A DNA stretch of 63,826 nucleotides, the filler included, from Bradymonadales bacterium (GTDB lineage: Bacteria; Bdellovibrionota; UBA2394): NCBI GenBank assembly GCA_007693605.1. It is 6 parts of 5 records of this genome, joined end to end, with 100 filler letters (N's around TTAATTAATTAA, not from the genome) between each part and the next. Parts side by side here need not be neighbours in the genome. Positions count along the whole stretch, not along the records: positions 2,143 to 23,371 come from REDG01000045.1; 5 more parts are not named here. One strand, 5' to 3'. Positions 1 to 63,826 of the stretch are shown piece after piece (position 1 is the first letter of the stretch; the number at the start of each line of letters is the position of its first letter). Made by a program: the position numbers and the translations under genes. The notes under the pieces are model-generated. The model was not told where the DNA came from. It saw nothing but the letters and a program-made list of their open reading frames with translations, and did not search any database.

Positions 1-47
1 CGCCCTGCTCGCCTTCTCGTTCGCTCGGGTACTCGCTCACCGCAAAT

Positions 48-74
48 CTGGGTTCAAATCCTGGTGGGCACGCA
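48..74 (+). other. tRNA 3'-end-like remnant (T-arm plus acceptor 3' strand), possible att scar
   Basis: CTGGG-TTCAAAT-CCTGG-TGGGCAC-G matches a T-arm and 3' acceptor strand. No D-arm or anticodon arm is recognisable in 1-47. Confidence 0.45.
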
Positions 75-226
75 TTACTCCTCACTCCAAACCAAAAGCT
101 GATCGTAATTGTTCCTTCTTCTAGGAAACTTCCATTTTCGGGACCAACTCCATGCCTAATTCGGGGCCAAGGCTGATTCGAGACCGCTAGCAGTAAGAAC
201 TTGTCTAAATATCTGATATTTTTAGT

Positions 227-261
227 TTTACATGGGGTTGATATAAAACTACTTTGTAGTT
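227..261 (+). promoter_or_regulatory. Putative sigma70 promoter with overlapping operator palindrome for brnTA
   Basis: TTTACA(227-232)-17 nt-TACTTT(250-255). The palindrome AACTAC-ttt-GTAGTT (247-261) lies just before ATG 265, as expected for antitoxin autorepression. Confidence 0.4.
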
Positions 262-264
262 ACA

Positions 265-552
265 ATGAAGTTTGACTGGGACCCTGAAACAGCAAAAGCG
301 AATTTATCAAAACACAAGATCTCATTCGCTCTTGCAACAACAGTGTTCGATGATCCAGTTCACCTCTCTATTCCAGACCCAGATTGGAAGGGTGAGGAAA
401 GATGGGTCTCCATCGGAATGGCTTCGAACACACAAACTCTGGTTGTTGTTCATACGGATCGACGGAGAATCGCAGAGGAAGAAGTCATTCGGATAATTTC
501 AGCTAGAAAAGCCACGCGCAAGGAAAGAAAAGAATATGAGGAAGGAATATAA
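265..552 (+). CDS. brnT: BrnT-family type II toxin (RNase)
   Basis: MKFDWDPETAKANLSKHKISF...EERWVSIG...LVVVHT...IRIISARKATRKE is the BrnT signature. Confidence 0.9.
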   Translation: MKFDWDPETAKANLSKHKISFALATTVFDDPVHLSIPDPDWKGEERWVSIGMASNTQTLVVVHTDRRRIAEEEVIRIISARKATRKERKEYEEGI

Positions 553-745
553 TTTCAAGAACGCCAAAAGGGGAAAGTTTTTCAAGCCTAAGAAGGTTCA
601 AAAGACCTTGCGACTTGATCAGGAGATCATCGATTTCTATAAACGCTTGAGTGAAAAGGAGGGTATTCCCTATCAATCACTTATAAACATGACTTTAAGG
701 AAAGTCGCGGTCGAGGGCGGCGAATTGAAGATCTCGTTGAAGTAG
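536..745 (+). CDS. brnA: BrnA-family (CopG/RHH) antitoxin
   Basis: MRKEYNF...AKRGKF...TLRLDQEIIDFYK...GIPYQSLINMTLR; overlaps the 3' end of brnT. Confidence 0.88.
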   Translation: MRKEYNFKNAKRGKFFKPKKVQKTLRLDQEIIDFYKRLSEKEGIPYQSLINMTLRKVAVEGGELKISLK

Positions 746-928
746 GCCACTTCGACTTTGGATGACTTAAAAATCAAGGAGCAGCCACCAAATATTAGGC
801 TGCATAAATTGAAGGGTGATCGAAAGGAATATTGGAGCGTGACCATCAAGTTACCTTGGTGCATCACATTTAAGTTTAAAAACGGCGAGTTTTCAGAGGT
901 GAGAATCGAAAACTACCATAAAGGATAG
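746..928 (+). pseudogene. higB: C-terminal half of a HigB/RelE-family toxin (N-terminus missing)
   Basis: Manual translation: ATSTLDDLKIKEQPPNIRLHKLKGDRKEYWSVTIKLPWCITFKFKNGEFSEVRIENYHKG*. It sits directly upstream of higA and is absent from the ORF track. Confidence 0.75.
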
Positions 929-956
929 TCGCACAAAAGCTGCGCTGGAGGACCAG

Positions 957-1214
957 ATGATTAAAAATCCAAAACCACTACATCCAGGAACCGTCCTTGA
1001 AGAAATCTATATGCGTGAAATGGCTCTCAATCAAACACAGCTCGCAGATTTATGCGGCTGTTCTCCTCGAAAAATCAATGAGATCGTAAATGGCAAGAGA
1101 GCAATTTCACCAGAATTTGCATTAGTTTTAGAAGATGCGCTTGGAACAACTGCCGAGATGTGGGTGAGGATGCAGGCTGAATACGATCTATGGAAAGCTC
1201 GGAAAGCGGCCTAG
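957..1214 (+). CDS. higA: HigA-family antitoxin (HTH_XRE)
   Basis: PLHPGTVLEE...QTQLA...INEIVNGKRAISPEFAL...GTTAEMWVRMQAEYDLWKA. Confidence 0.92.
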   Translation: MIKNPKPLHPGTVLEEIYMREMALNQTQLADLCGCSPRKINEIVNGKRAISPEFALVLEDALGTTAEMWVRMQAEYDLWKARKAA

Positions 1215-1348
1215 AGTTCCAGAAATGTCTAGTCAGCCCTCAATCCCAGAAGCCGAATCTCAATGATTCAAGCAGCAAGCTTCAAACGAGCGGCTCCAAA
1301 CTCGGCTCTTATGGGGTGAGTCAATGCGTTAAATCATAAATTCTCTGG

Positions 1349-1445
1349 ATGACCCATTAAGCCTGTACAATTGGGTCATAATATGACCCAATAAAGATGG
1401 GTAATCGGGTCAAAATTAGACCTGAATAGGTTGTTGAATGGGTCA
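1349..1445. repeat. Cluster of TGACCC/GGGTCA motifs including a perfect palindrome upstream of fic
   Basis: ATTGGGTCATA-A-TATGACCCAAT at 1370-1392, with extra half-sites near 1350, 1408 and 1440. Confidence 0.6.
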
Positions 1446-2042
1446 AAAACAGTACATCTGGCAAAAGGGCGAATGGCCTCACTTCAAGTGGGACAGCGAA
1501 AACCTCATTCACGAACTCGGCTTGGCTCGAAAAGCTCAGGGGCAAATCATTGCGCAGGCAGATTTCATTGGCCTAGAGGCACAGGCCGACCTCATCGTTG
1601 AAGAGGCCTTAACAACATCGACTATTGAGGGCGAGAAACTAAACAAAGAAAATGTACGATCCTCGGTGGCGAAAAGACTGGGGCTCCCCGCTGCAGGACT
1701 GCCGGAATCTCAGAGACATATCGACGGCCTTGTGCAAATGCTTATGGACGCAACTCAAAATGCAAATGAAGCTCTCACTCAGAAGCGACTCTTTGGTTGG
1801 CATGCAGGACTCTTTCCGACCGGCTATTCAGGTATACATTCCATAGGTGTCGCTAAGTGGCGAACCGCCTCGGAAGCAATGCGGGTAATTTCTCAAAGTG
1901 GAAACAGAGAAATTATTCATTACGAAGCTCCGCCGAGCAAAAAAATTCCTGCTGAAATGAAAAAATTTCTAGAATGGTGGAAGAAGTCACTGGGGGAAGT
2001 CGATGGCTTGATTCGAGCTGGTCTAGCTCACTTTTGGTTTGT
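1438..2042 (+). CDS. fic: Fic-family protein with DUF4172 N-terminus (truncated by contig end)
   Basis: YIWQKGEWPHFKWD...EALTTSTIEGEKL...VRSSVAKRLG...LFGWHAGLFPTG...IRAGLAHFWF; breaks off just before the HPFxDGNGR motif. Confidence 0.85.
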
Positions 2043-2142
2043 NNNNNNNNNNNNNNNNNNNNNNNNNNNNNNNNNNNNNNNNNNNNTTAATTAATTAANN
2101 NNNNNNNNNNNNNNNNNNNNNNNNNNNNNNNNNNNNNNNNNN
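2043..2142. other. Artificial contig spacer
   Basis: N-run/TTAATTAATTAA/N-run; stops in all six frames. Confidence 0.97.
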
Positions 2143-3265
2143 GTTTGTATTTTTTTCGCTCAAAGGCCTTGAAAGAACCCAAAACTCCTTTGTACTTGCC
2201 CTTCCCCTCCCAGATGGCCTTCTTCTCTGCATCGCTCAATTCCATAAAGGCCGTGGTCAGATCAATCTTCTCGGCCTTCAGAAAATCCATCAGCTTCTTT
2301 TTTTCTCTTTGCATGATTTTCTTTGTGAAGGGCTCGATCGCGCCTCGTTCAATGCTCAGCCGAGTTTTGGGAATAATCAAGCTCTGGTCATACACTAAAA
2401 CATTTCCGAAACCTTTGCAGGTCTCGCAAGCGCCTACCGGAGAATTAAATGAAAAAAGAAGCGGACTCTTTTTTGGAGCAACGGCATCACACTGGTTGCA
2501 CTTCGACTCCGATTGAAATCTGAGCATCTTCTGTTTTTCCAGAAGGTAAACAAAGGCCTGCTCAGAGCCTTGCCGAAAGGCGGTCTCTAAGGCTTCGATG
2601 AGGCGGTGCCTTTGATCTCGATCAATCACCAAGCGATCCACCACAATCATCGCCTTCGCTTTGGCCGTCTCATCGATCTGCTCGTCTAATTCGACCAGCT
2701 CCGGATTTTTCTCAGATTCTAGCTTTCGAAGAAAGCCAAGCTCGACAAGGCTCTGATGAGAAGTCTTTTCCTTTAGATAAAAGCCCACAAAAGCTCGAAG
2801 AGAGGAGTCGGCACTCAAAGTCGCCAAGACTTGGTCGGCAGCCGATTGAGGGCTGTCGCTTAAAATCGGGCCGTGACCTTGAGGGCATTCGGCGTCAGCA
2901 ATTTTCTCAAAAAGAACGCGAAGATAGTCATAAATCTCGGTATGAGTGCCAACGGTGGACCGAGAATTCTTTACGGGGTTGATTTGTTGCAAAGCCAAAG
3001 AGGGGCAAATGTTTTCGAGAGAATCAAGGTCGGGTCTGGGAATCTTCTCAAAAAACTGTCGAGCATAGGTGCTCAACGACTCGACAAACCTTCGATGACC
3101 CTCTGCGTACAGGGTGTCGAAGGCCAGGCTGCTCTTGCCACTACCGCTGGGCCCCGTAATACAGACAAATCGTTCGAGCGGAATATTGAGACTGATGTTC
3201 TTAAGGTTGTTTTGTCGGGCAGCGACAATCTTGATGCAAGGCTCCACCCGATAGGTAGAACTCAT
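2143..3265 (-). CDS. uvrA: Excinuclease ABC subunit A, N-terminal part (truncated by contig end)
   Basis: ARQNNLKNISL...GPSGSGKSSLAFDTLYAEG...ESLSTYARQF...RSTVGT...FSFNSPVGACETCKGFG. Confidence 0.92.
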
Positions 3266-3321
3266 CGAAATCTAGCTGTCAACGGCCCTCAAAGGCAGTT
3301 TTCTCTGGCAATTCGGGTATA

Positions 3322-4272
3322 ATGAAGCCTATGGGGGGGCTCGATGTTTTTGCCCAATCGCTGTATCTCTTGATCGGCCTTGCTGCGGTTGGTTTCTTTT
3401 CGTTTCAGCTGGTGAAGCTCATCATGCCAGATCAAGAGCTTTTGGCCGCTCAGGCCCGTTTGGGGGTAGAGAGCGCAAACCGAAACTATCGGCACTGGAG
3501 CTTGCGACTCTTGGCCCCTTTCTTTCGGTCCATGCTGCCCAGAATCCAGCAGTTCAAGATTCCTCTCTACCGACAAAAGAAGAAAAAGCTCTTTGTGGTG
3601 GCCGGGGTAGATGATCAATTTAATCCGGACGAGTTTATTGGCCTGAAATTTTGTGCGTCTGTTTCAGCGCTGCTGATTATCTACATCTTTTTCTTAAATG
3701 CAGGCTGGGTGTTTGACCTGTCGTGGGTCGGACTGAGTCTTGTTTTGGGATTTTTCTTGCCGGACTATGTGGTTTGGGAGCTAAAGAGGAAGAGACAGCG
3801 CGCCATTATTCGAGAGCTTCCGAATGTCATGGACTTGTTGACCTTATCGGTGGAGGCGGGAATGGACTTCATGGCCGCCATCTCTCGCGTCATCGAGTTT
3901 TCAAAGCCCGGGCCTCTGAGAGAAGAGCTGAGCGTGGTTTTAAAAGAGATTCAGGTGGGGAGCACCAGGGCAGAGGCTCTTCGAAGCATGGCCGATCGGG
4001 TTGAACTTTCTCAGATTTCTTCGTTTGCTTCGATTTTGATTCAGGCAGACGAGATGGGTAGCAGTATTGGCCCGGTGCTTCGAGCCCAGAGCGATCTTCT
4101 TCGAAACGATCGATTTCAAAGGGCTGAAAGAGAGGGCGCCAAGGCAGCTCAGAAAATTCTGATTCCCTTGATTCTGTGTATCTTGCCTGCGGTCTTTATT
4201 GTGATTATGGGTCCGGTGATTTGTGATGTGTATTACAATCAACCTTGGCTTCGAGAGTTCTTCGGAGGCTAA
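3322..4272 (+). CDS. tadC: Tad pilus inner-membrane platform protein TadC (T2SS F domain)
   Basis: IIRELPNVMDLLTLSVEAGMDF...LIQADEMGSSIGPVLRAQS...AEREGAKAAQKILIPLILCILPAVFIVIMGP. Confidence 0.9.
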   Translation: MKPMGGLDVFAQSLYLLIGLAAVGFFSFQLVKLIMPDQELLAAQARLGVESANRNYRHWSLRLLAPFFRSMLPRIQQFKIPLYRQKKKKLFVVAGVDDQFNPDEFIGLKFCASVSALLIIYIFFLNAGWVFDLSWVGLSLVLGFFLPDYVVWELKRKRQRAIIRELPNVMDLLTLSVEAGMDFMAAISRVIEFSKPGPLREELSVVLKEIQVGSTRAEALRSMADRVELSQISSFASILIQADEMGSSIGPVLRAQSDLLRNDRFQRAEREGAKAAQKILIPLILCILPAVFIVIMGPVICDVYYNQPWLREFFGG

Positions 4273-4275
4273 GTC

Positions 4276-4641
4276 GTGTTGCAGGCGGACCATCAACAAA
4301 TTTTGGCCGGTCGAGTCGAGGTCTACTCTCGGCCCAAAGACCGACGCCAAGGGCTTTTGAAATTCAAGACGCCGCCGACGGACTTTGCCGCCATTTTTGT
4401 TTTGCCCTTATGGGGCTTCTTCCCGGCAGTGCACACCTTTGGAATGAAATATCCGATTCACATCTTGTATTGCGATTCAGATCGTAAGGTCAGAGAGCTC
4501 CGAGAATCCGTTGCTCCGAATCGCTTCATTTTACCTTGGAGAAAATTCTTTGGAGGCTATCGCTATCTGATTGAGTTGGTTGAGCCGAAGTGTTTGCCAG
4601 AGCTTGGGAGTGAACTCTCTTGGAAAGAGAGCGCAGAATGA
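4276..4641 (+). CDS. DUF192-family protein
   Basis: RRQGLL...VHTFGMKYPIHILYCD...YLIEL fits DUF192, a family often found next to tadC. Confidence 0.7.
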   Translation: MLQADHQQILAGRVEVYSRPKDRRQGLLKFKTPPTDFAAIFVLPLWGFFPAVHTFGMKYPIHILYCDSDRKVRELRESVAPNRFILPWRKFFGGYRYLIELVEPKCLPELGSELSWKESAE

Positions 4642-6167
4642 AGATTTTGTTTGTCAAAGGTCCAGAAGCTTTTGAGCCCATTGAACTAGATGAGTCGAAA
4701 GTCTATTGCATCGGGCGAGAGCCAGAGAAAGGCCAGGAGAATATCGCCATGAATTCTCCCGCACTTTCTCGAAATCACTTTCTGTTGAGCTGCAATGGCG
4801 GTGACTGGTGGATTGAGGACCTCAAGAGCTTCAACGGCATTCGAGTGAATCGAAAAAAGATTCTTCGGGCAAGATTATCGGAAGGCGATCAAATTGAAGC
4901 CGGAGAGTATCAGTTTCAATTTGGAGAAAATTCTCCAGAAGAGCCTGAGATTGAGACCGCCAATGAAACTTATGCCAAGCCAAAGGAGCTTACCGCCACA
5001 AGAAAAAAATACGAGCGAGCTCCAGTGCAAGAAGCAGCAGGAGCCTCGGATGCTGGCTCAGATAAAAAGATAAACAAGCTAAAGCTCTATTGGGCCCAAT
5101 TGGATTTTAAGTGGAAGTCGATGGGAGCGCTGGCTGTCCTAGGGATCTTGCTGCACTCTTTGGTTTGGATTCCCTTCCAGGCAATGGTGGAAAAAGATCT
5201 GCTGCGAGAAGCTTTGGAGGGGGGGCGGCTTTTGACGGAGCAGTTGGGGGACGAGTATCGCGCCTTTGATGAGGGCTCTCAGGCTCTGATAAACTGCGAA
5301 GCCTTTGCTCTTGGAAGCCAAAGCATACTTCAAGCATTTGTAGTGAATCGCCAGAGATCGGTTCTTTGTCCGACCGGTCAGGCAGCACCGATGGATTCGC
5401 TTTTAAGTCAGGCGCAACAATCGGAGCAATTTACAACAAACTGTCACCAACGCCTGGATGCTCTGGCGGGCGAGAGCTGTTGGATGGTGGACCCCATCCA
5501 CAAAAGGGGGGCCAGAACCGAGCTGATTGGTTTCTCGATGATCCATTTTTTCCCAGTGAGGGTGGGTGAAGCCCTTGAGGCCTATGATCGTTACCGCTGG
5601 CAAAGTTTTTTTCTGGTTCTTCTCTTGATGCTGATCTTTGGCTGGCTATGGAATGCGCAGTTAAAGAGACGGCTCGATTGGCTAAGTTCTGAAGTTCATT
5701 TGCTATTTGCCGGCACTCTGCAAAATTTGGAAAAGCTTGAATCTTTTGCGGCCTTCGACAAGCTGATCGACGAAGTGAACCGGATCAATTCTAAGTCAAA
5801 TCAGGTACTTAGCCAACAAGACCCTGGGGGTCACGGGGGGGCAGACTTCTTGCAGTCCTTATTGGAGCAGGTGTTACTGCTTGAAGAAAGGGCCGTGATG
5901 GTTGTGGATCGAGAAAATCAAATACTAGCGGTTTCTCCCTCCCTTCCGGAGCTTATTCCCCTTCAAGAGGGCTATCTCGGATCTCATCTGATGGATGGAA
6001 TTGGAGATACTCACTTACAGGGTGAATTGGTCGGATTTCTGAACGAACTTTCAATGGGTTCAGATGTCTTAGACCAAAACCTTTCTCTGTCTGATCGGGT
6101 TGTCTCAGTACGAGGCATGCCGATCTATCAAGACGGAGAACAGGTTGCGAGCTTGTTGATCTTTTAG
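4638..6167 (+). CDS. FHA-domain membrane protein (FHA, TM, periplasmic domain, TM, HAMP/PAS-like cytoplasmic tail)
   Basis: IGRE...SRNH...DLKSFNG FHA motif and two hydrophobic segments. ATG 4638 overlaps the DUF192 stop (ATGA). Confidence 0.8.
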   Translation: MKILFVKGPEAFEPIELDESKVYCIGREPEKGQENIAMNSPALSRNHFLLSCNGGDWWIEDLKSFNGIRVNRKKILRARLSEGDQIEAGEYQFQFGENSPEEPEIETANETYAKPKELTATRKKYERAPVQEAAGASDAGSDKKINKLKLYWAQLDFKWKSMGALAVLGILLHSLVWIPFQAMVEKDLLREALEGGRLLTEQLGDEYRAFDEGSQALINCEAFALGSQSILQAFVVNRQRSVLCPTGQAAPMDSLLSQAQQSEQFTTNCHQRLDALAGESCWMVDPIHKRGARTELIGFSMIHFFPVRVGEALEAYDRYRWQSFFLVLLLMLIFGWLWNAQLKRRLDWLSSEVHLLFAGTLQNLEKLESFAAFDKLIDEVNRINSKSNQVLSQQDPGGHGGADFLQSLLEQVLLLEERAVMVVDRENQILAVSPSLPELIPLQEGYLGSHLMDGIGDTHLQGELVGFLNELSMGSDVLDQNLSLSDRVVSVRGMPIYQDGEQVASLLIF

Positions 6168-6217
6168 ATCTCTCTTCTTCTTCAGCAGAAATCACCGGAA
6201 GCACAAGGAGAAGTGAG

Positions 6218-7147
6218 ATGACAGGTCCCTCTCGAAAATCGCTAACGGATTCTCTTTTTGAGACGAATTATCAGAGCAAGGTCGCGGCCGAACTTTGGCT
6301 GAACATTGGCGGCAAAGAGTATCGTCTTGTCGGCAAGAAGATAAAAATTGGACGAGCCGTCGACAACGACATTGTGCTTGAGCACAAGAGCTGTTCTCGC
6401 TATCACGCCATGATTCGAGTCGAGAACAATCGAGTCATTCTGGAGGATTTAAAGAGCCGAAACGGCGTCAGAGTGAACGGCACGCCGATTGTTCGGGTAG
6501 AGCTTCAAGAAAACGCTGAGATTCAAGTGGGCGACTTGCCCGGGCTCTTTTATCAAAGACAGAAGGCCACTCAAAAGACCAATCGAGAGGTCACGGCAGC
6601 AGGAATTCTTTCGCCCGACATATCAGTCGCGGCCGGTCAACTTGAGAGACTGGGTCTTTCGGAACGATTTCAGGCTCTTCCAAAAGCCCTTCGTCTGTCG
6701 TTGATTGCACTCGTTCCTCTTTTCATGTTTGGAGTTTTGATTCTCTCTCAGAACAATTCATCGATGGGAACCCAGGCTGTAGAGTCATCCACCCCTCTCT
6801 TTTCTCTCACAGAATCCGATATTATACAGGCCGTTGTGCCCAGAACGGAGTTCGAGAACTGTCGAGTGGAAGAGGACCTCGGAAACTTCCGTCGCGCACG
6901 ATCTTGTTTGGAGGCCCTGCCTTTGACGGAAGAAGTGTTTATGACGCTTCGACGAGTGATCGAGCGGCAGCACAATCTTTCCATGCAGAGATACAAAGAA
7001 GGCGAGATGGCTCTGAAAAACAAATACTATGATTTGGCCATTCTGAAGCTTCAAGAAGTTCTCTTGATTGCCGATGAAAGCTCAGAGTTTCTGAGTAAGA
7101 TTCCCCGAATGATTGAAGAGGCGAAAGAAGGAAAGCGACTGCTGTGA
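6218..7147 (+). CDS. FHA-domain protein with one TM and a TPR-like C-terminus
   Basis: KIGRAVDND...SCSRYHA...DLKSRNGV; TM LSLIALVPLFMFGVLIL; C-terminal RYKEGEMALKNKYYDLAILKLQEVL. RBS AAGGAG. Confidence 0.82.
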   Translation: MTGPSRKSLTDSLFETNYQSKVAAELWLNIGGKEYRLVGKKIKIGRAVDNDIVLEHKSCSRYHAMIRVENNRVILEDLKSRNGVRVNGTPIVRVELQENAEIQVGDLPGLFYQRQKATQKTNREVTAAGILSPDISVAAGQLERLGLSERFQALPKALRLSLIALVPLFMFGVLILSQNNSSMGTQAVESSTPLFSLTESDIIQAVVPRTEFENCRVEEDLGNFRRARSCLEALPLTEEVFMTLRRVIERQHNLSMQRYKEGEMALKNKYYDLAILKLQEVLLIADESSEFLSKIPRMIEEAKEGKRLL

Positions 7148-9651
7148 GTGGTAAAGACTCATTTTTAGAACTCATCGGCTTAGACTCCGATGAGTTGGCA
7201 AAATCAGAGGCTTCGTCTTCGACGAAGACATCGTCTGTGACGGTGAAAGATATTGCTTTCGAGTCAGATCCCGATTCCGGCGAAGTGACGCAGCTCGATT
7301 CCTTTCAAGAAGACTCCTTTGCTGAGAGCCTTAGAAAGGAAGTCGAGGAGGCTGAGTTGAACCAAGACGAAGCCCCAGAATCGGACGACGAGGAAACAGT
7401 GAGTGAAGAGGCTTCTCAGTCGTTTAGTCAAGCCAGCTTCGTTGAAGATATTCTTGAAGAAAAGACGGAGCTCTTTTCTTCAGATGAAAAGCCCTTTGAG
7501 CCACAAGATCTGTATGCCGATGAGCTAGAGAATGCGAACACTCACTTTCGTTCTGGAAATTCTGAACCAAATCCCCAAGACGAAGAAGATTCTCGGACCG
7601 GTCTTCTGACAAAAGAAGACGCCTTGTTAGAGGGTTTGGAAGAGGCCGAGTATTCGAGAGCGACGGATTTGTTTGTTGTAAAGTCGAAGGCGGAGGGTGA
7701 GGAAGAAGCCCGTAAGACCGAGGCCATTTTGGGGGCGCTCGAAGAATTTGATGATCCTGCCGAAGACCCCCTAGAGGAGCTCTTAAGTGAAGAGTCGGCC
7801 TCTCAATCGACGAAGAGCATCTTGTATGAAGCGGAAGAAGCTCCACAGCAAAGAAGCTTTGTAGAGGGACGGGACTCGGTTTTTGAGCCCACGATTGAGC
7901 TGGAGGCAAGCTCTGGTTCTGCCAACGCAACGATCGCAAGCGCAAGATCAGAAGACACCGGTCGCCAGACCATGGCCTTTCAGTACCAGGACGAATCCGA
8001 AGCTTACGGAAGAATCATTGTCTTAGAAGGCGGGGCCAATCTCGACGAGTTAATTTTCCAAGAATTTCCTATCCGAGTCGGCAGGGGCTCTGAGAATGAT
8101 CTGATTTTAGAGGACGACAACTCAAGTCGATTTCATTGTGAGTTTCAAGATCGTGAGGGCGAGCTCTGGGTACAAGATCTTGGCAGCACCAACGGTCTCA
8201 AAGTGAACGGAGCTTTGACGACAGAGCACAAAATTGAGCACGGCGATTTGATTCAAATCGGAGAGGTTTTGATCGAATTTGTTGCGGCGGGCGAGTCTCC
8301 CCAAGGCGGGCGAGCGGCGACCCAGGAAGCACGAACTCAGATTGGAAAATCAAATCGAAGAGTTAAGAAGAAAAGGCTGAGATTGGTGATGACGGCCGGA
8401 GCCTTTTTGATTGCGGCGGGGCTTTTCGCTTGGTCTCAAATGGGGGGTTTCGATCTACAAAGAGTGACGACAGAGTATCTTGCGACGAATTTGAAAGAAG
8501 AGATGTTTTCACTTCAGAGAGAATTTCCGGAGGCTTCGTTTGAAAGTCTTCAGGCTGAAGATCTCAAAGTTCGGGCTTTAGAAAGAGCAAGGGCCCATCC
8601 GGTATTGAATCAGGTTGTGGATCGGCTCGAAACTTTTCCTGCTGATTATTTTGTTTTGTTTCTTTCTGACCCAGAGGCCTTAGAAGCCTTTGTGGCGACC
8701 GGAGGCGATTCAGGCGTTTTAATGGCTAGCCTTCGATCGCAACTGAACGGAGCCATTCATCGCCGAGAGAGACAGCAAGCGGGACGATTGTTTCAATTGT
8801 GGCGAATGATCGAGCCCGAGAATTCAGAGCGAGATCGGTTGCAGTCAGACTTTGAGGCTGAGTTTCGATTTGTCGAGACTCCAGAGGCTCCGGTGGTCAC
8901 TCAAGAAGAGAAAGATTTCGTATTGGGAATTCTGCGACAGCATCAAGAAACCTATGAGGAGCTTCTTCGCAATCAGCAGTTTGCGACGGCAGCGGATATG
9001 GCAGAAGATGTGATCTCTCGAATTCTTCAAGTGATTCGAGATTTTCCGCACTATGCCGACTTTGCTGAGCCTATGATTGCAAACTGGAAAGCAAAGTCGG
9101 CTCAAGCCAAGAGACAGCAAGAAGCCAAGGAGCAAGAGCGGCAAGAGTTTCAAGAGGTACTGGTTGAGGGCCGGTCTTCCCTTCGACAGGTTCGAGCATT
9201 GATGGATGAGGGGCGAGCCTATGAGGCCAAGCAAATGATCGAGAGTTTTCTATCTGAATTTGAAGAACACCCCGATCGATCTATTGCCGAAGATTATCGT
9301 CGACAAATTCAAGAGGTGATTGACCAGACATTCAGAGCCTTAAGGCGAGAAATTGAAGGGCATATTCGAACTCAAAACTTCGGTCTCGCCTGGGAGAGGG
9401 TTTATACTTATCTCGATCAACTACCAAAGCACTCGGGGGCTTTGGAGTTGCGGCAAGAGCTATTGAAGGTGACTTATAATCGGGCCAGACAGTTTTACAA
9501 TCAGGGCCGTGTCTTTGAGTTCGAGGCCGACGATTTAATTTCAGCCGAGCAATATTATAAGAGGACTTTAGAGGCAGCAGACCCTCGAGGGGAACTCGCC
9601 GCTCGGGCCCATCGCCGTTATAACGAGGTTTTGAGAAAGAAGCTGCAGTAA
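7144..9651 (+). CDS. FHA-domain protein with long acidic N-terminus, TM and helical/TPR-like periplasmic domain
   Basis: VGRGSEND...SSRFHC...DLGSTNG; TM after KKKRLR; GTGA overlap with the upstream gene. Confidence 0.82.
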   Translation: MSGKDSFLELIGLDSDELAKSEASSSTKTSSVTVKDIAFESDPDSGEVTQLDSFQEDSFAESLRKEVEEAELNQDEAPESDDEETVSEEASQSFSQASFVEDILEEKTELFSSDEKPFEPQDLYADELENANTHFRSGNSEPNPQDEEDSRTGLLTKEDALLEGLEEAEYSRATDLFVVKSKAEGEEEARKTEAILGALEEFDDPAEDPLEELLSEESASQSTKSILYEAEEAPQQRSFVEGRDSVFEPTIELEASSGSANATIASARSEDTGRQTMAFQYQDESEAYGRIIVLEGGANLDELIFQEFPIRVGRGSENDLILEDDNSSRFHCEFQDREGELWVQDLGSTNGLKVNGALTTEHKIEHGDLIQIGEVLIEFVAAGESPQGGRAATQEARTQIGKSNRRVKKKRLRLVMTAGAFLIAAGLFAWSQMGGFDLQRVTTEYLATNLKEEMFSLQREFPEASFESLQAEDLKVRALERARAHPVLNQVVDRLETFPADYFVLFLSDPEALEAFVATGGDSGVLMASLRSQLNGAIHRRERQQAGRLFQLWRMIEPENSERDRLQSDFEAEFRFVETPEAPVVTQEEKDFVLGILRQHQETYEELLRNQQFATAADMAEDVISRILQVIRDFPHYADFAEPMIANWKAKSAQAKRQQEAKEQERQEFQEVLVEGRSSLRQVRALMDEGRAYEAKQMIESFLSEFEEHPDRSIAEDYRRQIQEVIDQTFRALRREIEGHIRTQNFGLAWERVYTYLDQLPKHSGALELRQELLKVTYNRARQFYNQGRVFEFEADDLISAEQYYKRTLEAADPRGELAARAHRRYNEVLRKKLQ

Positions 9652-9675
9652 GCTCTCCTCTCATGAACCCCCCAT

Positions 9676-9799
9676 GGGAGTGTCGCTAAGGGCCCATCTG
9701 CTTCGGCGGCTCCGTCGCTGCGCTTCTCGAGTGGCATTTTAACCACACTGCGATGCTCGCTTCTTGCCTTCTCGCATCTGAACCCTTATCGCGACTCCC
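9676..9799. repeat. ~125-bp MITE/REP-like intergenic element, copy 1
   Basis: Imperfect terminal inverted repeats GGGAGTGTCGCTAAGGG / CCCTTATCGCGACTCCC. The core recurs near-identically at 54254-54303. Confidence 0.7.
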
Positions 9800-10057
9800 G
9801 AATCGAGAGTTTGGAGACAAGCCGCTCAAGCCGAGAGGAATGCGAGCGTTCCGGGATCGCGCTAGTCTGGCACTTTCGTCTCCCGACCCCAACCTGCTAT
9901 GCAATTTGTTTCGTAGTTTCAGAGGGGAAATACGCTGAAATCTGCACAGCAAGAGGCTTTGCGAGCCTGTGGAAAGAGGGCCCTCTTGCAAATAACTGAA
10001 AATACTAGGTTTTTTCAGCCCCTGTGGAAGACTATTCACAGCGCGGGCTGTCAAAGC

Positions 10058-10074
10058 GAGGCATCAAAATTGCA
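10058..10074 (+). promoter_or_regulatory. Putative sigma54 (-24/-12) promoter
   Basis: GAGGCATCAAAATTGCA gives GG-N10-GC with TTGCA. It is followed by RBS GGAGA and ATG 10105. Confidence 0.5.
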
Positions 10075-10104
10075 ACAAATTTTGTCATGTCTGGAGAAAA
10101 GCTC

Positions 10105-11610
10105 ATGCGAAGGCGCAAAGACAGAATTCAGATCAGTGATTTGATGCCCAAGGCCTCTCTGCCCATATTGATGATGGCGACTTTGGTCTTGAGTGCTTGT
10201 GATCCGGAGGAGCAAGAATCTACTTTTGCTCAGGGGGAACTCACGCCCGGAAACTCTAGTGTCGAGACTCAGAGAAGGCAAGCAGACATTGTTCGCGGGC
10301 TTGAAGACAACCGAGCGGGTCATCGTCTACAGGAAATTGCAGCAACGGGAGAGCAGGATCGAATGCGAGCGGAAATTGCACGCGATCAAGCGGTCGCAAA
10401 GGCAGAAATTAGAGGCGATGCGGATAGACATGTCTCCGACAATGATCGACTGGCACGAGAGAGTACGGCGAAAACGGCGGCGGATGCGCGCAAAAAAGAG
10501 GCAATATACCATTCACTCGCTGGTGGTGCTGAGGCGGTCCTTGGGGTCGTCGCTGGTCATCTGGATGGTAACACCAGAAAAGAAATTGCTAGAATTCAGG
10601 CCACGGCTGGTGCAGAAGCCATGGCAAAGAGACAGGAAATCGCTGAGCTTGAGCAGGATATTCGTGACTTAGATGCCAACATCGACAAGCAAGAGGATCT
10701 AGAGAGAACGGTGGCACAACTTCGGCCTGGGATGGAGAAGGCTGACTATGACCGAGTTCTTGATCGGGCAAGCCAGTCAGGTCTCATTTCTTTGGAAGAT
10801 CGAGACGAATTGGAATCATGGCGAGGTTTGGATCCGGGAGCTTTTGAAAGCGCCAAGCGAGCCGCTAGTCAGGAGTTTACTCGTCGGATTCGTGAACGAC
10901 AGGCGCAAAGAGAAGGTCTTGTGCAAGCCTACGAGAAGCTGACTGGTAGGGATCTAAGAGAAAGGCAAAGCTTAGAAGATGGAATTCCAGTCTTTCCCCC
11001 TCCACAAGCGCCGGGTGATACCGAAAGTTTTGTACCCAGTGCTGAACAAAATCAAAGTCCACTTTGTCAACGGGCTGAAGGCCAAGCCGGATCTGTTGAT
11101 GAGGCTTGTCGGGAACTAAATAATAATTTTGAGAAGATGGCGAAGAACGCGAATACTTTAATCAAGAATAGTAAACTAGGCACTCCGCAGCAAAATTTTC
11201 CGAAGGCAAAAGGTGGGTTACTAGAAGCGCTTCAAACACAGAAAGAAGCACTTAAGAAAATGAATACAGATGATGATCCAGAGAAAATGAATACAGATGA
11301 TGATCCAGCCATGAATTCTCGGATTGCTGGGGCTATTGCCGCGATTAATCAAGAAATTAAAACGGTCCGCGCTATCGAAGCGCTTAAGGATTTTCAAAGT
11401 CACCTGGGTTCATCTGGTGAATACTACCAGAGTATTCTTTCTAGATATCAAAGTCAAGATGATGTTGTGGCCATCATTGAGGATAGGAATGGGGTTTCGA
11501 TGTATCAAGTGGCTGGAATATCGTCACCACATCCTGAGAATTATAGTATTGAAGGGATCTCTCCTGTTAACCCGAGCTCGTTTTACTGTCCTCTAGGAAG
11601 CAACTGCTAG
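10105..11610 (+). CDS. Orphan coiled-coil lipoprotein
   Basis: Basic N-terminus, hydrophobic stretch and lipobox LVLSA-C. Start moved from 10024 to ATG 10105 because of the RBS and promoter. Confidence 0.7.
   Translation: MRRRKDRIQISDLMPKASLPILMMATLVLSACDPEEQESTFAQGELTPGNSSVETQRRQADIVRGLEDNRAGHRLQEIAATGEQDRMRAEIARDQAVAKAEIRGDADRHVSDNDRLARESTAKTAADARKKEAIYHSLAGGAEAVLGVVAGHLDGNTRKEIARIQATAGAEAMAKRQEIAELEQDIRDLDANIDKQEDLERTVAQLRPGMEKADYDRVLDRASQSGLISLEDRDELESWRGLDPGAFESAKRAASQEFTRRIRERQAQREGLVQAYEKLTGRDLRERQSLEDGIPVFPPPQAPGDTESFVPSAEQNQSPLCQRAEGQAGSVDEACRELNNNFEKMAKNANTLIKNSKLGTPQQNFPKAKGGLLEALQTQKEALKKMNTDDDPEKMNTDDDPAMNSRIAGAIAAINQEIKTVRAIEALKDFQSHLGSSGEYYQSILSRYQSQDDVVAIIEDRNGVSMYQVAGISSPHPENYSIEGISPVNPSSFYCPLGSNC
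11255..11308 (+). repeat. Perfect in-frame 27-nt tandem duplication
   Basis: AGAAAATGAATACAGATGATGATCCAG x2, encoding KMNTDDDP(E/A). Confidence 0.95.
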
Positions 11611-11727
11611 TTGAGATTCAACGACTCAAGTCTCTTTCGATTGGCATCATTCCCAGTCTTTAGACATAGCTAAACTTTTCATAGGGGCTCTGTAGTCCGC
11701 ATTAAATCAATAGCTGCGGGTAAGTTT

Positions 11728-11744
11728 TTGGAACGAAGTTTGCA
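11728..11744 (+). promoter_or_regulatory. Putative sigma54 (-24/-12) promoter for the flp/tad operon
   Basis: TTGGAACGAAGTTTGCA gives TGG-N10-GC, close to the consensus TGGCACGnnnnTTGCA. Confidence 0.55.
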
Positions 11745-11758
11745 ATAGATGGGGGTGT

Positions 11759-11989
11759 ATGAAGAGTCTTCGAAATAGAGACATTCTGAAGCGAAACTCG
11801 AAGCGAGCACAGACCTTGATTGAATACAGCCTACTTATTCTTGTGCTGATTCTACCCTTGGCCTTTTCTCTTCGAGAGCTTCTTCAGGATTCTCAAGAAG
11901 ACTCTCCAGACAACTTGATCTACCAAGCCACCACCACGAGCTTTGGCGATCGAGAGCGATTTGGAACGGTGGGCCGACCCTACCCCTAA
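11759..11989 (+). CDS. flp: Flp-type (type IVb/c) pilin
   Basis: Basic leader, KRA|QTLIEY, then a hydrophobic helix; 76 aa. Confidence 0.8.
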   Translation: MKSLRNRDILKRNSKRAQTLIEYSLLILVLILPLAFSLRELLQDSQEDSPDNLIYQATTTSFGDRERFGTVGRPYP

Positions 11990-12037
11990 ATCAACAAAAG
12001 AAAATGAAAAGACCAATAAACGAAGGAGAAATCTCAA

Positions 12038-12256
12038 ATGAAACGAATCAACGGAATTCTTAATCGACTCAATCGAAGAAAAGGCCTGAAGGCTCAAACC
12101 GCCCTCGAGTACGCTCTCGTTGTGGGTGCTATTTCTTTGGTTCTCATGTTCGCCTGGAACCAAGTCGGCGATACGGTCCGAAACGCCATTATGGGCGATA
12201 TGCAAGACCGAATTGAACAAAACCTAACCAGAGGAAACGCAACAGTAGAGAGGTAA
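12038..12256 (+). CDS. flp: Flp-type pilin, probable major subunit
   Basis: LKA|QTALEYALVVGAISLVL; strong RBS AAGGAG; followed by two hairpins. Confidence 0.88.
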   Translation: MKRINGILNRLNRRKGLKAQTALEYALVVGAISLVLMFAWNQVGDTVRNAIMGDMQDRIEQNLTRGNATVER

Positions 12257-12300
12257 TTCTACCTCTACTGCAGCGATAGCTCAGAGGTGAAAGCACCTCT
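12243..12300 (+). terminator. Two stem-loops after the second flp (mRNA-stabilising or partial terminator)
   Basis: CAGTAGAG...CTCTACTG (12243-12270) and AGAGGTG-AAAG-CACCTCT (12283-12300); no clear U-tract. Confidence 0.45.
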
Positions 12301-12312
12301 ATAAAGTTTGCT

Positions 12313-13044
12313 GTGAAAAGACGACTCCTTCGTCAGGCAAAGAGACGAAAGCCGCTTCGAGGCCAAACGGTGGTGGAGACGGCTTTCGTCTTTACTTTAA
12401 TGCTCTTTCTCGCGCTTGCCGCGGTGAATCTGGGCACGACCGCCCACACCAACTTTATTGCGAACTACGCCGGATTTATGGCCGCTCGAAGTTTTCAGGT
12501 TTATGGCGTCGGCACGGGCGCAGACTTTTTTGACGAGGCGGATTTTGGCCAACTTCTCGATTCAGAAGTGACGGCCACCACCATTCGAGTGGCAGAAGAT
12601 ATTTTTACCTGCTCCCTTCCCTGGGTGTCTCCGCCTGACAACGACATCATCAACCCCGGAGATGATTCTCAGACATTTTCAAGATGCCATGAAGGCAATC
12701 GGCGTTACGAAAACACTAACATTGATCGTCGCTTTCGAGTTCTTCGCTTTGATCAACAGCAAAGAACAGAGTTTGAAGAAGTGGCCAGCTCCTACCGAGA
12801 AGAAGATCGGGCTCCGCTTCGCTACGGGATTCTTAGACTAAGATACAAACGAAGCCTTTTGCTCAACCCCTTTGGAATTTTTGACGGAATGAGAAATATT
12901 GATGGCGAACAAGTTTTTGTAGACGACGAGTTTCGAACTCGAATGTGGCACAGTCTTCATGTACCACTTCTGTTGAACCCCGGACTTGACACCGGCGAGC
13001 TTCGACAGGCTCAAGGTCAAGACTCCACGGTGGAGGATCAATAG
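12313..13044 (+). CDS. TadE-like minor pilin
   Basis: LRG|QTVVETAFVFTLMLFL...ANYAGFMAARS. Confidence 0.78.
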   Translation: MKRRLLRQAKRRKPLRGQTVVETAFVFTLMLFLALAAVNLGTTAHTNFIANYAGFMAARSFQVYGVGTGADFFDEADFGQLLDSEVTATTIRVAEDIFTCSLPWVSPPDNDIINPGDDSQTFSRCHEGNRRYENTNIDRRFRVLRFDQQQRTEFEEVASSYREEDRAPLRYGILRLRYKRSLLLNPFGIFDGMRNIDGEQVFVDDEFRTRMWHSLHVPLLLNPGLDTGELRQAQGQDSTVEDQ

Positions 13045-13045
13045 A

Positions 13046-14311
13046 ATGAAGGCCTATCTTTTTCACACTAGACAAAGAGGCCAGCGAGCGGTGGCGATGG
13101 TTTTCTTCTTGCTCGTTTTTGGTTTGACCTTGAGTTTTACGATGGTCGTTTTTAATACGGGCCTTATTGTCCATCAGAAAATTCGGCTGCAAACAGCAAC
13201 CGACCTAGCGGCCTACGCGGGGGCTAGTGTTCAAGCTTCTTATCTTGGCAATGAAAGTTCTGGACAAGAATCTCTGACGGCCATCAACGATCGAATCGTG
13301 CGCCGTTATATTCGCTTGCTTGAAGAGATCAACGATCATCCCAATCGAGTGATTCCCGCTCCTCCCATTATTCCTGCGAGTCAGGCCGCTTGTATGGCCG
13401 CCTGTGCTGCGGCAAATCTCGCCGTGGCAAATCGGGCGCTATCCATCTATCGACGGGCCCTCTCTGATATCGATGAAGAACACATCCGCGTTCGCCGAAT
13501 GTTAGAGCAGCTTCCTTCAGCGATTCGAGAAGCCATGGAAACAACCGTGGCTTTAAATATTCCTGAACTCAGCTTAGAAGACGGCCCCTTTGGTGGTGCG
13601 ACCAACGACCTCACAGAAATCATCGACCAGCCCCTACAGAATTTTTCAGCAGATCCACGAAACATCAATCTCTCGTTTCACTCGGACAAGGCCTTCTATC
13701 TCGCCAATATCGTGGCGGGCGTTCCGCATCGCTTGGTGTATTTTGGTCCGAACTGCGCGAATATGAATCGAGGCCTCGATCGACCTCCCGTCTATTACTG
13801 TACCGTCAACGGCCAAGGCGGCCAGGGGACAGCAATGGGATTTCAGGCGGCTGTCTCTGCTTTGGCGCTTGCCATGAACGGGATTGGAAATTTGGGAAGT
13901 CTAGAATCCATCGCATCCCCCAACTCGAGAGCCATCAAGCTTCAGTTTATTGAAGACCCCCATCGCCCCAGCCCCTTTGTGGTGGCTGCGACGGAATGGT
14001 TTCCAAAAACCGGAGGCCTCATGAATCTCGAAAAAAGCTTTGGTGCGCGCGGCAAGTTGATTCCAGACCACACCCGACTAGGCGCAATTTCAGCAGCTGA
14101 ACCTTTTGGGGGCTATCTGGCCAATCAGCAGGTACTTCCATTTGGAGTGAGGCTTCAAGCGATTCGAAAACTTCTTCTCGACCCGAGAATGTTGGCCGCT
14201 CGCGAAGATTTTGGAGGTCTCTACGATTATATGGAATATGTCGGACCCAAAGATGAGCGAGGAGAGAGCATCGAGAGTGCTGAAGAAACGATTTTAAGAT
14301 TTCTTCACTAA
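13046..14311 (+). CDS. TadG-like (Tad domain) minor pilin
   Basis: QRG|QRAVAMVFFLLVFG...NTGLIVHQKIRLQTATDLAAYAGA is a Tad N-terminal signature. Start set at ATG 13046. Confidence 0.78.
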   Translation: MKAYLFHTRQRGQRAVAMVFFLLVFGLTLSFTMVVFNTGLIVHQKIRLQTATDLAAYAGASVQASYLGNESSGQESLTAINDRIVRRYIRLLEEINDHPNRVIPAPPIIPASQAACMAACAAANLAVANRALSIYRRALSDIDEEHIRVRRMLEQLPSAIREAMETTVALNIPELSLEDGPFGGATNDLTEIIDQPLQNFSADPRNINLSFHSDKAFYLANIVAGVPHRLVYFGPNCANMNRGLDRPPVYYCTVNGQGGQGTAMGFQAAVSALALAMNGIGNLGSLESIASPNSRAIKLQFIEDPHRPSPFVVAATEWFPKTGGLMNLEKSFGARGKLIPDHTRLGAISAAEPFGGYLANQQVLPFGVRLQAIRKLLLDPRMLAAREDFGGLYDYMEYVGPKDERGESIESAEETILRFLH

Positions 14312-14336
14312 GAGTTTTGAGTCGGTTGCGAGTGTT

Positions 14337-17300
14337 GTGATGAGAGGAAAACTTAAAATTCTAAAACGAAGTTCGGCTCAGACGCTGATTGAGCTGGCTT
14401 TGGTGATTGTGGGTGTCACGGCTTTTCTGGGTTTCAATTTGATTCTCTGGGGGATTTTTGATGTCAGTCAAAAGCAGACCATGCTGACAAGAACCCAAGC
14501 CTTTATTGAACTTGGCAACTATTCCGACTACGGCTTTCGGGCACATGGCCTTGATGAGGTAGAGAACGAAGAGAGCCAGGTTCGATTTTTTCTAGGCGAG
14601 AACAACCCCGGCACGCGAGTTAATATTGATGATCTGACCGACTTTCAACAGGCGCTTGGTGGAGAGTTGAATCTGACGGGGGAGGGCGGAGGAAATGATC
14701 AAACATTCTGGAGGAACTACGGCTTTCCGCGCGCGGTGGTTCGAATGGGTCGGACGCTGTTCTTTTCGCCTCAAGTCGCCCCTCTAGAGTTTCAATTTAG
14801 TCTCTACGAAGAGTTGGTGATTGCACACAACCGGAAAATCAATTTTGACGAAGATATTGGGGATAACAGGCTGCCAAGAAATTTTGTCACCGGCAGTGTT
14901 GATTTTCAGCGCTGGCTAAGACATTCCAATCAAGACATTCCGGTAATTGAAGACGGCGGGATGATTGACAACCGAGATGTTGCACTTGTGAGCTTGCGAG
15001 AGATTGTTCGATCAGATCCTTCTTTGGCCGAAGAAGCCGATCGAGTGGCCTCTAGAGTGAATGCTTCGGATTTTCTCTTGAGTGGAGCGGCAGCAGCCAT
15101 TATCAATACGGCCCTCTCTTTGGCCTTAGAGTTTGGGATGAATGCCATTGGCAATGCAATTTCAGGTGCGGGCGGATCGGCTGCCGGTGGGGCAGCGGGC
15201 TTTCCGCCGGGGGGTGGCGGGCCGAGCGTGGGGGGCAATCAGTTTGGCTTTCCGGGCTTTAGTGCGCCGAACTTTGTAGATGCCGCGACTCTGCACAACT
15301 TAGGCCAAGGCTTTACATTCGCCTCTCAATTGATGAACACCGCCAACCTCGGTTTGGCCTTGGCCGGTCAGAACAATCGAAACATGATGATGGCCACCAA
15401 TATTGTCGGAGGCGTGGGTGGAGTTTTCTCAGGGCTCTCGCAACTACAGTCCTTTCAGACCGGAATGCTCGGCACACAGAGTGTCACCGCTGGCATGAAG
15501 TCCGATCTCTTTGGGGGCTTGAGTCGAATCACAGGCGGGGCGGGCAGTATCGTCTCGACCTTCGATCCCGATCTAGGAAGAGCCCTTGGCATTGGAGCTT
15601 CTGGCTTAGGCGTGGTGGCCGGAGGCTTCGGCATTCACGAAAATCTTTCAGGCCCTGCTCGTTACGATGCGCAGGGCAATCTTCTCAGCTATCGAGACGA
15701 GTCCGGCAATTTCGCCCAAGCCGGTCAATTTCGACTGACCTCTGACATCGGAAATTTGATCTCGAACACGGGTGGCCTGGTGCAGGGCATTGCTCCCAAC
15801 AGTGATATCGGATTGGGCTTGAGTACCGTGGGTGGAGCCGTCAGTTTGGTTGGCGGGGTGGGCGTCACGGCCTATCGGTTGGAGTCTGGAGCCTATGACG
15901 GAAAGGCCTTTGCCTTGATGTCTGATGTCGGAGGTCTCATCAGTTCGGCCAGCGGTGTGGGGGTTGGATTTTCTCAGTTAAGCGGAAATGAATCCATGGC
16001 CGAGAAATTTGGTTACGGCTTGATTGTCGGCAGTGCGGTGGGAATGGCTGGAGGCGCGGGTCAGCTCACCCAGAGTTTGGTGGCCGGAGAGTTTGAAGGT
16101 TTTGGTCAGACCGCTCTGGCTGTGGGTGGAATTGTTTCGAGTGTTTCTGGTCTTGGTGCGACCGTGGCCGCGGCCACCGGCCAAGACGAGTGGGCCACAA
16201 ACTTGGGTTATGCCTCTCTAGTGGGGGGCGGAATCTCGGCGGTGGGAGCGGTGAGTCTGATGGGAGAGTCCATTGGTTCTTGGATGCAAACTCAAGGTGA
16301 TAAGAGACAAGGCCGAGAAGACGCTCGCAGGTTTATTGGCGAGAATGGATCCGATCCAGACGCTCTCCTTTCAGCTCATTCACAAGCCCTTTCGCTTTCG
16401 TCTGAGAGATCGCCCTCTTACTTGAGTTCTTTTCGAGGAGAGATTCAAGCGAATCTGATTCAAAATCATTCCGATCTTCCGGCCGTTCAGGATCTTTCTC
16501 CGGCGGGCTCCAGTGCTCGTGAAGAGCGGCCCTGGAATGCGGATCGTTGGAACGAGCTTACTGGACAAGTCTCTACTTGGAACGAGGGACTTCAGACAGG
16601 CCTTCAAGCGGCGCTCTCTGGCCTTCCCAGCTCGGGCAATGCGAATCAGAATTCCAATCTCAGCTCAGAGGCTCTTCAGGCGCAAGCCCTTGAAACTCAA
16701 AGGCAGCTCGCAATCGCCACCCAGAATGGATATGGCAGTGTCGCCTGGCTTCAGCAGGCTCTACCACAAACTCGAAATCTTCCTGAGAATCATTCGTTGA
16801 GTTCTGATCAAGTTCGCACCTATCAAAGAAACTCAGAGACGATACAAGCAGCGGTCGAGCATCTGAATGAAAATATTGAGAGGGGTCGACCTTTAGATCC
16901 TCAGATTATCGCCATGGGTCGACGGGCGGCAGAAGAGAACGAGGCCCTCTTGGGCCGCAGTCAAAGAAGAACCTGGGAAGACTATCAGACACCCGTCGCT
17001 CAAGGAAGCCGACCCGCTTTCGATGCAAACTCCTCATTTCCATACAACCTAGTGCAATTGGAGAGGGGCTCTCGTTTAAACTTTCAGTTCGAAGTCGAGG
17101 CCCTATCTTTGATGCTTCATGCCGAGAGAGAACTGGTCGGAAAGCGAGTGGTCGCCAATGTGCAAGAGAGAAGAAATCTTCAGAATATCGGAAGGGATCG
17201 CGCGCAACGACTGGGGAAGTATCGGCAAAGTCTTGAAGAAATTGACGCGAGTTTTGAATCTCGACTCAAAGTTGCCGAGAAAGCCTGGCGAGATATGAGA

Positions 17301-17414
17301 TTCGTCTCCCCAAAAGACGCTCTACAACAAATCGATCGAACTCTGCAGCAGCAAGAGGAATCCTATCAAAGAACGATGTCAGCTCTCCGCTCTGTGGCAA
17401 GTTCAAGGCGCTAA
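14337..17414 (+). CDS. 1025-aa pilin-tagged protein with Gly-rich hydrophobic hairpin repeats and coiled-coil C-terminus
   Basis: KRSSA|QTLIELALVIVG prepilin-like N-terminus; G/A/S/V/L-rich central region at about 15080-16270. Confidence 0.7.
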   Translation: MMRGKLKILKRSSAQTLIELALVIVGVTAFLGFNLILWGIFDVSQKQTMLTRTQAFIELGNYSDYGFRAHGLDEVENEESQVRFFLGENNPGTRVNIDDLTDFQQALGGELNLTGEGGGNDQTFWRNYGFPRAVVRMGRTLFFSPQVAPLEFQFSLYEELVIAHNRKINFDEDIGDNRLPRNFVTGSVDFQRWLRHSNQDIPVIEDGGMIDNRDVALVSLREIVRSDPSLAEEADRVASRVNASDFLLSGAAAAIINTALSLALEFGMNAIGNAISGAGGSAAGGAAGFPPGGGGPSVGGNQFGFPGFSAPNFVDAATLHNLGQGFTFASQLMNTANLGLALAGQNNRNMMMATNIVGGVGGVFSGLSQLQSFQTGMLGTQSVTAGMKSDLFGGLSRITGGAGSIVSTFDPDLGRALGIGASGLGVVAGGFGIHENLSGPARYDAQGNLLSYRDESGNFAQAGQFRLTSDIGNLISNTGGLVQGIAPNSDIGLGLSTVGGAVSLVGGVGVTAYRLESGAYDGKAFALMSDVGGLISSASGVGVGFSQLSGNESMAEKFGYGLIVGSAVGMAGGAGQLTQSLVAGEFEGFGQTALAVGGIVSSVSGLGATVAAATGQDEWATNLGYASLVGGGISAVGAVSLMGESIGSWMQTQGDKRQGREDARRFIGENGSDPDALLSAHSQALSLSSERSPSYLSSFRGEIQANLIQNHSDLPAVQDLSPAGSSAREERPWNADRWNELTGQVSTWNEGLQTGLQAALSGLPSSGNANQNSNLSSEALQAQALETQRQLAIATQNGYGSVAWLQQALPQTRNLPENHSLSSDQVRTYQRNSETIQAAVEHLNENIERGRPLDPQIIAMGRRAAEENEALLGRSQRRTWEDYQTPVAQGSRPAFDANSSFPYNLVQLERGSRLNFQFEVEALSLMLHAERELVGKRVVANVQERRNLQNIGRDRAQRLGKYRQSLEEIDASFESRLKVAEKAWRDMRFVSPKDALQQIDRTLQQQEESYQRTMSALRSVASSRR

Positions 17415-17515
17415 CGCAAGTCGCCATGAGATTTCGGGAACTTGTAGATTCTTCGGCATCGAATCAATCGTGTCTGAGCGAGTAAAATAAAACTGCGAGG
17501 AACTGAACAAAAGTC

Positions 17516-18382
17516 ATGGAAAATCGTCGAGCGATTATATGGTCCGTTTCAGCCGCCATTGTGGCTGCCTTCGCCTATTACTTGGCGGTGAACAAAGCTG
17601 TGGATAACCGAATTGGTGATCTTGATCGAACGGTGAATGTTTTAGTCGCTCGAAGAGATATCCCTCGAGATGCAGAGATTGATCAAAGCATGTTAGAGCG
17701 CAGAGCCTTTCCGATCGCCTTTGCTCACGACGAAATGGCCAGGACTGAGAGAGAAGTCGTGGGCCAAGTCGCATTGGCCACCTTTCGAGCGGGAGAGCCA
17801 ATCTTTCGAAACAAGCTAGTGCCCGCTGATGAAGTGGCCATTAACAGAAGAATTCCAGAGGGGCATCGGGCGGTTTCAATCGGTATTCGCGATCCACAAG
17901 ATGTGATCGGTGTGGGCGGGCTTCTGAGACCAGGTCATTTTGTGGATATCTTGGTCACCATGTTCGTGAACACCCAAGAGATCGAATCAGGCGATCGATC
18001 AGCGCAAATCATCATTGACGAGGCCAGGCGCTTAAAGGCTGAAACTCGCACGATCTTTCAGAATGTTCGAATATTATCAGTGGGTAGAGATTTTCGATTG
18101 GAAACGGCGAATGTCAGTCGCGCTCAGGGCCCAGGCTTTCAGTCTTCGCAGCAAACCAATATCACGGTGGCTCTGCCGCCGGCAGATGTTCAGAAGTTGG
18201 TATTGGCTCAACAAGTGGGTCAGATCATGATCGCTCTTCGTCGATTCAACGAAACTGAAATTGTGGATCTCGATTTCTTGGATCCGTTTAGGGCCTTTGG
18301 AATTCAGTTGCCAGTCGTCTCGGGGCCGCCGCCCGCTTATCGAGAAATCAGGGGAGGACAAGTTGTTGCAGCACCATTCTAA
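17516..18382 (+). CDS. cpaB: Flp pilus assembly protein CpaB/RcpC
   Basis: VLVARRDIP (SAF domain)...IPEGHRAVSI...GVGGLLRPGHFVDILVT...FQNVRILSVG. Confidence 0.92.
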   Translation: MENRRAIIWSVSAAIVAAFAYYLAVNKAVDNRIGDLDRTVNVLVARRDIPRDAEIDQSMLERRAFPIAFAHDEMARTEREVVGQVALATFRAGEPIFRNKLVPADEVAINRRIPEGHRAVSIGIRDPQDVIGVGGLLRPGHFVDILVTMFVNTQEIESGDRSAQIIIDEARRLKAETRTIFQNVRILSVGRDFRLETANVSRAQGPGFQSSQQTNITVALPPADVQKLVLAQQVGQIMIALRRFNETEIVDLDFLDPFRAFGIQLPVVSGPPPAYREIRGGQVVAAPF

Positions 18383-19934
18383 AATTTGCCGAATTCTCAT
18401 TTGCGCCGGAAGTTTAATTCTTTTGGGGCCCGCTCTTCAGCAGCCTGCAAATGCCCAGACCGATGTGATTGTCGAAGATCGAAGGCCCGCCCGAGGCTCT
18501 CAGATTCGGCAGCGAGAGTTGTTGTTGGTTCGAGATGTGCCGCGCACTCTTGAGTTTGACTATGATATTGGAGAGATCGCCATCGGAAATCCACAGATTT
18601 CTTCAGTAGTCGTGGACCGACCAAGACGCCGAATGGTTTTGAGCCCTCTCACACCCGGAGAAACAGCTCTCTTGGTTTTTGACACCAGAGGAGTTCAAAG
18701 AGACGCGGTTCAACTGGTCGTGACATCAACCGATCTAGATCAGTTTATTCGAGACCTGGGCTTCACCTTTCGCGACATCGAAGGTCTGACTTCTCGGCGA
18801 GTCGGAAATCGAATTGTACTGGAAGGCGAGGTCTATCTTCAGTCCGATATGGAACGAATTCAAGAAGTCTTGAGAGGAAATGACTTTGTAGTGAATCTTG
18901 TTACTTTGTCTCAAGACACTCAAAGAATTCTGGCGAGAAGAATTCGTGACGAGATTAATATCTCGGGCGTTCAAGTCGACACGGTTCGAGATCGCATTGT
19001 TCTGAAAGGCGAAGTCTCATCAGATCAAGAAAAAGAAAGGGCCGAGCAGATTGCTCGAATCTATGTCAGTGGAGATCGGCTCGTGAATGTGATTGCGGTC
19101 AATCCCGACCGAAGATCGGCTCGACCCGCACGCCTCATTCAAGTCTCAGCCCATTTTGTAGAACTCAACAAATCCTTTCTTCGGTACTTCAATTTCTCTT
19201 GGACGCCCATCACCAGCGTTTCTGCAACGACGGCCTTTCCCAGAGGTTTGACAGCTTCTGGAAGAAGCTTTGATCTCTTTGCGGTGGTCACAGACTTTTT
19301 GCCCCGCCTCGATACGGCCAAAGCTCTGGGTGTTGCGAGGGTTTTTGAGAACCCCACGATTTCTGTGAAAAGTGGCGACGCCGCATCCATTCAGTCGGGG
19401 GGCTCTTTGATTTTGCCGATCACTTCGCCCAATTTGTCTAGTCCGGCATTTTCTGAGCCGATCAATATCGGGGTGACTCTTAATGTGACTCCGACTGCCG
19501 ATGAAAGGGATTTTGTCGATATGCAAGTGGGCGTGGAGGTCTCAAGTTTGGGTAGTTCACCCAGAGGGACGGCCGCAGGGGATGGGGTTCTTTTGAACAC
19601 CTCTTCCGTTTCAACCACTCACTATGTTCGAACCGGAGAGACGGTGGCCCTGGGTGGGGTGATGCGGTCGGCTTTCACCGATGTGAGAGATGCGCCCCCA
19701 AATGCTCCCTTTACTTCGGGTTTCAATCCGAGCGTGCAGCTAGAGAGTAGTGTAGGAAATTTGTTTCAAGTCTTTAAGAATCGATCGATCACTGCCGACC
19801 GGTCTATGTTTATTGTCTTTATCACTCCTGAAGTTTTGGTCTCTGCGAGAGAGGCTTCAAGAAGTCTAAGGGAGCAAATGAATTTACGAGGGGTGAGAGC
19901 TTTTGAGCTCGATGAGATAGACGAGTTGAATTAA
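18363..19934 (+). CDS. cpaC: Tad secretin CpaC/RcpA with pilus-formation N-domain and BON-like domains
   Basis: IAIGNPQI...GETALLVFD...IQVSAHFVELNK...ENPTISVKSGDAASIQSGG...VFITPEVL. TTG start follows GGAGGA. Confidence 0.88.
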   Translation: MLQHHSKICRILICAGSLILLGPALQQPANAQTDVIVEDRRPARGSQIRQRELLLVRDVPRTLEFDYDIGEIAIGNPQISSVVVDRPRRRMVLSPLTPGETALLVFDTRGVQRDAVQLVVTSTDLDQFIRDLGFTFRDIEGLTSRRVGNRIVLEGEVYLQSDMERIQEVLRGNDFVVNLVTLSQDTQRILARRIRDEINISGVQVDTVRDRIVLKGEVSSDQEKERAEQIARIYVSGDRLVNVIAVNPDRRSARPARLIQVSAHFVELNKSFLRYFNFSWTPITSVSATTAFPRGLTASGRSFDLFAVVTDFLPRLDTAKALGVARVFENPTISVKSGDAASIQSGGSLILPITSPNLSSPAFSEPINIGVTLNVTPTADERDFVDMQVGVEVSSLGSSPRGTAAGDGVLLNTSSVSTTHYVRTGETVALGGVMRSAFTDVRDAPPNAPFTSGFNPSVQLESSVGNLFQVFKNRSITADRSMFIVFITPEVLVSAREASRSLREQMNLRGVRAFELDEIDELN

Positions 19935-19936
19935 AA

Positions 19937-22342
19937 ATGGGTATTTTGATAGCAGTCACAGGCGGAAAAGACGGGGTGGGGAAAACCACCCTTTCTCTGC
20001 ATTTGGCCTACAGCTTACTGAAGAATGCGAAGCAGCGCACTTGTTTGATCGAGGCCGACCCATACAATTTCGGCGATCTCTCCGTTCTGTTGGCAAGCAA
20101 GCAGATCAAGAGCTTTACCGACTTTTGTTCTCAGGTAGGTCGAATGGACTCTCGCCTGGCTGCGAATTGGGCCGGGGCTCATCCCACAGGCTTAAGCCTT
20201 ATGTCGGCTGCCAACTTTCCGAAAGACTTTCAGAACCTTGAAGATGAGAATGTCATCAAGGCTCTTCAGCTGCTCAAGAGGGCATTCGATGTGGTGGTGA
20301 TTGATGCTGGTCGAGACATCAACCCTTTGAGTTTCAGGGTCTTTGAAAATTCTGATTTGATTTTCTTGGTGACCGACGCTGACATCATTTCAGCCAACCG
20401 GACTGGGGAGCTTCTGAAAAATCTTCGTTCTCTTCATTTCGGAAATGAATCTTTCCGAGTGATTATCAATCGATTTGAGCAGAAGTCTGTGGTGAACCCG
20501 AGCACACTGAAACAAAAGTTCAATCTAGATGCGAAGATTCTTTTGCCGACGGATTCGGCAGGGCTTCAGCAGAGTGTTTCAATGGCCAGGCCGCTTCATG
20601 CCATCAATCCGAAGTCTCCATATCTGATTGGCCTCGACCAGGCTCTTCGGGCCGTCCATCCCTTCTTGCAGGGAGGGTCTTCGGGGACGGTGGTGACGGG
20701 AAAGAATCAGTCCCTTGAGGTCTTGAATTCTCTTCTCCCGTTTCGGGCGGCGGGGGCCGGCGCGTCTTTAGAGGTTCCGGCAAGAGGTTCGATTCCCGAT
20801 CCCATCAAAGAGAGAAATCTCAGAATTCGAACCCGAGTGCACGAAAGACTTCTTGAGTTGGTCGATCTTCGAGAAATGGATCCTCTTGAGCTTGAGAGAG
20901 ATCCCAAAAAGAAGGAGGAGTTGAAGTCTAAAACCGTGCAGGCCATTCATCAGTTGCTAGAACAAGAGGCAAAAGATGTGTCGGATCGACAGGAGAGAGC
21001 CCTTCTTGCACAAGAGTTGGTAGATGAGGCTCTGGGCCTAGGCCCGATCGAGGCTCTTCTTCGCAGCGAGTCGGTTAGCGAGATCATGGTGAACGGCAAA
21101 GATATGATTTATGTCGAGCAGAACGGAAAGCTCACTCTGTCTGATCTTTATTTTACGGGCGACAAGCAGCTATTGGGTTGTATCGAGAGAATTCTGATGC
21201 CCATTGGAAGACGGGTGGACGAGAAAACTCCCCTGGCAGACGGTCGTTTAAGAGACGGTTCTCGTATCAATGTCATCATTCCTCCCCTAGCCCTTTCAGG
21301 GCCAACTTTGACCATTCGAAAGTTCTTCAAAGAAAAACTTCAAGTGGAGGATCTCGTTCGTTTTGGAAGCTTGACCGACGAGATGGGAGATTTTCTTCGG
21401 GCTGCCGTCGAGGCCAAGTTAAATGTTGTGGTTAGCGGGGGTACGGGTACTGGTAAGACGACTCTGTTGAATTTGGTCTCGGGCTTCATTCCAAACGACG
21501 AGAGAATTGTGACGGTAGAAGACGCGGCAGAACTTCAACTGCCTCAAGATCATGTCATTACCCTAGAGACGAAGCCCGCGAATTTGCAGGGCGAAGGCTC
21601 GATTAGCATACGAGATCTCGTGCGAAACTCGCTTCGAATGAGGCCCGATCGAATTGTGGTCGGAGAGTGTCGAGGTGGCGAAGCCTTGGATATGCTTCAA
21701 GCGATGAATACAGGGCACGACGGATCCTTAACCACCGTTCATGCGAACAATCCCAGAGATTGCTTGAGGCGACTCGAGACTCTGGTGATGATGGCAGGTT
21801 TTGATTTGCCGATGGTCGCGATTCGTGAACAGATTGCTTCGGCAGTGAATCTCATTGTTCAGCTTCGTCGGTATAGTGATGGGACTCGAAAAATCAGTCA
21901 TATCACTGAGGTCATGGGTCTGGAGGGCGAGACCATGGTGACTCAGCCCATTTTTGAGTTTAAGCAGACGGGCACCAACGAAAAAGGAAAGGTGATTGGA
22001 AACTTCCAGCCCTCTGGTTTGATTCCGAAGTTCGTCGAGTCTCTCAAGGCGAAGGGAATCTCTTTGCCGAAAGGGCTCTTTGGGGGAGGGGCTTTGCCCA
22101 ATCGATCTTCAGATCGATCAAGTTCTTCTGAAACCAAGCAGTTGAGCCAATCGGATTCGAAGTCCAAAACAGAGGCGGCCACTCCAGAAGCCCCCATGGC
22201 TCGAAAGCCTGTGGGTTCAAGTAAAGACGAAGCGAATCTCTCAAGGTCGAGCCCATCGAGAGGCTTTCGGCCCCCTGCACCCGTTAAGAAAAACCCAGCA
22301 CGAATTCCGACTCGAAATCCTCACGGGGGGAAGAAGCCGTGA
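19937..22342 (+). CDS. cpaF: Fused CpaE/TadZ (MinD-like) and CpaF/TadA ATPase
   Basis: N-terminal GGKDGVGKTT and FDVVVIDAG; C-terminal SGGTGTGKTT, LRMRPDRIVVGECRG and AMNTGHDG. Confidence 0.92.
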   Translation: MGILIAVTGGKDGVGKTTLSLHLAYSLLKNAKQRTCLIEADPYNFGDLSVLLASKQIKSFTDFCSQVGRMDSRLAANWAGAHPTGLSLMSAANFPKDFQNLEDENVIKALQLLKRAFDVVVIDAGRDINPLSFRVFENSDLIFLVTDADIISANRTGELLKNLRSLHFGNESFRVIINRFEQKSVVNPSTLKQKFNLDAKILLPTDSAGLQQSVSMARPLHAINPKSPYLIGLDQALRAVHPFLQGGSSGTVVTGKNQSLEVLNSLLPFRAAGAGASLEVPARGSIPDPIKERNLRIRTRVHERLLELVDLREMDPLELERDPKKKEELKSKTVQAIHQLLEQEAKDVSDRQERALLAQELVDEALGLGPIEALLRSESVSEIMVNGKDMIYVEQNGKLTLSDLYFTGDKQLLGCIERILMPIGRRVDEKTPLADGRLRDGSRINVIIPPLALSGPTLTIRKFFKEKLQVEDLVRFGSLTDEMGDFLRAAVEAKLNVVVSGGTGTGKTTLLNLVSGFIPNDERIVTVEDAAELQLPQDHVITLETKPANLQGEGSISIRDLVRNSLRMRPDRIVVGECRGGEALDMLQAMNTGHDGSLTTVHANNPRDCLRRLETLVMMAGFDLPMVAIREQIASAVNLIVQLRRYSDGTRKISHITEVMGLEGETMVTQPIFEFKQTGTNEKGKVIGNFQPSGLIPKFVESLKAKGISLPKGLFGGGALPNRSSDRSSSSETKQLSQSDSKSKTEAATPEAPMARKPVGSSKDEANLSRSSPSRGFRPPAPVKKNPARIPTRNPHGGKKP

Positions 22343-23232
22343 GTGTCGCGGGCTTTCAAAGCTTAGGTCTGATGTCTGTCGGCCTGAGTGTCGTTTTTAT
22401 ATTTGTATTTTGGTTCATTTACTCACGATATTCCGAGTGGGAGACGAAGGCGCGCGAGGGAATGTCTGACTACGCAGCCGAGCTCTACGATTTGTTTGAT
22501 CGAATGTTCATGCGCCAAAACTTGAATCGCTGTTACAGTTTGATCATCATTTCAACGGCGGTGGCGGGCTTTGTTGGATTTAGTATCGGCCTGAGTGTTT
22601 CTCTTTTTTTCGGAGTGATTGCTGCCGCCCTTGGAGGGATGCTGGGCTTTCGACTTCCTGGGCTGATTGTTAAGGCTATGTTTCAGAGGCGGCTTTCGAA
22701 ATTCAATCTTCAGTTGATTGATGCCTTAAATATGATGTCTAATGCGATTCGATCAGGACTTTCGTTTATGCAAGTGATTCAGATTCTGGAGGCGGAGTTG
22801 GATGACCCGGCCTCTCAGGAGTTTTCAATGGTTTTGAAAGAGAATCGAGTCGGGGTGAATTTGAACGACGCACTTTTGAATATGACGAATCGAGTGCCCT
22901 CTGAAGACCTTTTTATGATCATCAATTCGGTCGTGACGCTCTCTCAGCAAGGGGGAGATCTCTCGGAAGCATTTGATACGATTGCGCACACCATTCGAGA
23001 GCGGCAAAGAGTCGCCTCCAAAATTCGAACGATGGCTCAGGCTGGAATGACCCAAGCCACGATTTTGGGGATTCTTCCCTTTGTGATGATGGGGCTACTT
23101 TATTTTGTGCAACCCGACTCAATGGTTCTGCTTTTCACGACTCCCTTAGGTCTTGGGATGGTCATCGTGATGCTAACGCTGATTGGCCTAGGGGTCTTCT
23201 GGATGAAGAAAATTCTGACGATTGATGTCTAA
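22339..23232 (+). CDS. tadB: Tad pilus platform protein TadB
   Basis: FNLQLIDALNMMSNAIRSGLS...QQGGDLSEAFDTIAHTIRER...IRTMAQAG. Confidence 0.9.
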   Translation: MSVAGFQSLGLMSVGLSVVFIFVFWFIYSRYSEWETKAREGMSDYAAELYDLFDRMFMRQNLNRCYSLIIISTAVAGFVGFSIGLSVSLFFGVIAAALGGMLGFRLPGLIVKAMFQRRLSKFNLQLIDALNMMSNAIRSGLSFMQVIQILEAELDDPASQEFSMVLKENRVGVNLNDALLNMTNRVPSEDLFMIINSVVTLSQQGGDLSEAFDTIAHTIRERQRVASKIRTMAQAGMTQATILGILPFVMMGLLYFVQPDSMVLLFTTPLGLGMVIVMLTLIGLGVFWMKKILTIDV

Positions 23233-23371
23233 CCCGTCTATTGCCTCTCTCCAGCTTCCTAAGCCAATCTCCCCATCTCAAGTGTCAGGTATCTCTTCAA
23301 CCTGAAGAACCTGCGCTGTAGTTCATGGAGACATTCCTGACACTGGGCTGTAGCAGTGTCCCTCAGCCGAG

Positions 23372-23471
23372 NNNNNNNNNNNNNNNNNNNNNNNNNNNNN
23401 NNNNNNNNNNNNNNNTTAATTAATTAANNNNNNNNNNNNNNNNNNNNNNNNNNNNNNNNNNNNNNNNNNNN
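23372..23471. other. Artificial contig spacer
   Basis: N-run/TTAATTAATTAA/N-run. Confidence 0.97.
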
Positions 23472-23570
23472 CTCTGTGGCTGGGATGGAATATGGAATCG
23501 AGTACAAACAGTCTGCCCCACTTAATGGTGTAGAGCCTACCTGTGATGGCTAAGAAGCGAGATTTTAGAA

Positions 23571-23645
23571 TCGGGAAGAGAGGATTCGAACCTCCGACCC
23601 CTAGTTCCCAAAACTAGTGCTCTAGCCAGGCTGAGCTACTTCCCG
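23571..23645 (-). tRNA. tRNA-Pro(TGG), CCA not encoded
   Basis: Reverse complement CGGGAAGTAGCTCAGCCTGGCTAGAGCA-CTAGT-TTTGGGA-ACTAG-GGGTC-GGAGG-TTCGAAT-CCTCT-CTTCCCG-A folds as a cloverleaf. Confidence 0.95.
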
Positions 23646-23806
23646 GACTGACTTACAAGCTAACCGCTAATCGCTCAGCCTGGCTAGAGCACAATGCTCT
23701 ATTCTTTTGGATTGCCCTCCGGGCAAAGGCCAGGCAGTGAGCTACTTCCCGGACTGACTTCACGAAATTACTGATAATCGCTCAGCCTGGCTAGAGCACA
23801 ATGCTC
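23625..23806. repeat. Two imperfect tandem units carrying a tRNA-Pro 5' fragment and a 20-nt inverted copy of the D-arm
   Basis: GCTCAGCCTGGCTAGAGCAC at 23673-23692 and 23780-23799 is the exact reverse complement of 23617-23636. TGAGCTACTTCCCGGACTGACTT also occurs twice. Confidence 0.85.
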
Positions 23807-23971
23807 CAATCAACTCAGAGTTTCGGCCTTCGGGCAGGAGCCGGGCGCGTGGGTCCCCTTGATTCAGACTGATTTCGCCCCTAAAGCCAGCTTCAGGCCA
23901 GCTTGCAGCCCCTCTACGGAATCTAAAATCTCATTTGTTTTTTTGTGAATGAATTCGTAGTCTTTTGCGTC

Positions 23972-25507
23972 ATGGCACAGTCAAGCGTCCCGAAAACCGA
24001 AGGTAGCGGTCAACAGGCTCAACTAGAAGCTCGCAAAAAGAAAATGCAAGAGTGGTTGAGTCAGGGGCAGGCGCCTTTTCCAACAGCAGAGTCCTGTCAG
24101 CCCAGAAATCTTGCCTCTGAGCTTCAGGCGCAATACCAAGACGAGACCAAAGAGAGTCTGGAGCAAAAGAAGGCCGCAGGAGAGCTTCCAACTCTGGCCG
24201 TGGCGGGCCGTGTGATGCTTCACCGTAGTTTTGGAAAGTCGAGCTTCTTGACCCTCCAAGATCGCAGCGGCCGAATTCAAGCCTTTGCCCAAAAGACTCA
24301 ACTCCCTGAGCCCGTCTACGAAATGATTAAACATATGGACTTGGGCGATCTGGTCTTTGTTGAAGGCCTTCCCTTTCGTACGAAGACCGGCGAATTGACC
24401 ATCGAGGCGAGTCGCTTTCAACTCCTTACCAAAAGTCTGCGACCCCTGCCTGAAAAATTTCACGGACTCCAAGATATTGAGCAGCGATATCGGCAGCGCT
24501 ATCTAGACTTGATGACGAACGAGACTTCCGTTGCCGTCTTTCGTAAGCGCTCTCAGATTGTTCAAGAAATCAGATCTTTCTTTTCAGAGAGGGATTATCT
24601 TGAAGTAGAAACCCCAATGCTTCACCCCCTGGTGAGCGGAGCGGCGGCAAGACCCTTCGAGACCTTTCATCATACTTTAAAAATGAAGCTCTTTTTGCGA
24701 ATTGCACCTGAACTCTATCTAAAGAGACTGGTGGTTGGAGGTCTTCATCGGGTGTTTGAGCTCAATCGGTGTTTTCGCAATGAGGGAATTTCAATCAAAC
24801 ACAACCCCGAATTTAGTATGCTCGAGTTTTATGAGGCCTTTGCAACCTACGAAGACTTGATGAAGCTCACCGAAGACTTGATCGAGAGGCTTGCGCTAAA
24901 GATTTGCGCGACAAAAGACATCGAGTACCAGGGAGAGAAGATCTCTCTGGCAAAGCCTTTCCGACGCTTGAGTGTGCAAGATGCCATTCGAGAGTTTGCA
25001 AAGATTGATCCCCTAGACTCCCAAAAGTTAGAGAACGCTCTTCGAGCCAGGAAGATAGAGCTCAAGAACAAGCCATCGCTTGCGAGCTTGCAGTGGACTG
25101 TGTTCGAAGAGATGGTTGAAGACCAATTGATTCAGCCCACTTTTGTGGTCGATCATCCCATTGAAATTTCCCCACTGGCCAGGCGGTCTGAAACAAGACC
25201 TGAGGTTGCTGAGCGGTTTGAGCTCTATATTGCGGGCAGAGAGATTGCGAACGGGTTTAACGAGTTGAACGATCCTGAGGATCAGAGGTTAAGATTCGAA
25301 GATCAATTGAAAAGGAAGGCAGAGGGAGACCAAGAGGCGACGGACTTCGATGAAGATTATCTCGAAGCTCTCGAATACGGCTTGCCCCCCACGGCCGGAG
25401 AAGGAATTGGAATTGATCGACTCACGATGTTGTTGACGAACTCGGCGAGCATTCGAGATGTCATTCTTTTCCCACAGATGCGCAGTCTTCATGAGGAGAG
25501 AGATTGA
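23972..25507 (+). CDS. lysS: Lysine--tRNA ligase (class II)
   Basis: LRPLPEKFHGL...RYRQRYLDL...EVETPML...LRIAPELYLKRL...FRNEGIS...YGLPPTAGEGIGIDRL. Alternative GTG start at 23945. Confidence 0.97.
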   Translation: MAQSSVPKTEGSGQQAQLEARKKKMQEWLSQGQAPFPTAESCQPRNLASELQAQYQDETKESLEQKKAAGELPTLAVAGRVMLHRSFGKSSFLTLQDRSGRIQAFAQKTQLPEPVYEMIKHMDLGDLVFVEGLPFRTKTGELTIEASRFQLLTKSLRPLPEKFHGLQDIEQRYRQRYLDLMTNETSVAVFRKRSQIVQEIRSFFSERDYLEVETPMLHPLVSGAAARPFETFHHTLKMKLFLRIAPELYLKRLVVGGLHRVFELNRCFRNEGISIKHNPEFSMLEFYEAFATYEDLMKLTEDLIERLALKICATKDIEYQGEKISLAKPFRRLSVQDAIREFAKIDPLDSQKLENALRARKIELKNKPSLASLQWTVFEEMVEDQLIQPTFVVDHPIEISPLARRSETRPEVAERFELYIAGREIANGFNELNDPEDQRLRFEDQLKRKAEGDQEATDFDEDYLEALEYGLPPTAGEGIGIDRLTMLLTNSASIRDVILFPQMRSLHEERD

Positions 25508-26718
25508 ATCTAGAGCTCTTTCTTGCGAGAAAGTATCTCAGTTCAAAAGGGGGTCGCGGCTTGAGTGTGATCACCTGGATCGCTCTGATCGGTGTGATGG
25601 TGGGTGTCATGAGTCTGATCACGGTTTTGAGCGTGATGAGCGGCTTCGAAAGAGAGCTCAGAGAAAAAATGTTGGGCAATCAAGCTCACATCAATATTCA
25701 GTTGCGCTCCTCTCTGCTGGGAGGGCGATTGACTCCTAAACAGGTTCTAGAGGACCTTAAAAGCCACCCAGACTTGAAGTCTGCCATGCCAGTGGTTTAC
25801 GGTGAGGCCTTTTTGTTGAGTTCGTCGGGAGCCTCTGAGGGCGTGGCCATTCGAGGCGTGCCAGTTGATTTGGTCCGAGAGGTTTTAGATCTAGAGAGTT
25901 TTGTTGTTCACGGTCATTGGGAAGATTTTCGCGAAGGAGGGCTCATTTTAGGGGAAGGCTTAAGTCGAGCTTTAGGAGTTGAGCCCGGTATGTCGATCAC
26001 CCTTCTGCTCAACAGGGCAGAGTACACGCCTATGGGAATTGTGCCCAAAATGAGACGCCTCTCGATCGCAGACTCCTTTTCTTCGGGCCTTTCTCAGTTC
26101 GATGCTCGTACGGCCTATCTTTCTCTCGATGCAGCCGAGAGGCTCTTTGAGAGAAAGGCTCAATCTGTGGAGCTGCGAGTGAGGGATGTGAGAAGAATCG
26201 AGGCCGTCAAAGAAGAACTCTCGCTTCGCTATGCCGAGGACGCCAGGGTCACGGATTGGTTGTCTCAAAATCAAGGCATCTTATCAGCACTTCGCTTAGA
26301 GAAGATTGTGATGGGCATTATCTTGGGCCTGATCATTCTGGTGGCAGCGTTCAATATCTGCGGCTCACTCATCATGATTGTTCGTGATAAAACCAGAGAC
26401 ATCGCCATTCTGAAGAGTATGGGATGCGGGTATTCGATGATTCAAAAGATATTTTTTTTGCAGGGAATTTTTATTGGACTGAGTGGAACGGTCGTTGGGG
26501 TGCTTTTGGGTCTTGCGGCGAGTTGGATTTTAAAGCATTGGATTCGGTTCCCTCTCGATCCGACAGTCTATATGATTAGCCAAGTTCCGGTGGATACTCG
26601 CTATGGAGATGTCCTTCTTGTGATTTTTGGCGCCTTGGTCATCAGCGCCATTGCAACTTACTATCCCGCTAGATTGGCGGCGAAACTGGAACCCACTCGG
26701 GGATTGAAGTACGAATGA
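25504..26718 (+). CDS. lolE: Lipoprotein-releasing ABC permease LolC/E
   Basis: LFLARKYL...VLSVMSGFE...ALRLEK...VAAFNI...KTRDIAILKSMG...YPARLAAKLEP. Confidence 0.9.
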   Translation: MNLELFLARKYLSSKGGRGLSVITWIALIGVMVGVMSLITVLSVMSGFERELREKMLGNQAHINIQLRSSLLGGRLTPKQVLEDLKSHPDLKSAMPVVYGEAFLLSSSGASEGVAIRGVPVDLVREVLDLESFVVHGHWEDFREGGLILGEGLSRALGVEPGMSITLLLNRAEYTPMGIVPKMRRLSIADSFSSGLSQFDARTAYLSLDAAERLFERKAQSVELRVRDVRRIEAVKEELSLRYAEDARVTDWLSQNQGILSALRLEKIVMGIILGLIILVAAFNICGSLIMIVRDKTRDIAILKSMGCGYSMIQKIFFLQGIFIGLSGTVVGVLLGLAASWILKHWIRFPLDPTVYMISQVPVDTRYGDVLLVIFGALVISAIATYYPARLAAKLEPTRGLKYE

Positions 26719-27386
26719 GCGCGCTCTTAGAAGTCACAGAACTGAGTAAAAGCTACCAAACTCCTTACTCGAGGGTTTCGGTTCTAGAATCTCTGAGCTT
26801 TCAGCTTCGATCTGCAGAAAAGCTTGCGGTTGTGGGAACTAGTGGGGTCGGAAAGTCGACCCTCCTTCATTGTTTAGGGCTCTTAGATCGCCCAGATTCG
26901 GGAAGAATCATTTTTCAGGGGCACGATGTTGCAGAGCTGACCGAAGATCAGCGGGTGGAACTTCGGCACTTCAAGGTCGGATTCATTTTTCAGTTTCATT
27001 ATCTGATTGCAGAACTGACGGCTGTTGAAAATGTCATGCTTCCCCTCTTGATTCGGGCAGAGAGCCGCTCCTTTGCTCATCAGCAGGCCGAGAAGTTCTT
27101 AGAGGCCGTCAATCTATCGCATCGACTCTCTCACCGGCCAGGCGAGTTGTCTGGGGGTGAGCAACAAAGGGTGGCCATTGCGAGAGCTCTGGTGCATCAA
27201 CCCGAGTTGATCTTAGCAGACGAGCCCACAGGCAATCTCGACCCCGAGACGGCAACACAAGTGTTTGATCTTTTGGTCACACGCTGTCATGAATTAGAGG
27301 CGGGTTTGGTGATGGCTACCCACAACCATGATTTGGCGAGCAAGCTCGATCGAGTCATGACCATGAAGCAAGGAAAGCTGTGTTAA
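26715..27386 (+). CDS. lolD: Lipoprotein-releasing ABC ATPase LolD
   Basis: GTSGVGKST, GFIFQFHYL, LSGGEQQRVAIARAL, ADEPTGNLD. Confidence 0.92.
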   Translation: MSALLEVTELSKSYQTPYSRVSVLESLSFQLRSAEKLAVVGTSGVGKSTLLHCLGLLDRPDSGRIIFQGHDVAELTEDQRVELRHFKVGFIFQFHYLIAELTAVENVMLPLLIRAESRSFAHQQAEKFLEAVNLSHRLSHRPGELSGGEQQRVAIARALVHQPELILADEPTGNLDPETATQVFDLLVTRCHELEAGLVMATHNHDLASKLDRVMTMKQGKLC

Positions 27387-29707
27387 GAAGTCTTTTATTT
27401 GGAATTTGTCTATGCTTGTGGAGCTCTTTGGTTTGGGCGCAAGAGGTCAGAGAGATCGAGGTGCGCGGAAATCAACGCTTAGGGGATCAGGCGGTGCTTC
27501 AGTATATTGGCAGTCAGGTGGGCGTTGAGCTCTCTCGAACTCAGGTCCGGGATGATTTACGGGCCCTTTTCAATACGGGCTTGTTTGCAGATGTTCGAAT
27601 CGATGTGGAGTCGACGACTGGCGGAGTTCGCCTGGTGGTGGTCGTTGAAGAGCGAGACTATATTCAAGAGATTGCTTTCGACGGGAATGAAGGGATTTCT
27701 GATGAGGACCTTCGTAAGGCGGCCGATCTTCGCTTGCCCCTTCTTTGGGACGAAGTGACGGTTCGACAGGCAGCAGATAGGCTGAGGCGACTGTATCGCG
27801 ACAAGGGCTTTTACTTGGTGACTTTGCGCTCTCAGGTCGAACAAGAGGGCAGTCGAAGGCGGCTAGTCTTCTTTATTGACGAGGGAACTCGTGTACAGGT
27901 TCGAAGGATCTACTTTCAGGGAAATGAGTTTCTAGTTGATGAGCGGCTCCGCGATGCGATGATCACCAAAGAGGGCGGTTTCTGGCAGGGAATCTCTCGT
28001 CGTGGACACTTTGATGAAGACCTTTTAGTTCAAGTCGATACCCGTCGAATTCAGTTGGAGTATTTGCGGCGTGGTTTTGCCTTTGTTCGAGTGGAGCCCC
28101 CTTCGATTAGTTTTACTCCCGACCGATCTTCGGTGATCGCAAGCTATCAGATCACCGAAGGCCAAAGATATCGCATTGGTCGGATTAGCTTTTCCGGAGA
28201 CTTAGATTTCATCGGGGACCCAGAGAAGTTGCGTCGAGACCTTTCAACAGAGACCGGAAAATGGTGGAACATCTTAGCGATTCAGGAAGATATCCAGAAG
28301 ATACAGGATATCTATGGCAATGAGGGCTTTGCTTACGCGAATGTGAGCCCAACCTGGGACATTGATGCAGAAGATGATGAACTCTTGAATATCGACTTTC
28401 GAGTGGATAAGGGCAGCATTGTTCACTTCGGTAGAGTGGAGATCGTGGGCAACCTAGAGACCTTAGATCGTGTGATTCGACGGGAGCTAGAATTTGCCGA
28501 AGGCGAGCTCTTTCATATTGGGAGGTTTCGAAGATCGAGAGAGAACCTGATGCGCTTGGGCTACTTCTCAGATGTGAACTTCACTCAAAGAGATCGCCTG
28601 GCAGATCAGAAAATGGATATTAGCATCGAAGTTCAAGAGCAGAGCACGGGGAGCCTAACGGTCGGGGCGAGCTTTTCTTCATTTGACAGCTTTGGATTTC
28701 AGGGTAGCGCTTCGAAGGTGAATCTGTTTGGTCGAGGTTACGATATTAGTGCGTCGGCAAGCATTTCCTCCAGACGACAGCTTTTTTCAGCCTTCTTCCG
28801 CAACCCTCGAGTCTATGATTCCCGATTTTCGCTGACCACGCAGGCCTTTAGAACGGAGATTCAGTCTCTTGATGAGACTCGTATTCGGGAGTGGGGGGGC
28901 TCTGTTGGGGTCGGCTATCCACTTTCAAGAGATTGGCGAGTGGGGGGAACTTATGGATTCAGAAAAATCGGAATCAACATCCGAGATACGATTAAGAAGT
29001 TCTATCCAGACTCGTTTGGGTTTAATTCTTCTCTGGCATTCTCGATCTCGCGAGATACTTTGAATGTGCGCGAGATCTTCTTGCCGACCTCCGGCAGTTT
29101 GAACGAGCTCTCCGCCACTGTGGCGAGCCGGTATTTGGGTAGCCAATTGTCCTATGTTCAATTGAACTATACCGGAAAGAAGTACTGGCAGGTGTTTGAT
29201 CCTGAGATGCCGCTTGTGGGCGGCAGTGTCTTAAGTGCCGGCCTTCGTTTGGATTATATTCGGGGGATTGAGGGACGATCGACCCCATTCAACGAACGAT
29301 TTGTGCCTGGCGGAATCATGTCGATTCGGGGGCATCCCTTTAGAACGCTTGGCCCCTGCCGACCGGTCGCCTTTTCATCAACGGGTCGTCGCAGTGATGA
29401 TGGCGAGTACGGCCTGGGCTTTGTTGAAGACCTTTGTCTCGGAGGAAACAAGCAGGTTGTCTTTAATGTGGAGTATCTGTTCGATCTGTTTGCAGAGGCC
29501 AGAATCAAGGGGGTCTTGTTTTTCGATATTGGAAACACCTTTCCAGAAGGGGACTATGACTTTCTGCGCCTTAGAAAGAGCGCTGGCTTTGGCTTTAGGT
29601 GGTTTTCGCCCTTTGGCCCCCTCCGCTTTGAGTGGGGAATCCCCCTCGATCGCAAGCCTGGCGAGGATAGCCTCTTATTCGACTTTTCAATTGGGGCCCC
29701 TTTTTAG
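27380..29707 (+). CDS. bamA: Outer membrane protein assembly factor BamA
   Basis: Signal peptide, POTRA repeats (IEVRGNQR, VIRREL), C-terminal SAGFGFRWFSPFGPLRFEWG...FSIG. Confidence 0.95.
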   Translation: MLRSLLFGICLCLWSSLVWAQEVREIEVRGNQRLGDQAVLQYIGSQVGVELSRTQVRDDLRALFNTGLFADVRIDVESTTGGVRLVVVVEERDYIQEIAFDGNEGISDEDLRKAADLRLPLLWDEVTVRQAADRLRRLYRDKGFYLVTLRSQVEQEGSRRRLVFFIDEGTRVQVRRIYFQGNEFLVDERLRDAMITKEGGFWQGISRRGHFDEDLLVQVDTRRIQLEYLRRGFAFVRVEPPSISFTPDRSSVIASYQITEGQRYRIGRISFSGDLDFIGDPEKLRRDLSTETGKWWNILAIQEDIQKIQDIYGNEGFAYANVSPTWDIDAEDDELLNIDFRVDKGSIVHFGRVEIVGNLETLDRVIRRELEFAEGELFHIGRFRRSRENLMRLGYFSDVNFTQRDRLADQKMDISIEVQEQSTGSLTVGASFSSFDSFGFQGSASKVNLFGRGYDISASASISSRRQLFSAFFRNPRVYDSRFSLTTQAFRTEIQSLDETRIREWGGSVGVGYPLSRDWRVGGTYGFRKIGINIRDTIKKFYPDSFGFNSSLAFSISRDTLNVREIFLPTSGSLNELSATVASRYLGSQLSYVQLNYTGKKYWQVFDPEMPLVGGSVLSAGLRLDYIRGIEGRSTPFNERFVPGGIMSIRGHPFRTLGPCRPVAFSSTGRRSDDGEYGLGFVEDLCLGGNKQVVFNVEYLFDLFAEARIKGVLFFDIGNTFPEGDYDFLRLRKSAGFGFRWFSPFGPLRFEWGIPLDRKPGEDSLLFDFSIGAPF

Positions 29708-29746
29708 TAGGCTGATCCGAAACTTAGCCGAAGAGGAGTATTACGA

Positions 29747-30397
29747 ATGAAATCTTTCGCTGTCTTTTTAATCGCGGGAATGGCCTTTGCAGGGCAACTT
29801 TTTTATCAAACCGAAGCTTCGCGGGTATCAGCTGATGAAGCCTCTGGCCCGTCCATTATGCTGGTTGACTTTCAAAAAGCTTTGAATGAAGTGGCTCAAG
29901 GAAAGAAGGCGATGCAGGAGCTTGAGGCGGAGAGCAAGACCAGACGAGAGGCGCTTTCAAAGGCTGAAGAAGAGCTGGAAAAACTGCGGGCCGAGCTCGA
30001 GAAGTTGGCTGAGGAGCTGCAAAACTTTCAGCGAAATGCAGCTGCCGGGGCCTTGTCTGATGAGGCGAGAGGGCGAGCACAACGGAGGCAGCAAGAGTTT
30101 ATGGAGAAGCAGATGCTGTTTCAGCAGAGGCTTGAAGCTTACGGAAGGGCAGAGCAGGAGGCTCAAGAGGTTCTTCGCCAAAAGGAATTTCAAGCGCGAA
30201 CCGAGATTGTGAGTCGACTGAGGAGTTTGGTCAGCGAAATGGGTCGGAAGAAAGACAATGTTCTAATTCTCGAGACGAATGAAAGCGGCTTCTTGTTTGC
30301 ATCGAGTTTTGTGGATATTACAGATCAGGTGATTCAGGAGTATGATAAGCGCCACAAGGTAGAAAGCGCGGGCTCTTCGAGAAGAAGGGGCCGATAG
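29747..30397 (+). CDS. skp: Skp/OmpH periplasmic chaperone
   Basis: LVDFQKALNEVAQGKKA...VDITDQVIQEYD; coiled coil; follows bamA. Confidence 0.85.
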   Translation: MKSFAVFLIAGMAFAGQLFYQTEASRVSADEASGPSIMLVDFQKALNEVAQGKKAMQELEAESKTRREALSKAEEELEKLRAELEKLAEELQNFQRNAAAGALSDEARGRAQRRQQEFMEKQMLFQQRLEAYGRAEQEAQEVLRQKEFQARTEIVSRLRSLVSEMGRKKDNVLILETNESGFLFASSFVDITDQVIQEYDKRHKVESAGSSRRRGR

Positions 30398-30482
30398 ATT
30401 TGTAGTTGAAGCGAAGCTCTCGGATTGGAGTGGCTCAAGAATGGGTCGTCGTCTTTGGGCTTTCATTGAAAGTGAGGTTGAA

Positions 30483-30605
30483 ATGGGCAGAGGTGATAAT
30501 CGTAGAACGCCAAAGGCGAGGCAACGGGCCGGTCAGCGACGGAAAAAGGCTCGACTGAAGGCCAAGGCGGAGCAAAAGAAGAGCACCAGGAAGTCTTCGA
30601 AGTAA
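30483..30605 (+). CDS. 40-aa highly basic small protein
   Basis: Manual translation MGRGDNRRTPKARQRAGQRRKKARLKAKAEQKKSTRKSSK*; RBS GAGGT; not in the ORF track. Confidence 0.6.
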   Translation: MGRGDNRRTPKARQRAGQRRKKARLKAKAEQKKSTRKSSK

Positions 30606-30614
30606 AAGTTTTGT

Positions 30615-32267
30615 TTGGTGGAACTCGGGACTCAATCTGACTTTCTGCAGATCTCCTTGGTTCTTGGCGCAGCCACGCTTTTCGGTTTCGCCGCCAAGCT
30701 TCTTCATCAGCCTCTCATTATTGCGCTGCTTTTGGCAGGAGTCTTGGTCGGGCCCGCAGCCTTTTCAATCGTAGAGATTGACGCCAGCTTTGAGTTTCTC
30801 GCACAACTAGGAATTTCCCTTCTTCTGTTTCTTGTCGGCCTAAGGCTAGACATTCAACTCATTCGTCATATGGGGCCGGTGGCGGTGGCGACGGGCCTCG
30901 GTCAGGTTTTCTTTACATCATTCTTTGGCTTCTTGATTGCCATTGGTTTTGGCATGGATGTGGTCAGCTCCTTGTATGTTGCCATTGCGCTGACCTTTTC
31001 CAGCACGATCATCATTGTGAAACTCCTGTCCGACAAAAAAGAGATCGATAGTCTCCATGGGCAAATCGCCGTGGGCTTTCTGATTGTGCAAGATCTTGTG
31101 GTCGTGATCATGATGATCATTCTTAGCTCGATGGCCTATGCCGGAGATTCTGAAGGGGGTGCGCTGGGCTGGCTTATTTTGCGGGGCTTTGGATTTTTGG
31201 CGAGTCTTTATTTTGTTGCCCGTTATATTTTACCCCGGCTTTTACCGTTGATGTCTGGGTCAAGGGAGTTGTTGGTTTTGTTTTCAATCTCTTGGGCGGC
31301 CGTTCTGGCCGCGACAGCTCAGTCGATTGGCTTAAGCAAAGAGGTGGGGGCTTTCGTTGCAGGCATCAGTTTGGCCTCATTGCCTTTTCGAGACGCCATG
31401 GGAAGTCGACTGGTTTCCATTCGAGATTTCTTGTTGATCTTTTTCTTCGTCTCTTTGGGAGCGCAACTTGATTTTGCCACCTTGGGTGCCCGAGTTCTTG
31501 AGGCGAGCGTCTTTTCGATATTTGTTTTGGTGGGCAATCCTCTGATTGTGATCGTGATTATGGCCTATATGGGCTACCGAGCGAGAACTGGATTTTTAGC
31601 GGGTCTGACCGTGGCACAGATTTCAGAGTTCTCATTGATATTTGCAGCCCTTGGCCTCAGTCTTGGCCATATTGACCGAGAGATCCTAGGTTTGATCACC
31701 CTAGTGGGGGTGATCACGATTGGGGCCTCCACCTATATGATCACTTATTCACATTTCCTCTACGCTCAGCTTTCGGGTTTTTTGAAGATGTTTGAGCGAC
31801 GCGATCCTAAAAAGTCGAGGGAAGCTGAAGCGGACAGTCCTCGAAGGGGAAGTGGGCCTCAAGTGCTTGTCTTTGGGTTGGGTCGATTGGGTCTCCGAAT
31901 TGCAGAGGGCTTTCAGCGCGCTTCTATCTCAGTTCTAGGCATCGACTTTGACCCTCAGGCGATAAAGAGCGCGCGGGCCAAGAAGGTGAAGTCTCTGTAT
32001 GGAGATGCGGAAGATCCAGAGTTTTTGAGTGAGCTTCCGTTGGGGGCTGTGGAGTGGGTGATCTGTTGCGTGTCGGATCTAGAGGCCGAGAGAATTTTGA
32101 TCGACGGACTACAGGAGCTACAGTTTGAAGGCAAGTTGGCGGTGGTTTCGCTGAAGGACAGCTCTGAGGTGCATATGAAGAAGTCGCGAGTAGACTGGTG
32201 GCTGAAACCCACCGAACTGGCAGCTGAAAGGGTCGTGGAAAAAGTCAGTCAAGACCTGCCGCAGTAA
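30615..32267 (+). CDS. CPA2/Kef-type cation:proton antiporter with TrkA-N domain
   Basis: LLLFLVGLRLD, FSSTIIIVKLL, LIVQDL, AQISEFSLI, and GLGRLG nucleotide-binding motif. Confidence 0.9.
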   Translation: MVELGTQSDFLQISLVLGAATLFGFAAKLLHQPLIIALLLAGVLVGPAAFSIVEIDASFEFLAQLGISLLLFLVGLRLDIQLIRHMGPVAVATGLGQVFFTSFFGFLIAIGFGMDVVSSLYVAIALTFSSTIIIVKLLSDKKEIDSLHGQIAVGFLIVQDLVVVIMMIILSSMAYAGDSEGGALGWLILRGFGFLASLYFVARYILPRLLPLMSGSRELLVLFSISWAAVLAATAQSIGLSKEVGAFVAGISLASLPFRDAMGSRLVSIRDFLLIFFFVSLGAQLDFATLGARVLEASVFSIFVLVGNPLIVIVIMAYMGYRARTGFLAGLTVAQISEFSLIFAALGLSLGHIDREILGLITLVGVITIGASTYMITYSHFLYAQLSGFLKMFERRDPKKSREAEADSPRRGSGPQVLVFGLGRLGLRIAEGFQRASISVLGIDFDPQAIKSARAKKVKSLYGDAEDPEFLSELPLGAVEWVICCVSDLEAERILIDGLQELQFEGKLAVVSLKDSSEVHMKKSRVDWWLKPTELAAERVVEKVSQDLPQ

Positions 32268-32293
32268 AAAACTCCATTTAAATCAGGCAGAGC

Positions 32294-33268
32294 CTAGGAG
32301 CTGAGCTGTAGATTGGCTACAGGCTTTTCTCGCTTGGAGCTTACCGGCCTTACAACACTCTCGACTCGATTTCGACCAGCCTTCTTAGCCAGGTAGAGGG
32401 CTCGGTCAGCGGCTGCCACCAGTCGATCGGCCGTTTCTCTGCGAGTCGGATGAAAGTCTGACACTCCAATCGAGAGGCTGACGCAAACTTCTCCGTTCTC
32501 AAAGGTGATGGGCTCAGAGACCACTGCCTGTCGAATTCTCTCGCAAAGAGACATGGCGTCTTGAAGCTCTGTGTCCGGAAAGATGATTAAAAACTCATCG
32601 CCAGCGTATCGGCCCACAAAGTCCACAGTTCGAACTGTTTCATTCAAAATTTTTGCGACCTTCTTAAGTGTGGCATCGCCCCCGGGGTGTCCGAACTCGT
32701 CGTTAATCTGTTTGAAAAAATCGACATCAATGATGCAAACCGAGAGGGGCTTTGAGTATCTTTCTGCCCGCTTGATCTCAGTATCTAGCTGGCTCTTCAA
32801 AAAGCGGTAGTTGTAGGCACCCGTCATCTCATCGGTGAATGTTAGTCTCTGAAGGCGGTCATTCGCCTTTCGCAGCTCGTGAATCAGAAACTGATTGGTC
32901 TCTAAAAGTTTGTGCTTAGACTCCGCCTCTCGAATGACACTCGGAAGTCGATCGAGATAAACGAGTTTTGTATCCTTTACGACATAGTCGTAAGCCCCCA
33001 GTTTCATCGCTTCACTGGCGATGACTTCATTTCCGTGACCTGTCATAAAGATCACGGGGGCTTTCACCGATTTTTCTTTAAGCAGTCTCAGCACTTCAAT
33101 GCCGTTTTTCACGGGCATATGATAGTCCAGAAGAACAAAGTTATAGTCATCAGGGTTTGACAAGTTTTCAACTCGATCAATGTGATCGACCGCCCAGCCT
33201 TCTTGCTTCAATCGATTGGCGGCTAGTTCAGCGTGGTGAGCGTTGTCGTCGATAATGAGTATTTTCAT
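32294..33268 (-). CDS. Response regulator diguanylate cyclase (REC-GGDEF)
   Basis: ILIIDD...LLDYHMP...AYDYVVK; TDEMTG...DVDFFKQINDEFGHPGGD...RTVDFVGRYAGDEF. Confidence 0.92.
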   Translation of the reverse strand: MKILIIDDNAHHAELAANRLKQEGWAVDHIDRVENLSNPDDYNFVLLDYHMPVKNGIEVLRLLKEKSVKAPVIFMTGHGNEVIASEAMKLGAYDYVVKDTKLVYLDRLPSVIREAESKHKLLETNQFLIHELRKANDRLQRLTFTDEMTGAYNYRFLKSQLDTEIKRAERYSKPLSVCIIDVDFFKQINDEFGHPGGDATLKKVAKILNETVRTVDFVGRYAGDEFLIIFPDTELQDAMSLCERIRQAVVSEPITFENGEVCVSLSIGVSDFHPTRRETADRLVAAADRALYLAKKAGRNRVESVVRPVSSKREKPVANLQLSS

Positions 33269-34146
33269 TCTTTCTCTCTCGGAATAACTAAGGTGAATCT
33301 TGTGCCTTGGTTCTGCTGGCTCTTTACAGTGATCTGGCCTCCCATCGACTCAGCAATTCGCTTTACAATCGACAGACCTAGTCCGACCCCTTCTGTATCA
33401 ACTCCTTCAAGTCGGGTGAAGGGAACAAAAATTCTCTCTAAGTCCTTTCTATGAATGCCAACCCCATTGTCTGAAATGCTAATTCTATGATTGTCACGGC
33501 CACGAACAAACCGAATGTTGATTACGGGATCGACATTTTTTTTGTGGTACTTCAGAGAGTTGGCAATCAGGTTAAGAAAAACTTGATAGAGACGAATCGG
33601 GTCTCCTCGTACAACCAAGTCTTCATTGGGTAACTGAATCTGTCCTCTGGTCCGCTTGAGCTGCTCAGCCAAGGTTGACTCGACACTATGCAAAATCTCT
33701 AAAATGCTCACATGAGTTTGCTGATCTGACTCTTGATACAATTTTGAGATCGATTGCATGGATTCAATCAGCTGGTGGAGACTTCCGACCGCTTCTCTTA
33801 CAACTTTGACGAATCGTTTCTGATCTCGGTTCAAGCCCTCGCTGCCTTCTAGCAGTTGAGAAAATCCCTCTAGAGTAAGAAGGGGTTCTTTCAAATCATG
33901 AGAAAGCATCTGAAACATCATCTTCCATTCGCGATCTCGTTGTTGAAGTCGATGAAGCTCCGTTCTCAATTGAAAAAGTGTCTTTGAGCTTTGGGCGGCC
34001 TCTTGTGCTTGGGGTCGAGAGGAGAGAGGCAGGCGCGCCTGATCTCGAGCGCCTTCATTTCGCTCTGCCTTCTTACGAGTGCCATTTCTTGAACTCATTT
34101 TCTCAACCCCTAGTGTCAAAATTAAATCACTTGATTCTATGTTCAT
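33265..34146 (-). CDS. Cytoplasmic histidine kinase without sensor domain
   Basis: LSHDLKEPL (H box), NLIANSLKY (N box), DNGVGI (G1), GVGLGL (G2); RBS AGGAGG; no TM. Confidence 0.9.
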   Translation of the reverse strand: MNIESSDLILTLGVEKMSSRNGTRKKAERNEGARDQARLPLSSRPQAQEAAQSSKTLFQLRTELHRLQQRDREWKMMFQMLSHDLKEPLLTLEGFSQLLEGSEGLNRDQKRFVKVVREAVGSLHQLIESMQSISKLYQESDQQTHVSILEILHSVESTLAEQLKRTRGQIQLPNEDLVVRGDPIRLYQVFLNLIANSLKYHKKNVDPVINIRFVRGRDNHRISISDNGVGIHRKDLERIFVPFTRLEGVDTEGVGLGLSIVKRIAESMGGQITVKSQQNQGTRFTLVIPREKE

Positions 34147-34380
34147 TCCGGCCTCCTGTCAAAAGCCCCCCTCCCATCCAAAAACACTAGTCATTTCAAG
34201 ACCCCTCTGTTCTCGGGTTGGTAACTTTTGTTGTCAGGGAAAATAAATATTCCTTAGATCTTTCTGGGGTGTCAGAGATCTGATACTTTGGAGATGTCAA
34301 GCATTTGACGAGAGTGGGATTGGCGCCAAAACCCCCTGTGACTGGGGAGTGGCGATAAGATTCGAAGCGGGGGAGGAAGA

Positions 34381-35532
34381 ATGTCAAAGTCGAAGCAGGA
34401 TTGCCCGGGAGTGAGTCTTCATGGAGATCTAGAGGCCAGTATGCCGGCGAGTTCGTCGGAGTGGTCAGTCACGGCAATGGCAGAGGCTTCACGAGAAGCG
34501 GCAACTCAACTCAGTCGTCAGCAAGAGATGCTTCAGTCCGCTTTAGGAATTTCAAACTTTCCCTTTGTCGGAAATAGCCCTGCCATGCAGAAGGTGTTTG
34601 ACCTGATTCGTCGTGTGGCAGATACGGATTCGACGGTTCTCATTCTGGGAGAGAGCGGCACCGGAAAAGAGCTTGTCGCCAAAGCGCTTCACTTCAATTC
34701 TACGAGATCGGCTAAGGCCTTTGTTCCAGTAAACTGTGGGGCGATCCCATCAGAGCTTTTAGAGAGTGAGCTTTTCGGCCATGTGAAAGGGGCTTACACC
34801 GGGGCTCATACTGCAAGGGTGGGTCGCTTTACTCTCGCTCATCAGGGGAGCCTGTTTCTTGACGAGATCGGAACGATGCCGGCAGCTCTACAGGTGAAAA
34901 TTCTTCGAGCCCTACAAGAGAAGGAGTTCGAGCCGGTTGGGAGTGCGAAAACTCAAAAGTCAGACTGTCGAGTCATCGCGGCGACGAACAATGATCTCGA
35001 ACAAGAGGTACTAGAGGGGCGGTTTCGAGAGGATTTGTTTTATCGCCTGAATGTCATACCCATTCACCTGCCACCACTTCGAGATCGACGAGATGACATA
35101 CCGCTTCTGATCAGTCATTTCATTTCACGACTGAACGAAAAGCAGGGCTTTAAAATTCTCGGCGTCAGCAAAGAGGCGATGAACATTATGACGGGCTATC
35201 CTTGGCCCGGAAATGTTCGAGAGATCGAGAACATCTGCCAGAGGCTGTGCATATTGAAGGCAGAGGGAGTGATTGAGCCCGGAGATCTTCCGACTCGGTT
35301 AATGCAAGGGGGTTCGGGCTTACAGCGGACTAAGTTGGGTCTTTCTATGGGGGTTGAGTTGCCAGAAGAAGGCCTTTGCTTCGATTCAGTAGTTCAAGAG
35401 TTCGAAAATCGATTGATTATGACCGCTCTTGAGAGGACCCGATGGAACAAGAACAAGGCCGCTCAGCTGCTTCAAATGAATCGAACGACCCTTGTCGAAA
35501 AGATTAAGAAGCGGGGCCTTCAAAGCACTTGA
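34381..35532 (+). CDS. Sigma54-dependent enhancer-binding protein, FleQ/FlrA-like, no receiver domain
   Basis: [48 protein letters not shown], and Fis [14 protein letters not shown]. Confidence 0.9.
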
Positions 35533-35563
35533 CCTCGGGCGGACATCCGTTAGCCTAGGCGGC

Positions 35564-36118
35564 ATGAGTATTAAGAACGATTCTTGGATTGTAAAAATGT
35601 CGAAGGAGCAGGGCATGATTGAGCCTTTTGAGGAGGCTCAGGTGCGGGAAGGCGCCATCTCTTTTGGCGTGTCTTCTTACGGCTATGATATGCGTGTTTC
35701 GGATGAGTACAAAATTTTTACCAATGTTCACTCGACGGTGATTGATCCGAAGAAATTTGAGTCAGAGAATTTCGTTGAGATAAAGTCACCAGTGGTGACG
35801 ATTCCGCCCAACTCTTTTGCATTGGCAAAGAGCGTCGAATATTTCCGAATACCCCGTTCTGTTTTGGCTGTTTGTTTGGGCAAGTCGACCTACGCCCGAT
35901 GCGGAATCATTTGCAATGTCACTCCCTTTGAGCCCGAATGGGAAGGAACCGTGACCATTGAGATTTCAAACACCACCCCGTTGCCTGCGAAGATCTATTC
36001 CAATGAGGGGATTTGCCAGGTCCTTTTCTTCGAATCCGATGAGCCCTGTCGAATTTCTTACAAAGATAAGAAGGGCAAGTATCAGGGGCAAAGGGGAATC
36101 ACTTTGCCTAGGCTTTGA
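35564..36118 (+). CDS. dcd: dCTP deaminase
   Basis: MIEPFE...[10 protein letters not shown]...[11 protein letters not shown]...TPFEPEWEG...[11 protein letters not shown]. Confidence 0.95.
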
Positions 36119-36972
36119 CGAGGGTGGAGCGGGCCGATCTTCATTTTCACAGTCTTCATTCCGATGGTAAACATTCCGTTGATTTCTTGTGTGATTGGCT
36201 GGCCAAACAGATCCAAGATGGCTTGCAGCTCGCCGTTTTGACAGATCATGACGGTGTGGATGGATTTGAAATTTTTGACAGGCTGTCAGAGGCCCCTTGG
36301 CCGAGCATTCGGGCGTGTGAGCTATCTTGTGGGGTGAGTTTGAGAGGGGCTGAGTCGACTGAACTTCATTTGCTGATCTACGGGCTGAACGAGACGGACG
36401 CTTACCTGCGGGAGGCTTTTCAGAGATTTCGAGAGGAGCGGAGAACTCGCTTTGATGAGATTTGTAGAAGACTTCGGGCTGACGGCTATGAGCTGGCGGC
36501 TGAAGAGGTTGCGACAGAGCACAAGGGAGTTTTGGGGCGCCCCCATGTCGCGGATGCGCTTATTCGAACGGGAGTGGTGAAGTCTAGAAAGGAAGCCTTT
36601 GATCGATTTCTTTCGAACTCGTCAAAATACCTCCCCAAGAAATGGAGAATTCCCATAGAGGAAGCCCTCACTCATTGTCGAAAAAAGGGCTATCGAACGG
36701 CGATTGCGCATCCTGGCATTTACGGACTCAAGAGAGAGCACCTGGTTGTTCTGAAAGATTGGGGTCTTGATGCGGTCGAGGTCATTCACCCGAAGCACAA
36801 GCCTTCAGATGAAAAATTTTATCGGGCACTAGCGGACTCTCTGGGGCTCTTTGTGAGTGGAGGCAGCGACTTTCACGACGGAGAAACGGACTTGATAAAT
36901 GGGCTTCCCAGTCTGGGAAGGGCCCCGTATTCTTATTCAGAGGCTAGAGATTTTTTGGCCCCCTTTCTTTAG
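36115..36972 (+). CDS. PHP-domain phosphoesterase (YciV/TrpH-like)
   Basis: [31 protein letters not shown]. Confidence 0.9.
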
Positions 36973-37020
36973 TGCGGGCCTTGCCGGGCCTCCTGATGGG
37001 GGAGTGGGCGATAGAGGAGT

Positions 37021-37332
37021 TTGGGAGTGAGTGACGATCGTAATTTGTTTGGAGACATTGAGAAACTGGTTTCAATTTCAGTCTTGGAACAGACTTATCA
37101 AGTGCCCGACCGATTAGAGATGCTCCGCGTGTTTCAGTTTCTAGACTACGAGATTGATTATTCTCGTCTCTGTTGGAACGCATCTTGCCAGCGCTGCTTT
37201 ATCGGTTATGAAAAGTTGAACAAAAAAACAAAGGCGCTGGCTTGTCGAACAAGAGCCTTTGAGGGCATGAGGGTGACTCAACTTCCCTCAGCGATTCGAA
37301 AGCCGAAGACTCAAGATGACCCAGAAGCTTAA
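37021..37332 (+). CDS. Small 2Fe-2S ferredoxin-like protein
   Basis: CWNASCQRC (C-x4-C-x2-C) plus ALACRT...EGMRV. Confidence 0.65.
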   Translation: MGVSDDRNLFGDIEKLVSISVLEQTYQVPDRLEMLRVFQFLDYEIDYSRLCWNASCQRCFIGYEKLNKKTKALACRTRAFEGMRVTQLPSAIRKPKTQDDPEA

Positions 37333-37725
37333 GCTGATGAGGCCGACGATCGTAAGGGCAAAGCCCAGTATCCCATGCACTATGGGAAAGCTGCCTGCAT
37401 AAGAAATGGTACCAGTAATCACCGCCGCCACCACCGTGATGAGATGGGCGAAGCTGTAAGCCAGCGCCATCTGGCGATCTGCGCGGGCTCGATCCATGTC
37501 TGCGAGCTGCTGGATGCCTAAATCTTCAAGCCAGGTCTGAGAACTCACCAGTAAAGAGCACTGGCCAATAAGGGCGGTAGAAAGAGCTAAGATGGCTCGG
37601 ATGAAGTGCCCCTCGGCGGAGGCGCTCATACTCTGAGAGAGCTGCAAGCCTGAGACAAGATTCAGAACGCTCAGAACAAAACTAAAAACCAAGATGGTCA
37701 GTCCAATGAAAAAACCAAGCCTCAT
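37288..37725 (-). CDS. Four-TM membrane protein at the end of the ccm operon
   Basis: Four hydrophobic segments; ATG overlaps the ccmD stop. Confidence 0.65.
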   Translation of the reverse strand: MRLGFFIGLTILVFSFVLSVLNLVSGLQLSQSMSASAEGHFIRAILALSTALIGQCSLLVSSQTWLEDLGIQQLADMDRARADRQMALAYSFAHLITVVAAVITGTISYAGSFPIVHGILGFALTIVGLISLSFWVILSLRLSNR

Positions 37726-37868
37726 AGTTTTGATCTTTTGAACTCAGCCTCCAGCCGTTTCAGTTCCTTTGAGAGAGATTGAACCTTTACAACCAAGAAG
37801 ACAATCAGTGCGAATGGGAGTAGCCAAAGCGCAAGATAAGCAAAAATTAAAGAAAGCGGGCCGGTCAT
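37722..37868 (-). CDS. ccmD: Heme exporter protein CcmD
   Basis: Manual translation MTGPLSLIFAYLALWLLPFALIVFLVVKVQSLSKELKRLEAEFKRSKL*; ATGA overlaps at both ends; not in the ORF track. Confidence 0.78.
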   Translation of the reverse strand: MTGPLSLIFAYLALWLLPFALIVFLVVKVQSLSKELKRLEAEFKRSKL

Positions 37869-38563
37869 AGTGAGTCTTCACTCCTCTCTTGCAGAAAGTT
37901 TCTTCGCAACGCATGAACTCGTTTTTGAGTCTGATATATCCAAAACGCAAGAATCGCTAACAAAAATCCAAACAAAAATATCGCAAAAATCATGGTCTCA
38001 AAGGCGTTTCGATAGACGGGGGGCAAGCCCTCAGGATCTCGAAGCACGCTCGGATGAAGTCCTCTCCAAATTCGGACACTGTAATGAATCAAGGGAATGT
38101 TCAAACAAGCGACCACCGCCAAGATGGCTCCCACAAAGGCGCCCTTTGTCGTGCCGCCTTCACGATCATCAAATACCTTTCGAGTAACCAAGTAGGCAAT
38201 GAGCAACATAAAAACAATAAAGCTTGTCGTGAGTCGAGGGTCCCAAGCCCAGTAGACCCCCCATACGGGTTTTGCCCAAAGCGGGCCAGAGACCATCACA
38301 AGGGCGCCAAACAGCGAAGCCACTAACATGGAGGCCTTGGCGGCTGAATCATAGGTGACATTCCTTTGGATCAGATAGACGACCGAGAACAAAGCTCCCA
38401 GGCTCAGAAACAGATACATCGCAAATGCCGAGGGCACATGAAAGAAAAAGATTTTTTGTACCACGCCCTGAGTCTTTTCAATGGGCAGCCGAAGAAAAAT
38501 ATTGGCAAGACTGCCAATTAGGAGGGTTGCGGTTAGGCCGTATATTAACCAAAAGAACCTCAT
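37865..38563 (-). CDS. ccmC: Heme exporter/chaperone CcmC
   Basis: IFFFHVPSA, GPLWAKPVWGVYWAWDPRLT, WRGLHP. Confidence 0.95.
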   Translation of the reverse strand: MRFFWLIYGLTATLLIGSLANIFLRLPIEKTQGVVQKIFFFHVPSAFAMYLFLSLGALFSVVYLIQRNVTYDSAAKASMLVASLFGALVMVSGPLWAKPVWGVYWAWDPRLTTSFIVFMLLIAYLVTRKVFDDREGGTTKGAFVGAILAVVACLNIPLIHYSVRIWRGLHPSVLRDPEGLPPVYRNAFETMIFAIFLFGFLLAILAFWIYQTQKRVHALRRNFLQERSEDSL

Positions 38564-38577
38564 AAGGCTGGCCCAGA

Positions 38578-39219
38578 CTACTGGCTTTCGATCAGTTCGT
38601 CGAAGAAAAACTCAAAAACCAGAGCACTCAGAAATCCCCCTGCGACCGCTTGGGCCAACAACAAATAAAGCCAGCTCACCTGAGGGGCGAAACTCAACTC
38701 ATGACCGGCCAAAATTGCGGGACTCATGAGTGGAATGAAGAAGAGCCCGAAGAGAAAGTCCCTCTCCCAATGCAAGAGAAGGCCGATCAGGCAGCCCATC
38801 GGGCTGATGGCGAGCCCCACCAGAAGACTCACCCACAGGCTTCTCAGCTCGAAGTCTTGGGGTGACCAAAAGATGAAAACAAGACTCAAAAAAAATACAG
38901 ACAAGAGGGCGGTGGCCATCCACTGACTGAGAGCCTGGCTGAGAAAGATCAGAAGCCGTGGGGTTCGAAGCGAAAAGTAGTGGCTGAAGTTTCTGGAGCG
39001 GTTTTCTTGTTCAAAGCTTCTATAAAACAAAGAAGTCACAGCCAGAAAAAAAACAATCCAGTAGGCCGATTGCCAAGCCAGAAGAGAGGAATCACCAGAC
39101 TGACTACTCAGGCCAAGCAGTAAAAAAACCGGAAGTCCAAAAAGAAGTGCGGGAATCAAACTATGCCGGAAGTTTTGCAAGTCCTTTAGAAAGAGGGCTC
39201 CAAAGATTCCTAGTCTCAT
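38578..39219 (-). CDS. ccmB: Heme exporter CcmB (divergent)
   Basis: LFLKDL...YRSFEQE...FFIPLMSPAIL; multi-TM; lies between ccmA and ccmC. Confidence 0.72.
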   Translation of the reverse strand: MRLGIFGALFLKDLQNFRHSLIPALLFGLPVFLLLGLSSQSGDSSLLAWQSAYWIVFFLAVTSLFYRSFEQENRSRNFSHYFSLRTPRLLIFLSQALSQWMATALLSVFFLSLVFIFWSPQDFELRSLWVSLLVGLAISPMGCLIGLLLHWERDFLFGLFFIPLMSPAILAGHELSFAPQVSWLYLLLAQAVAGGFLSALVFEFFFDELIESQ

Positions 39220-39773
39220 AGCCTTAAAGCCTTCGCAGAGGGGTCAAAAATCTGGCTCTCATCGTGCACGGAGTAAACAAAAGAGGTTCCTCTCTTTTTG
39301 GCCTCTTCGAGTTTTGATTTGAAAAATCGAGTTCGATCCGGGTCTAGATGACTAAAGGCTTCATCCAGCAAATAAACAGGCGCTTGCAATCCGAGCTGAA
39401 TCGAGAGTTCTACATCTCTTCTCATTCCCGCACTCAAATGGCTGATCAGTAGACTTCGAGTGTTTGAGATTCGATCAGTGAACTCTGGCTCCAAGCTCTT
39501 GCCAGAAAGCTTTTCGAAGTAGCTTTGATTGCTTTGGACATTCCATGTGTCAAAGAGAAAGGGGCTGACGCCAACCTGTCCGATGAAGTCCGCAGAATCC
39601 AGAACACGCCCCTCTTCAGGTCGCAGCAGCCCCAAAATCAATTTCATCAGGCTGGTTTTGCCGGCGCCATTCCTTCCCACAACAAAAAGGCTTTCGCCTG
39701 GCTTTAGCTCAAAGCTGATGGGCCCCATCTTAAAATGAGACCGAGAAAATCGAAGAGCCTCAACTCTCAGCAT
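39216..39773 (-). CDS. ccmA: ABC ATPase CcmA
   Basis: GRNGAGKTS, LSAGMRR, LLDEAFSHLD; ccm context. Confidence 0.82.
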   Translation of the reverse strand: MLRVEALRFSRSHFKMGPISFELKPGESLFVVGRNGAGKTSLMKLILGLLRPEEGRVLDSADFIGQVGVSPFLFDTWNVQSNQSYFEKLSGKSLEPEFTDRISNTRSLLISHLSAGMRRDVELSIQLGLQAPVYLLDEAFSHLDPDRTRFFKSKLEEAKKRGTSFVYSVHDESQIFDPSAKALRL

Positions 39774-40836
39774 TCTTTATGCTTTCACTTTCATAGATGG
39801 GAATCAAACGCTGAAACAACTTTAGGCGTCTTTCTTGGTATTCAACTAATCCAATCAAAGCCCTCTCTCTCAGCTTCTCAAGCCGATCTAACTGTTTCAG
39901 AAGCTCGTCCTTTGGGCCTAGAGTGTTGGAAACTCCTGGCCCCGTGAAAAGAAAAGAAAAAATGAAGAGCAGGCCAAGGCTGACGAGAGGGAGCCACCAA
40001 GTCCAGGGCATCAGGAGGGGTAAACCTGAGAGCCGAAATCGATAGCCTGGCTCAGGCGAGTCCACACGAAAGATTTCTTGCCACTGTCCTCCGAAAAACT
40101 TTCTGCCCTCTGATACGAAGTCTAGTTCAGATAGACTCCAATTCATCTCCTCTGGCAGAAGAACCTCAAGGCGATCGACCGGCAAACTGTATCGGCTCCC
40201 AAGAAGGGTCGACAATCTTGGGCGATCAATCTGATACTGAATTGAAAAATAATGTCGCCCGGGGGCCAATGCCTGAAGAAGAAGTGTTTCAGGCCCATCG
40301 CTACCCACACTTCCGGCGGAGAAGCCTTGCGCCAAGCGTCGGTTGAAGGCTGAACGAGGAAGGCGAAAGCGCAAGATATGTCGTTGAGGCTCTTCTCCCT
40401 TTCCGGTCAGAGTATAGGAACTAGAATTTTCGATTTCGAAACTCTCGAGTACAAAAAGTTCTGAGCCCCGCCACTCGAAAGAAAAGGAGTTTCGGAGTAT
40501 TCTTAGACCCTCCACCCCAGCTCGATGCGGAAAGACTTTCACGCGCAAACCCCCACTGAAGGCGGCTGCCGGGATCTTGAGTTCTGAAAAATAGGTTACA
40601 CCCTCATATTCAACGACGGCCGCCAATCCATCGAGTTCAGCGTCAGCAAGATTGAAGCGCAGCACTCCAGAGCGGTCCGTCGTTCCTTCCATGAGCTTTC
40701 TAGATTGCCCCGCTTGAATGCCGAACAGCTGAACTGTCTGATCCGCCAGAGGTTGATCGCCTCTTTCCACCAGCACTTCCAGTGGCTGAGTGGACACGAT
40801 CAGAGAAAAGAGCCATGTCGAGAATAGGCCAATCAT
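39760..40836 (-). CDS. Exported beta-rich protein with C-terminal TM in the ccm operon
   Basis: Signal-like N-terminus; GTTDRSGVLRF...YEGVTYFS; TM WWLPLVSLGLLFIFSF. Confidence 0.65.
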   Translation of the reverse strand: MIGLFSTWLFSLIVSTQPLEVLVERGDQPLADQTVQLFGIQAGQSRKLMEGTTDRSGVLRFNLADAELDGLAAVVEYEGVTYFSELKIPAAAFSGGLRVKVFPHRAGVEGLRILRNSFSFEWRGSELFVLESFEIENSSSYTLTGKGEEPQRHILRFRLPRSAFNRRLAQGFSAGSVGSDGPETLLLQALAPGRHYFSIQYQIDRPRLSTLLGSRYSLPVDRLEVLLPEEMNWSLSELDFVSEGRKFFGGQWQEIFRVDSPEPGYRFRLSGLPLLMPWTWWLPLVSLGLLFIFSFLFTGPGVSNTLGPKDELLKQLDRLEKLRERALIGLVEYQERRLKLFQRLIPIYESESIKNAES

Positions 40837-41192
40837 TGCTTGTTTTCTCTCAACTTTTTCAAATCGGACCGAATCGCCTTAAAGACGGACTCTGACTCTT
40901 CCATGTGTTGAAGCGCTCTTGATCTTTCTTCAGCCTTTTGAAGAAAGTCTTCTCGAATCATTTGATAGTCTTCCGGACTCAGTTTTTGCATCTGATGATC
41001 AATCTCAATGTCTTTCAAATTATCTAAAATCATTTCCTTTTCTTGAGTGAGTAGCTGATATCGCGGCCAAATCGAATCAGGTTTGCTTGTTCTGTCCTTT
41101 TTAGTTTTCACTCCCATCAGGGGGGCGAGGACAAAACAAAGAGAAGCGCTAGAAATCAGTGTCAGGAAAATGATCAAGGTCAAATCATTCAT
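40833..41192 (-). CDS. CcmI N-terminal-like protein
   Basis: TM ending VLAPL, then EKEMILDNLKDIEIDHQMQKLSPEDY. Confidence 0.65.
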   Translation of the reverse strand: MNDLTLIIFLTLISSASLCFVLAPLMGVKTKKDRTSKPDSIWPRYQLLTQEKEMILDNLKDIEIDHQMQKLSPEDYQMIREDFLQKAEERSRALQHMEESESVFKAIRSDLKKLRENKQ

Positions 41193-43182
41193 TCTTCTTC
41201 AACCTCTTAATCTCCTTCGGTCTTAGCTGAAAGCCCAGACTAGGCATCAAGGTGATCAGACCGCCAATGACCAGAATCGCACCGCCCAGCCAGAGCCAAA
41301 TGATATAGGGCTGGAGGAGTACGCGAATCTTTGCCTCTCCGACCACCGGGGCAAAGGAGCCTAAGATGAAGTAGACATCTTCTTTGAGCCGCGAATAAAT
41401 ATCGACCTCGGTGGAGGGTTGTTCTTGAATCTTATAGAAGAACCTGGCCGGCTTCATGGTTCGTCGAAACTGTCCATTCACATACAGATCGATGACGGCG
41501 TGATGTTCATATTGGTTTGGCTGATCCCTGAATTGCAGCCCGTGATAGTGGATTTCGTAGTTTTCAAATTGATGCCTTTGGCCTGGAGTCACATCAAACT
41601 CATAGACCCGCTTGTAAGAGGCGCCTGCAATACCTACAAACATGGCGACAATTCCTAAGTGAACAATATAGCCGCCGTACTTTCGGTGGTTCCTGAAGCA
41701 GGCTCGAAAGAGAGCTTCAGCCCAAGATTCTCCGTGTGCGACGACGCGTGCCCGACCCCCTTTATAAAACTCCATTCCGATTGTGGTCATCACAAAGGCC
41801 GCTCCAAATGCTGTCAGGACCACATACCAATCGGTCAGCCCGAAAAGGAGAAGAGTAACCGATGCAAGGCAGCCCAAGATCACAGGGAAAACAAAGCTTT
41901 CTTTGAGGTTTTTCTCGCTGGCCTTTCTCCACGCGATGACAGGACCTACTCCGGTTAAGATCAGCAGTACAATTCCGAAGGGGGCGAGCATTTGATTGAA
42001 AAAGGGTGGCCCGACAATGATTCGAGTTCCGGTGATGAGTTCACTAACGCTGGGAAATAGGGTGGCCCACAGAATCACAAAGGCAGAGCCCACCAACGCA
42101 ATATTGTTAACCACAAACGCACTCTCTTTTGACAAAAAGGATTCAAAGATGTTCTCGCTTCGAAGCTGATGGCGGCGGTACCAAATCAGAGAAAAGGAGC
42201 TCATCAGGACAATGATCAGAAAGCTAAGAAAAAAGTAGCCGAGGTCAGAGCTTGCAAAGCTGTGAACGCTCTGCACAACGCCCGATCGGGTGAGGTAGGT
42301 AGCGAGTATCGTTAGGGCGAAGCTCAAAACGATCAAATTCATATTCCAAAGCTTCAGCATTCCTCGCTTCTCTTGGATCATGACCGAATGAAGGAAGGCG
42401 GTGGCCGTCAGCCAAGGCAGGAGGGCTGCATTTTCGACAGGATCCCAGCCCCAAAATCCACCCCAGCCGAGCTCTTCATAGGCCCACTGGGCACCCAAAA
42501 TGTTTCCGATCGACAGAAAAAACCAAGCCACTAGAGTCCAAATTCTAGAGGCGACAATCCAGCGAATACCAAGTTCTCCGCTCATCAAGGCAGCCATCGC
42601 AAAGGCAAAGGGAACGGACATGCCGACAAATCCAAGGTAGAGGCTTGGAGGGTGAATCGCCATACTTGGGTTTTGGAGCAGCGGGTTGAGGCCGCGACCG
42701 TCGTTTGGAGCTTCTGGAAATACTGCAAAGGGGTTGTCGCTGTAGAGAATCAAGCTGCAAAAGAAGATCAAGATCAGGCCAAAGCAAATGATAAGATAGG
42801 GCATCAATCGACGGTCTGAGTGTCGATGAAAGAAGAGAACGCCTGCCATATAGAGAGCGTTAATCCAGAGCCAGAAGAGTAAGCTGCCGTCTTGGCCACC
42901 CCAGAGAGCCGTGAACTTATAGATGATGGGCATTTCACGGTTCGAATAGGCATAAACATAGCGAATAAGAAAATTGTCCGTGAGAAAGCTCCAGACCAAG
43001 ATCAGAGTGGCGGCTGTGAGAAGAAAGAAACTGAGATAGGCGGCTCGCTTCGCAAGAATAAGCTTCAGTTCGTCTCGGCTTTTAATCGAAAGGACTGAAA
43101 ACAGAATTGCAAAAAGAATGGCTCCGAAGGCGACCGAGACACAAAATTCCCCAACCGCCGGCCAGAAATTTTCTGAGAACAC
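41185..43182 (-). CDS. ccmF: Cytochrome c synthetase CcmF
   Basis: WGGQDGSLLFW, GLNPLLQ, IHPP, WAYEELGWGGFWGWDPVEN, TRSGVVQSVHSF. Confidence 0.97.
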   Translation of the reverse strand: MFSENFWPAVGEFCVSVAFGAILFAILFSVLSIKSRDELKLILAKRAAYLSFFLLTAATLILVWSFLTDNFLIRYVYAYSNREMPIIYKFTALWGGQDGSLLFWLWINALYMAGVLFFHRHSDRRLMPYLIICFGLILIFFCSLILYSDNPFAVFPEAPNDGRGLNPLLQNPSMAIHPPSLYLGFVGMSVPFAFAMAALMSGELGIRWIVASRIWTLVAWFFLSIGNILGAQWAYEELGWGGFWGWDPVENAALLPWLTATAFLHSVMIQEKRGMLKLWNMNLIVLSFALTILATYLTRSGVVQSVHSFASSDLGYFFLSFLIIVLMSSFSLIWYRRHQLRSENIFESFLSKESAFVVNNIALVGSAFVILWATLFPSVSELITGTRIIVGPPFFNQMLAPFGIVLLILTGVGPVIAWRKASEKNLKESFVFPVILGCLASVTLLLFGLTDWYVVLTAFGAAFVMTTIGMEFYKGGRARVVAHGESWAEALFRACFRNHRKYGGYIVHLGIVAMFVGIAGASYKRVYEFDVTPGQRHQFENYEIHYHGLQFRDQPNQYEHHAVIDLYVNGQFRRTMKPARFFYKIQEQPSTEVDIYSRLKEDVYFILGSFAPVVGEAKIRVLLQPYIIWLWLGGAILVIGGLITLMPSLGFQLRPKEIKRLKKNE

Positions 43183-43219
43183 GGCAAAACGCTACTAAAA
43201 ATTGAATGCAAGATCGAGC

Positions 43220-43648
43220 TTATTCGCTCTGCCAATAGGCAGGAGCTTCCCCAGGTTCATATTTTGAAGCGCACTTGGCCATCAGATGATCTGCTACAAA
43301 CAAATTTCCATCCTCTGTGCGACCTTCAACGATGACATCCACGCCGGGGACAAATGTGTCTGGAGCGATCCCTTCGTAAACCACTCGGATAGAGTGGCCC
43401 TCATGAGCCACCAAAAATTCATAACGATTTCTCTCTTGAACGAAACCCTCTTCGAGGACATAGCCGGCAAGCTTCAGTCGGCGACCAAAGTACTGGCCGT
43501 CAGAATTTGCGAGCTCGTCGACAGTCATATAAAAAGAAACCACCCCTTCAATGGCCTTCATGCCAAAGGCGGCCACCAGAAAGGCGGCAAAAAGACCAAA
43601 GATGACCCAAATCCAACGAATTCCTTTTTGAGTCTTTGCTTGAGACAT
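43220..43648 (-). CDS. ccmE: Heme chaperone CcmE, Cys-type (CxxxY)
   Basis: FYMTVDE...PDTFVPG...VIVEG...LMAKCASKY. Start set at ATG 43648. Confidence 0.9.
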   Translation of the reverse strand: MSQAKTQKGIRWIWVIFGLFAAFLVAAFGMKAIEGVVSFYMTVDELANSDGQYFGRRLKLAGYVLEEGFVQERNRYEFLVAHEGHSIRVVYEGIAPDTFVPGVDVIVEGRTEDGNLFVADHLMAKCASKYEPGEAPAYWQSE

Positions 43649-43676
43649 TAAATTCATTATGCCATGAAGGGGGCTA

Positions 43677-44735
43677 ATGAACAAGTTGTCGAATTCAGAT
43701 TTTAGACGACTCTTTCCGCAGGATTCTCTTGTCGGCGCTGAAATTCAGAAAGCCTTTGGGCTGATCAAGGCGGCCAGGTCAATTCTGATCAGCAGTACTT
43801 TGACTTCAGATGGAGACTCCATTGGCGCCCAGCTCGGGATGGCCGCTTTGATTCAGGCCCTTCGGCCTCAGGACAGACCGAAGCTGCAAATTGTCAATGA
43901 AAGCCCGGTGCCAGTTCGCTACAGCTTTTTGAAGTCAACCGATCTGATTGTCAGCTTTTCAGCCTGGAAAGATTCCTCGTCATCCAAGAGTTTTGATCTG
44001 GGCATTGTGTGTGACGGGGGGGTCGAGAGAACAGGAAAGCTGGCTCCCTTCTTTGACTCAATTCCCAATACGATTCTGGTAGATCATCATGTGGTTGGAA
44101 GTGAGCGGGAATACAACGCAAAGATTCTGGACACCTCGGCCTCAAGTACATGCGAGATTGTCTACTTTCTCTTTCAAGAGGCCAAGATAGAGATTTCGCC
44201 GGAAGTGGCGGAGGCTCTCTATATTGGGATTGTTTTTGATACCGGTTTTTTTAAACATAGTATCACCACTCCCAAGACTCATTTCGTGGCCGCCGACTTG
44301 ATTTCGACTGGCATCGACTTCTCAGAGATTTCAGATCGGGCGATTCTGGAGCGATCTCAGAATGGGCAGATCCTACTGCGAAAGTTGATGGAAAATATGG
44401 AGATTCATTCGGAGGGAAAGATCGTCACATCCTTTTGGTCTCAATCTGATCTTCAAGAGGCGGATGCCGAGGACGGAGATTCTGAGGGAATGATCAATCA
44501 ACTTTATCATACGAGAGGGGCCGAAGTGGTGGTCTTGTTCGTCGAGACGGGACCCCAAGAATTGAAGGTCTCGTTTCGAAGTAAGGGCAAGGTGAATGTC
44601 GCCGACTTTGCTCGCTCACTCAACCCAAGAGGGGGTGGGCATGTTCGAGCTTCTGGCTGTAGTTTAACGGGCTCTATTCAAGACGCGAAGGCGAAGGTGG
44701 TCTCTGCTCTAGAGAAGGCGCTCGTCGAGCTCTGA
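43677..44735 (+). CDS. nrnA: DHH-family phosphoesterase (NrnA-like)
   Basis: DGDSIGA, VDHH, ASSTCE, DTGFF, SFRS, GGGHVRASG. Confidence 0.88.
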   Translation: MNKLSNSDFRRLFPQDSLVGAEIQKAFGLIKAARSILISSTLTSDGDSIGAQLGMAALIQALRPQDRPKLQIVNESPVPVRYSFLKSTDLIVSFSAWKDSSSSKSFDLGIVCDGGVERTGKLAPFFDSIPNTILVDHHVVGSEREYNAKILDTSASSTCEIVYFLFQEAKIEISPEVAEALYIGIVFDTGFFKHSITTPKTHFVAADLISTGIDFSEISDRAILERSQNGQILLRKLMENMEIHSEGKIVTSFWSQSDLQEADAEDGDSEGMINQLYHTRGAEVVVLFVETGPQELKVSFRSKGKVNVADFARSLNPRGGGHVRASGCSLTGSIQDAKAKVVSALEKALVEL

Positions 44736-45158
44736 TTCGATTTCTCTTCGCGGCTGATTTGGAGCATCATGAGTCGAGGCTTTCGACTGTGAGAGGCTGC
44801 GAATTCGGCTGGCCCAATAAATGACCAAAAACAGAAGTGCCAAGTAAAACAACACATAGGGAATGGAGTAGGCTAGGCTGCCACGAAAGTCTTCAGTGGG
44901 AAGCATTTTGACCTCTGACCCATAGCGATCAATCAAAAAGGCTTCTAGCTCTTCGAAGCTGGCCCCGGCTTCGTAGCGTCGCCGAATCTCATCTCGCAGA
45001 GCTTCAGCCGTTCCGCTTGGGCATTCCAGCAGTGAGTTGCCTTTGCAGTAGGGGCTCCACACTCGTTGGTAAAATAGCTTTAAATCCTGCGAGCTGGATT
45101 CAACAAAGACTGGAACCAAACAGAAGGAAAAACTTAAGAGCCAAAAGAGTGCTTTCAT
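44709..45158 (-). CDS. ccmH: CcmH-like cytochrome c biogenesis protein
   Basis: Signal peptide; VWSPYCKGNSLLECPSGTAEALRDEIRR...LIDRYG...; C-terminal TM. Confidence 0.72.
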   Translation of the reverse strand: MKALFWLLSFSFCLVPVFVESSSQDLKLFYQRVWSPYCKGNSLLECPSGTAEALRDEIRRRYEAGASFEELEAFLIDRYGSEVKMLPTEDFRGSLAYSIPYVLFYLALLFLVIYWASRIRSLSQSKASTHDAPNQPRREIESELDERLL

Positions 45159-46048
45159 TACTGAGTCGAAAGATCCCAGACCTCGTCAGAGGCGAGCTGG
45201 TCTCTCTCTAGCTCTCTGAGATATCGTTCTCTCAGAATCTCGGCAAGAACATTTCGCTCTTGCCGCTCCTCCTCTTGGAGGCGCCTTTGAGCCATGACTT
45301 GGTTCTGCCGATTGAGAAGACGCAGAAGCTGCATCGAGAACTCATTCCAGGTGAGCTTTCGAGCTTCTTCTTGATTCAGGCTGAGAATCTCATCGCTCAC
45401 ACTCTCGATGACTTCAGAGTAAAACGCCCGAGAACTTAGATAAGACAGAGTTTCTTCCTCAGTGGTCTGCGCTTGAAGCCGAGAGCGAAGGCCTCGAAGG
45501 CTGTCGATTCCTATTTTTCTAATGTCTTGCAATCGGGCTCGATCACTTTCTTTCAATTGCGCTTCTAGAAGTCGAAGCTCCTCTTGAAGTTCTTTCAAGG
45601 CTCGGTCGTTGTCATTGAGGAGCAGGCTCTTTTCTAAAACCTTGAGCATTCGGTCTTGGCTGGCCACTTCCGTCTCTCGAATGTGACCCAGACCCTCTTG
45701 AATGACCGACAAAATTTGGGTCTCACGAATCTGCCTTTCGGATTTAATGCTTTTATGAAGACTTTGGTTCCAATTCTCAAGCGCCCTTTTTCTGAGGGGT
45801 GGCCATACCAGGGCCTGAATCTGTTGTTGTACTGGAAGAAGATAGTCCTGATGAACTTTGGAAGCTTGAAGCTCTCGATTTAAATCATCCAGGCTCTCTA
45901 TCTTCTGAAAGTCTCGTCTCAGATCCTGAAGGATCTGAATTTGAGTGTGCTGAACTTCTTGGAGTATGAGGTTCTCTCGAAGAAATCCAAAACAGACCAG
46001 AGAGGCTACGCTGAGCAGAACAAGTCCAATGATTTTCATAGCTTCCAT
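45158..46048 (-). CDS. Hypothetical membrane-anchored coiled-coil protein
   Basis: N-terminal TM and helical L/E/Q/R-rich body; one-base overlaps with both neighbours. Confidence 0.65.
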   Translation of the reverse strand: MEAMKIIGLVLLSVASLVCFGFLRENLILQEVQHTQIQILQDLRRDFQKIESLDDLNRELQASKVHQDYLLPVQQQIQALVWPPLRKRALENWNQSLHKSIKSERQIRETQILSVIQEGLGHIRETEVASQDRMLKVLEKSLLLNDNDRALKELQEELRLLEAQLKESDRARLQDIRKIGIDSLRGLRSRLQAQTTEEETLSYLSSRAFYSEVIESVSDEILSLNQEEARKLTWNEFSMQLLRLLNRQNQVMAQRRLQEEERQERNVLAEILRERYLRELERDQLASDEVWDLSTQ

Positions 46049-46899
46049 TATCGCGCCTTTCCGTTGATCAGTAAAAGAATTTCGCTCGCGGTCTCTTCAA
46101 TGGCACGATCTGTGACATCAATGATCGGCCAGCCGTACTTTCGCGCCAATTGCTGCGCCGCTTTCAATTCCGCGCAAATCTGATCGATCGCCAAATAGTG
46201 ATCCTCAGATTGCTTGGTTTTGGCTCCTAGATTGATAAATCGGGTTCTTCGAATTCGCTCTAAATCTGATTCATGGATGGTGAGGCAAGCCACGGGAACC
46301 TTCTTTTCGTGTGCCGTGAGCAGTTCTTTAGGCTCTGGAATGCCCAAAACCAATGGGACATTTGCCACTCGGTAACCCTTGTGAGCCAGATAGATCGAGG
46401 TGGGAGTTTTGGAGCTTCGCGAGACCCCCACCAAGATAATGTCGGCCAAATGAATCTCGTTTAGACGCATTCCGTCGTCGTGTTTGACGGTAAACTCAAT
46501 GGCTTCAATGCGACGAAAATAGTCTCGTGCCAAAACGGAATGCAGAGCGCCCGCTTGTTGGCTTGGACTACTGCCCAAAAACTCCGAAAAAATTTCTACA
46601 GCCGGATAGAGCAGGTCGAGGCCAGTGTAAGAAAGCTCTCGCGTTAGCGACCAGGCTGTCTTTCGAAGTTCTGGTGAAGCGAATGTGTACACAATCAGCG
46701 CCCTTTGGGTGATCGACTCCAAGCTCTTTCGAAGAGCTCTTTCGCTTTCAATATTGGGAATTCGCTTGATGTCGACATCTGAAGATTGGAATTGAGCCAA
46801 AACGGCGCGCACGAATCCTTCAGCCGTGTCTCCAGTACTATCGGAGAGAATGACAATCTGCTGTCTCAGGGGACTTTCTTTAGAGCTTTTTGATCCCAC
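46048..46899 (-). CDS. ppsR: PEP synthase/PPDK regulatory kinase-pyrophosphorylase (DUF299)
   Basis: ILSDSTGDTA, YFRRIEAIEFTVKHDDG, GVSRSSKTPTSIYLA, AIEETA. GTG start at 46899 follows AGGAG. Confidence 0.92.
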   Translation of the reverse strand: MGSKSSKESPLRQQIVILSDSTGDTAEGFVRAVLAQFQSSDVDIKRIPNIESERALRKSLESITQRALIVYTFASPELRKTAWSLTRELSYTGLDLLYPAVEIFSEFLGSSPSQQAGALHSVLARDYFRRIEAIEFTVKHDDGMRLNEIHLADIILVGVSRSSKTPTSIYLAHKGYRVANVPLVLGIPEPKELLTAHEKKVPVACLTIHESDLERIRRTRFINLGAKTKQSEDHYLAIDQICAELKAAQQLARKYGWPIIDVTDRAIEETASEILLLINGKAR

Positions 46900-48470
46900 T
46901 CGTAACTCCTTTGAACTCTGTTCAGCGCGTTGGCACTCTCTGTCGGTGACCATTGCAATTCCTCTTGAAAGATCTGTATCAGGCGCTTTGCGGCTTTCAA
47001 GTCTCCTGTCTCGTAGTAGAGCGAACTGCGCCGACGCAAAAAATCTAGAGGGCATAGAGCCATTTCGTGATGAATCGCGTACAGGGCCTCTGCCGTCAAG
47101 GTTCTTCGATCGGCCAGTAGTCGTTCCTTTCCGAGTTGACGGTCTTGGTCATAAGACAAGACATCATGAGCAAAGACACCGTATCGAAAAAAGAGGGCTT
47201 CGTCTTCGGAATCTCTCTCTGATGGGGGATTTATCTCAAGGGCTTGTAGAGGGACTTTCAAAGTCGAGCTCTTTTCTCGCCTCTGAAGCCGATTGCAGAC
47301 CATGTCGAGCGCTTCCTGGGCCATTAGCCGGTGACTCGTGAGTTTTCCTCCCAAGATATGGAAGAAAGCTTTGGAGCTCTCTTCAATCTGATGTTCTCTC
47401 GAAATCTTCGAGTTACTGAGTTCCTTCTCTGGACGAATCAGGGGGCGAACAGCCGCCCAAGATTGAAAGATGTCTGAAGGCTCAATTTTGTTTAGAAAAT
47501 AACGATTAGCAATTTTCAAAACATACTCAAGATCTTCGGTTTGAGCCTGCGCCTCTTTCACATCACGAATCTTCGTGTCGGTCGTGCCTAAATAGGTGAT
47601 GTCGTTCCAGGGAATGGCAAATAGAATTCGATTCAAGTCCGGGTCAGGAAGAACCACCGCTTCATTCAACGGAAGCTTGCTTCGCTCAGCGACAAAATGC
47701 ACCCCCTGGGTCAGATGAAGCCGTGGGGGCAGTCTGAGCTCCGCTTTCACTTCATCTGAAAATGGACCTGCACAGTTAATCACCGCCTTTGTGCCAATCT
47801 TAAAGGACTTCTGTGAGAAACTGTCGTCGACTCGAAGCTGGAAGTAGCCTTTTGCCGTCTTGGCCTCAAGGCCTGAGACCCGGGCTCGGCTCAGGCAAAC
47901 CGCCCCAAGGCGTTGAGCGGACTTGATCATTTCAATCACTAGTCGAAAATCTTCCGTAAAACTGTCTGAGTATTGCATCACCCCACTCAGATCTTGAGGG
48001 TTCAGCCACGGAAATTTTTCCTGAGCTTCGCGCGACGAATAGGCTCGATGCCGCTCTTTAAACCGGCTGAAGGAGTCGTAGAGTAGCAGCCCCGTTCTCA
48101 AAAGATGTTTTGAGGGAGCTCGTCCGCGGTAGGTGGGAAAGAGAAACGAAAGCTTCTTGATGAGAGGCGCGTAGAGTTTTTCGAGCAGCTCTCTCTCTCG
48201 AATGGCTTCAAAGACCAACTTAAACTCAAAGTTCTGTAGATATCGAATTCCACCATGAACGAGTTTAGTCGAGCCTGAGCTGGTGCCCGACGCAAAGTCC
48301 TCCGCCTCCAAAAGACAAGCTCTCAAGCCCCTTAGCGCGGCATCTCTGACACAAGCGGCTCCTGTTGCACCTCCCCCAATGATGACCACATCCCAATCTT
48401 CGGCTTTGGCACGATCCAGTAGTGACTCGCGCTCCCGAAAAGAAAATCGCGGGCTAAGTAGTTCTGTCAT
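46866..48470 (-). CDS. glpD: FAD-dependent glycerol-3-phosphate dehydrogenase
   Basis: VIIGGGATG, DFASGTSSGSTKLVHGGIRYL, GTTDT, AAVRPL, GGKLTSHR. Confidence 0.92.
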   Translation of the reverse strand: MTELLSPRFSFRERESLLDRAKAEDWDVVIIGGGATGAACVRDAALRGLRACLLEAEDFASGTSSGSTKLVHGGIRYLQNFEFKLVFEAIRERELLEKLYAPLIKKLSFLFPTYRGRAPSKHLLRTGLLLYDSFSRFKERHRAYSSREAQEKFPWLNPQDLSGVMQYSDSFTEDFRLVIEMIKSAQRLGAVCLSRARVSGLEAKTAKGYFQLRVDDSFSQKSFKIGTKAVINCAGPFSDEVKAELRLPPRLHLTQGVHFVAERSKLPLNEAVVLPDPDLNRILFAIPWNDITYLGTTDTKIRDVKEAQAQTEDLEYVLKIANRYFLNKIEPSDIFQSWAAVRPLIRPEKELSNSKISREHQIEESSKAFFHILGGKLTSHRLMAQEALDMVCNRLQRREKSSTLKVPLQALEINPPSERDSEDEALFFRYGVFAHDVLSYDQDRQLGKERLLADRRTLTAEALYAIHHEMALCPLDFLRRRSSLYYETGDLKAAKRLIQIFQEELQWSPTESANALNRVQRSYEWDQKALKKVP

Positions 48471-50793
48471 TCGCCTCCGCGGCTGCGATGGTGGCCATAT
48501 TCACGATTTCATTCACAGACGAACCCTGTTGAAGCACATGAACAGGCTTCTTCGGACCCATGAGCACAGGGCCAATCACTTCTGCGTTCGCGAGCCTCTG
48601 CAGAAGTTTATAGGCGATATTTCCGGAGCTGAGGTTCGGAAATATCAAGATGTTTGCCGGAGTTTTCAGATCTGAAAACGGGTAGCGCTTCAGGAGTTCT
48701 TGGGTGACTGCGGTGTCTGCCTGCATCTCGCCGTCAACAATCAAGTCAGGCCGTTTTTCATGAATGAGTCGAATCGCTTCAACGATCCGCTTATTCATCG
48801 GGTGGGGAGCGCTACCAAAGTTAGAAAAACTGAGCATGGCAATTCTGGGTTGAATATCAAAAAATTCCGCTCGTTCTGCGGCTTGCAAAGCAATCTCTGC
48901 AAGTTTTTCCGCTGAAGGCTCCATATTGACGGTCGTATCAGCGAAGAAAAAGACTCGCTCTTTCACCGCGACGATGTAGAGACCCGCCGCCGTGTGATAA
49001 CCCTCCTTCATCGGAAGAATCTGCAGTGCGGGTCGAATGGTTTCTGGGTAGCTTTTGGTTAAACCTGACACCAGACCGTCTGCCAGGCCCTCTTCAACCA
49101 TCATGAGGCCAAAATAAGTTCCTCGCTCCAAAAGTCTTCGGGCTTCCAATGCGCTAAGCCCCTTCCTTTGGCGGAGTTTAAAAAACTTCTCTCCGAAAAG
49201 CTTTCGCCGTTCATCTGTTCTGGGATCAATCAGGGTCATTCGCTCCAAAGAGACCCGCAGTTCTTTGGCGTTCTTCTCAATGATCTCTTTAGGCCCCAAC
49301 AAGATCGGATGGCAAATTCCCTCGTCTTCAAGAATATGGGCGGCCCGAATGATCTTCGGTTCTGTACCTTCCGGAAAGACAATCGAACGAAGCTCTCTTT
49401 TGGCTTTGATCATGAGAACGCTCAGAATCTCTCGAGATCGGTCAATGCTCTTCATGAGGCGCTCTCGATAGTCTTCGATCTCAATCTTTCGTCGAGCCAC
49501 TTTCGTTTGCATCGCGGCTTTGGCCACTGCCGGGGCCACCCAAAACAAGGCTCGCGTATCGAAAGGCTTCGGAATGAGATAGTCAGGCCCAAAGCTGAAG
49601 GAGTCAACATTGTAGGCCTTTGACACAAAGTCTGGGACATCTTCTCGAGCGAGGTCAGCAAGAGCCTGAGCCGCCGCCATCTTCATCTCTTCGTTGATTT
49701 CAGAACTCTCCACATCAAGTGCCCCTCGGAAAATATAAGGAAAGCCCAAAACATTATTGATCTGATTCGGAAAGTCACTTCGACCGGTAGCGATGAGGGC
49801 GTCTGGTCTGGCCGACTTGGCATCATCATAAGAGATTTCTGGTGTGGGGTTGGCCAGCGCAAAAATGATGGGATTCTTGGCCATGCCTTTCAGCATTTGG
49901 CTTGTGACGAGCCCTCCCACAGACAATCCAATAAAAAGATCGGCGGACTTCATGGCCTCGGGCAAGCTTCGGAGCTTCGTCTTGTGGGCGTATTGCGCCT
50001 TGAACTCGTCTAGATCCTTTCTTCCAGCGTGAACAACGCCCGACTTGTCGCAAAGAATGATGTGCTTTCTCTGAATGCCAAGGCGCTGAATAAGATCAGC
50101 GCAAGCAATGGCCGCCGCCCCGGCTCCACTGAAGACACAACGAATCTGGGAAGGCTTTTTCTTTGCAAGTTGGAGCGCATTGATCAGGGCAGCGGTGACG
50201 ATAATGGCCGTGCCGTGTTGATCGTCATGAAAGACCGGAATCTTCAAGCGCTTTCGGAGTTCTCTTTCAATTTGGAAACACTCGGGAGACTTAATGTCTT
50301 CAAGATTGATTCCGCCTACGGTGGGCTCAAGCATTTCACAGGCTCGAATCACATCCTTGGGGTCTTTCGCATCCAGTTCAATGTCAAACACATTGATGTT
50401 AGCGAATCGCTTAAACAGAACAGCCTTGCCTTCCATGACAGGTTTTGAGGCCAAAGGTCCTATATCTCCCAAGCCCAGCACGGCCGTCCCGTTACTCACG
50501 ACGGCCACGAGGTTGGAGCGAGCCGTATACTTACTGGCCTGAGTCGGATCTTTCGCGATAGCCATACTCGCCGCTGCAACCCCTGGCGTATAGGCCAAAG
50601 AGAGATCTCGCTGGGTGCTGCAAGATTTGCTCGAGATGACTTCGATTTTTCCCGGCAGCTCTAGGCTTGGGTCATGAGAGCTGTACTGGTGATAATGGAG
50701 GGCTTCGCTCTCTGAGATCTGCAGGCTATGTGGCCTTTCCTTCGGTTTCGATGCGCTTGGCCTCGCTTGTTTCATTTTTTTTCTCTTACTCAT
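48454..50793 (-). CDS. maeB: NADP-dependent malic enzyme with PTA-like domain
   Basis: [42 protein letters not shown], then IVFPEG...DGEMQAD...GNIAYKL. Confidence 0.95.
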
Positions 50794-50926
50794 GGGGTGT
50801 TCTCCGTCAGGATCCAAGTCCTGTTTCTTGGCAAGACTTATTTCGCACTGAAAACCGATTTATTGTCGACCTAAACTTCATTTAGAGCACGAAAACCACT
50901 TTTTTTTGTACAAGCTCAGCCACCGA

Positions 50927-50955
50927 TTGACACTCTTTGCTGCCATTCTTAATCT
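50927..50955 (+). promoter_or_regulatory. Putative sigma70 promoter
   Basis: TTGACA-17 nt-TAATCT upstream of the 50996 ORF. Confidence 0.35.
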
Positions 50956-50995
50956 CGATTTCTGCTTGAATCAAGTTTAAGGGGAGTAAAGAGAG

Positions 50996-51643
50996 TTGAT
51001 GGTGAAGGATCAGATGGAGGCGGGACGGCAACCGGCGGTTGTAAAAATTGATCTCAGCCAGTTGGGGTCAGAGGCTCAGTCAATGTTGAGAAGCATCCGA
51101 ACGGAGAATGCAAAGCTATGTCAGGCGAAAGCTTTGGCTCAGTCAGATGTGCATTATTTTCGGGCGAGGCATAACTACTATCGATTGAGTTTAAGGCATC
51201 TACAGAATGAAGAGCGAAAGTTGCTAGAGCCAGTTCTGGTCAAGTTTCGAGAGAACATTTGGGATTGTGAGTCTCGGCTGGGCCTCGCCTTGAAAGAGGG
51301 GCGAGAGTCGATTACTCCCTTTTTGACTCCTGTTGAACAGGAGAACCCTGCCCCCGCCCCCGTATCACCGCCCGCTGAAAAAGAGGCCTACGAGAAAGAG
51401 ATTCTGTCTGAGTTTCAACCCAGCAAAGAGGTCTTCAATGAGGCCTTGCCTCAGAAGCGGGCCGTGGGAGCAGAGCAGCCGGAGGCTTTGGCCGGTTTTC
51501 TAAAGGATTTGGGTGAAGAGATGGAGTTGATTCAATTCGCCTTAGAAGGAAAGGCTTCGCAGGAAAAGAATGCGAAGTATTCGAGGGCGATTGGCCGCCT
51601 TCGTGTTCGGCTAGGCAAACAACTCGATAGCCTGGACCACTAG
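50996..51643 (+). CDS. Hypothetical helical protein
   Basis: 215-aa ORF with RBS AAGGGGAG; no recognisable family. Confidence 0.6.
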   Translation: MMVKDQMEAGRQPAVVKIDLSQLGSEAQSMLRSIRTENAKLCQAKALAQSDVHYFRARHNYYRLSLRHLQNEERKLLEPVLVKFRENIWDCESRLGLALKEGRESITPFLTPVEQENPAPAPVSPPAEKEAYEKEILSEFQPSKEVFNEALPQKRAVGAEQPEALAGFLKDLGEEMELIQFALEGKASQEKNAKYSRAIGRLRVRLGKQLDSLDH

Positions 51644-51841
51644 AATTCGCTGAAAAGCGAGCACGCAAGGATCGTCAAAGATCATGGGCTGTCCTTCGAG
51701 GCCTGTGGCTGTGGGCCGCTTCGGGGCCGCCTTGCTGAGGGGGCTGCCATGAACTGAAGGAGTTCGTCAACTCTGCGACTTCCAAGGGATCTTTTCCGGA
51801 TTAGTTGGGATGTAGTGCGTTAGATTTGGGTTTTTGAGGAG

Positions 51842-51941
51842 NNNNNNNNNNNNNNNNNNNNNNNNNNNNNNNNNNNNNNNNNNNNTTAATTAATTAANNN
51901 NNNNNNNNNNNNNNNNNNNNNNNNNNNNNNNNNNNNNNNNN
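51842..51941. other. Artificial contig spacer
   Basis: N-run/TTAATTAATTAA/N-run. Confidence 0.97.
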
Positions 51942-52029
51942 AGATTTGAAGCAATAAAAATAGACTTTGCAAAACAGGTTTTAGCCTCTAAATTCCAGGA
52001 TCAATTGACTTTAGCTGAGGAGAAAGGTT

Positions 52030-52404
52030 TTGACGATGACATCTTATTTGATCTTGGCTTTGCAGGTGGTGGTGGCTCTGGGGCTTTTAAATGTTTGGTT
52101 GCTTCGGCCCATGAAGGCGACTCGGTTTCGGGGAGGTCAGGCACAGACTTTGAAAGAGGAGTTTGCCGCTTATGGATTGCCTGAGTTTGCGTTTTATCTC
52201 GTAGGGGCTTTAAAGATTCTTTGCGCCCTTCTTTTAATTGGGGGGATTTGGCTAAGCTATGTTGTTCAGCCCGCTGCTCTTCTTGTTTTGATTCTGATGC
52301 TTGGGGCTTTGGCCATGCATATCAAGGTGAAAGATCCAATCTTGAAATCTTTGCCCGCCTTTTCTATGTTGGCGATGAGTCTTGCCCTTATCTTGATGCT
52401 TTGA
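52030..52404 (+). CDS. DoxX-family membrane protein
   Basis: NVWLLR...RGGQA...EEFAAYGLP...GALAMHIKVKDP...KSLPA. Confidence 0.85.
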   Translation: MTMTSYLILALQVVVALGLLNVWLLRPMKATRFRGGQAQTLKEEFAAYGLPEFAFYLVGALKILCALLLIGGIWLSYVVQPAALLVLILMLGALAMHIKVKDPILKSLPAFSMLAMSLALILML

Positions 52405-52438
52405 GATAGAGATTTGAAAGCCGTTTAGCAGACGGACC

Positions 52439-53326
52439 CTAATGCAGGAGCTGAATCAATACTTCCTGCAGTTTGAGGCTTTCAGAGCCGCCTTTGTTTT
52501 CATACTCTTCGATGTAATCATGAAGGAGTTCTTCTATTCCATCAACCTCTTCCCATTCGCTGCCCCGAGAAATCCTAAACACTTCATAGTTTTGGGTGTC
52601 AATCCGGGAGAAAATCAAACTACCCGACCCGTCGGTAGAGCACGATGGGCAGTCTTCCAGGCTTAGTCTTACCGGTGTTCTCAGCTCTACGATTGTCCTC
52701 TGAGAAAAGCTACTATACCATCTGTAGATGGCCGTGTGCCCAGACCATCTATCAAATAGACAGTATGCATTTGAAAATATCAGTTCAGTGCTGTAAGCGG
52801 TCGTGTCGGAAGCATCATTTTCACCGCAGGAGGTTGGGGCTATCACATAATGCTTCCTGCGCCGTTCACTGATTCTAAGCCGATGTCCGTTCTCAACTTC
52901 TGGGTCGCATCTCAAACCACGTCTTGGGCCATCGAGAATTCTGAATTCGCCCGGTATATCTACTTGAGCACAATCAAGAGTGTACAAACCTTCTGCTTCA
53001 TCAATCTCCGTTTGGTTTGGGGTAGAGTTAGAACTTGAGTAATTGCCCTGCTCATCCTTTGAGCGGGGAGTCCAACCCGTGCAGTAGGCAATCTCCGCCT
53101 CTGGCTCAACTGGGGCCTGTTGAAGGCAGGATTGGCCAGCCTTTCGAAGGTTTTGAGGGGCAGCCTTGGGGGAGTTTACCAGTCGTTCGTTTATGCTCTG
53201 GGAGCTTTGGGCATAAGTTTCCAATGGATACACTGAGGAGAAAGAGCTGAATGTGGCACATCCAAAGTAAAGGAGGAAAACTCGGCTCAGTAAGAGCTGG
53301 GTCCGTTCTAAGCTTTGTGGTTTCAT
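52439..53326 (-). CDS. Hypothetical exported Cys-containing protein
   Basis: Signal-like N-terminus, several Cys, RBS GAGGAGG; no family recognised. Confidence 0.6.
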   Translation of the reverse strand: MKPQSLERTQLLLSRVFLLYFGCATFSSFSSVYPLETYAQSSQSINERLVNSPKAAPQNLRKAGQSCLQQAPVEPEAEIAYCTGWTPRSKDEQGNYSSSNSTPNQTEIDEAEGLYTLDCAQVDIPGEFRILDGPRRGLRCDPEVENGHRLRISERRRKHYVIAPTSCGENDASDTTAYSTELIFSNAYCLFDRWSGHTAIYRWYSSFSQRTIVELRTPVRLSLEDCPSCSTDGSGSLIFSRIDTQNYEVFRISRGSEWEEVDGIEELLHDYIEEYENKGGSESLKLQEVLIQLLH

Positions 53327-53509
53327 GTCACCCTCCTCATCCTAATCTTGTTGTGCTGGGCTATACTGCTTTGAAGACGCAAAATTTAGGCCAAATCTGG
53401 GCAATGGCTATACCCTTGAACATCCGAAGGAATTCTGTTTCTGACAATAGTACTAGGAATGAGCTGGTCGACGAATTGACAAAAATTGACAGTTTAAGCT
53501 GGAAAGAAA

Positions 53510-54145
53510 TCAGCGGTGTGGCCGTTCCGATAGCTGGGGTTCGAATGGGGAGGCGCCGGCTTCGTTCATGTATTCTTGGATGAAATCTGAGGCGACGATT
53601 CTTTCAGATCTGGCGGGAGTTCTTGCGTCGGGATCAAGCATGATAGAGGCGGACATTACCAAGATATAGGCGAGTCCAAAATTTCGAAGCATTAGCCTGA
53701 TCGCGTCGATGCCACTCAAGTCTCCGGCGTGATGGGGCGATCTCATCTCTTCAGTATGCAGCTGATCCAAGACGCCGTACCATCGCAGTGTCTGCAGAAG
53801 ACTTTTGAAAGATTGAATTGGAATTCCCTCCCGTCGGGTGAGGTCGATCAGCCAGTCTCGATCTTTCTTATCGAGATCTTTTGCATCGAGCGGGTTTTTT
53901 TTTGACTGCGACTGTCTCTGAATCAAGGCCACTAGCCGCTCGACTTCCTCTTCTGTGAGGACAGTGCTCAAGGCAACCAGGGCTGGCATGCAGCTCTCCA
54001 CCAAAGGCTTTTGACTGCCTTCAGCGGACAGGCCTACGACCGTCAGGCTGATCGTGAAACAGGCCACAAGACAGGCCAGCCAGCCGATGAAAAGTCGCCG
54101 TCTCCGCATCGGGCCAGTTCTAGCGCAAAGGGGCATCGATTCCAA
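53510..54145 (-). CDS. Hypothetical exported protein (start uncertain)
   Basis: MRRRRLFIGWLACLVACFTISL signal-like segment inside the ORF. Confidence 0.5.
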   Translation of the reverse strand: MESMPLCARTGPMRRRRLFIGWLACLVACFTISLTVVGLSAEGSQKPLVESCMPALVALSTVLTEEEVERLVALIQRQSQSKKNPLDAKDLDKKDRDWLIDLTRREGIPIQSFKSLLQTLRWYGVLDQLHTEEMRSPHHAGDLSGIDAIRLMLRNFGLAYILVMSASIMLDPDARTPARSERIVASDFIQEYMNEAGASPFEPQLSERPHR

Positions 54146-54152
54146 GAAAACT

Positions 54153-54303
54153 CCATGAGAGAGGCGCTAAAGGCCCATCTGCTCCTACACTCTGGTCGAC
54201 CTTCGGTCGACATGGTGTGAGGATGGCTGCTTCGTTTCTTTCCCGCGTTGCAGGGCGGCTGCGTCGCTGCGCTTCTCGAGCGGCATTTAAACCACACTGC
54301 GAT
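54153..54303. repeat. MITE/REP-like element, copy 2, with inserted hairpin
   Basis: Matches 9672-9702 and 9705-9754, separated by ~70 extra nt containing GTCGACC-TTC-GGTCGAC. Confidence 0.7.
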
Positions 54304-54352
54304 CCTTCCCTCTATTTTTCATCCGGATGAAGGTGGATTTCGCTATGGTTTA

Positions 54353-54452
54353 NNNNNNNNNNNNNNNNNNNNNNNNNNNNNNNNNNNNNNNNNNNNTTAA
54401 TTAATTAANNNNNNNNNNNNNNNNNNNNNNNNNNNNNNNNNNNNNNNNNNNN
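54353..54452. other. Artificial contig spacer
   Basis: N-run/TTAATTAATTAA/N-run. Confidence 0.97.
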
Positions 54453-54638
54453 ACCTTCTGCTTCTCACGCAGTGTTCCAATGTCAACGCGTTAGCTAACT
54501 AGCCCAGATCATTCTTGGCCTAAATTCGCAAGGTGAAGCCTGTAAAGGGCAGTGGGTTTCAAAAGACTAGCCTTCCTATTTACCCAGCTAAATTCTCTCC
54601 TTTATCTTGTGAGTGAACTGGTTCAGCATGCGTGTGAT

Positions 54639-55484
54639 ATGCTTCGATATCGTGCCGATATTCGCTCCTTAGTTTATGGGGCCGCTTGTCTTGTTTTGTT
54701 CATTCTAAACTTTCGTCATGGGGGCATTCATCCCATCCTTTACCCTCTTCTTCTTTTCTTCTCCTTTTCCACAGCCATCATGGCTCACAACCACAACCAC
54801 CTCCCCATGTTTAAATCGAATGTCTTGAATGTGCTTTGGTCGCATTTCCTTTCATTCTTTTATGGCCATCCAGTCTCGGTTTGGGTGCCGGTTCACAACC
54901 GCAATCATCACACACACACGAACGCGCCAGGCGATTGGTCAGCGACCTACCAACACAGCAAGAAAAACAATCTATTATCCCTTGTAAGCTACAACTGGGT
55001 TGCAGGCGCTGTTGAATTCAAAGGGGCTCTCCGTTACTTTGCAGGCTTGAGGCTGAAGAATCCAAAGGCCTTTGCTCTGGTTTGCCTGGAATACATTGTT
55101 TGGGCGGGTCTTATTCTTGGCTTTCTTCTCTATGACTGGAGAAAGGCGCTCCTGTACCTGATTATCCCAGGGCAACTGACAGTTTTTAGCATTCATGTCT
55201 TCAACTACCTTCAGCATGTCGATACCGACTATAAAAGTGAGTGGGATCACTCACGAAATTTTTTAGGAAAGTGGGCCAATCGAATTCTGTTTAATAACGG
55301 ATATCATACGCAGCATCACACAACACCGATGATGCACTGGAGTCGACTACCAGAGGCGCATCAAAAGATTCATTATCAAATCGATCCTAGACTGAATGAG
55401 AGAGATCCGATTTCTTTCTGCTTTCGCACCTATATTCTAGGAAAGAAGAGAAAGCCCCTCAAGCCTATAGAAATCACGGCCTAA
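54639..55484 (+). CDS. Membrane fatty acid desaturase family protein
   Basis: Three His boxes HNHNH, HNRNHH and FNNGYHTQHH, plus NYLQH. Confidence 0.88.
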   Translation: MLRYRADIRSLVYGAACLVLFILNFRHGGIHPILYPLLLFFSFSTAIMAHNHNHLPMFKSNVLNVLWSHFLSFFYGHPVSVWVPVHNRNHHTHTNAPGDWSATYQHSKKNNLLSLVSYNWVAGAVEFKGALRYFAGLRLKNPKAFALVCLEYIVWAGLILGFLLYDWRKALLYLIIPGQLTVFSIHVFNYLQHVDTDYKSEWDHSRNFLGKWANRILFNNGYHTQHHTTPMMHWSRLPEAHQKIHYQIDPRLNERDPISFCFRTYILGKKRKPLKPIEITA

Positions 55485-55664
55485 ATCTTCAGTGGCAGGC
55501 TAAGGCGCTAAGGCTTTGAAGGGTCCAGATCGAATCTCGTATCTTCTTTAGGCTCAGTCTACTGACTGGGCGATGCTGAGGGCGGTGGTCGGTACAGCCA
55601 TCAAACTTCTAGGCAGCCCCCGCCCCACGGGCCAAGGGCAACTTGATAAGAGAGCTAACTGACT

Positions 55665-56276
55665 CTAGAAGGTGTAGCCAAACTGAAGATTACCAGCAGG
55701 AAACACCCCATCAAAGGCTTCTGTGTCTTCAAAGTCGTTGCTGACATCGCCCCAATAGTAACCAAGACCCAATCCGATGTTGAGATTGAAGCCAGCGTCC
55801 CAGACCCAACCCCAACCAGCAACCAATTGTGGGCCGCCCACAACTCCTTTGAGAGTGCCTGAGCCGATAGTTCTCCTTTGGCTCAAATAGAGAAATTGAG
55901 CTCCTGGTTCTAAGTAAAAACCATCGTAAACTTTTTTGAAGAAAATCGAGGTCGAAACGGTGAGCCCGCCGCCAATTACATTCGGGTTTGAGTTCCAAAA
56001 ATAGATAAAGGTTGGCGAAGCGTTCACTTTAAAGTTTTGGTGGAAGGCATAGGACCCCCCAATATTGAAATTTCCGAAGAAATAACCGAAGGGGTTCGTC
56101 CACACATTCCACCTCTTGTAATCGTAAGAGTAGCGGTGTTTTTCCCCCACGGGTACGAGCTGTCGCCCAGATTCAACCGGGACTGTTGAGTACTGCTCCT
56201 CTCGATCTTGTCCACTTACCAAAGAGCTTGCCAAGACCGTCACTAAAAAGACAAATTTCATCGCTAGATTGTTCAT
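55665..56276 (-). CDS. Small outer-membrane beta-barrel (DUF3575-like)
   Basis: Signal peptide, alternating aromatic strands (GFYLEP, GWGWVW), C-terminal QFGYTF. Confidence 0.75.
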   Translation of the reverse strand: MNNLAMKFVFLVTVLASSLVSGQDREEQYSTVPVESGRQLVPVGEKHRYSYDYKRWNVWTNPFGYFFGNFNIGGSYAFHQNFKVNASPTFIYFWNSNPNVIGGGLTVSTSIFFKKVYDGFYLEPGAQFLYLSQRRTIGSGTLKGVVGGPQLVAGWGWVWDAGFNLNIGLGLGYYWGDVSNDFEDTEAFDGVFPAGNLQFGYTF

Positions 56277-56403
56277 CCGGACTAATTGCCTCAGAACGGC
56301 TGGGCTTGCAAGTGATTTGCAAGGCTATTTTAGCGAGGAATTGAGCCGACTTGCTTATGAAGCAGGCCTTGATAAGCCCGAGCCAGAAAGCTAAGCTTTC
56401 AAG

Positions 56404-56856
56404 ATGGATTTTTGGATTCTCTATACCAGCCTTGCAAAGTCGGACCTGTCGGAGGCTGATTTGAAGAGCATTCTTGAAGAGGCTCGAAGCACCAACCAGA
56501 AACTAGAGATTACGGGGATTTTGTTAAAGAGAAATGGATACTTCATTCAGCTCTTGGAGGGGCCCGTCAGTCATGTGAAGAAGGTCTACGCCAAGATTAT
56601 TGCTGACAAGAGGCACTCGAACATTCAGTTGCTCTTAGAGTCAGCCGCTCCTCAACGAATTTTTCCGGGTTGGCATATGGGTTTCGTCGATGCGGCAAAC
56701 ACGGACACAGACCTCTTGGTCAGTGTCAAGTCGGCCATGGAGAGCATGGGGGATCTGAAAGAACGCGTTTTGTCAGCCCTTCAAGTTTTCAGTGATGTGG
56801 GGCTCCCCCCAACTCATCCTCAGAAAACGGCTTCTTCCGCAGACTCCGGAAGATAA
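56404..56856 (+). CDS. BLUF blue-light sensor protein
   Basis: LYTS...ARSTN...ITGIL...FIQLLEG...DKRH...FPGWHM, with Tyr, Gln, Trp and Met retained. Confidence 0.9.
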   Translation: MDFWILYTSLAKSDLSEADLKSILEEARSTNQKLEITGILLKRNGYFIQLLEGPVSHVKKVYAKIIADKRHSNIQLLLESAAPQRIFPGWHMGFVDAANTDTDLLVSVKSAMESMGDLKERVLSALQVFSDVGLPPTHPQKTASSADSGR

Positions 56857-56859
56857 AGT

Positions 56860-57333
56860 ATGAGCTGTGACATGAAAGCCTCATGGAAAGATTTTGTGAA
56901 GCCGAGTGAGGCCGAATTGCGTCGAAGCTTGAGTTCATCTTGTTTTGCTGTCACACAGGAAGACTCGACAGAGAAGGCTTTTCAGAATGAGTTTTGGGAT
57001 CACAAAGAAGATGGGATTTATGTCGATGCGGTCTCTAAAGAACCTCTCTTTTGTTCGGTCCATAAGTTTGATTCTGGTTCGGGCTGGCCGTCTTTCACTC
57101 AAGCCATTGAACCAGATCGAATCCGAGAAAAGGTCGATCTGAGTTCGGGGATGCGCCGAGTGGAAGTTCGATCTTCGTTGGCGGACTCTCATTTAGGTCA
57201 TATGTTTGAAGACGGGCCTCCGCCGACCGGCCGTCGTTACTGCATCAACAGTGCTGCTCTTCTCTTTGTCCCCAAAGAAAAAATGGAAGACGAGGGCTAC
57301 GGAGAATATCTCTCTTTGTTTCAGGGCACTTAG
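56860..57333 (+). CDS. msrB: Peptide methionine-R-sulfoxide reductase (Zn-free type)
   Basis: [17 protein letters not shown]...[20 protein letters not shown]. Confidence 0.95.
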
Positions 57334-57458
57334 TCAGGGCGATTTCTTCTTTGGAGCGTTGCATCCAGACATGCCAAACAATTCTGTTGTATTTTTTTTC
57401 AGAAAGCTCGTAAAATGAGGTCTTCATTTCTAATTTGTTTTTTTTGAGGAGGGGTTTC

Positions 57459-58622
57459 ATGAAGATTAAAGTTTCTTTCTTGCTAGTATTGATGTTCGGC
57501 CTGGTGGCCTGTAGTGGGGCTGATCGGACCTATCAGGGGCCCGGATCTCGTTGGACCGTGGTCATTCAAGGGGAAAATTTCACAATGCGTGAATTTGAGA
57601 CGAGCTCGTCTACTGAGCCTCGGCTTGTGATTCAGGGAACTACGACTTTAAACGAAACGAACCGCTTTAGAAGTTTTACAGTAACGAGTGCTGAAGGCGA
57701 AAATGGTCCAGAGACTAGCGATACGGCATTTGGACTCGAGCTTGAGGGCACTGCTTTATTTGTCATCCCCTTTGGCTCTTCGACTCCTCTGGTGATGACC
57801 GGTGCTGGCGCCTGCCCCAACGGAAGCTTTGCGGCAAATTGGGTGGTTACAAAGCCCAGACTGGATGACGGCGACTTTGACGAAGAAAATTTTAATGGCG
57901 ACGGTGTAGGCACCGCCGTTTACACTCCAGGAGATAGGAATACAGAGAACTTTCTTGTGCGCTCAGCGGGTATCGTGGACGGGGTTCTTCAAGCTGCGGA
58001 AGAGGGACAGCCGTTTAGACCTTCTGAGGATGAAGAAGACGAGAATCCTGGTTTTTCCATGAGCAATTGTAACGCTGGCCTCTTGTCTGTTGCGGTGGCA
58101 GGTGAAGAAGAGGGCGAGGACGAGATATTTGATATGTACTTCACCTCGACAGGCAACATCGTTGTGAAGTTTCCAGAGTCAGAGAATTCTTCTGATCAGA
58201 TCATCTTTGGAATTCCTCGAGCCGCCAGCCCCATTACGGCCGCCAATCTAGAGGGGACCTACTCTGTTCTTGTTTATCAAGGTGGGGCAGCAGCCGATCT
58301 TTCTTTGGCGACTCTTGAGCCGGGAGTTTTAAGCTTTGACGACAGCGGCGACGGAAGTCTTCGACTTCTGACCGATATTGAAGAGAATACAGCGGCTGCT
58401 GAAGATCTTGGCGCCTTGAATGATTTAACTGTGACTGATGACAATGAGGCCGCATTGCCGAATGGAACGCTACGCTTTACTTTGGCCGGAGGCGACTTGG
58501 TTGAGGGGCAAATCTCCTGCTCACTGAATCCGGCAGCAACCCCAAGGGCGATTGCTTGCTATGGCTTTACCGGCACTGCGCCGAATCGAGAGCCCATTAC
58601 TATTTTGGGTCACTCGCGCTAG
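57459..58622 (+). CDS. Acidic beta-rich lipoprotein
   Basis: MKIKVSFLLVLMFGLVA-C lipobox; RBS GAGGAGG. Confidence 0.75.
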   Translation: MKIKVSFLLVLMFGLVACSGADRTYQGPGSRWTVVIQGENFTMREFETSSSTEPRLVIQGTTTLNETNRFRSFTVTSAEGENGPETSDTAFGLELEGTALFVIPFGSSTPLVMTGAGACPNGSFAANWVVTKPRLDDGDFDEENFNGDGVGTAVYTPGDRNTENFLVRSAGIVDGVLQAAEEGQPFRPSEDEEDENPGFSMSNCNAGLLSVAVAGEEEGEDEIFDMYFTSTGNIVVKFPESENSSDQIIFGIPRAASPITAANLEGTYSVLVYQGGAAADLSLATLEPGVLSFDDSGDGSLRLLTDIEENTAAAEDLGALNDLTVTDDNEAALPNGTLRFTLAGGDLVEGQISCSLNPAATPRAIACYGFTGTAPNREPITILGHSR

Positions 58623-58668
58623 GAGATTGAGCGGAGAGCTCATCAAAGCAAGGAGTAAGTTTCGAGAT

Positions 58669-58719
58669 GGGCTCCAGGGCGGACTAAGGGAGTTTTTCTC
58701 TCAGTTCGCGATGGAGCCC
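58669..58719. terminator. Long imperfect hairpin between convergent genes
   Basis: GGGCTCCA...GCGGACT...AGTTCGC...TGGAGCCC. Confidence 0.45.
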
Positions 58720-58806
58720 TGACCAAGAGGGACTGAATGTTTTCCTCTATTTCACTAAGAGGTCAAATGAGTTCGAGTAGTGAAAGCTAGCCGCCTGGGC
58801 GAGCCA

Positions 58807-61008
58807 TCAAAACACTGTAGGCGTTTCTCCAGGCTTCTCTCTGCCCCACAATCCTTCTATGGCGGCGGCACAGCGACCGGGAAAGCGGAGGTCCCCTCTT
58901 CGGCTCTGTAATGCTTGTACGACATTAGCTAGCCTGTGGTCTCCGTTCACTTGTCTTCGAATCTCTTCCCGCTCAAGCTTCAAAATCAGTCTGTTGCTGA
59001 AGTTGTGCAATAGGGCCGAGTCGGGCTCAGGGGCCTTTGAGAGGTCGAAATCCCCACGATAAGGAAGAAAGCCTGCCGTCAAGCCGGGATCTCTCCTGCG
59101 TAGTTCAGTTCGGATCGTTTCTAGAATCAGCAAGGGCGTTACTTGCCTGCCTTCCATTTTGAAGTCTTCTTTCAGGCTTTGCAGTCGGCTGCTCAGCTTG
59201 ACTAAATTCTCGCCAGTCAATTGCGCAAAGCTGCCCGCTCCAACCAACAAGATCTCCATATAGTTCAGCGTCGCCTCCACCAGATCTTCAGAAAACTCTT
59301 CCTCCTGTTCCACCCTCGAAGTGAAGAACTGATAAAAGAGGTCGCGCCTATTCAGTAAATTGAAAATCTCCGAAAGGCTAGAGGGGTGCGCTTTCCAAAT
59401 CGAATGAAGGGCGTTCACCAGTGCGGGCTGGACTCGATGCAGTCCTTTTCCATCGTTCAGGCCCTCTAGGTCCTTAAGCAGTTTATAAATCGTTCCAGAA
59501 AACAAAGGCTCCGTATGCTCAAAACCAATCGGATCTAGCTCGCGAGTCGTTTTCAATCGTTCGACAGCAAACTGAATCAGCTCTGCCAAGGTATTTTGAA
59601 GGTTCTTGTCTGAAATTCCTACGGAATCCTGCGAGTTCATGTCTGTCCAAAGGGCCTGCCTGATCTTCGCGATCAGCGCTCCAAAAATTAGACTTCCCAG
59701 GGTCTCATGCAGATCTTCATGAACGACCTCGAAACAATCTGGGAGCGCGTTTTCTAGCAATCTAATCAACTTAGAAAAATCATCGGGTTTTTGAAGAGAG
59801 CTGAGTTCAAGATAGTAAAAGAGATTCGCCAGTTGCAGAAAGGCCTCTTCTTCTGAAATCTCTTCAGGAAATATCTGTCCTGAAAAAACCTCATCCCAAG
59901 AGTCCCTTCGGATGCCAAAGTCCTCCTGAATTACAGCGGACTTGATGGTCTCGAGATAGGCCTCCGGCTGGTAGTCGAACAAGATTTTAGTTTTATCGAG
60001 CAACAAGAGAAAATATTTACTTGGGGGTCTTCGTGACAGCTCTTTCATAAAGACCTCAAAAAAACTAAACTGAAGCTGATCCCAGTCTGTAGGGCTAGGC
60101 AAGCTCGGCCCCTCCCCAACTTGCATGAGGCGTTGAAAATGCTCAAAAATCGCAACAATGCTCTTCTCAAAGTCATCTGACCCCCTTGATCGCAAAAACT
60201 TCTCGACAGTATTCAAGACCGTCTCCACGGGCGGACGGGGCTCAGGTAAAGGCTTCGTTGCAAGTCGGTGAAGACTTGGGGGGAGCAAATCAAGCCTTGG
60301 ATCGGCAGAGCCTGGAGGCTTCAAACTAAGGGGATCCCACGAGAGATCGATGTTCAGGCCCTCAGACAATGGCGCCTCAGTAGAAGCCACTTGCACGCCC
60401 TGCCAGAATTGCACGGCCAAGTCGGCCAATTCGCGGGCCGCAGATTCGGTGTTGTTTGTTTGGTCGATCCCGTCAAAGTGAAACGGCACCCTCCTGTTCC
60501 GCCCCGCCTCGACAAGTGCCATAAAAAGACGATTGACCCAAATTCTTTTGGCGGCCTTGCGAGCTTCGGAATGCCTTGGGAATGCATCAAGTCCCAGCAA
60601 GACCTTTTCTCTGAGATGAATCAGTTTCATCACATCCAACTTCTTCTGCAGCAAAGCAAGCTCTGACATCTCCACAAAGTCCCTTAAGGAACGAATATAC
60701 CAAAGCGCCATTTCTTCTGTGGGAAACAGATCCCTGTTACCGTTAGAATGCAGCCAGAAATGATAGCTTCTGACTAGGTACTGAATTAGCTGTTCTGGCG
60801 CATAGAAGTGCCCAATAAGAGAAACCACACCGCCCTGGATGGACTGATGGAGTTCCTCTAGACTACTTGGGATGTCTTCAAGCGCGTGCTCTGCCTCTTG
60901 GATCAGATGAGGATGTAAACTCTTAAGTTCCGCCTCGGCTGAAGACACAACGAGGTCGCACGAAATCAAGCAGAAAAAGCTCAAACGAGTAAGCAAAGAT
61001 CGAAGCAC
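58807..61008 (-). CDS. Large hypothetical alpha-helical exported protein
   Basis: 733-aa Leu/Glu-rich ORF with signal-like N-terminus; no family recognised. Confidence 0.7.
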   Translation of the reverse strand: MLRSLLTRLSFFCLISCDLVVSSAEAELKSLHPHLIQEAEHALEDIPSSLEELHQSIQGGVVSLIGHFYAPEQLIQYLVRSYHFWLHSNGNRDLFPTEEMALWYIRSLRDFVEMSELALLQKKLDVMKLIHLREKVLLGLDAFPRHSEARKAAKRIWVNRLFMALVEAGRNRRVPFHFDGIDQTNNTESAARELADLAVQFWQGVQVASTEAPLSEGLNIDLSWDPLSLKPPGSADPRLDLLPPSLHRLATKPLPEPRPPVETVLNTVEKFLRSRGSDDFEKSIVAIFEHFQRLMQVGEGPSLPSPTDWDQLQFSFFEVFMKELSRRPPSKYFLLLLDKTKILFDYQPEAYLETIKSAVIQEDFGIRRDSWDEVFSGQIFPEEISEEEAFLQLANLFYYLELSSLQKPDDFSKLIRLLENALPDCFEVVHEDLHETLGSLIFGALIAKIRQALWTDMNSQDSVGISDKNLQNTLAELIQFAVERLKTTRELDPIGFEHTEPLFSGTIYKLLKDLEGLNDGKGLHRVQPALVNALHSIWKAHPSSLSEIFNLLNRRDLFYQFFTSRVEQEEEFSEDLVEATLNYMEILLVGAGSFAQLTGENLVKLSSRLQSLKEDFKMEGRQVTPLLILETIRTELRRRDPGLTAGFLPYRGDFDLSKAPEPDSALLHNFSNRLILKLEREEIRRQVNGDHRLANVVQALQSRRGDLRFPGRCAAAIEGLWGREKPGETPTVF

Positions 61009-61073
61009 TTAAATCAACTTGGAGTGCGGTCGAAAAATTGGAGTTGAAGTCACTTAGTTTTATTGATCTCGGA

Positions 61074-61173
61074 NNNNNNNNNNNNNNNNNNNNNNNNNNN
61101 NNNNNNNNNNNNNNNNNTTAATTAATTAANNNNNNNNNNNNNNNNNNNNNNNNNNNNNNNNNNNNNNNNNNNN
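61074..61173. other. Artificial contig spacer
   Basis: N-run/TTAATTAATTAA/N-run. Confidence 0.97.
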
Positions 61174-61356
61174 GGGGGCAGTCAGGTCTCTTTCGTTTGT
61201 TCCGCTCACAAGCTATATATTCTAGGACTATTTTCACGATGAAAAGCCAAAAAGAGATAAAGCGAGAAGATTTAACGGACGAGGAGTTTGAGCGAGTGGT
61301 TGATTATTTCAAATCCTTCTTCGCTGGAAGCGAGAGCTTGAAGGTACAGCGGTACC

Positions 61357-63483
61357 TCAGGCCGACCGAGAAAACGGGAAATCTTTGCCCACTCGGACGA
61401 CGTAGTCGGGACACTTGATTCGATAGTCTGACGAGGCAAGGTAAAGTTTTTGATAGCCGAGCTTATAGAGCTTTTTGCATACGTCCACGCCAGAACGTCC
61501 TTCCGCCAAGTGGCCATCGACATAGATTTCCGCGTCCTTTGAGATGCGATTGAATGGGATTTCTGTCTCTGACTCAGCGGAGTAAAACTCGATTCCCATT
61601 TCTGCCGCCTGAAGAGCCCAAGCTTTTTGAACGCTCTTGTCGTCTTCGATGAGCACCATTTGGCGAAAACCCTCAGGGAGTTCTCGTCTTAGGCGTATAG
61701 GAATGCGCAAACTCACTTTGGTTCCGGTGGGGAATGCGGAGGCTAAGCTCAGCCGGCCTCCAATGCTCTCTAATGAACTTCGCGCATGCTTTAGGCCGAA
61801 CCCATGTCCTGCTTTTTTGTAAGTCCCACCGCTTGAGAGAAGTTTTGGAACAAGCTCACTGGGAATCCCACGTCCATTATCGATTACCTCAATTCGGACA
61901 GACTCGGTTCGAGTGGAAAGCTTTCCGATAACTTGTACTTCAGCTGAAGGCAGGTCATCACAAGATTCAACGGCATTGTTAATCAGATTTGAAAGAACTC
62001 GTGCTAGTTCAGTTTCGGACAGCGGGATCGCGAGTCCCCCTAGTTCCGGGTCTAACTCGACGGAAATCAAAACATTCACTCTTGGTGCAAACTCCAGCCT
62101 TTTTTCGTCGACGATGCGATGGATGCTCGATGCCAAATCTTCGATAGGGCGTATCTCGTGCTCCCTCTCCCCACGGTATCGTCGAAGGAGGGCGGAGGTC
62201 ATCTCTTGGAGCTTATTGGTCACGGCCTCCAAGATTTCTCGGTGTTCGTCTTTCAATCTGGGCTGAATCTCTTTGCCGAGCATTCTTAACGTTGAGACCG
62301 GCGATTGGACATCGTGAGAAACTTGAGCGGCTAAGCTCGAGAGCTCTTCTTCCTTCTTAAGGCGTTCGAGTTCAACCTGGTCTTTCTGATGCTTCTCTCT
62401 CTGCCGAAGCAGCTCATTAAAGCTTCGGGAAAGATCTGAGAGTTCATCGGAGCCGGACTCATCAAGAGGCTCAAGTCCGGAGTTATTGTTTAAGTTTGCT
62501 CCGACCTGACGATGAAGCATCTTCAGGCGAGTCACAAGCCGGGTGGAGATCAGTCTCGCCAGAACCAGACTGATCAAAACAGAAAATAGGCCCAAGATGC
62601 AAAGGACAACAAAGAGGCTGTTCTGAGCCTCGATGAGTGCGGCCTTTGAAACCTGCGTTCGAATTAGATAATCATAATGTCCATTTCTCACATCGCCAGA
62701 GGTTTTGCACTGACAGCAATCCCTATGATTAGACGCCGTCCACTGGCTATAAAGTAGAGCGTCATCTGTTTCGAGGAGGTCAAAATCCATTTGTGGAATT
62801 TCTTCCAGGCGGTCGCCAAGAAGTTCAACTTCTTTGGGACCGAATCGTCCTAAGAGACCTCCGCGGGGTGAGTAGATTTCAATGGCCTGAATATTCGGGT
62901 CCTGCTGTTGAAAGCGCTTCAAAGAGCTTGATAAGAAATCAACTCGAAGGCCCACGCTGATTAGTCTATCTCCAGCCGAGTTGGGAATGATTAAAAACTT
63001 AAAAGGATTGGGCTCTGGATGGGGTTGAATAATCGGGGTTGCATCAATAATCGCTCCGTGGGAGTTCAGCCGATTCTTATAGTCAGGACAAAAGGAAAAA
63101 AGGTTTGGGATCAAGCCAGGATCTTCATTTGTCGATCGAATAAACTGTCCCTCTTGATCAATGATAAAAATGTGAGTGACGCTTGTTTTCTGAGCTAGAG
63201 CCTTTAACTCGGCTGTGCTTAAGATGCCGTGCTCGTCCAGAGATCGCACCAAAAGAGCAGAGTTGAGCATGGTTCGTTCGGCGCTCTCTTCTGTTTCTCG
63301 AATGTTTTCACCGATGAGGGAAGAGAGGGACGAGTACCTATCCTGATACTCTTCTAGAATTCGACTAGAGAAAATTTTAGATGCTAAGAGCATCGAAACC
63401 ATTAAGATTCCAAGACAAGACAGAAAGATCGCCCAGAAGACCTTTCGAGAGAAGCCGATAAATTTTCTCTCTGAAGTGGTCAT
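61357..63483 (-). CDS. Membrane sensor histidine kinase with HAMP and C-terminal receiver-like domain
   Basis: Two TMs; DELSDLSRSFN (HAMP); VSHDVQSP; NLINNAVE; DNGRGI; GHGFGL; VLIEDD...IYVDGHL. Confidence 0.88.
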   Translation of the reverse strand: MTTSERKFIGFSRKVFWAIFLSCLGILMVSMLLASKIFSSRILEEYQDRYSSLSSLIGENIRETEESAERTMLNSALLVRSLDEHGILSTAELKALAQKTSVTHIFIIDQEGQFIRSTNEDPGLIPNLFSFCPDYKNRLNSHGAIIDATPIIQPHPEPNPFKFLIIPNSAGDRLISVGLRVDFLSSSLKRFQQQDPNIQAIEIYSPRGGLLGRFGPKEVELLGDRLEEIPQMDFDLLETDDALLYSQWTASNHRDCCQCKTSGDVRNGHYDYLIRTQVSKAALIEAQNSLFVVLCILGLFSVLISLVLARLISTRLVTRLKMLHRQVGANLNNNSGLEPLDESGSDELSDLSRSFNELLRQREKHQKDQVELERLKKEEELSSLAAQVSHDVQSPVSTLRMLGKEIQPRLKDEHREILEAVTNKLQEMTSALLRRYRGEREHEIRPIEDLASSIHRIVDEKRLEFAPRVNVLISVELDPELGGLAIPLSETELARVLSNLINNAVESCDDLPSAEVQVIGKLSTRTESVRIEVIDNGRGIPSELVPKLLSSGGTYKKAGHGFGLKHARSSLESIGGRLSLASAFPTGTKVSLRIPIRLRRELPEGFRQMVLIEDDKSVQKAWALQAAEMGIEFYSAESETEIPFNRISKDAEIYVDGHLAEGRSGVDVCKKLYKLGYQKLYLASSDYRIKCPDYVVRVGKDFPFSRSA

Positions 63484-63484
63484 C

Positions 63485-63769
63485 TTACTCCCTTGTGAGC
63501 TCCTCGATGATCTGTCTATGTCGGGGGTAAGCGCGGGTCAATTCTGCTCGATCAGCCAATACAAATGTAGAGAATTCAAATCCAGGTGTCATCGTGGTTC
63601 CCATTAGGGACCAGGAAGAGCTGGAACTTGGATTTTTAATACGCAAAGCCTGCCAGCTTCCGGCAGGAACCGTGTATTGGGGAACCTCACCCTTCAAGAA
63701 GTTGTTTCCAAGGCTGATGATTTGGAGTCTCCCTGCCGAGTCAATAATATGAAGATCGACGGCCTCTCC
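63485..63769 (-). pseudogene. Cupin_5 (DUF985)-like gene, 5' part missing
   Basis: Frame reads GEAVDLHIIDSAGRLQIISLGNNFLKGEVPQYTVPAGSWQA...MTPGFEFSTF. An in-frame TGA at 63770-63772 and unrelated sequence lie upstream. Confidence 0.7.
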
Positions 63770-63826
63770 TCAAGGGTAAGGCATTTAAACGCTATTTTTT
63801 GGAGTCGGTGGATGTAACGGGAGGTT

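Follow-up and report, generated by a model that had tools for sequence, protein, structure and literature searches.

The locus at positions 3322 to 23232 of the window is, as judged from its sequence, an orthologue of the Bdellovibrio Tad machine and not a Myxococcus Kil system. It represents the Bdellovibrio-type Tad of a deep-branching Bdellovibrionota family, and on balance it probably serves to grip prey through a predicted tip trimer of a TadE-like pilin, a TadG-like pilin and a giant pilin. In the host's family, a set of TadE, TadG and a pilin of 1,025 aa takes the place of the small minor pilins, and this replacement is new.

The window is the whole stretch of DNA analysed (63,826 nucleotides, filler included) and consists of joined contig pieces; positions 2143-23371 are the end of contig C13, which ends 139 bases past tadB, and the host genome is 90% complete. 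Gene calls and Pfam searches bear out the layout given in a preliminary description of this DNA, with all 15 genes on the + strand in the order claimed and with tadC and tadB at opposite ends (Table 1). The Tad (type IVc) core is complete, comprising Flp, TadE/G, RcpA, RcpC, TadZ, TadA, TadB and TadC, and a promoter and terminator scan of the locus gave results at chance level.

Table 1. Features of the Tad locus, with positions counted along the window.
Feature	Position	Strand	Basis and remarks
tadC, inner-membrane platform (Bd0470 equivalent)	3322..4272	+	PF00482 (T2SSF); heads the Bdellovibrio-type tadC operon
DUF192 protein (Bd0471 equivalent)	4276..4641	+	PF02643 E 6e-6, 26.8 bits, just below the cut-off of 27
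FHA protein 1 (Bd0472 equivalent), two predicted membrane helices	4620..6167	+	FHA E 8e-14; hydropathy
FHA protein 2 (position of Bd0473), one predicted membrane helix	6218..7147	+	FHA E 1e-19
FHA protein 3 (Bd0474 equivalent)	7144..9651	+	FHA at 310-373, E 5e-16
Dispersed hairpin-forming repeat, 144 bp	9676..9819		Between the two halves; outside the machine
Fast-evolving lipoprotein	10024..11610	+	Lipobox and an extended helical N-part; ATG 10144 is the probable start
Flp-type pilin 1 (putatively adapter-like)	11759..11989	+	AQ-x3-E motif, hydrophobic helix; kept in relatives
Flp pilin 2 (likely major pilin)	12038..12256	+	PF04964 (Flp_Fap) E 6e-7, below cut-off; 46-58% in relatives
TadE-like minor pilin, 243 aa, two invariant cysteines	12313..13044	+	PF07811; alignment of relatives
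TadG-like minor pilin, ~420 aa, four invariant cysteines	12986..14311	+	PF13400; alignment 46-49%; start probably ATG 13046
Giant minor pilin, 1,025 aa	14337..17414	+	No Pfam match
rcpC/cpaB	17516..18382	+	PF16976 and SAF
rcpA/cpaC secretin with pil_N and BON domains	18261..19934	+	PF00263, PF13629, PF04972; true start probably after 18261
TadZA, ParA/MinD-like TadZ fused to TadA motor, 801 aa	19937..22342	+	ParA-like and T2SSE; no receiver domain, no FHA
tadB, inner-membrane platform	22339..23232	+	PF00482 (T2SSF); single copy

The tadC half corresponds closely to a Bdellovibrio operon, for which Bdellovibrio sp. HCB288 served as the reference and HD100 numbers were assigned through gene order and length. 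tadC (40% to its HCB288 counterpart, single copy in the host genome), the DUF192 gene and FHA genes 1 and 3 align with this operon over their full length. In hhalign comparisons, the DUF192 protein reaches 99.4% over 106 columns with the same-place gene of other Bdellovibrionota, FHA protein 1 (start probably ATG 4638) 100% over 483 columns, and FHA protein 3 99.9% over 465 columns, with a single FHA domain against two in Bd0474. FHA protein 3 consists of an acidic N-terminal region, the FHA domain, a membrane helix and a helical periplasmic part. FHA protein 2 aligns with the Bd0473-type set in its FHA domain alone, and hhalign places its C-terminal part closer to the Bd0474-type set. In the other half, one of the two Flp-type pilins has a weak class III signal match and the other is Flp_Fap, while TadZA, with full-length matches across the phylum, carries a ParA-like domain from residue 4, a deviant Walker A at 9, a Walker A at 501 and a Walker B at 574. 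In B. bacteriovorus, TadZ and TadA are likewise fused, the locus lacks TadV and tadC lies beside FHA genes (bioRxiv 10.64898/2026.07.08.737194); Bd0470 and Bd0474 mutants are unable to kill prey (PMC6561027).

Phylogeny of the core proteins supports the same assignment. In a TadA+TadB+TadC tree of 26 taxa, UFBoot values are 100 for the host's family, 100 for Bdellovibrionota and 100 for their union with the Kil-containing group, with the canonical systems, represented by five proteobacterial plasmid Tad/Cpa loci, outside and inner branches at 41-74. The corresponding supports in a 61-taxon tree are 1.0, 0.999 and 0.988, and within the Bdellovibrionota part of the Tad tree the host's family branches deepest. 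In 29/29 Bdellovibrionota tadC loci examined, tadC is followed by three FHA genes, against 0/5 canonical loci, in agreement with the preliminary statement that canonical adhesion Tad loci lack FHA proteins. That description had also named an outcome that would count against it, core proteins grouping with canonical systems and FHA genes not co-occurring with them; the opposite was found, since the core groups with Bdellovibrio, the FHA trio is present in all those tadC loci and the two halves are joined.

The preliminary description favoured a Kil-type machine, and a true Myxococcus-type Kil system would assemble at contact sites with a needleless T3SS. The sister-group position of the Kil-containing clade agrees with such a reading, as does the placement of tadG beside two other tip pilins within the locus, matching Kil cluster 2, but the window locus and Kil do not form one clade in the 61-taxon tree and the diagnostic parts differ. 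The motor is fused to TadZ and not to FHA as in KilF, with loci of Citreicoccus and Archangium, where FHA-fused motors were detected, serving as positive controls; the secretin (~520 aa) is long and retains its N-terminal pil_N and BON domains, whereas KilC is a short secretin lacking the N0 domain (PMC8460266). A KilA peptidase is absent from the locus, no T3SS* was found, the sole FHIPEP gene of the 90% complete genome sits in the flagellar cluster with no second SctV/FlhA gene, and likeness to Kil pilins is confined to the pilin helix. A true Kil system is thus very improbable.

The locus was initially described as self-contained, a view that does not hold, with the peptidase, a Bd0109-like gene and kinases all encoded elsewhere in the genome. 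TadV is missing from the locus, and the single A24 peptidase of the genome lies on contig C32 in a type IVa pilus cluster; flagellar and type II secretion clusters are also present, in line with the prey-gripping reading. A gene of the Bd0109 type (~550 aa), which follows tadB in other genomes, is located here on contig C11, and the genes after tadB in relatives are unrelated. No Bd0475-type gene follows the FHA genes, its best profile match in the genome being an ordinary-looking PP2C on contig C42. The genome contains 9 protein-kinase matches, and the FHA domains of the locus retain GR, SxxH and NG, presumably the characteristic FHA motifs.

The two halves meet near a 144-bp repeat, which raises the question of an assembly error; the repeat has 74 matches in the genome, of which 25 reach 100 bp or more. 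Public unitigs break off at positions 9705 and 9863, and none of the listed pieces crosses the repeat. However, read depth is equal on the two sides of the joint (14.3 vs 13.8), the repeat is not in the relatives' loci, and the joint is identical in six relatives without it (G003, G004, G005, G007, G008 and G009), leaving misassembly a negligible likelihood. The joining of both halves of the Bdellovibrio system is accordingly upheld; the suggestion that joined halves are unusual is not. Among 151 phylum genomes surveyed, 32 carry tadC upstream of tadB within 30 kb, spread over 14 of 25 families, 22 are split and 86 are undecidable. The one-block layout is probably the ancestral state and was likely broken on more than one occasion, both in Bdellovibrio and in other families; 86/151 unscorable genomes and weak inner tree branches leave the count of such breaks uncertain. 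By this survey, the 'unusually dispersed' layout of Bdellovibrio would be a derived state, and the deepest branch would have retained within its locus a tip that contains TadG, as in Kil.

Two genes were proposed to be orphan, cargo-like genes supporting a killing function, and neither fits this description. The giant gene encodes a family-wide pilin, the lipoprotein fills a family-wide slot, and Pfam detected no toxin or enzyme domain in the candidate genes. A lipobox protein of 559-1089 aa precedes flp in seven relatives, with N-ends weakly alike among them; the window lipoprotein has no Pfam match and no BLAST match to these slot proteins. Its consideration as a toxin-immunity partner found no support, with four genes between it and the giant pilin and no known domain.

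The giant pilin comprises a pilin helix and head (residues 15-240), glycine-rich low-charge helical repeats (241-650) and a charged helical tail (651-1025). It occurs in 12/13 genomes of the host's family and 0/188 other genomes, always between tadG and cpaB where the contig includes both of these genes, and its sequence becomes more divergent towards the tail, with 47-76% identity in the pilin helix and 11-41% in the tail. Its head is predicted to assemble with TadE and TadG, the trimer model scoring 0.81 against 0.22 for the best of 3 controls, with runs agreeing in at least 78% of contacts, a partner pLDDT of at least 66 and the best contacts in the three N-terminal pilin helices. The mark applied was reached by 116/157 solved and 2/215 mismatched pairs. 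The giant pilin is thus predicted by modelling to sit at the pilus tip, and it likely contacts the prey cell. The pass of the trimer model may reflect likeness to solved pilin-tip trimers.

Roughly 35 homologues cover the giant pilin over its full length. Neither the 10 members searched nor the three parts taken singly matched a Pfam family at cut-off; there was no match among PDB sequences (coiled-coil rows alone, E above 0.4), and no Pfam family for a 1,802-aa match to the tail. In the Atlas, the head leads to TadE/TadG clusters (0.88-0.90) and the middle to an RTX row at 0.76, under the lead level. The full-length AlphaFold2 model is unusable (pLDDT 45), and Foldseek gave nothing at E 0.001. 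A model of residues 234-660 (pLDDT 59, pTM 0.51) forms a packed helical bundle, and a fold search with it retrieved generic helical rows, the best at Z 9.2 to SRP68, and an AhlB pore row consisting of a 66-residue hairpin at Z 7.5. These rows give no evidence for a new fold and none against kinship with alpha-helical pore formers such as the RTX N-terminal region or glycine-zipper toxins. In the literature searched, with subscription journals mostly outside the search, no report was found of a joined locus or of a glycine-rich or pore-forming Tad tip pilin.

The composition of the middle region raises the prospect that the giant pilin is itself a weapon, its near-uncharged glycine-rich hairpins entering the prey membrane as the pilus pushes and acting as a pore or anchor with no separate toxin system. 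Residues 241-650 contain 21% Gly, 13% Ala, 10% Ser, 2% Lys/Arg and 5% Asp/Glu in a ~67-residue repeat with about ten predicted helices of 23-32 residues. The pilin has 300 glycine-rich low-charge windows, the most of 2,298 genome ORFs (runner-up 206), and the trait is retained in all full-length homologues while the sequence is not. M. xanthus Tip4 has been proposed to carry or recruit toxic activity (PMC12075869), and the T3SS* partner was not found in the 90% complete genome. Helix mean hydropathy, however, is modest (0.1-1.3) and lower in several relatives, small residues account for the packing of the modelled bundle without a membrane, and hydrophobic cargo would need to get past both the inner membrane and the secretin before inserting anywhere. 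The weapon reading is doubtful but keeps a modest probability. The broader idea of a pilin-fused membrane spear, mounted on an ancestral one-block machine between Kil and Bdellovibrio and giving Tad pili a novel means of anchoring in prey or killing it, is equally tentative.

In the favoured prey-gripping model, the single prepilin peptidase of the type IVa pilus cluster would mature the pilins, and the tip trimer would then prime pilus assembly. TadZA, positioned at a pole via its TadZ part, would drive the Flp fibre out and back through TadB/TadC, RcpC and the secretin, while the three membrane FHA proteins and the DUF192 protein may connect TadC with phosphothreonine signalling by kinases whose genes lie outside the locus. 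The 780 residues past the giant pilin head would be outermost as a variable prey-contact domain, standing in the host's family where other Bdellovibrionota have small TadE-like pilins.

Predation itself is likely by orthology; no family member is known in culture or as a proven predator, and function may differ, given how deeply the host's family branches among Bdellovibrionota Tad systems. Bdellovibrio predation markers include more than one DacB-type peptidase and HMG-CoA reductase. The 90% complete genome contains only one DacB-type peptidase and HMG-CoA reductase was not found in it, so two predation-marker traits are missing. Genomes of the family are small (2.1-3.0 Mb), and chorismate synthase is present in 0/14 of them vs 14/14 controls, an auxotrophy in line with predation but equally with a symbiont. 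FHA-wired Tad motors are also found in numerous lineages for which predation is not known (13/80 loci), and the Tad tips of many bacteria have an adhesive role (PMC12075869). The small genomes, the missing chorismate synthase, the single DacB and the adhesive role of Tad tips favour an adhesin of a non-killing dependent lifestyle, epibiont or host-attached, with the giant tip as a host-recognition adhesin, but the entire accessory set required for killing in Bdellovibrio is retained, and this alternative appears unlikely. In both Myxococcus and Bdellovibrio, tip pilins are the leading suspects for the step by which a Tad pilus converts contact with prey into killing or invasion; the host's family, with one tip set and one very large undescribed subunit, offers a tip that is clonable and testable alone.

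The machine itself is known and its presence across the phylum is already in print, Kil-like Tad systems having been reported in up to 81% of uncultured Bdellovibrionota genomes (PMC13200544); the text of that paper states nothing on joined halves and names no giant pilin at the tip. The canonical Tad/Cpa loci of proteobacteria share flp, rcpC, rcpA, tadZ, tadA, tadB, tadC and tadE/G with the window locus, but have adjacent tadB and tadC, separate TadZ and TadA, no FHA genes and a separate clade. The Bdellovibrio bacteriovorus Tad (locus 1 and operon Bd0470-Bd0475) shares the TadZA fusion without a receiver domain, tadC at a distance from tadB, with DUF192 and three membrane FHA genes behind it, the flp-minor pilins-rcpC-rcpA-tadZA-tadB order, a locus without TadV and the same clade. 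Unlike its two blocks, the window locus is one block with TadG inside; its third tip pilin has 1,025 aa against 170-210-aa TadE-like pilins, FHA protein 3 has one FHA domain where Bd0474 has two, and a lipoprotein occupies the place of the Bd0475-type sixth operon gene. The Tad of Bdellovibrio assembles at the pole in a RomR-dependent manner and is required for prey attachment and invasion (bioRxiv 10.64898/2026.07.08.737194; PMC6561027; PMC12034629). The Myxococcus xanthus Kil system with its KilLMN Tips similarly combines a Tad core with several FHA proteins, two Flp-type pilins nearby and three minor pilins that, by prediction, make up a tip bearing a large variable domain, but it has four tip sets against one here, and its largest tip subunit is TadG/KilN with a beta scaffold, whereas that of the window locus is TadE-like, helical and glycine-rich (PMC8460266; PMC12075869).

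The gene order given in the preliminary description, running from tadC to tadB entirely on the + strand, is borne out by the ORF list and a Pfam scan. Pieces of several contigs make up the window, and the locus lies on the end of contig C13, which stops 139 bases past tadB. Upstream of tadC stands a divergent uvrA, an arrangement shared by all family loci seen; the gene is complete in the genome (924 aa), while N spacers cut both ORFs here in the window. Between FHA3 and the lipoprotein gene lies a 144-bp repeat with 74 matches in the genome, 25 of them of at least 100 bp, and with none in the relatives' tad loci; public unitigs break at it, but depth hardly changes across it (14.3 versus 13.8). 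Four relatives (G003, G005, G007 and G008) carry the same joint without the repeat, tadC through tadB on a single contig, as do G004 and G009, contiguous from tadC into the pilin genes. The halves occupy separate contigs in the relative G012, where about 11 kb of other genes separate flp from tadE, among them one for an M64 peptidase and an uncharacterised gene of 1,454 aa. The slot ahead of flp holds a fast-evolving lipoprotein in seven relatives, for which a pilotin-like or tip-chaperone role is a guess.

Coordinates of the features discussed
Feature	Sequence	Position
tad locus	window	3322..23232 (+)
End of contig C13	window	2143-23371
ORFs cut by N spacers	window	2087-3265; 1438-2094
FHA1; FHA2; FHA3	window	4620..6167; 6218..7147; 7144..9651
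Hairpin-forming dispersed 144-bp repeat	window	9676-9819
Lipoprotein	window	10024..11610
Giant pilin	window	14337..17414 (+)
Another repeat family	window	54159-54306
Second, lone TadA	source genome, C19	51399-52559
Consecutive FHA genes	source genome, C50	48477-51155
Large type IVa-like pilin clusters	source genome, C38; C52	7404-12335; 232-10038
Insert between flp and tadE	G012, L107	4009-14566
Giant pilin gene in two overlapping frames	metagenome contig, L172	530-955; 894-3094
TadA + TadB ORF	G018, L130	13625-16378

The joining of both halves had been considered unusual, a view that does not survive comparison across the phylum. The placing of tadC relative to tadB was compared in 151 genomes, a locus counting as joined when tadC precedes tadB on one strand with <30 kb between them: 32 are joined, spread over 14 of 25 families, and 22 are split by >200 kb, confined to four families; the remainder comprise 3 close but rearranged, 86 on different contigs and 8 unscored. 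Of sixteen joined loci retrieved from other families, the 15 inspected share the order, with small TadE-like pilins. The one-block form is probably the ancestral state, since it is seen in the deepest branch and in most families, although the inner branches are weak. According to PMC13200544, up to 81% of Bdellovibrionota genomes carry a Kil-like system, and the synteny figure and supplements of that paper may already depict a joined locus.

The locus is real and mostly known, and its novelty is the giant tip pilin. The family carries TadE (243 aa), TadG (~420 aa) and a pilin of 900-1,100 aa, whose profile finds a match in 12 of the 13 relatives in the family but in none of 188 genomes from the rest of the phylum. 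Nine metagenome loci, at least three from duplicate genomes already counted, carry tadG immediately upstream (9/9) and cpaB downstream (7/7 reaching far enough); one metagenome contig has the gene in two overlapping frames, through a break or an assembly error. Among 1.84 billion cluster representatives there are 46 matches, nearly all full-length or fragments, and resemblance to other pilins, including Kil ones, is limited to the pilin helix. Compared with its relatives, the giant pilin is 47-76% identical in that helix but 11-41% in the tail, by contrast with a steady 46-49% for TadG; sequence-family and fold searches assigned no family and no fold. Two clusters of the source genome, paralogous to each other, encode very large type IVa-like pilins (890-925 aa) with pilin-like genes of 715-829 aa after them; these may be a further set of giant tip proteins.

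The modelled complex of TadG, TadE and giant pilin residues 15-245 scored 0.81 against 0.22 for the top control, passing a mark reached by 116 of 157 solved pairs and 2 of 215 mismatched pairs, with at least 78% contact agreement between runs, partner pLDDT of at least 66 and the strongest contacts within the pilin helices of all three; resemblance to tip trimers of solved structure may account for this pass. The predicted three-pilin tip agrees with the Myxococcus Tip concept, as described in the accessible text of PMC12075869, but here TadG is not its largest subunit. The region 241-650 (21% Gly, 13% Ala, 10% Ser, 7% charged) has a ~67-residue repeat, is the most extreme stretch of this kind among 2,298 ORFs, and is predicted as helical hairpins (pLDDT 59). 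A tip that inserts into a membrane is one of two main rivals to the reading in which a variable tip would grip prey, and appears unlikely beside it.

Nor is the apparatus self-contained, as had been proposed, with peptidase, Bd0109-type gene and kinases on other contigs. The sole A24 peptidase lies on C32, the Bd0109-type gene on C11 and nine kinase matches on contigs other than that of the locus; the top match of the Bd0475 profile is an ordinary-looking PP2C on C42. A lone TadA (386 aa, E 2.5e-100), with no tad gene adjoining, follows an 868-aa signal-peptide gene, with two FHA genes within 12 kb, and similar second copies occur in most relatives. Elsewhere, three consecutive FHA genes, two with double FHA, adjoin a penicillin-binding-protein-like gene and tatB/tatC.

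Among the genomes listed, 13 belong to the family of the source genome (2.19 Mb, 90% complete) and its other kin are related at phylum level only; its phylum appears to be Bdellovibrionota. The public data set that best matches the DNA is a soda lake metagenome, which may be where it came from. Chorismate synthase occurs in 0 of 14 family genomes versus 14 of 14 controls. Clusters for the flagellum, the type IVa pilus and type II secretion were found, as was a match to an MglA-like motif; no needleless T3SS (T3SS*) was found in the genome, because its only FHIPEP gene is flagellar. A single DacB copy, and HMG-CoA reductase not being found in this 90% complete genome, count against a close Bdellovibrio-like mode. 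The gene content fits a dependent, probably predatory cell, short of proof.

In a 61-taxon tree of TadA, TadB and TadC (813 columns; three loci without tadB/C left out), support is 1.0 for the family, 0.999 for Bdellovibrionota and 0.988 for Bdellovibrionota with the FHA-fused-motor group, to which the Citreicoccus Kil orthologue belongs. The corresponding values are all 100 in an IQ-TREE tree of 26 taxa. There, five canonical proteobacterial systems fall outside, upholding the expected separation from canonical Tad. The rest of the sampled Bdellovibrionota form the sister group of the family (98). The Kil reference, in place of M. xanthus, is Citreicoccus inhibens, called Kil by its FHA-fused motor and its place in the Myxococcaceae.

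The anticipated co-occurrence of FHA genes with Tad in relatives is found, tadC preceding three FHA genes in 29 of 29 chosen, fetched Bdellovibrionota loci versus 0 of 5 canonical ones. Predation cannot be read from FHA genes next to Tad alone, because 13 of 80 other TadA loci have an FHA-fused motor and many of these are labelled as non-predators. The other main rival, a non-killing adhesin, is improbable. Mutants of Bd0470 and Bd0474 are unable to kill prey, according to the accessible text of PMC6561027. The favoured and moderately probable reading is a Tad pilus, sited at the cell pole, that would grip prey via its variable tip and be switched by FHA-phosphothreonine signalling.

Variants within the phylum include TadZ and TadA as two ORFs (G065), and the TadZA fusion is therefore not universal; cpaB is duplicated in tandem in G116, and a 917-aa ORF in G018 combines TadA and TadB with a shortened TadZ part, through fusion or frameshift.

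In Bdellovibrio sp. HCB288, the reference in place of HD100, tadC is followed by genes of 116, 543, 366, 671 and 225 aa, equated with Bd0470-0475 by order and by the lengths in the accessible text of PMC12034629. Profile comparison with this operon type gives 99.4% for DUF192, 100% over 483 columns for FHA1 and 99.9% over 465 columns for FHA3; FHA2 matches its positional partner in the FHA domain only. The locus resembles the Kil system but fails three Kil features. It is a member of the Bdellovibrio Tad clade and works like that system, each functional step being inferred; like the B. bacteriovorus Tad described in the accessible part of bioRxiv 10.64898/2026.07.08.737194, it has a TadZ-TadA fusion motor, a long secretin and no peptidase within the locus.

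Follow-up and report, generated by a model that had tools for sequence, protein, structure and literature searches.

A giant modular Tad minor pilin with low-charge hairpin repeats in a predatory Bdellovibrionota lineage

The Tad locus and the pilin module of the giant protein

The window analysed here, a stretch of 63,826 nucleotides joined from parts of a Bradymonadales bacterium genome (assembly GCA_007693605.1), carries a Tad locus in which one gene encodes an exceptionally large protein, hereafter the giant (Table 1). The operon runs Flp, Flp, TadE, TadG-like protein, giant, RcpC, secretin, TadZ-TadA fusion and TadB, with TadC and three FHA proteins encoded upstream, and the gene order is identical in all eight loci of the giant's family (8/8). 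The open reading frame of the giant, proposed in a preliminary description of this DNA, proved to be real and spans 1025 codons before the stop. The same genome holds one gene for an A24 prepilin peptidase; in Bdellovibrio bacteriovorus, Flp1 is reported in a preprint to be processed by PilD (bioRxiv 10.64898/2026.07.08.737194). Two RNA runs of the study that also produced the DNA run from which the window may derive gave 0 reads, a result with no bearing on expression. We conclude that the giant gene is intact and conserved and belongs to a Kil-like Tad operon in the genome of an uncultured predatory member of the Bdellovibrionota.

Table 1. Coordinates of the Tad genes and of the parts of the giant protein, counted along the window.
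Feature	Position (nt)	Strand	Remarks
tadC-like gene	3322-4272	+	upstream part of locus
FHA-domain genes, three	4620-6167, 6218-7147, 7144-9651	+	upstream part of locus
528-aa protein	10024-11610	+	upstream part of locus
Flp-type pilin genes, two	11759-11989, 12038-12256	+	same cleavage motif as giant
TadE-like pseudopilin, 243 aa	12313..13044	+	PF07811 E = 2e-4; prepilin motif
TadG-like protein, 421 aa from ATG 13046	13046..14311	+	PF13400 N-terminus; listed ORF start is TTG 12986
giant modular Tad minor pilin gene	14337..17414	+	1025 aa from GTG 14337; stop codon included
giant, alternative start	ATG 14340	+	1024 aa, the form in databases
leader peptide, residues 1-14	14337..14378	+	Ala at -1 of predicted prepilin-peptidase site A↓QTLIE
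pilin alpha-1 helix, residues 15-59	14379..14513	+	includes hydrophobic alpha-1N (Hessa -0.9)
globular part of pilin module, residues 60-245	14514..15071	+	five predicted strands plus helices
Gly/Ala/Pro linker, residues 246-317	15072..15287	+	24% Gly, 2 charged residues
hairpin-repeat module, residues 318-645	15288..16271	+	five helix-loop-helix units
hairpin units (residues)			U0 318-372, U1 386-436, U2 466-512, U3 526-580, U4 590-645
polar insert U1/U2, residues 437-465	15645..15731	+	YD-repeat-like hairpin YDAQGNLLSYRD
C-terminal helical region, residues 646-1025	16272..17411	+	24% charged, Gln/Asn-rich
rcpC	17516-18382	+	
secretin rcpA	18261-19934	+	
tadZ-tadA fusion	19937-22342	+	
tadB	22339-23232	+	end of contig at 23371

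The N-terminal cleavage motif of the giant stands in register with those of its neighbours (SSA↓QTLIEL in the giant; KRA↓QTLIEY and LKA↓QTALEY in the two Flp pilins; LRG↓QTVVET in TadE), and the giant has the short basic leader, the Gly or Ala at -1 and the Glu at +5 of class III signal peptides. Judged from these motifs, it would be cleaved at A↓QTLIE. The prepilin motif is present in 35 of the 37 family members, and the remaining two are truncated at the N-terminus. Residues 20-38 form the sole transmembrane (TM)-grade segment of the giant, with a Hessa sum of -0.9 kcal/mol that is also the median for the pilin helix across the 37 members, and the alpha-1 region holds the best-conserved stretch of the family (QKQTML.RTQAF.ELGN; 71% identity). 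AlphaFold was run with the 37 family sequences as input, and in model 2 a helix at residues 3-59 is accompanied by strands at 81-85, 110-112, 134-141, 150-156 and 159-163 (ten-residue pLDDT blocks of 64-90 for residues 81-140 and 53-80 for residues 141-163). The mature pilin module (residues 15-245) has a net charge of -15.

Residues 3-67 of the giant aligned with the profile of the neighbouring TadE by hhalign (probability 69.6%; E = 4.2e-5). Pfam searches for PF07811 and PF13400 gave no match for the giant, nor did relaxing the cut-off to E <= 10 for the N-terminal 258 aa bring one up, and fold searches of the 1025-aa model, which barely probed the pilin part, listed no pilin. The preliminary description had given the protein a prepilin-like N-terminus and a globular part of about 200 aa; the first is borne out by the motif common to Flp, Flp and TadE and by the TM-grade helix that comes next, and the second corresponds to the helix and five strands predicted in model 2. 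Its view of the giant as a pilin-tagged Tad protein has good support, because the cleavage motif is shared with the neighbours, the operon position is conserved and a helix-plus-sheet module is predicted.

Hairpin repeats, composition and the C-terminal region

The Gly/Pro linker noted at first is present after the pilin module (Table 1), with low pLDDT at residues 259-309. It leads into what had been described as about five imperfect repeats at nt 15300-16265, corresponding to residues 322-643. In pairwise comparisons with shuffled sequences, the later units resembled each other (U2/U3, z = 6.6; U3/U4, z = 9.2; U2/U4, z = 2.6), and U0 and U1 were not significant as single sequences. Profile-profile comparison matched each unit with the next (U0 to U1, 85%; U1 to U2, 78%; U2 to U3, 91%; U3 to U4, 89% probability), with controls at 0.7% or below, and a chain of five units, as first counted, is therefore supported. 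Five units occur in 20 of the 37 family members and four in the other 17. The polar insert between U1 and U2 is aligned in about 39% of members. Its likeness to Pfam RHS_repeat (PF05593) comprised one 16-residue stretch (E = 0.11), and RHS/YD-repeat membership of the giant was rejected, this single stretch scoring 13.4 bits against a cut-off of 22.

The hairpins had also been called glycine zippers, a label that the counts do not sustain: over 12 homologues, the motifs [GAS]xxxGxxxG and GxxxGxxx[GST] were observed 62 times, compared with 63.8 +/- 8.7 after shuffling. Gly-Gly spacing is enriched at lag 7 (z = +5.5) and has z = -2.1 at lag 4. The module is 21% Gly, contains no Cys and is poor in charge (8.9% over residues 321-645; 29 of 328 residues over 318-645). 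Among the genome's 819 ORFs of at least 320 aa, a 300-aa window in which no more than 10% of residues are charged occurs in 20; 19 of these hold TM-grade segments, and the giant, whose lowest-charge window stands at 7.7%, is the sole one without. Each of the 37 members has 4-14 charge-free stretches of at least 17 aa (median 9). Past residue 200, the minimum Hessa sum of a member lies between -0.1 and 6.2, with +3.5 as the median, and no TM-grade segment follows the pilin helix in 36 of the 37. The hairpin module thus has a charge as low as that of an integral membrane protein and a hydrophobicity below the predator's own membrane threshold, a combination conserved in 37/37 members.

On sequence grounds, this composition favours membrane activity, as does a weak likeness to the hydrophobic core of phage tape-measure proteins. 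In secreted type III and type IV effectors, TM segments are reported to fall slightly short of the threshold for inner-membrane targeting (Krampen et al., 2018, PMC6110835). The giant and these effectors would have in common helices too weakly hydrophobic to be kept back by the inner membrane of the producer, so that the proteins could be exported first and enter a target membrane afterwards. They differ in that the effectors have few TM segments and another export route, whereas the giant has 8-10 helices in repeats and the pilin pathway through the secretin; the two are not homologous, and membrane insertion of the giant is a proposal.

The C-terminal 380 aa are helical and charged and vary more than any other part of the family (7-10% identity); conservation is higher in the last 125 aa (19%), which are modelled with confidence (pLDDT 85-96). 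A Gln/Arg-rich coiled coil had been proposed for this region, which is Gln/Asn-rich and has a weak heptad signal. In CDI systems and T6SS prePAAR effectors, a hydrophobic translocation domain delivers a C-terminal toxin. The domain order of the giant (anchor, hydrophobic helices, variable C-terminus), with the least conserved part at the C-terminus, resembles theirs and would fit a pilus-borne polymorphic toxin whose hairpins translocate a C-terminal toxin across the prey membrane. We regard this as very improbable, given that the C-terminus is colinear across the family, with profile matches reaching the last residues in most members, that it is all-helical and matches no toxin family, and that no small immunity-like gene lies downstream, rcpC being the next gene in 8/8 loci.

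Distribution, relatives and predicted folds

The giant's family has 37 representatives among 1.84 billion proteins, the largest of 1,109 aa (P0005). Whole-length matches were found in the giant's own genome and in 10 of the 13 other genomes of its taxonomic family (f1), and in none of 387 genomes outside f1; among the genomes examined, the giant is found whole-length only in this one Bdellovibrionota family. In all 20 Tad loci taken from 19 further families of this phylum, the slot before rcpC is filled by an ORF of 118-254 aa, which has a prepilin motif in 16 cases. Because the other families hold such a short ORF in this slot, a small pseudopilin was probably enlarged in f1. Bd0109 of B. bacteriovorus is described as combining a pilin-like N-terminus with YD repeats (Capeness et al., 2013, PMC3818213); it and the giant are both large proteins of the Bdellovibrio-type Tad/hit region, the giant having one YD-like hairpin. 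In two Bdellovibrio-like (f8) loci, the gene before rcpC encodes a pseudopilin of 158-164 aa, and no large protein is found there.

Outside the family, the only relatives of the hairpin module are one 1,802-aa protein (E = 9e-11; hhalign 94.5% over 141 columns) and, weakly, phage tape-measure proteins. Three of the latter aligned with the family profile at E = 3e-6 to 4e-4, in a region comprising the Gly-rich hydrophobic core and the helices that follow; these matches may reflect composition. PHROG contained no tape-measure model matching the giant, PF10145 matched none of the 12 homologues scanned, one of which had a sub-threshold match to Tape_meas_lam_C (PF09718; E = 0.052), and tblastn of the hairpin module against 50,697 phage records returned nothing. 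With no tape-measure model matched and reverse profile hits that are weak, the giant was rejected as a tape-measure family member. Both kinds of protein are long and helical, travel on an extruded filament and have been suggested to encounter a target membrane, whereas the tape-measure comparators have TM-grade segments (Hessa -1.3 to -1.7) and the giant, after its pilin helix, stands at +1.4 or more. The likeness would thus be one of resemblance and not of membership. For tape-measure hydrophobic regions themselves, membrane insertion versus chaperone binding is described as unsettled (PMC5099701).

No family in Pfam, NCBIfam, PHROG or the PDB sequences matched the giant. An ESM Atlas lead to the RTX toxin hydrophobic domain scored 0.78, below the reliability line of the Atlas, and that domain (PF02382) was rejected, with no hit at E <= 10 on residues 300-660. 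AlphaFold stacks U0-U3 (pLDDT 56-88) as a TPR-like solenoid, in a best model with a pTM of only 0.37 and with U4 and the linkers poorly modelled. The top structural neighbours of model 2 are soluble SRP68/TPR-like repeats (rmsd 3.3, 169 residues aligned), at a Z of 9.8 that falls under the value of about 13 advised by the tool for helical repeats. ClyA/AhlB/colicin-type pore toxins were absent from the best 50 structural neighbours listed for model 2; the match of the alpha-pore-forming AhlB to the low-confidence first model (rank 26, Z 7.6, rmsd 33.7) is meaningless; and Foldseek gave nothing at E <= 0.001 with either model. The earlier term "pore-forming" is not directly supported, since no pore-toxin family or fold matched, the glycine-zipper motif is not enriched and the hairpins are stacked in a TPR-like manner.

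The predicted stack is the starting point of a serious rival, which we rate as somewhat less likely than the reading preferred below: a soluble tip stalk or adhesin in which the hairpins would be a permanent rigid or elastic alpha-solenoid spacer, packed in the Alacoil manner through a Gly at every seventh position, that keeps the variable C-terminal helical domain at a distance from the filament, where it would bind a ligand on the prey surface, and does not insert into membranes. The stacking of U0-U3, the nearest solved folds (soluble SRP68, NASP and LGN TPR-like domains, Z 8-10), the enrichment of Gly spacing 7 and not of the zipper spacing 4, and the location of the variable part at the C-terminus are all consistent with a stalk. 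Hessa sums of +3.5 to +7 speak against spontaneous insertion of the translocon type, and known modular pilins and KilN tips are, in the published accounts, mostly ligand-binding (PMC8179133, PMC12075869). However, a 300-aa window at 7.7% charge is unlike soluble repeat proteins, and every other ORF of this genome with such a low-charge window holds TM-grade segments (19/19). Moreover, the structural Z-scores lie under the tool's caution line for helical repeats, and the sequence neighbours outside the family include the hydrophobic cores of tape-measure proteins.

TadG of other bacteria is reported to stay anchored in the inner membrane. The giant could similarly be a retained envelope component, anchored by its pilin-like helix in the predator inner membrane and never extruded, with hairpins and long helices that would provide the Tad machine with a scaffold, an anchor or a means of length control, located in the periplasm or associated with the membrane. 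Its QKQTML.RTQAF.ELGNY weakly resembles QK.RLQ.A.DLAAY of the TadG-like neighbour (hhalign probability 11.7%; E = 0.0026), its gene directly precedes those for the envelope-spanning parts (rcpC and rcpA), the weak tape-measure likeness could hint at a ruler-like role, and the start of the linker (residues 246-264) is borderline for membrane integration (Hessa +1.4). By contrast, the cleavage motif of the giant is complete, Glu at +5 included, like those of the adjacent true pilins, whereas this Glu is missing from the TadG-like neighbour. In the hairpin region, loops and linkers have an acidic or neutral character (19 D+E versus 10 K+R) and show no positive-inside pattern, TM-grade segments are absent past the pilin helix in all members but one, and pili have no lumen for a ruler. 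We therefore consider retention unlikely.

Possible action of the giant pilin on prey

The reading we prefer, at a probability of about 0.4, is that the giant is a modular Tad minor pilin, likely cleaved, that sits at the pilus tip and whose hairpins would enter the envelope of the prey or bind it tightly. The tip location is suggested by analogy, because KilN/TadG-type tips and modular pilins have been published: the tip of predator Tad pili is described as being made of three minor pilins, of which the largest displays a C-terminal domain that varies (Herrou et al., 2025, PMC12075869), and for modular pilins exposure at the tip was considered likely (Raynaud et al., 2021, PMC8179133). In the giant's family, too, the C-terminus is the region that varies most. 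That the Tad tips of predators bear variable C-terminal modules is thus, as a general idea, already in the literature. As described, the KilN/TadG-type pilins and the giant are minor pilins encoded with two others in a Kil-like predator Tad locus, the two systems sharing FHA proteins, a secretin and Flp, and both KilN and the giant join a pilin module with a cleavage site to a large variable C-terminal extension, proposed for KilN to be the pilus extremity (PMC12075869). Compared with KilN by description, the giant differs in an extension of about 780 aa that is all-helical, Cys-free and contains uncharged hairpin repeats. PilB and PilC of Streptococcus sanguinis likewise consist of a small pilin module with a grafted functional module. 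They are described as belonging to the T4a type (IPR012902) and as having adhesive domains of known kinds, for example vWA or lectin (PMC8179133), unlike the module of the giant, which has no signature in Pfam, NCBIfam or PHROGs. The largest modular pilin given in that study has 860 aa, compared with up to 1,109 aa in the giant's family. In the literature searched, we found no described pilin with this architecture, as the preliminary description had surmised.

Under the preferred reading of a tip pilin, the giant would enter the inner membrane as any prepilin does, and its later hydrophobic helices, because they lie below the hydrophobicity for inner-membrane retention, would cross into the periplasm. 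Together with TadE and the TadG-like protein, it may then prime the pilus and leave the cell through the secretin. Once prey is contacted, the variable C-terminus would engage the prey surface, and the hairpins, until then packed in a compact helical stack, would open and embed in the prey outer membrane, where they could anchor the pilus for pulling or open the prey envelope. Membrane insertion by the hairpin module is what we infer at this step. Tentatively, the giant can be pictured as a type IV-filament "harpoon", a pilin fused to marginally hydrophobic hairpins that would be exported through the secretin folded at the tip and would unfurl into the prey outer membrane.

The published tips of predator Tad pili matter and vary, and the question at stake is how they act physically on prey after contact. 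The giant family offers a tip-type pilin whose extension looks suited to a lipid environment rather than to ligand binding. It extends the size and range of modular pilins and brings a new hairpin-repeat module outside current domain libraries, present also in at least one unrelated protein, and it indicates that one Bdellovibrionota lineage remodelled the set of minor pilins in a machine that is conserved in other respects. If the harpoon model is true, the giant would provide a membrane-embedded anchor or breach for Tad-driven attachment and invasion, and would be the first membrane-inserting module on any pilin and a mechanistic cousin of the action proposed for tape-measure proteins.

The giant gene and its Tad locus

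The giant is encoded by an uninterrupted open reading frame of 1025 aa, counted from its GTG codon, that starts 25 nt after the stop codon of the preceding gene and lies within a Tad (type IVc pilus) locus whose genes are all on the plus strand. Starting at ATG 14340 gives the 1024-aa form that is present in protein collections. The TadG-like reading frame was listed from TTG 12986, overlapping tadE, but ATG 13046, two bases past the tadE stop codon, is the better fit to TadG-like homologues. At 23372-23471, a spacer of N's with ttaattaattaa inside joins the end of one contig (C13) to another (C14); therefore, physical linkage to the giant ends at position 23371, and genes past 23471 are unlinked to the Tad locus. 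The contig end cuts the operon just 3' of tadB, and the single A24 prepilin peptidase gene of this genome is on a different contig. Scans for operon promoters and terminators gave nothing above shuffles. The operon was present without differences in one DNA run, possibly of the source sample, and two metatranscriptome runs of the same study, from which the organism may have been absent, gave 0 reads over 13.4 kb; no RNA run is among the listed holders of the operon.

Features of the Tad locus (window positions) and segments of the giant (residue numbers)
Feature	Window position	Strand	Residues	Remarks
tadC-like gene	3322-4272	+		
Three FHA-domain genes	4620-9651	+		515, 309, 835 aa
528-aa protein	10024-11610	+		
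Two Flp pilins	11759-11989; 12038-12256	+		
TadE-like pseudopilin	12313-13044	+		
TadG-like protein	13046-14311	+		PF13400 N-terminus
Giant	14337-17414	+	1-1025	
Linker			246-317	Gly/Ala/Pro; 24% Gly, 2 charges
U0			318-372	helix-loop-helix
U1			386-436	helix-loop-helix
Polar insert U1/U2	15645-15731	+	437-465	
U2			466-512	helix-loop-helix
U3			526-580	helix-loop-helix
U4			590-645	helix-loop-helix
RcpC	17516-18382	+		
Secretin	18261-19934	+		
TadZ-TadA fusion	19937-22342	+		801 aa
TadB	22339-23232	+		

The fusion protein joins a TadZ domain of ParA/MinD type to the TadA secretion ATPase and is kept in 8/8 related loci (761-799 aa). The same unusual fusion has been described in Bdellovibrio bacteriovorus, whose Tad system is also reported to have FHA proteins nearby and a locus lacking a TadV gene (bioRxiv 10.64898/2026.07.08.737194); the window locus resembles that system in all three respects. 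The three FHA-domain proteins stand in a row between tadC and the pilin genes, which suggests phospho-threonine-dependent control of this Tad machine. The 528-aa protein is charged and looks helical. A lipoprotein-like LVLSAC lies close to the N-terminus, and the sequence KMNTDDDP is duplicated in tandem. The protein belongs to no family in Pfam or NCBIfam; a gene of 525-611 aa occupies its position in 5/8 related loci and was not seen there in the other three.

The prepilin-like N-terminus proposed in the preliminary description is well supported. Cleavage motifs are in register in the two Flp pilins (KRA/QTLIEY and LKA/QTALEY), TadE (LRG/QTVVET), and the giant (SSA/QTLIEL). All four N-termini fit the G/XXXXE(Y) rule known for Flp-type pilins; the residue at -1 is Ala or Gly. 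The N-terminus of the TadG-like protein has the G-Q and is missing the Glu at +5. Moreover, the 20 residues after the motif form the giant's only segment with a translocon-scale insertion energy below 0 (Hessa sum -0.9). A profile of residues 1-260 aligned with the TadE profile of the neighbors over residues 3-67 (probability 69.6%, E = 4.2e-5), and the Pfam TadE and Tad models did not match the giant. The AlphaFold model built from 37 sequences contains a helix at residues 3-59 followed by five strands, with ten-residue pLDDT blocks of 64-90 between residues 81 and 140.

The hairpin module and its composition

The N-terminal part is followed by the Gly/Pro linker that had been described, and then by about five imperfect repeats, as also claimed before. 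Single-sequence comparison against shuffles backs U2, U3, and U4 (z = 6.6, 9.2, and 2.6, respectively), and profile-profile comparison chains all five units, at 85% for U0 and U1, 78% for U1 and U2, and 91% for U2 and U3, with controls at or below 0.7%. The last link, between U3 and U4, reached 89% with a 12-row alignment but only 2.4% with a 37-row alignment (controls at or below 0.7%). Five units are present in 20/37 members, and U2 and the preceding polar insert are missing in 17. This insert is confined to the five-hairpin subgroup and resembles one copy of an RHS/YD repeat (YDAQGNLLSYRD; Pfam E = 0.11).

The glycine zippers of the preliminary description did not hold up, as classical zipper motifs are not enriched (62 compared to 63.8 +/- 8.7 in shuffles). 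Instead, Gly pairs spaced by 7 are overrepresented (z = 5.5), which suggests that antiparallel helices pack tightly through heptads of small residues (Alacoil-type packing). The module is 21% Gly and, over residues 321-645, 8.9% charged. The whole giant contains no Cys, compared to 2-6 in TadE and the TadG-like protein. Its C-terminal 380 aa form a helical, Gln/Asn-rich region with 24% charged residues. Conservation within the family is lowest here (7-10% identity), with the exception of the final 125 aa (19% identity; pLDDT 85-96). A WXG100-like C-terminus was considered and dropped, with E values of 0.018-0.17 below the cut-off and no WxG turn.

Low charge is not accompanied by transmembrane-grade hydrophobicity in this module. 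For the 37 members, the median of the lowest insertion energy past residue 200 is +3.5 kcal/mol (values from -0.1 to 6.2), compared to -0.9 for the pilin helix, and each member has 4-14 charge-free stretches of at least 17 residues. Among the 819 ORFs of at least 320 aa in the window's genome, 20 contain a stretch of 300 aa in which no more than 10% of the residues are charged; TM-grade segments are present in 19 of the 20, and the giant is the sole exception. Membrane-destined type III/IV secretion effectors show the same combination, according to Krampen et al. (PMC6110835), and the giant resembles them in this respect.

Structure models gave no support for a pore-forming fold, which had been put forward earlier. 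A first model from 12 sequences had a mean pLDDT of 49.1 and a pTM of 0.29, and a second from 37 sequences had a mean pLDDT of 66.7 and a pTM of 0.37. U0-U3 were modelled as stacked hairpins (pLDDT 56-88), and U4 was poorly modelled. Neither model had a Foldseek match in the PDB at E <= 0.001, and the weak rows were generic helical or membrane bundles. The best VIA wide matches (Z 10.7 and 9.8, respectively; the latter with rmsd 3.3 over 169 aligned positions at residues 304-549) were to SRP68/TPR-like helical repeats, under the Z of ≈13 advised by the tool for helical repeats; these fold searches barely covered the pilin module and the C-terminus. The predicted model thus looks like a generic alpha-solenoid. 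This appearance lends nothing to a pore toxin and keeps alive the reading of the giant as a permanent soluble stalk or adhesin, which we consider a strong competitor, though less likely than membrane insertion.

Distribution of the family and relatives of its module

A word-indexed search of 5.8 billion proteins returned 3 relatives besides the giant itself, and a complete HMMER scan of 1.84 billion representatives returned 50 at E <= 1e-3. A value of E <= 1e-30 is reached by 37 of them, with lengths of 798-1103 aa among the full-length ones; the longest member named is P0005 (1,109 aa). A C-x4-C motif stands at the extreme C-terminus of 9/37 members, all of the four-hairpin form (homologues L025-L030; P0006, P0008, P0011, P0012, P0019, P0024), unlike the window's giant and its closer relatives, which have no cysteine whatever.

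Whole-length matches occur in 10/13 other species-representative genomes of the window genome's own family and in none of the genomes of other families of the phylum (0/27 and 0/387). Two of the three matchless genomes have rcpC on contigs of <2.5 kb, so that assembly gaps are likely; the third (93% complete) has no rcpC match either. Gene order is constant in 8/8 loci of this family: FHA, a protein of ≈550 aa (seen in 5 of the 8), Flp, Flp, TadE, TadG-like, giant, RcpC, secretin, TadZA, TadB. In a search of 401 genomes of the phylum, matches to the N-terminal profile from outside this family nearly always cover only its first ≈65 positions and fall on small ORFs (92-271 aa), several of which are immediately upstream of rcpC. 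Likewise, the gene closest to rcpC on its upstream side is always small (118-254 aa) in 20 loci that represent 19 other families; a prepilin motif is present in this ORF in 16/20 loci, and no large Gly-rich ORF is found among the seven nearest same-strand ORFs (at least 50 aa) per locus. Because this slot is filled by a small ORF in all 20 of these loci, the giant appears to be the rcpC-proximal pseudopilin, enlarged specifically in its own family. Positional equivalence with Bd0109 was dropped, as the gene before rcpC in Bdellovibrio-like loci is a small pseudopilin. A 796-aa open frame in another family (f34; genome, contig, and positions G238:C148:5768-6118) matches positions 142-256 of the N-terminal profile (E = 0.0014) and is a possible distant relative outside the giant's family.

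The giant has no significant match in Pfam, NCBIfam, PHROGs, or PDB sequences. The family profile found P0045, a large Asn/Lys/Glu-rich protein (1,802 aa) on a 15.7-kb metagenome contig, at E = 9e-11, below the family members. In P0045, three or more hairpin units that are homologous to U1-U3 precede an extended charged helical tail (hhalign to the 37-row alignment, 94.5%, E = 7.8e-8, 141 columns spanning U1-U3). It has no pilin N-terminus and no Pfam or PHROG family, and no relative was found in viral contigs; thus, the module exists outside pilins. The profile also matched three phage tape-measure proteins (E = 3e-6 to 4e-4), recognized as such from PF10145, PHROG tape-measure families, and, in one case, the NCBI name, in which Gly-rich hydrophobic helices and the following helical part were aligned. 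This resemblance is weak: the helices of these comparators are truly TM-grade, unlike those of the giant's module, and neither the giant against tape-measure models nor tblastn of residues 380-650 against phage genomes gave a match. According to PMC5099701, it is unsettled whether the hydrophobic regions of tape-measure proteins enter membranes or instead bind chaperones. An RTX-like hydrophobic lead for residues 300-660 was also dropped; the best ESM Atlas score was 0.78 (RTX N-terminal clusters, viral hypothetical), below the reliability line, and the Pfam scan contained no PF02382. Residues 646-1025 gave no usable ESM Atlas match.

A probable modular minor pilin with a proposed place at the pilus tip

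The best-supported reading of the giant is a modular minor pilin. Modular minor pilins and the Tad tips of predators are already known. The preliminary description knew of no pilin of such architecture, and the literature searched agrees: we found no description of one in work on Tad and Bdellovibrio pilins, glycine zippers in minor pilins, pilus-tip pore formers, and modular pilins. In this literature, three aspects appear undescribed: the size of the protein (the largest modular pilin listed in PMC8179133 has 860 aa, compared to 1,109 aa for P0005), the all-helical, Cys-free, uncharged hairpin-repeat module, and restriction to one family.

Membrane insertion or tight membrane adhesion is the putative activity of the hairpin module that we judge most likely, at a probability of about 0.4. 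It is unlikely that the giant is an envelope component that is retained, and highly improbable that it carries a toxin.

For the modular minor pilin, the closest precedent is the Tad pili of predators, whose tips consist of three minor pilins, the largest exposing a variable C-terminal domain; structural analogues were noted in Bdellovibrio (both in PMC12075869). PMC8179133 considers tip exposure likely for modular pilins as a group. The tip of the Tad pilus would, by analogy, consist of TadE, the TadG-like protein, and the giant, and the extension of the giant would be the part of the tip that meets prey.
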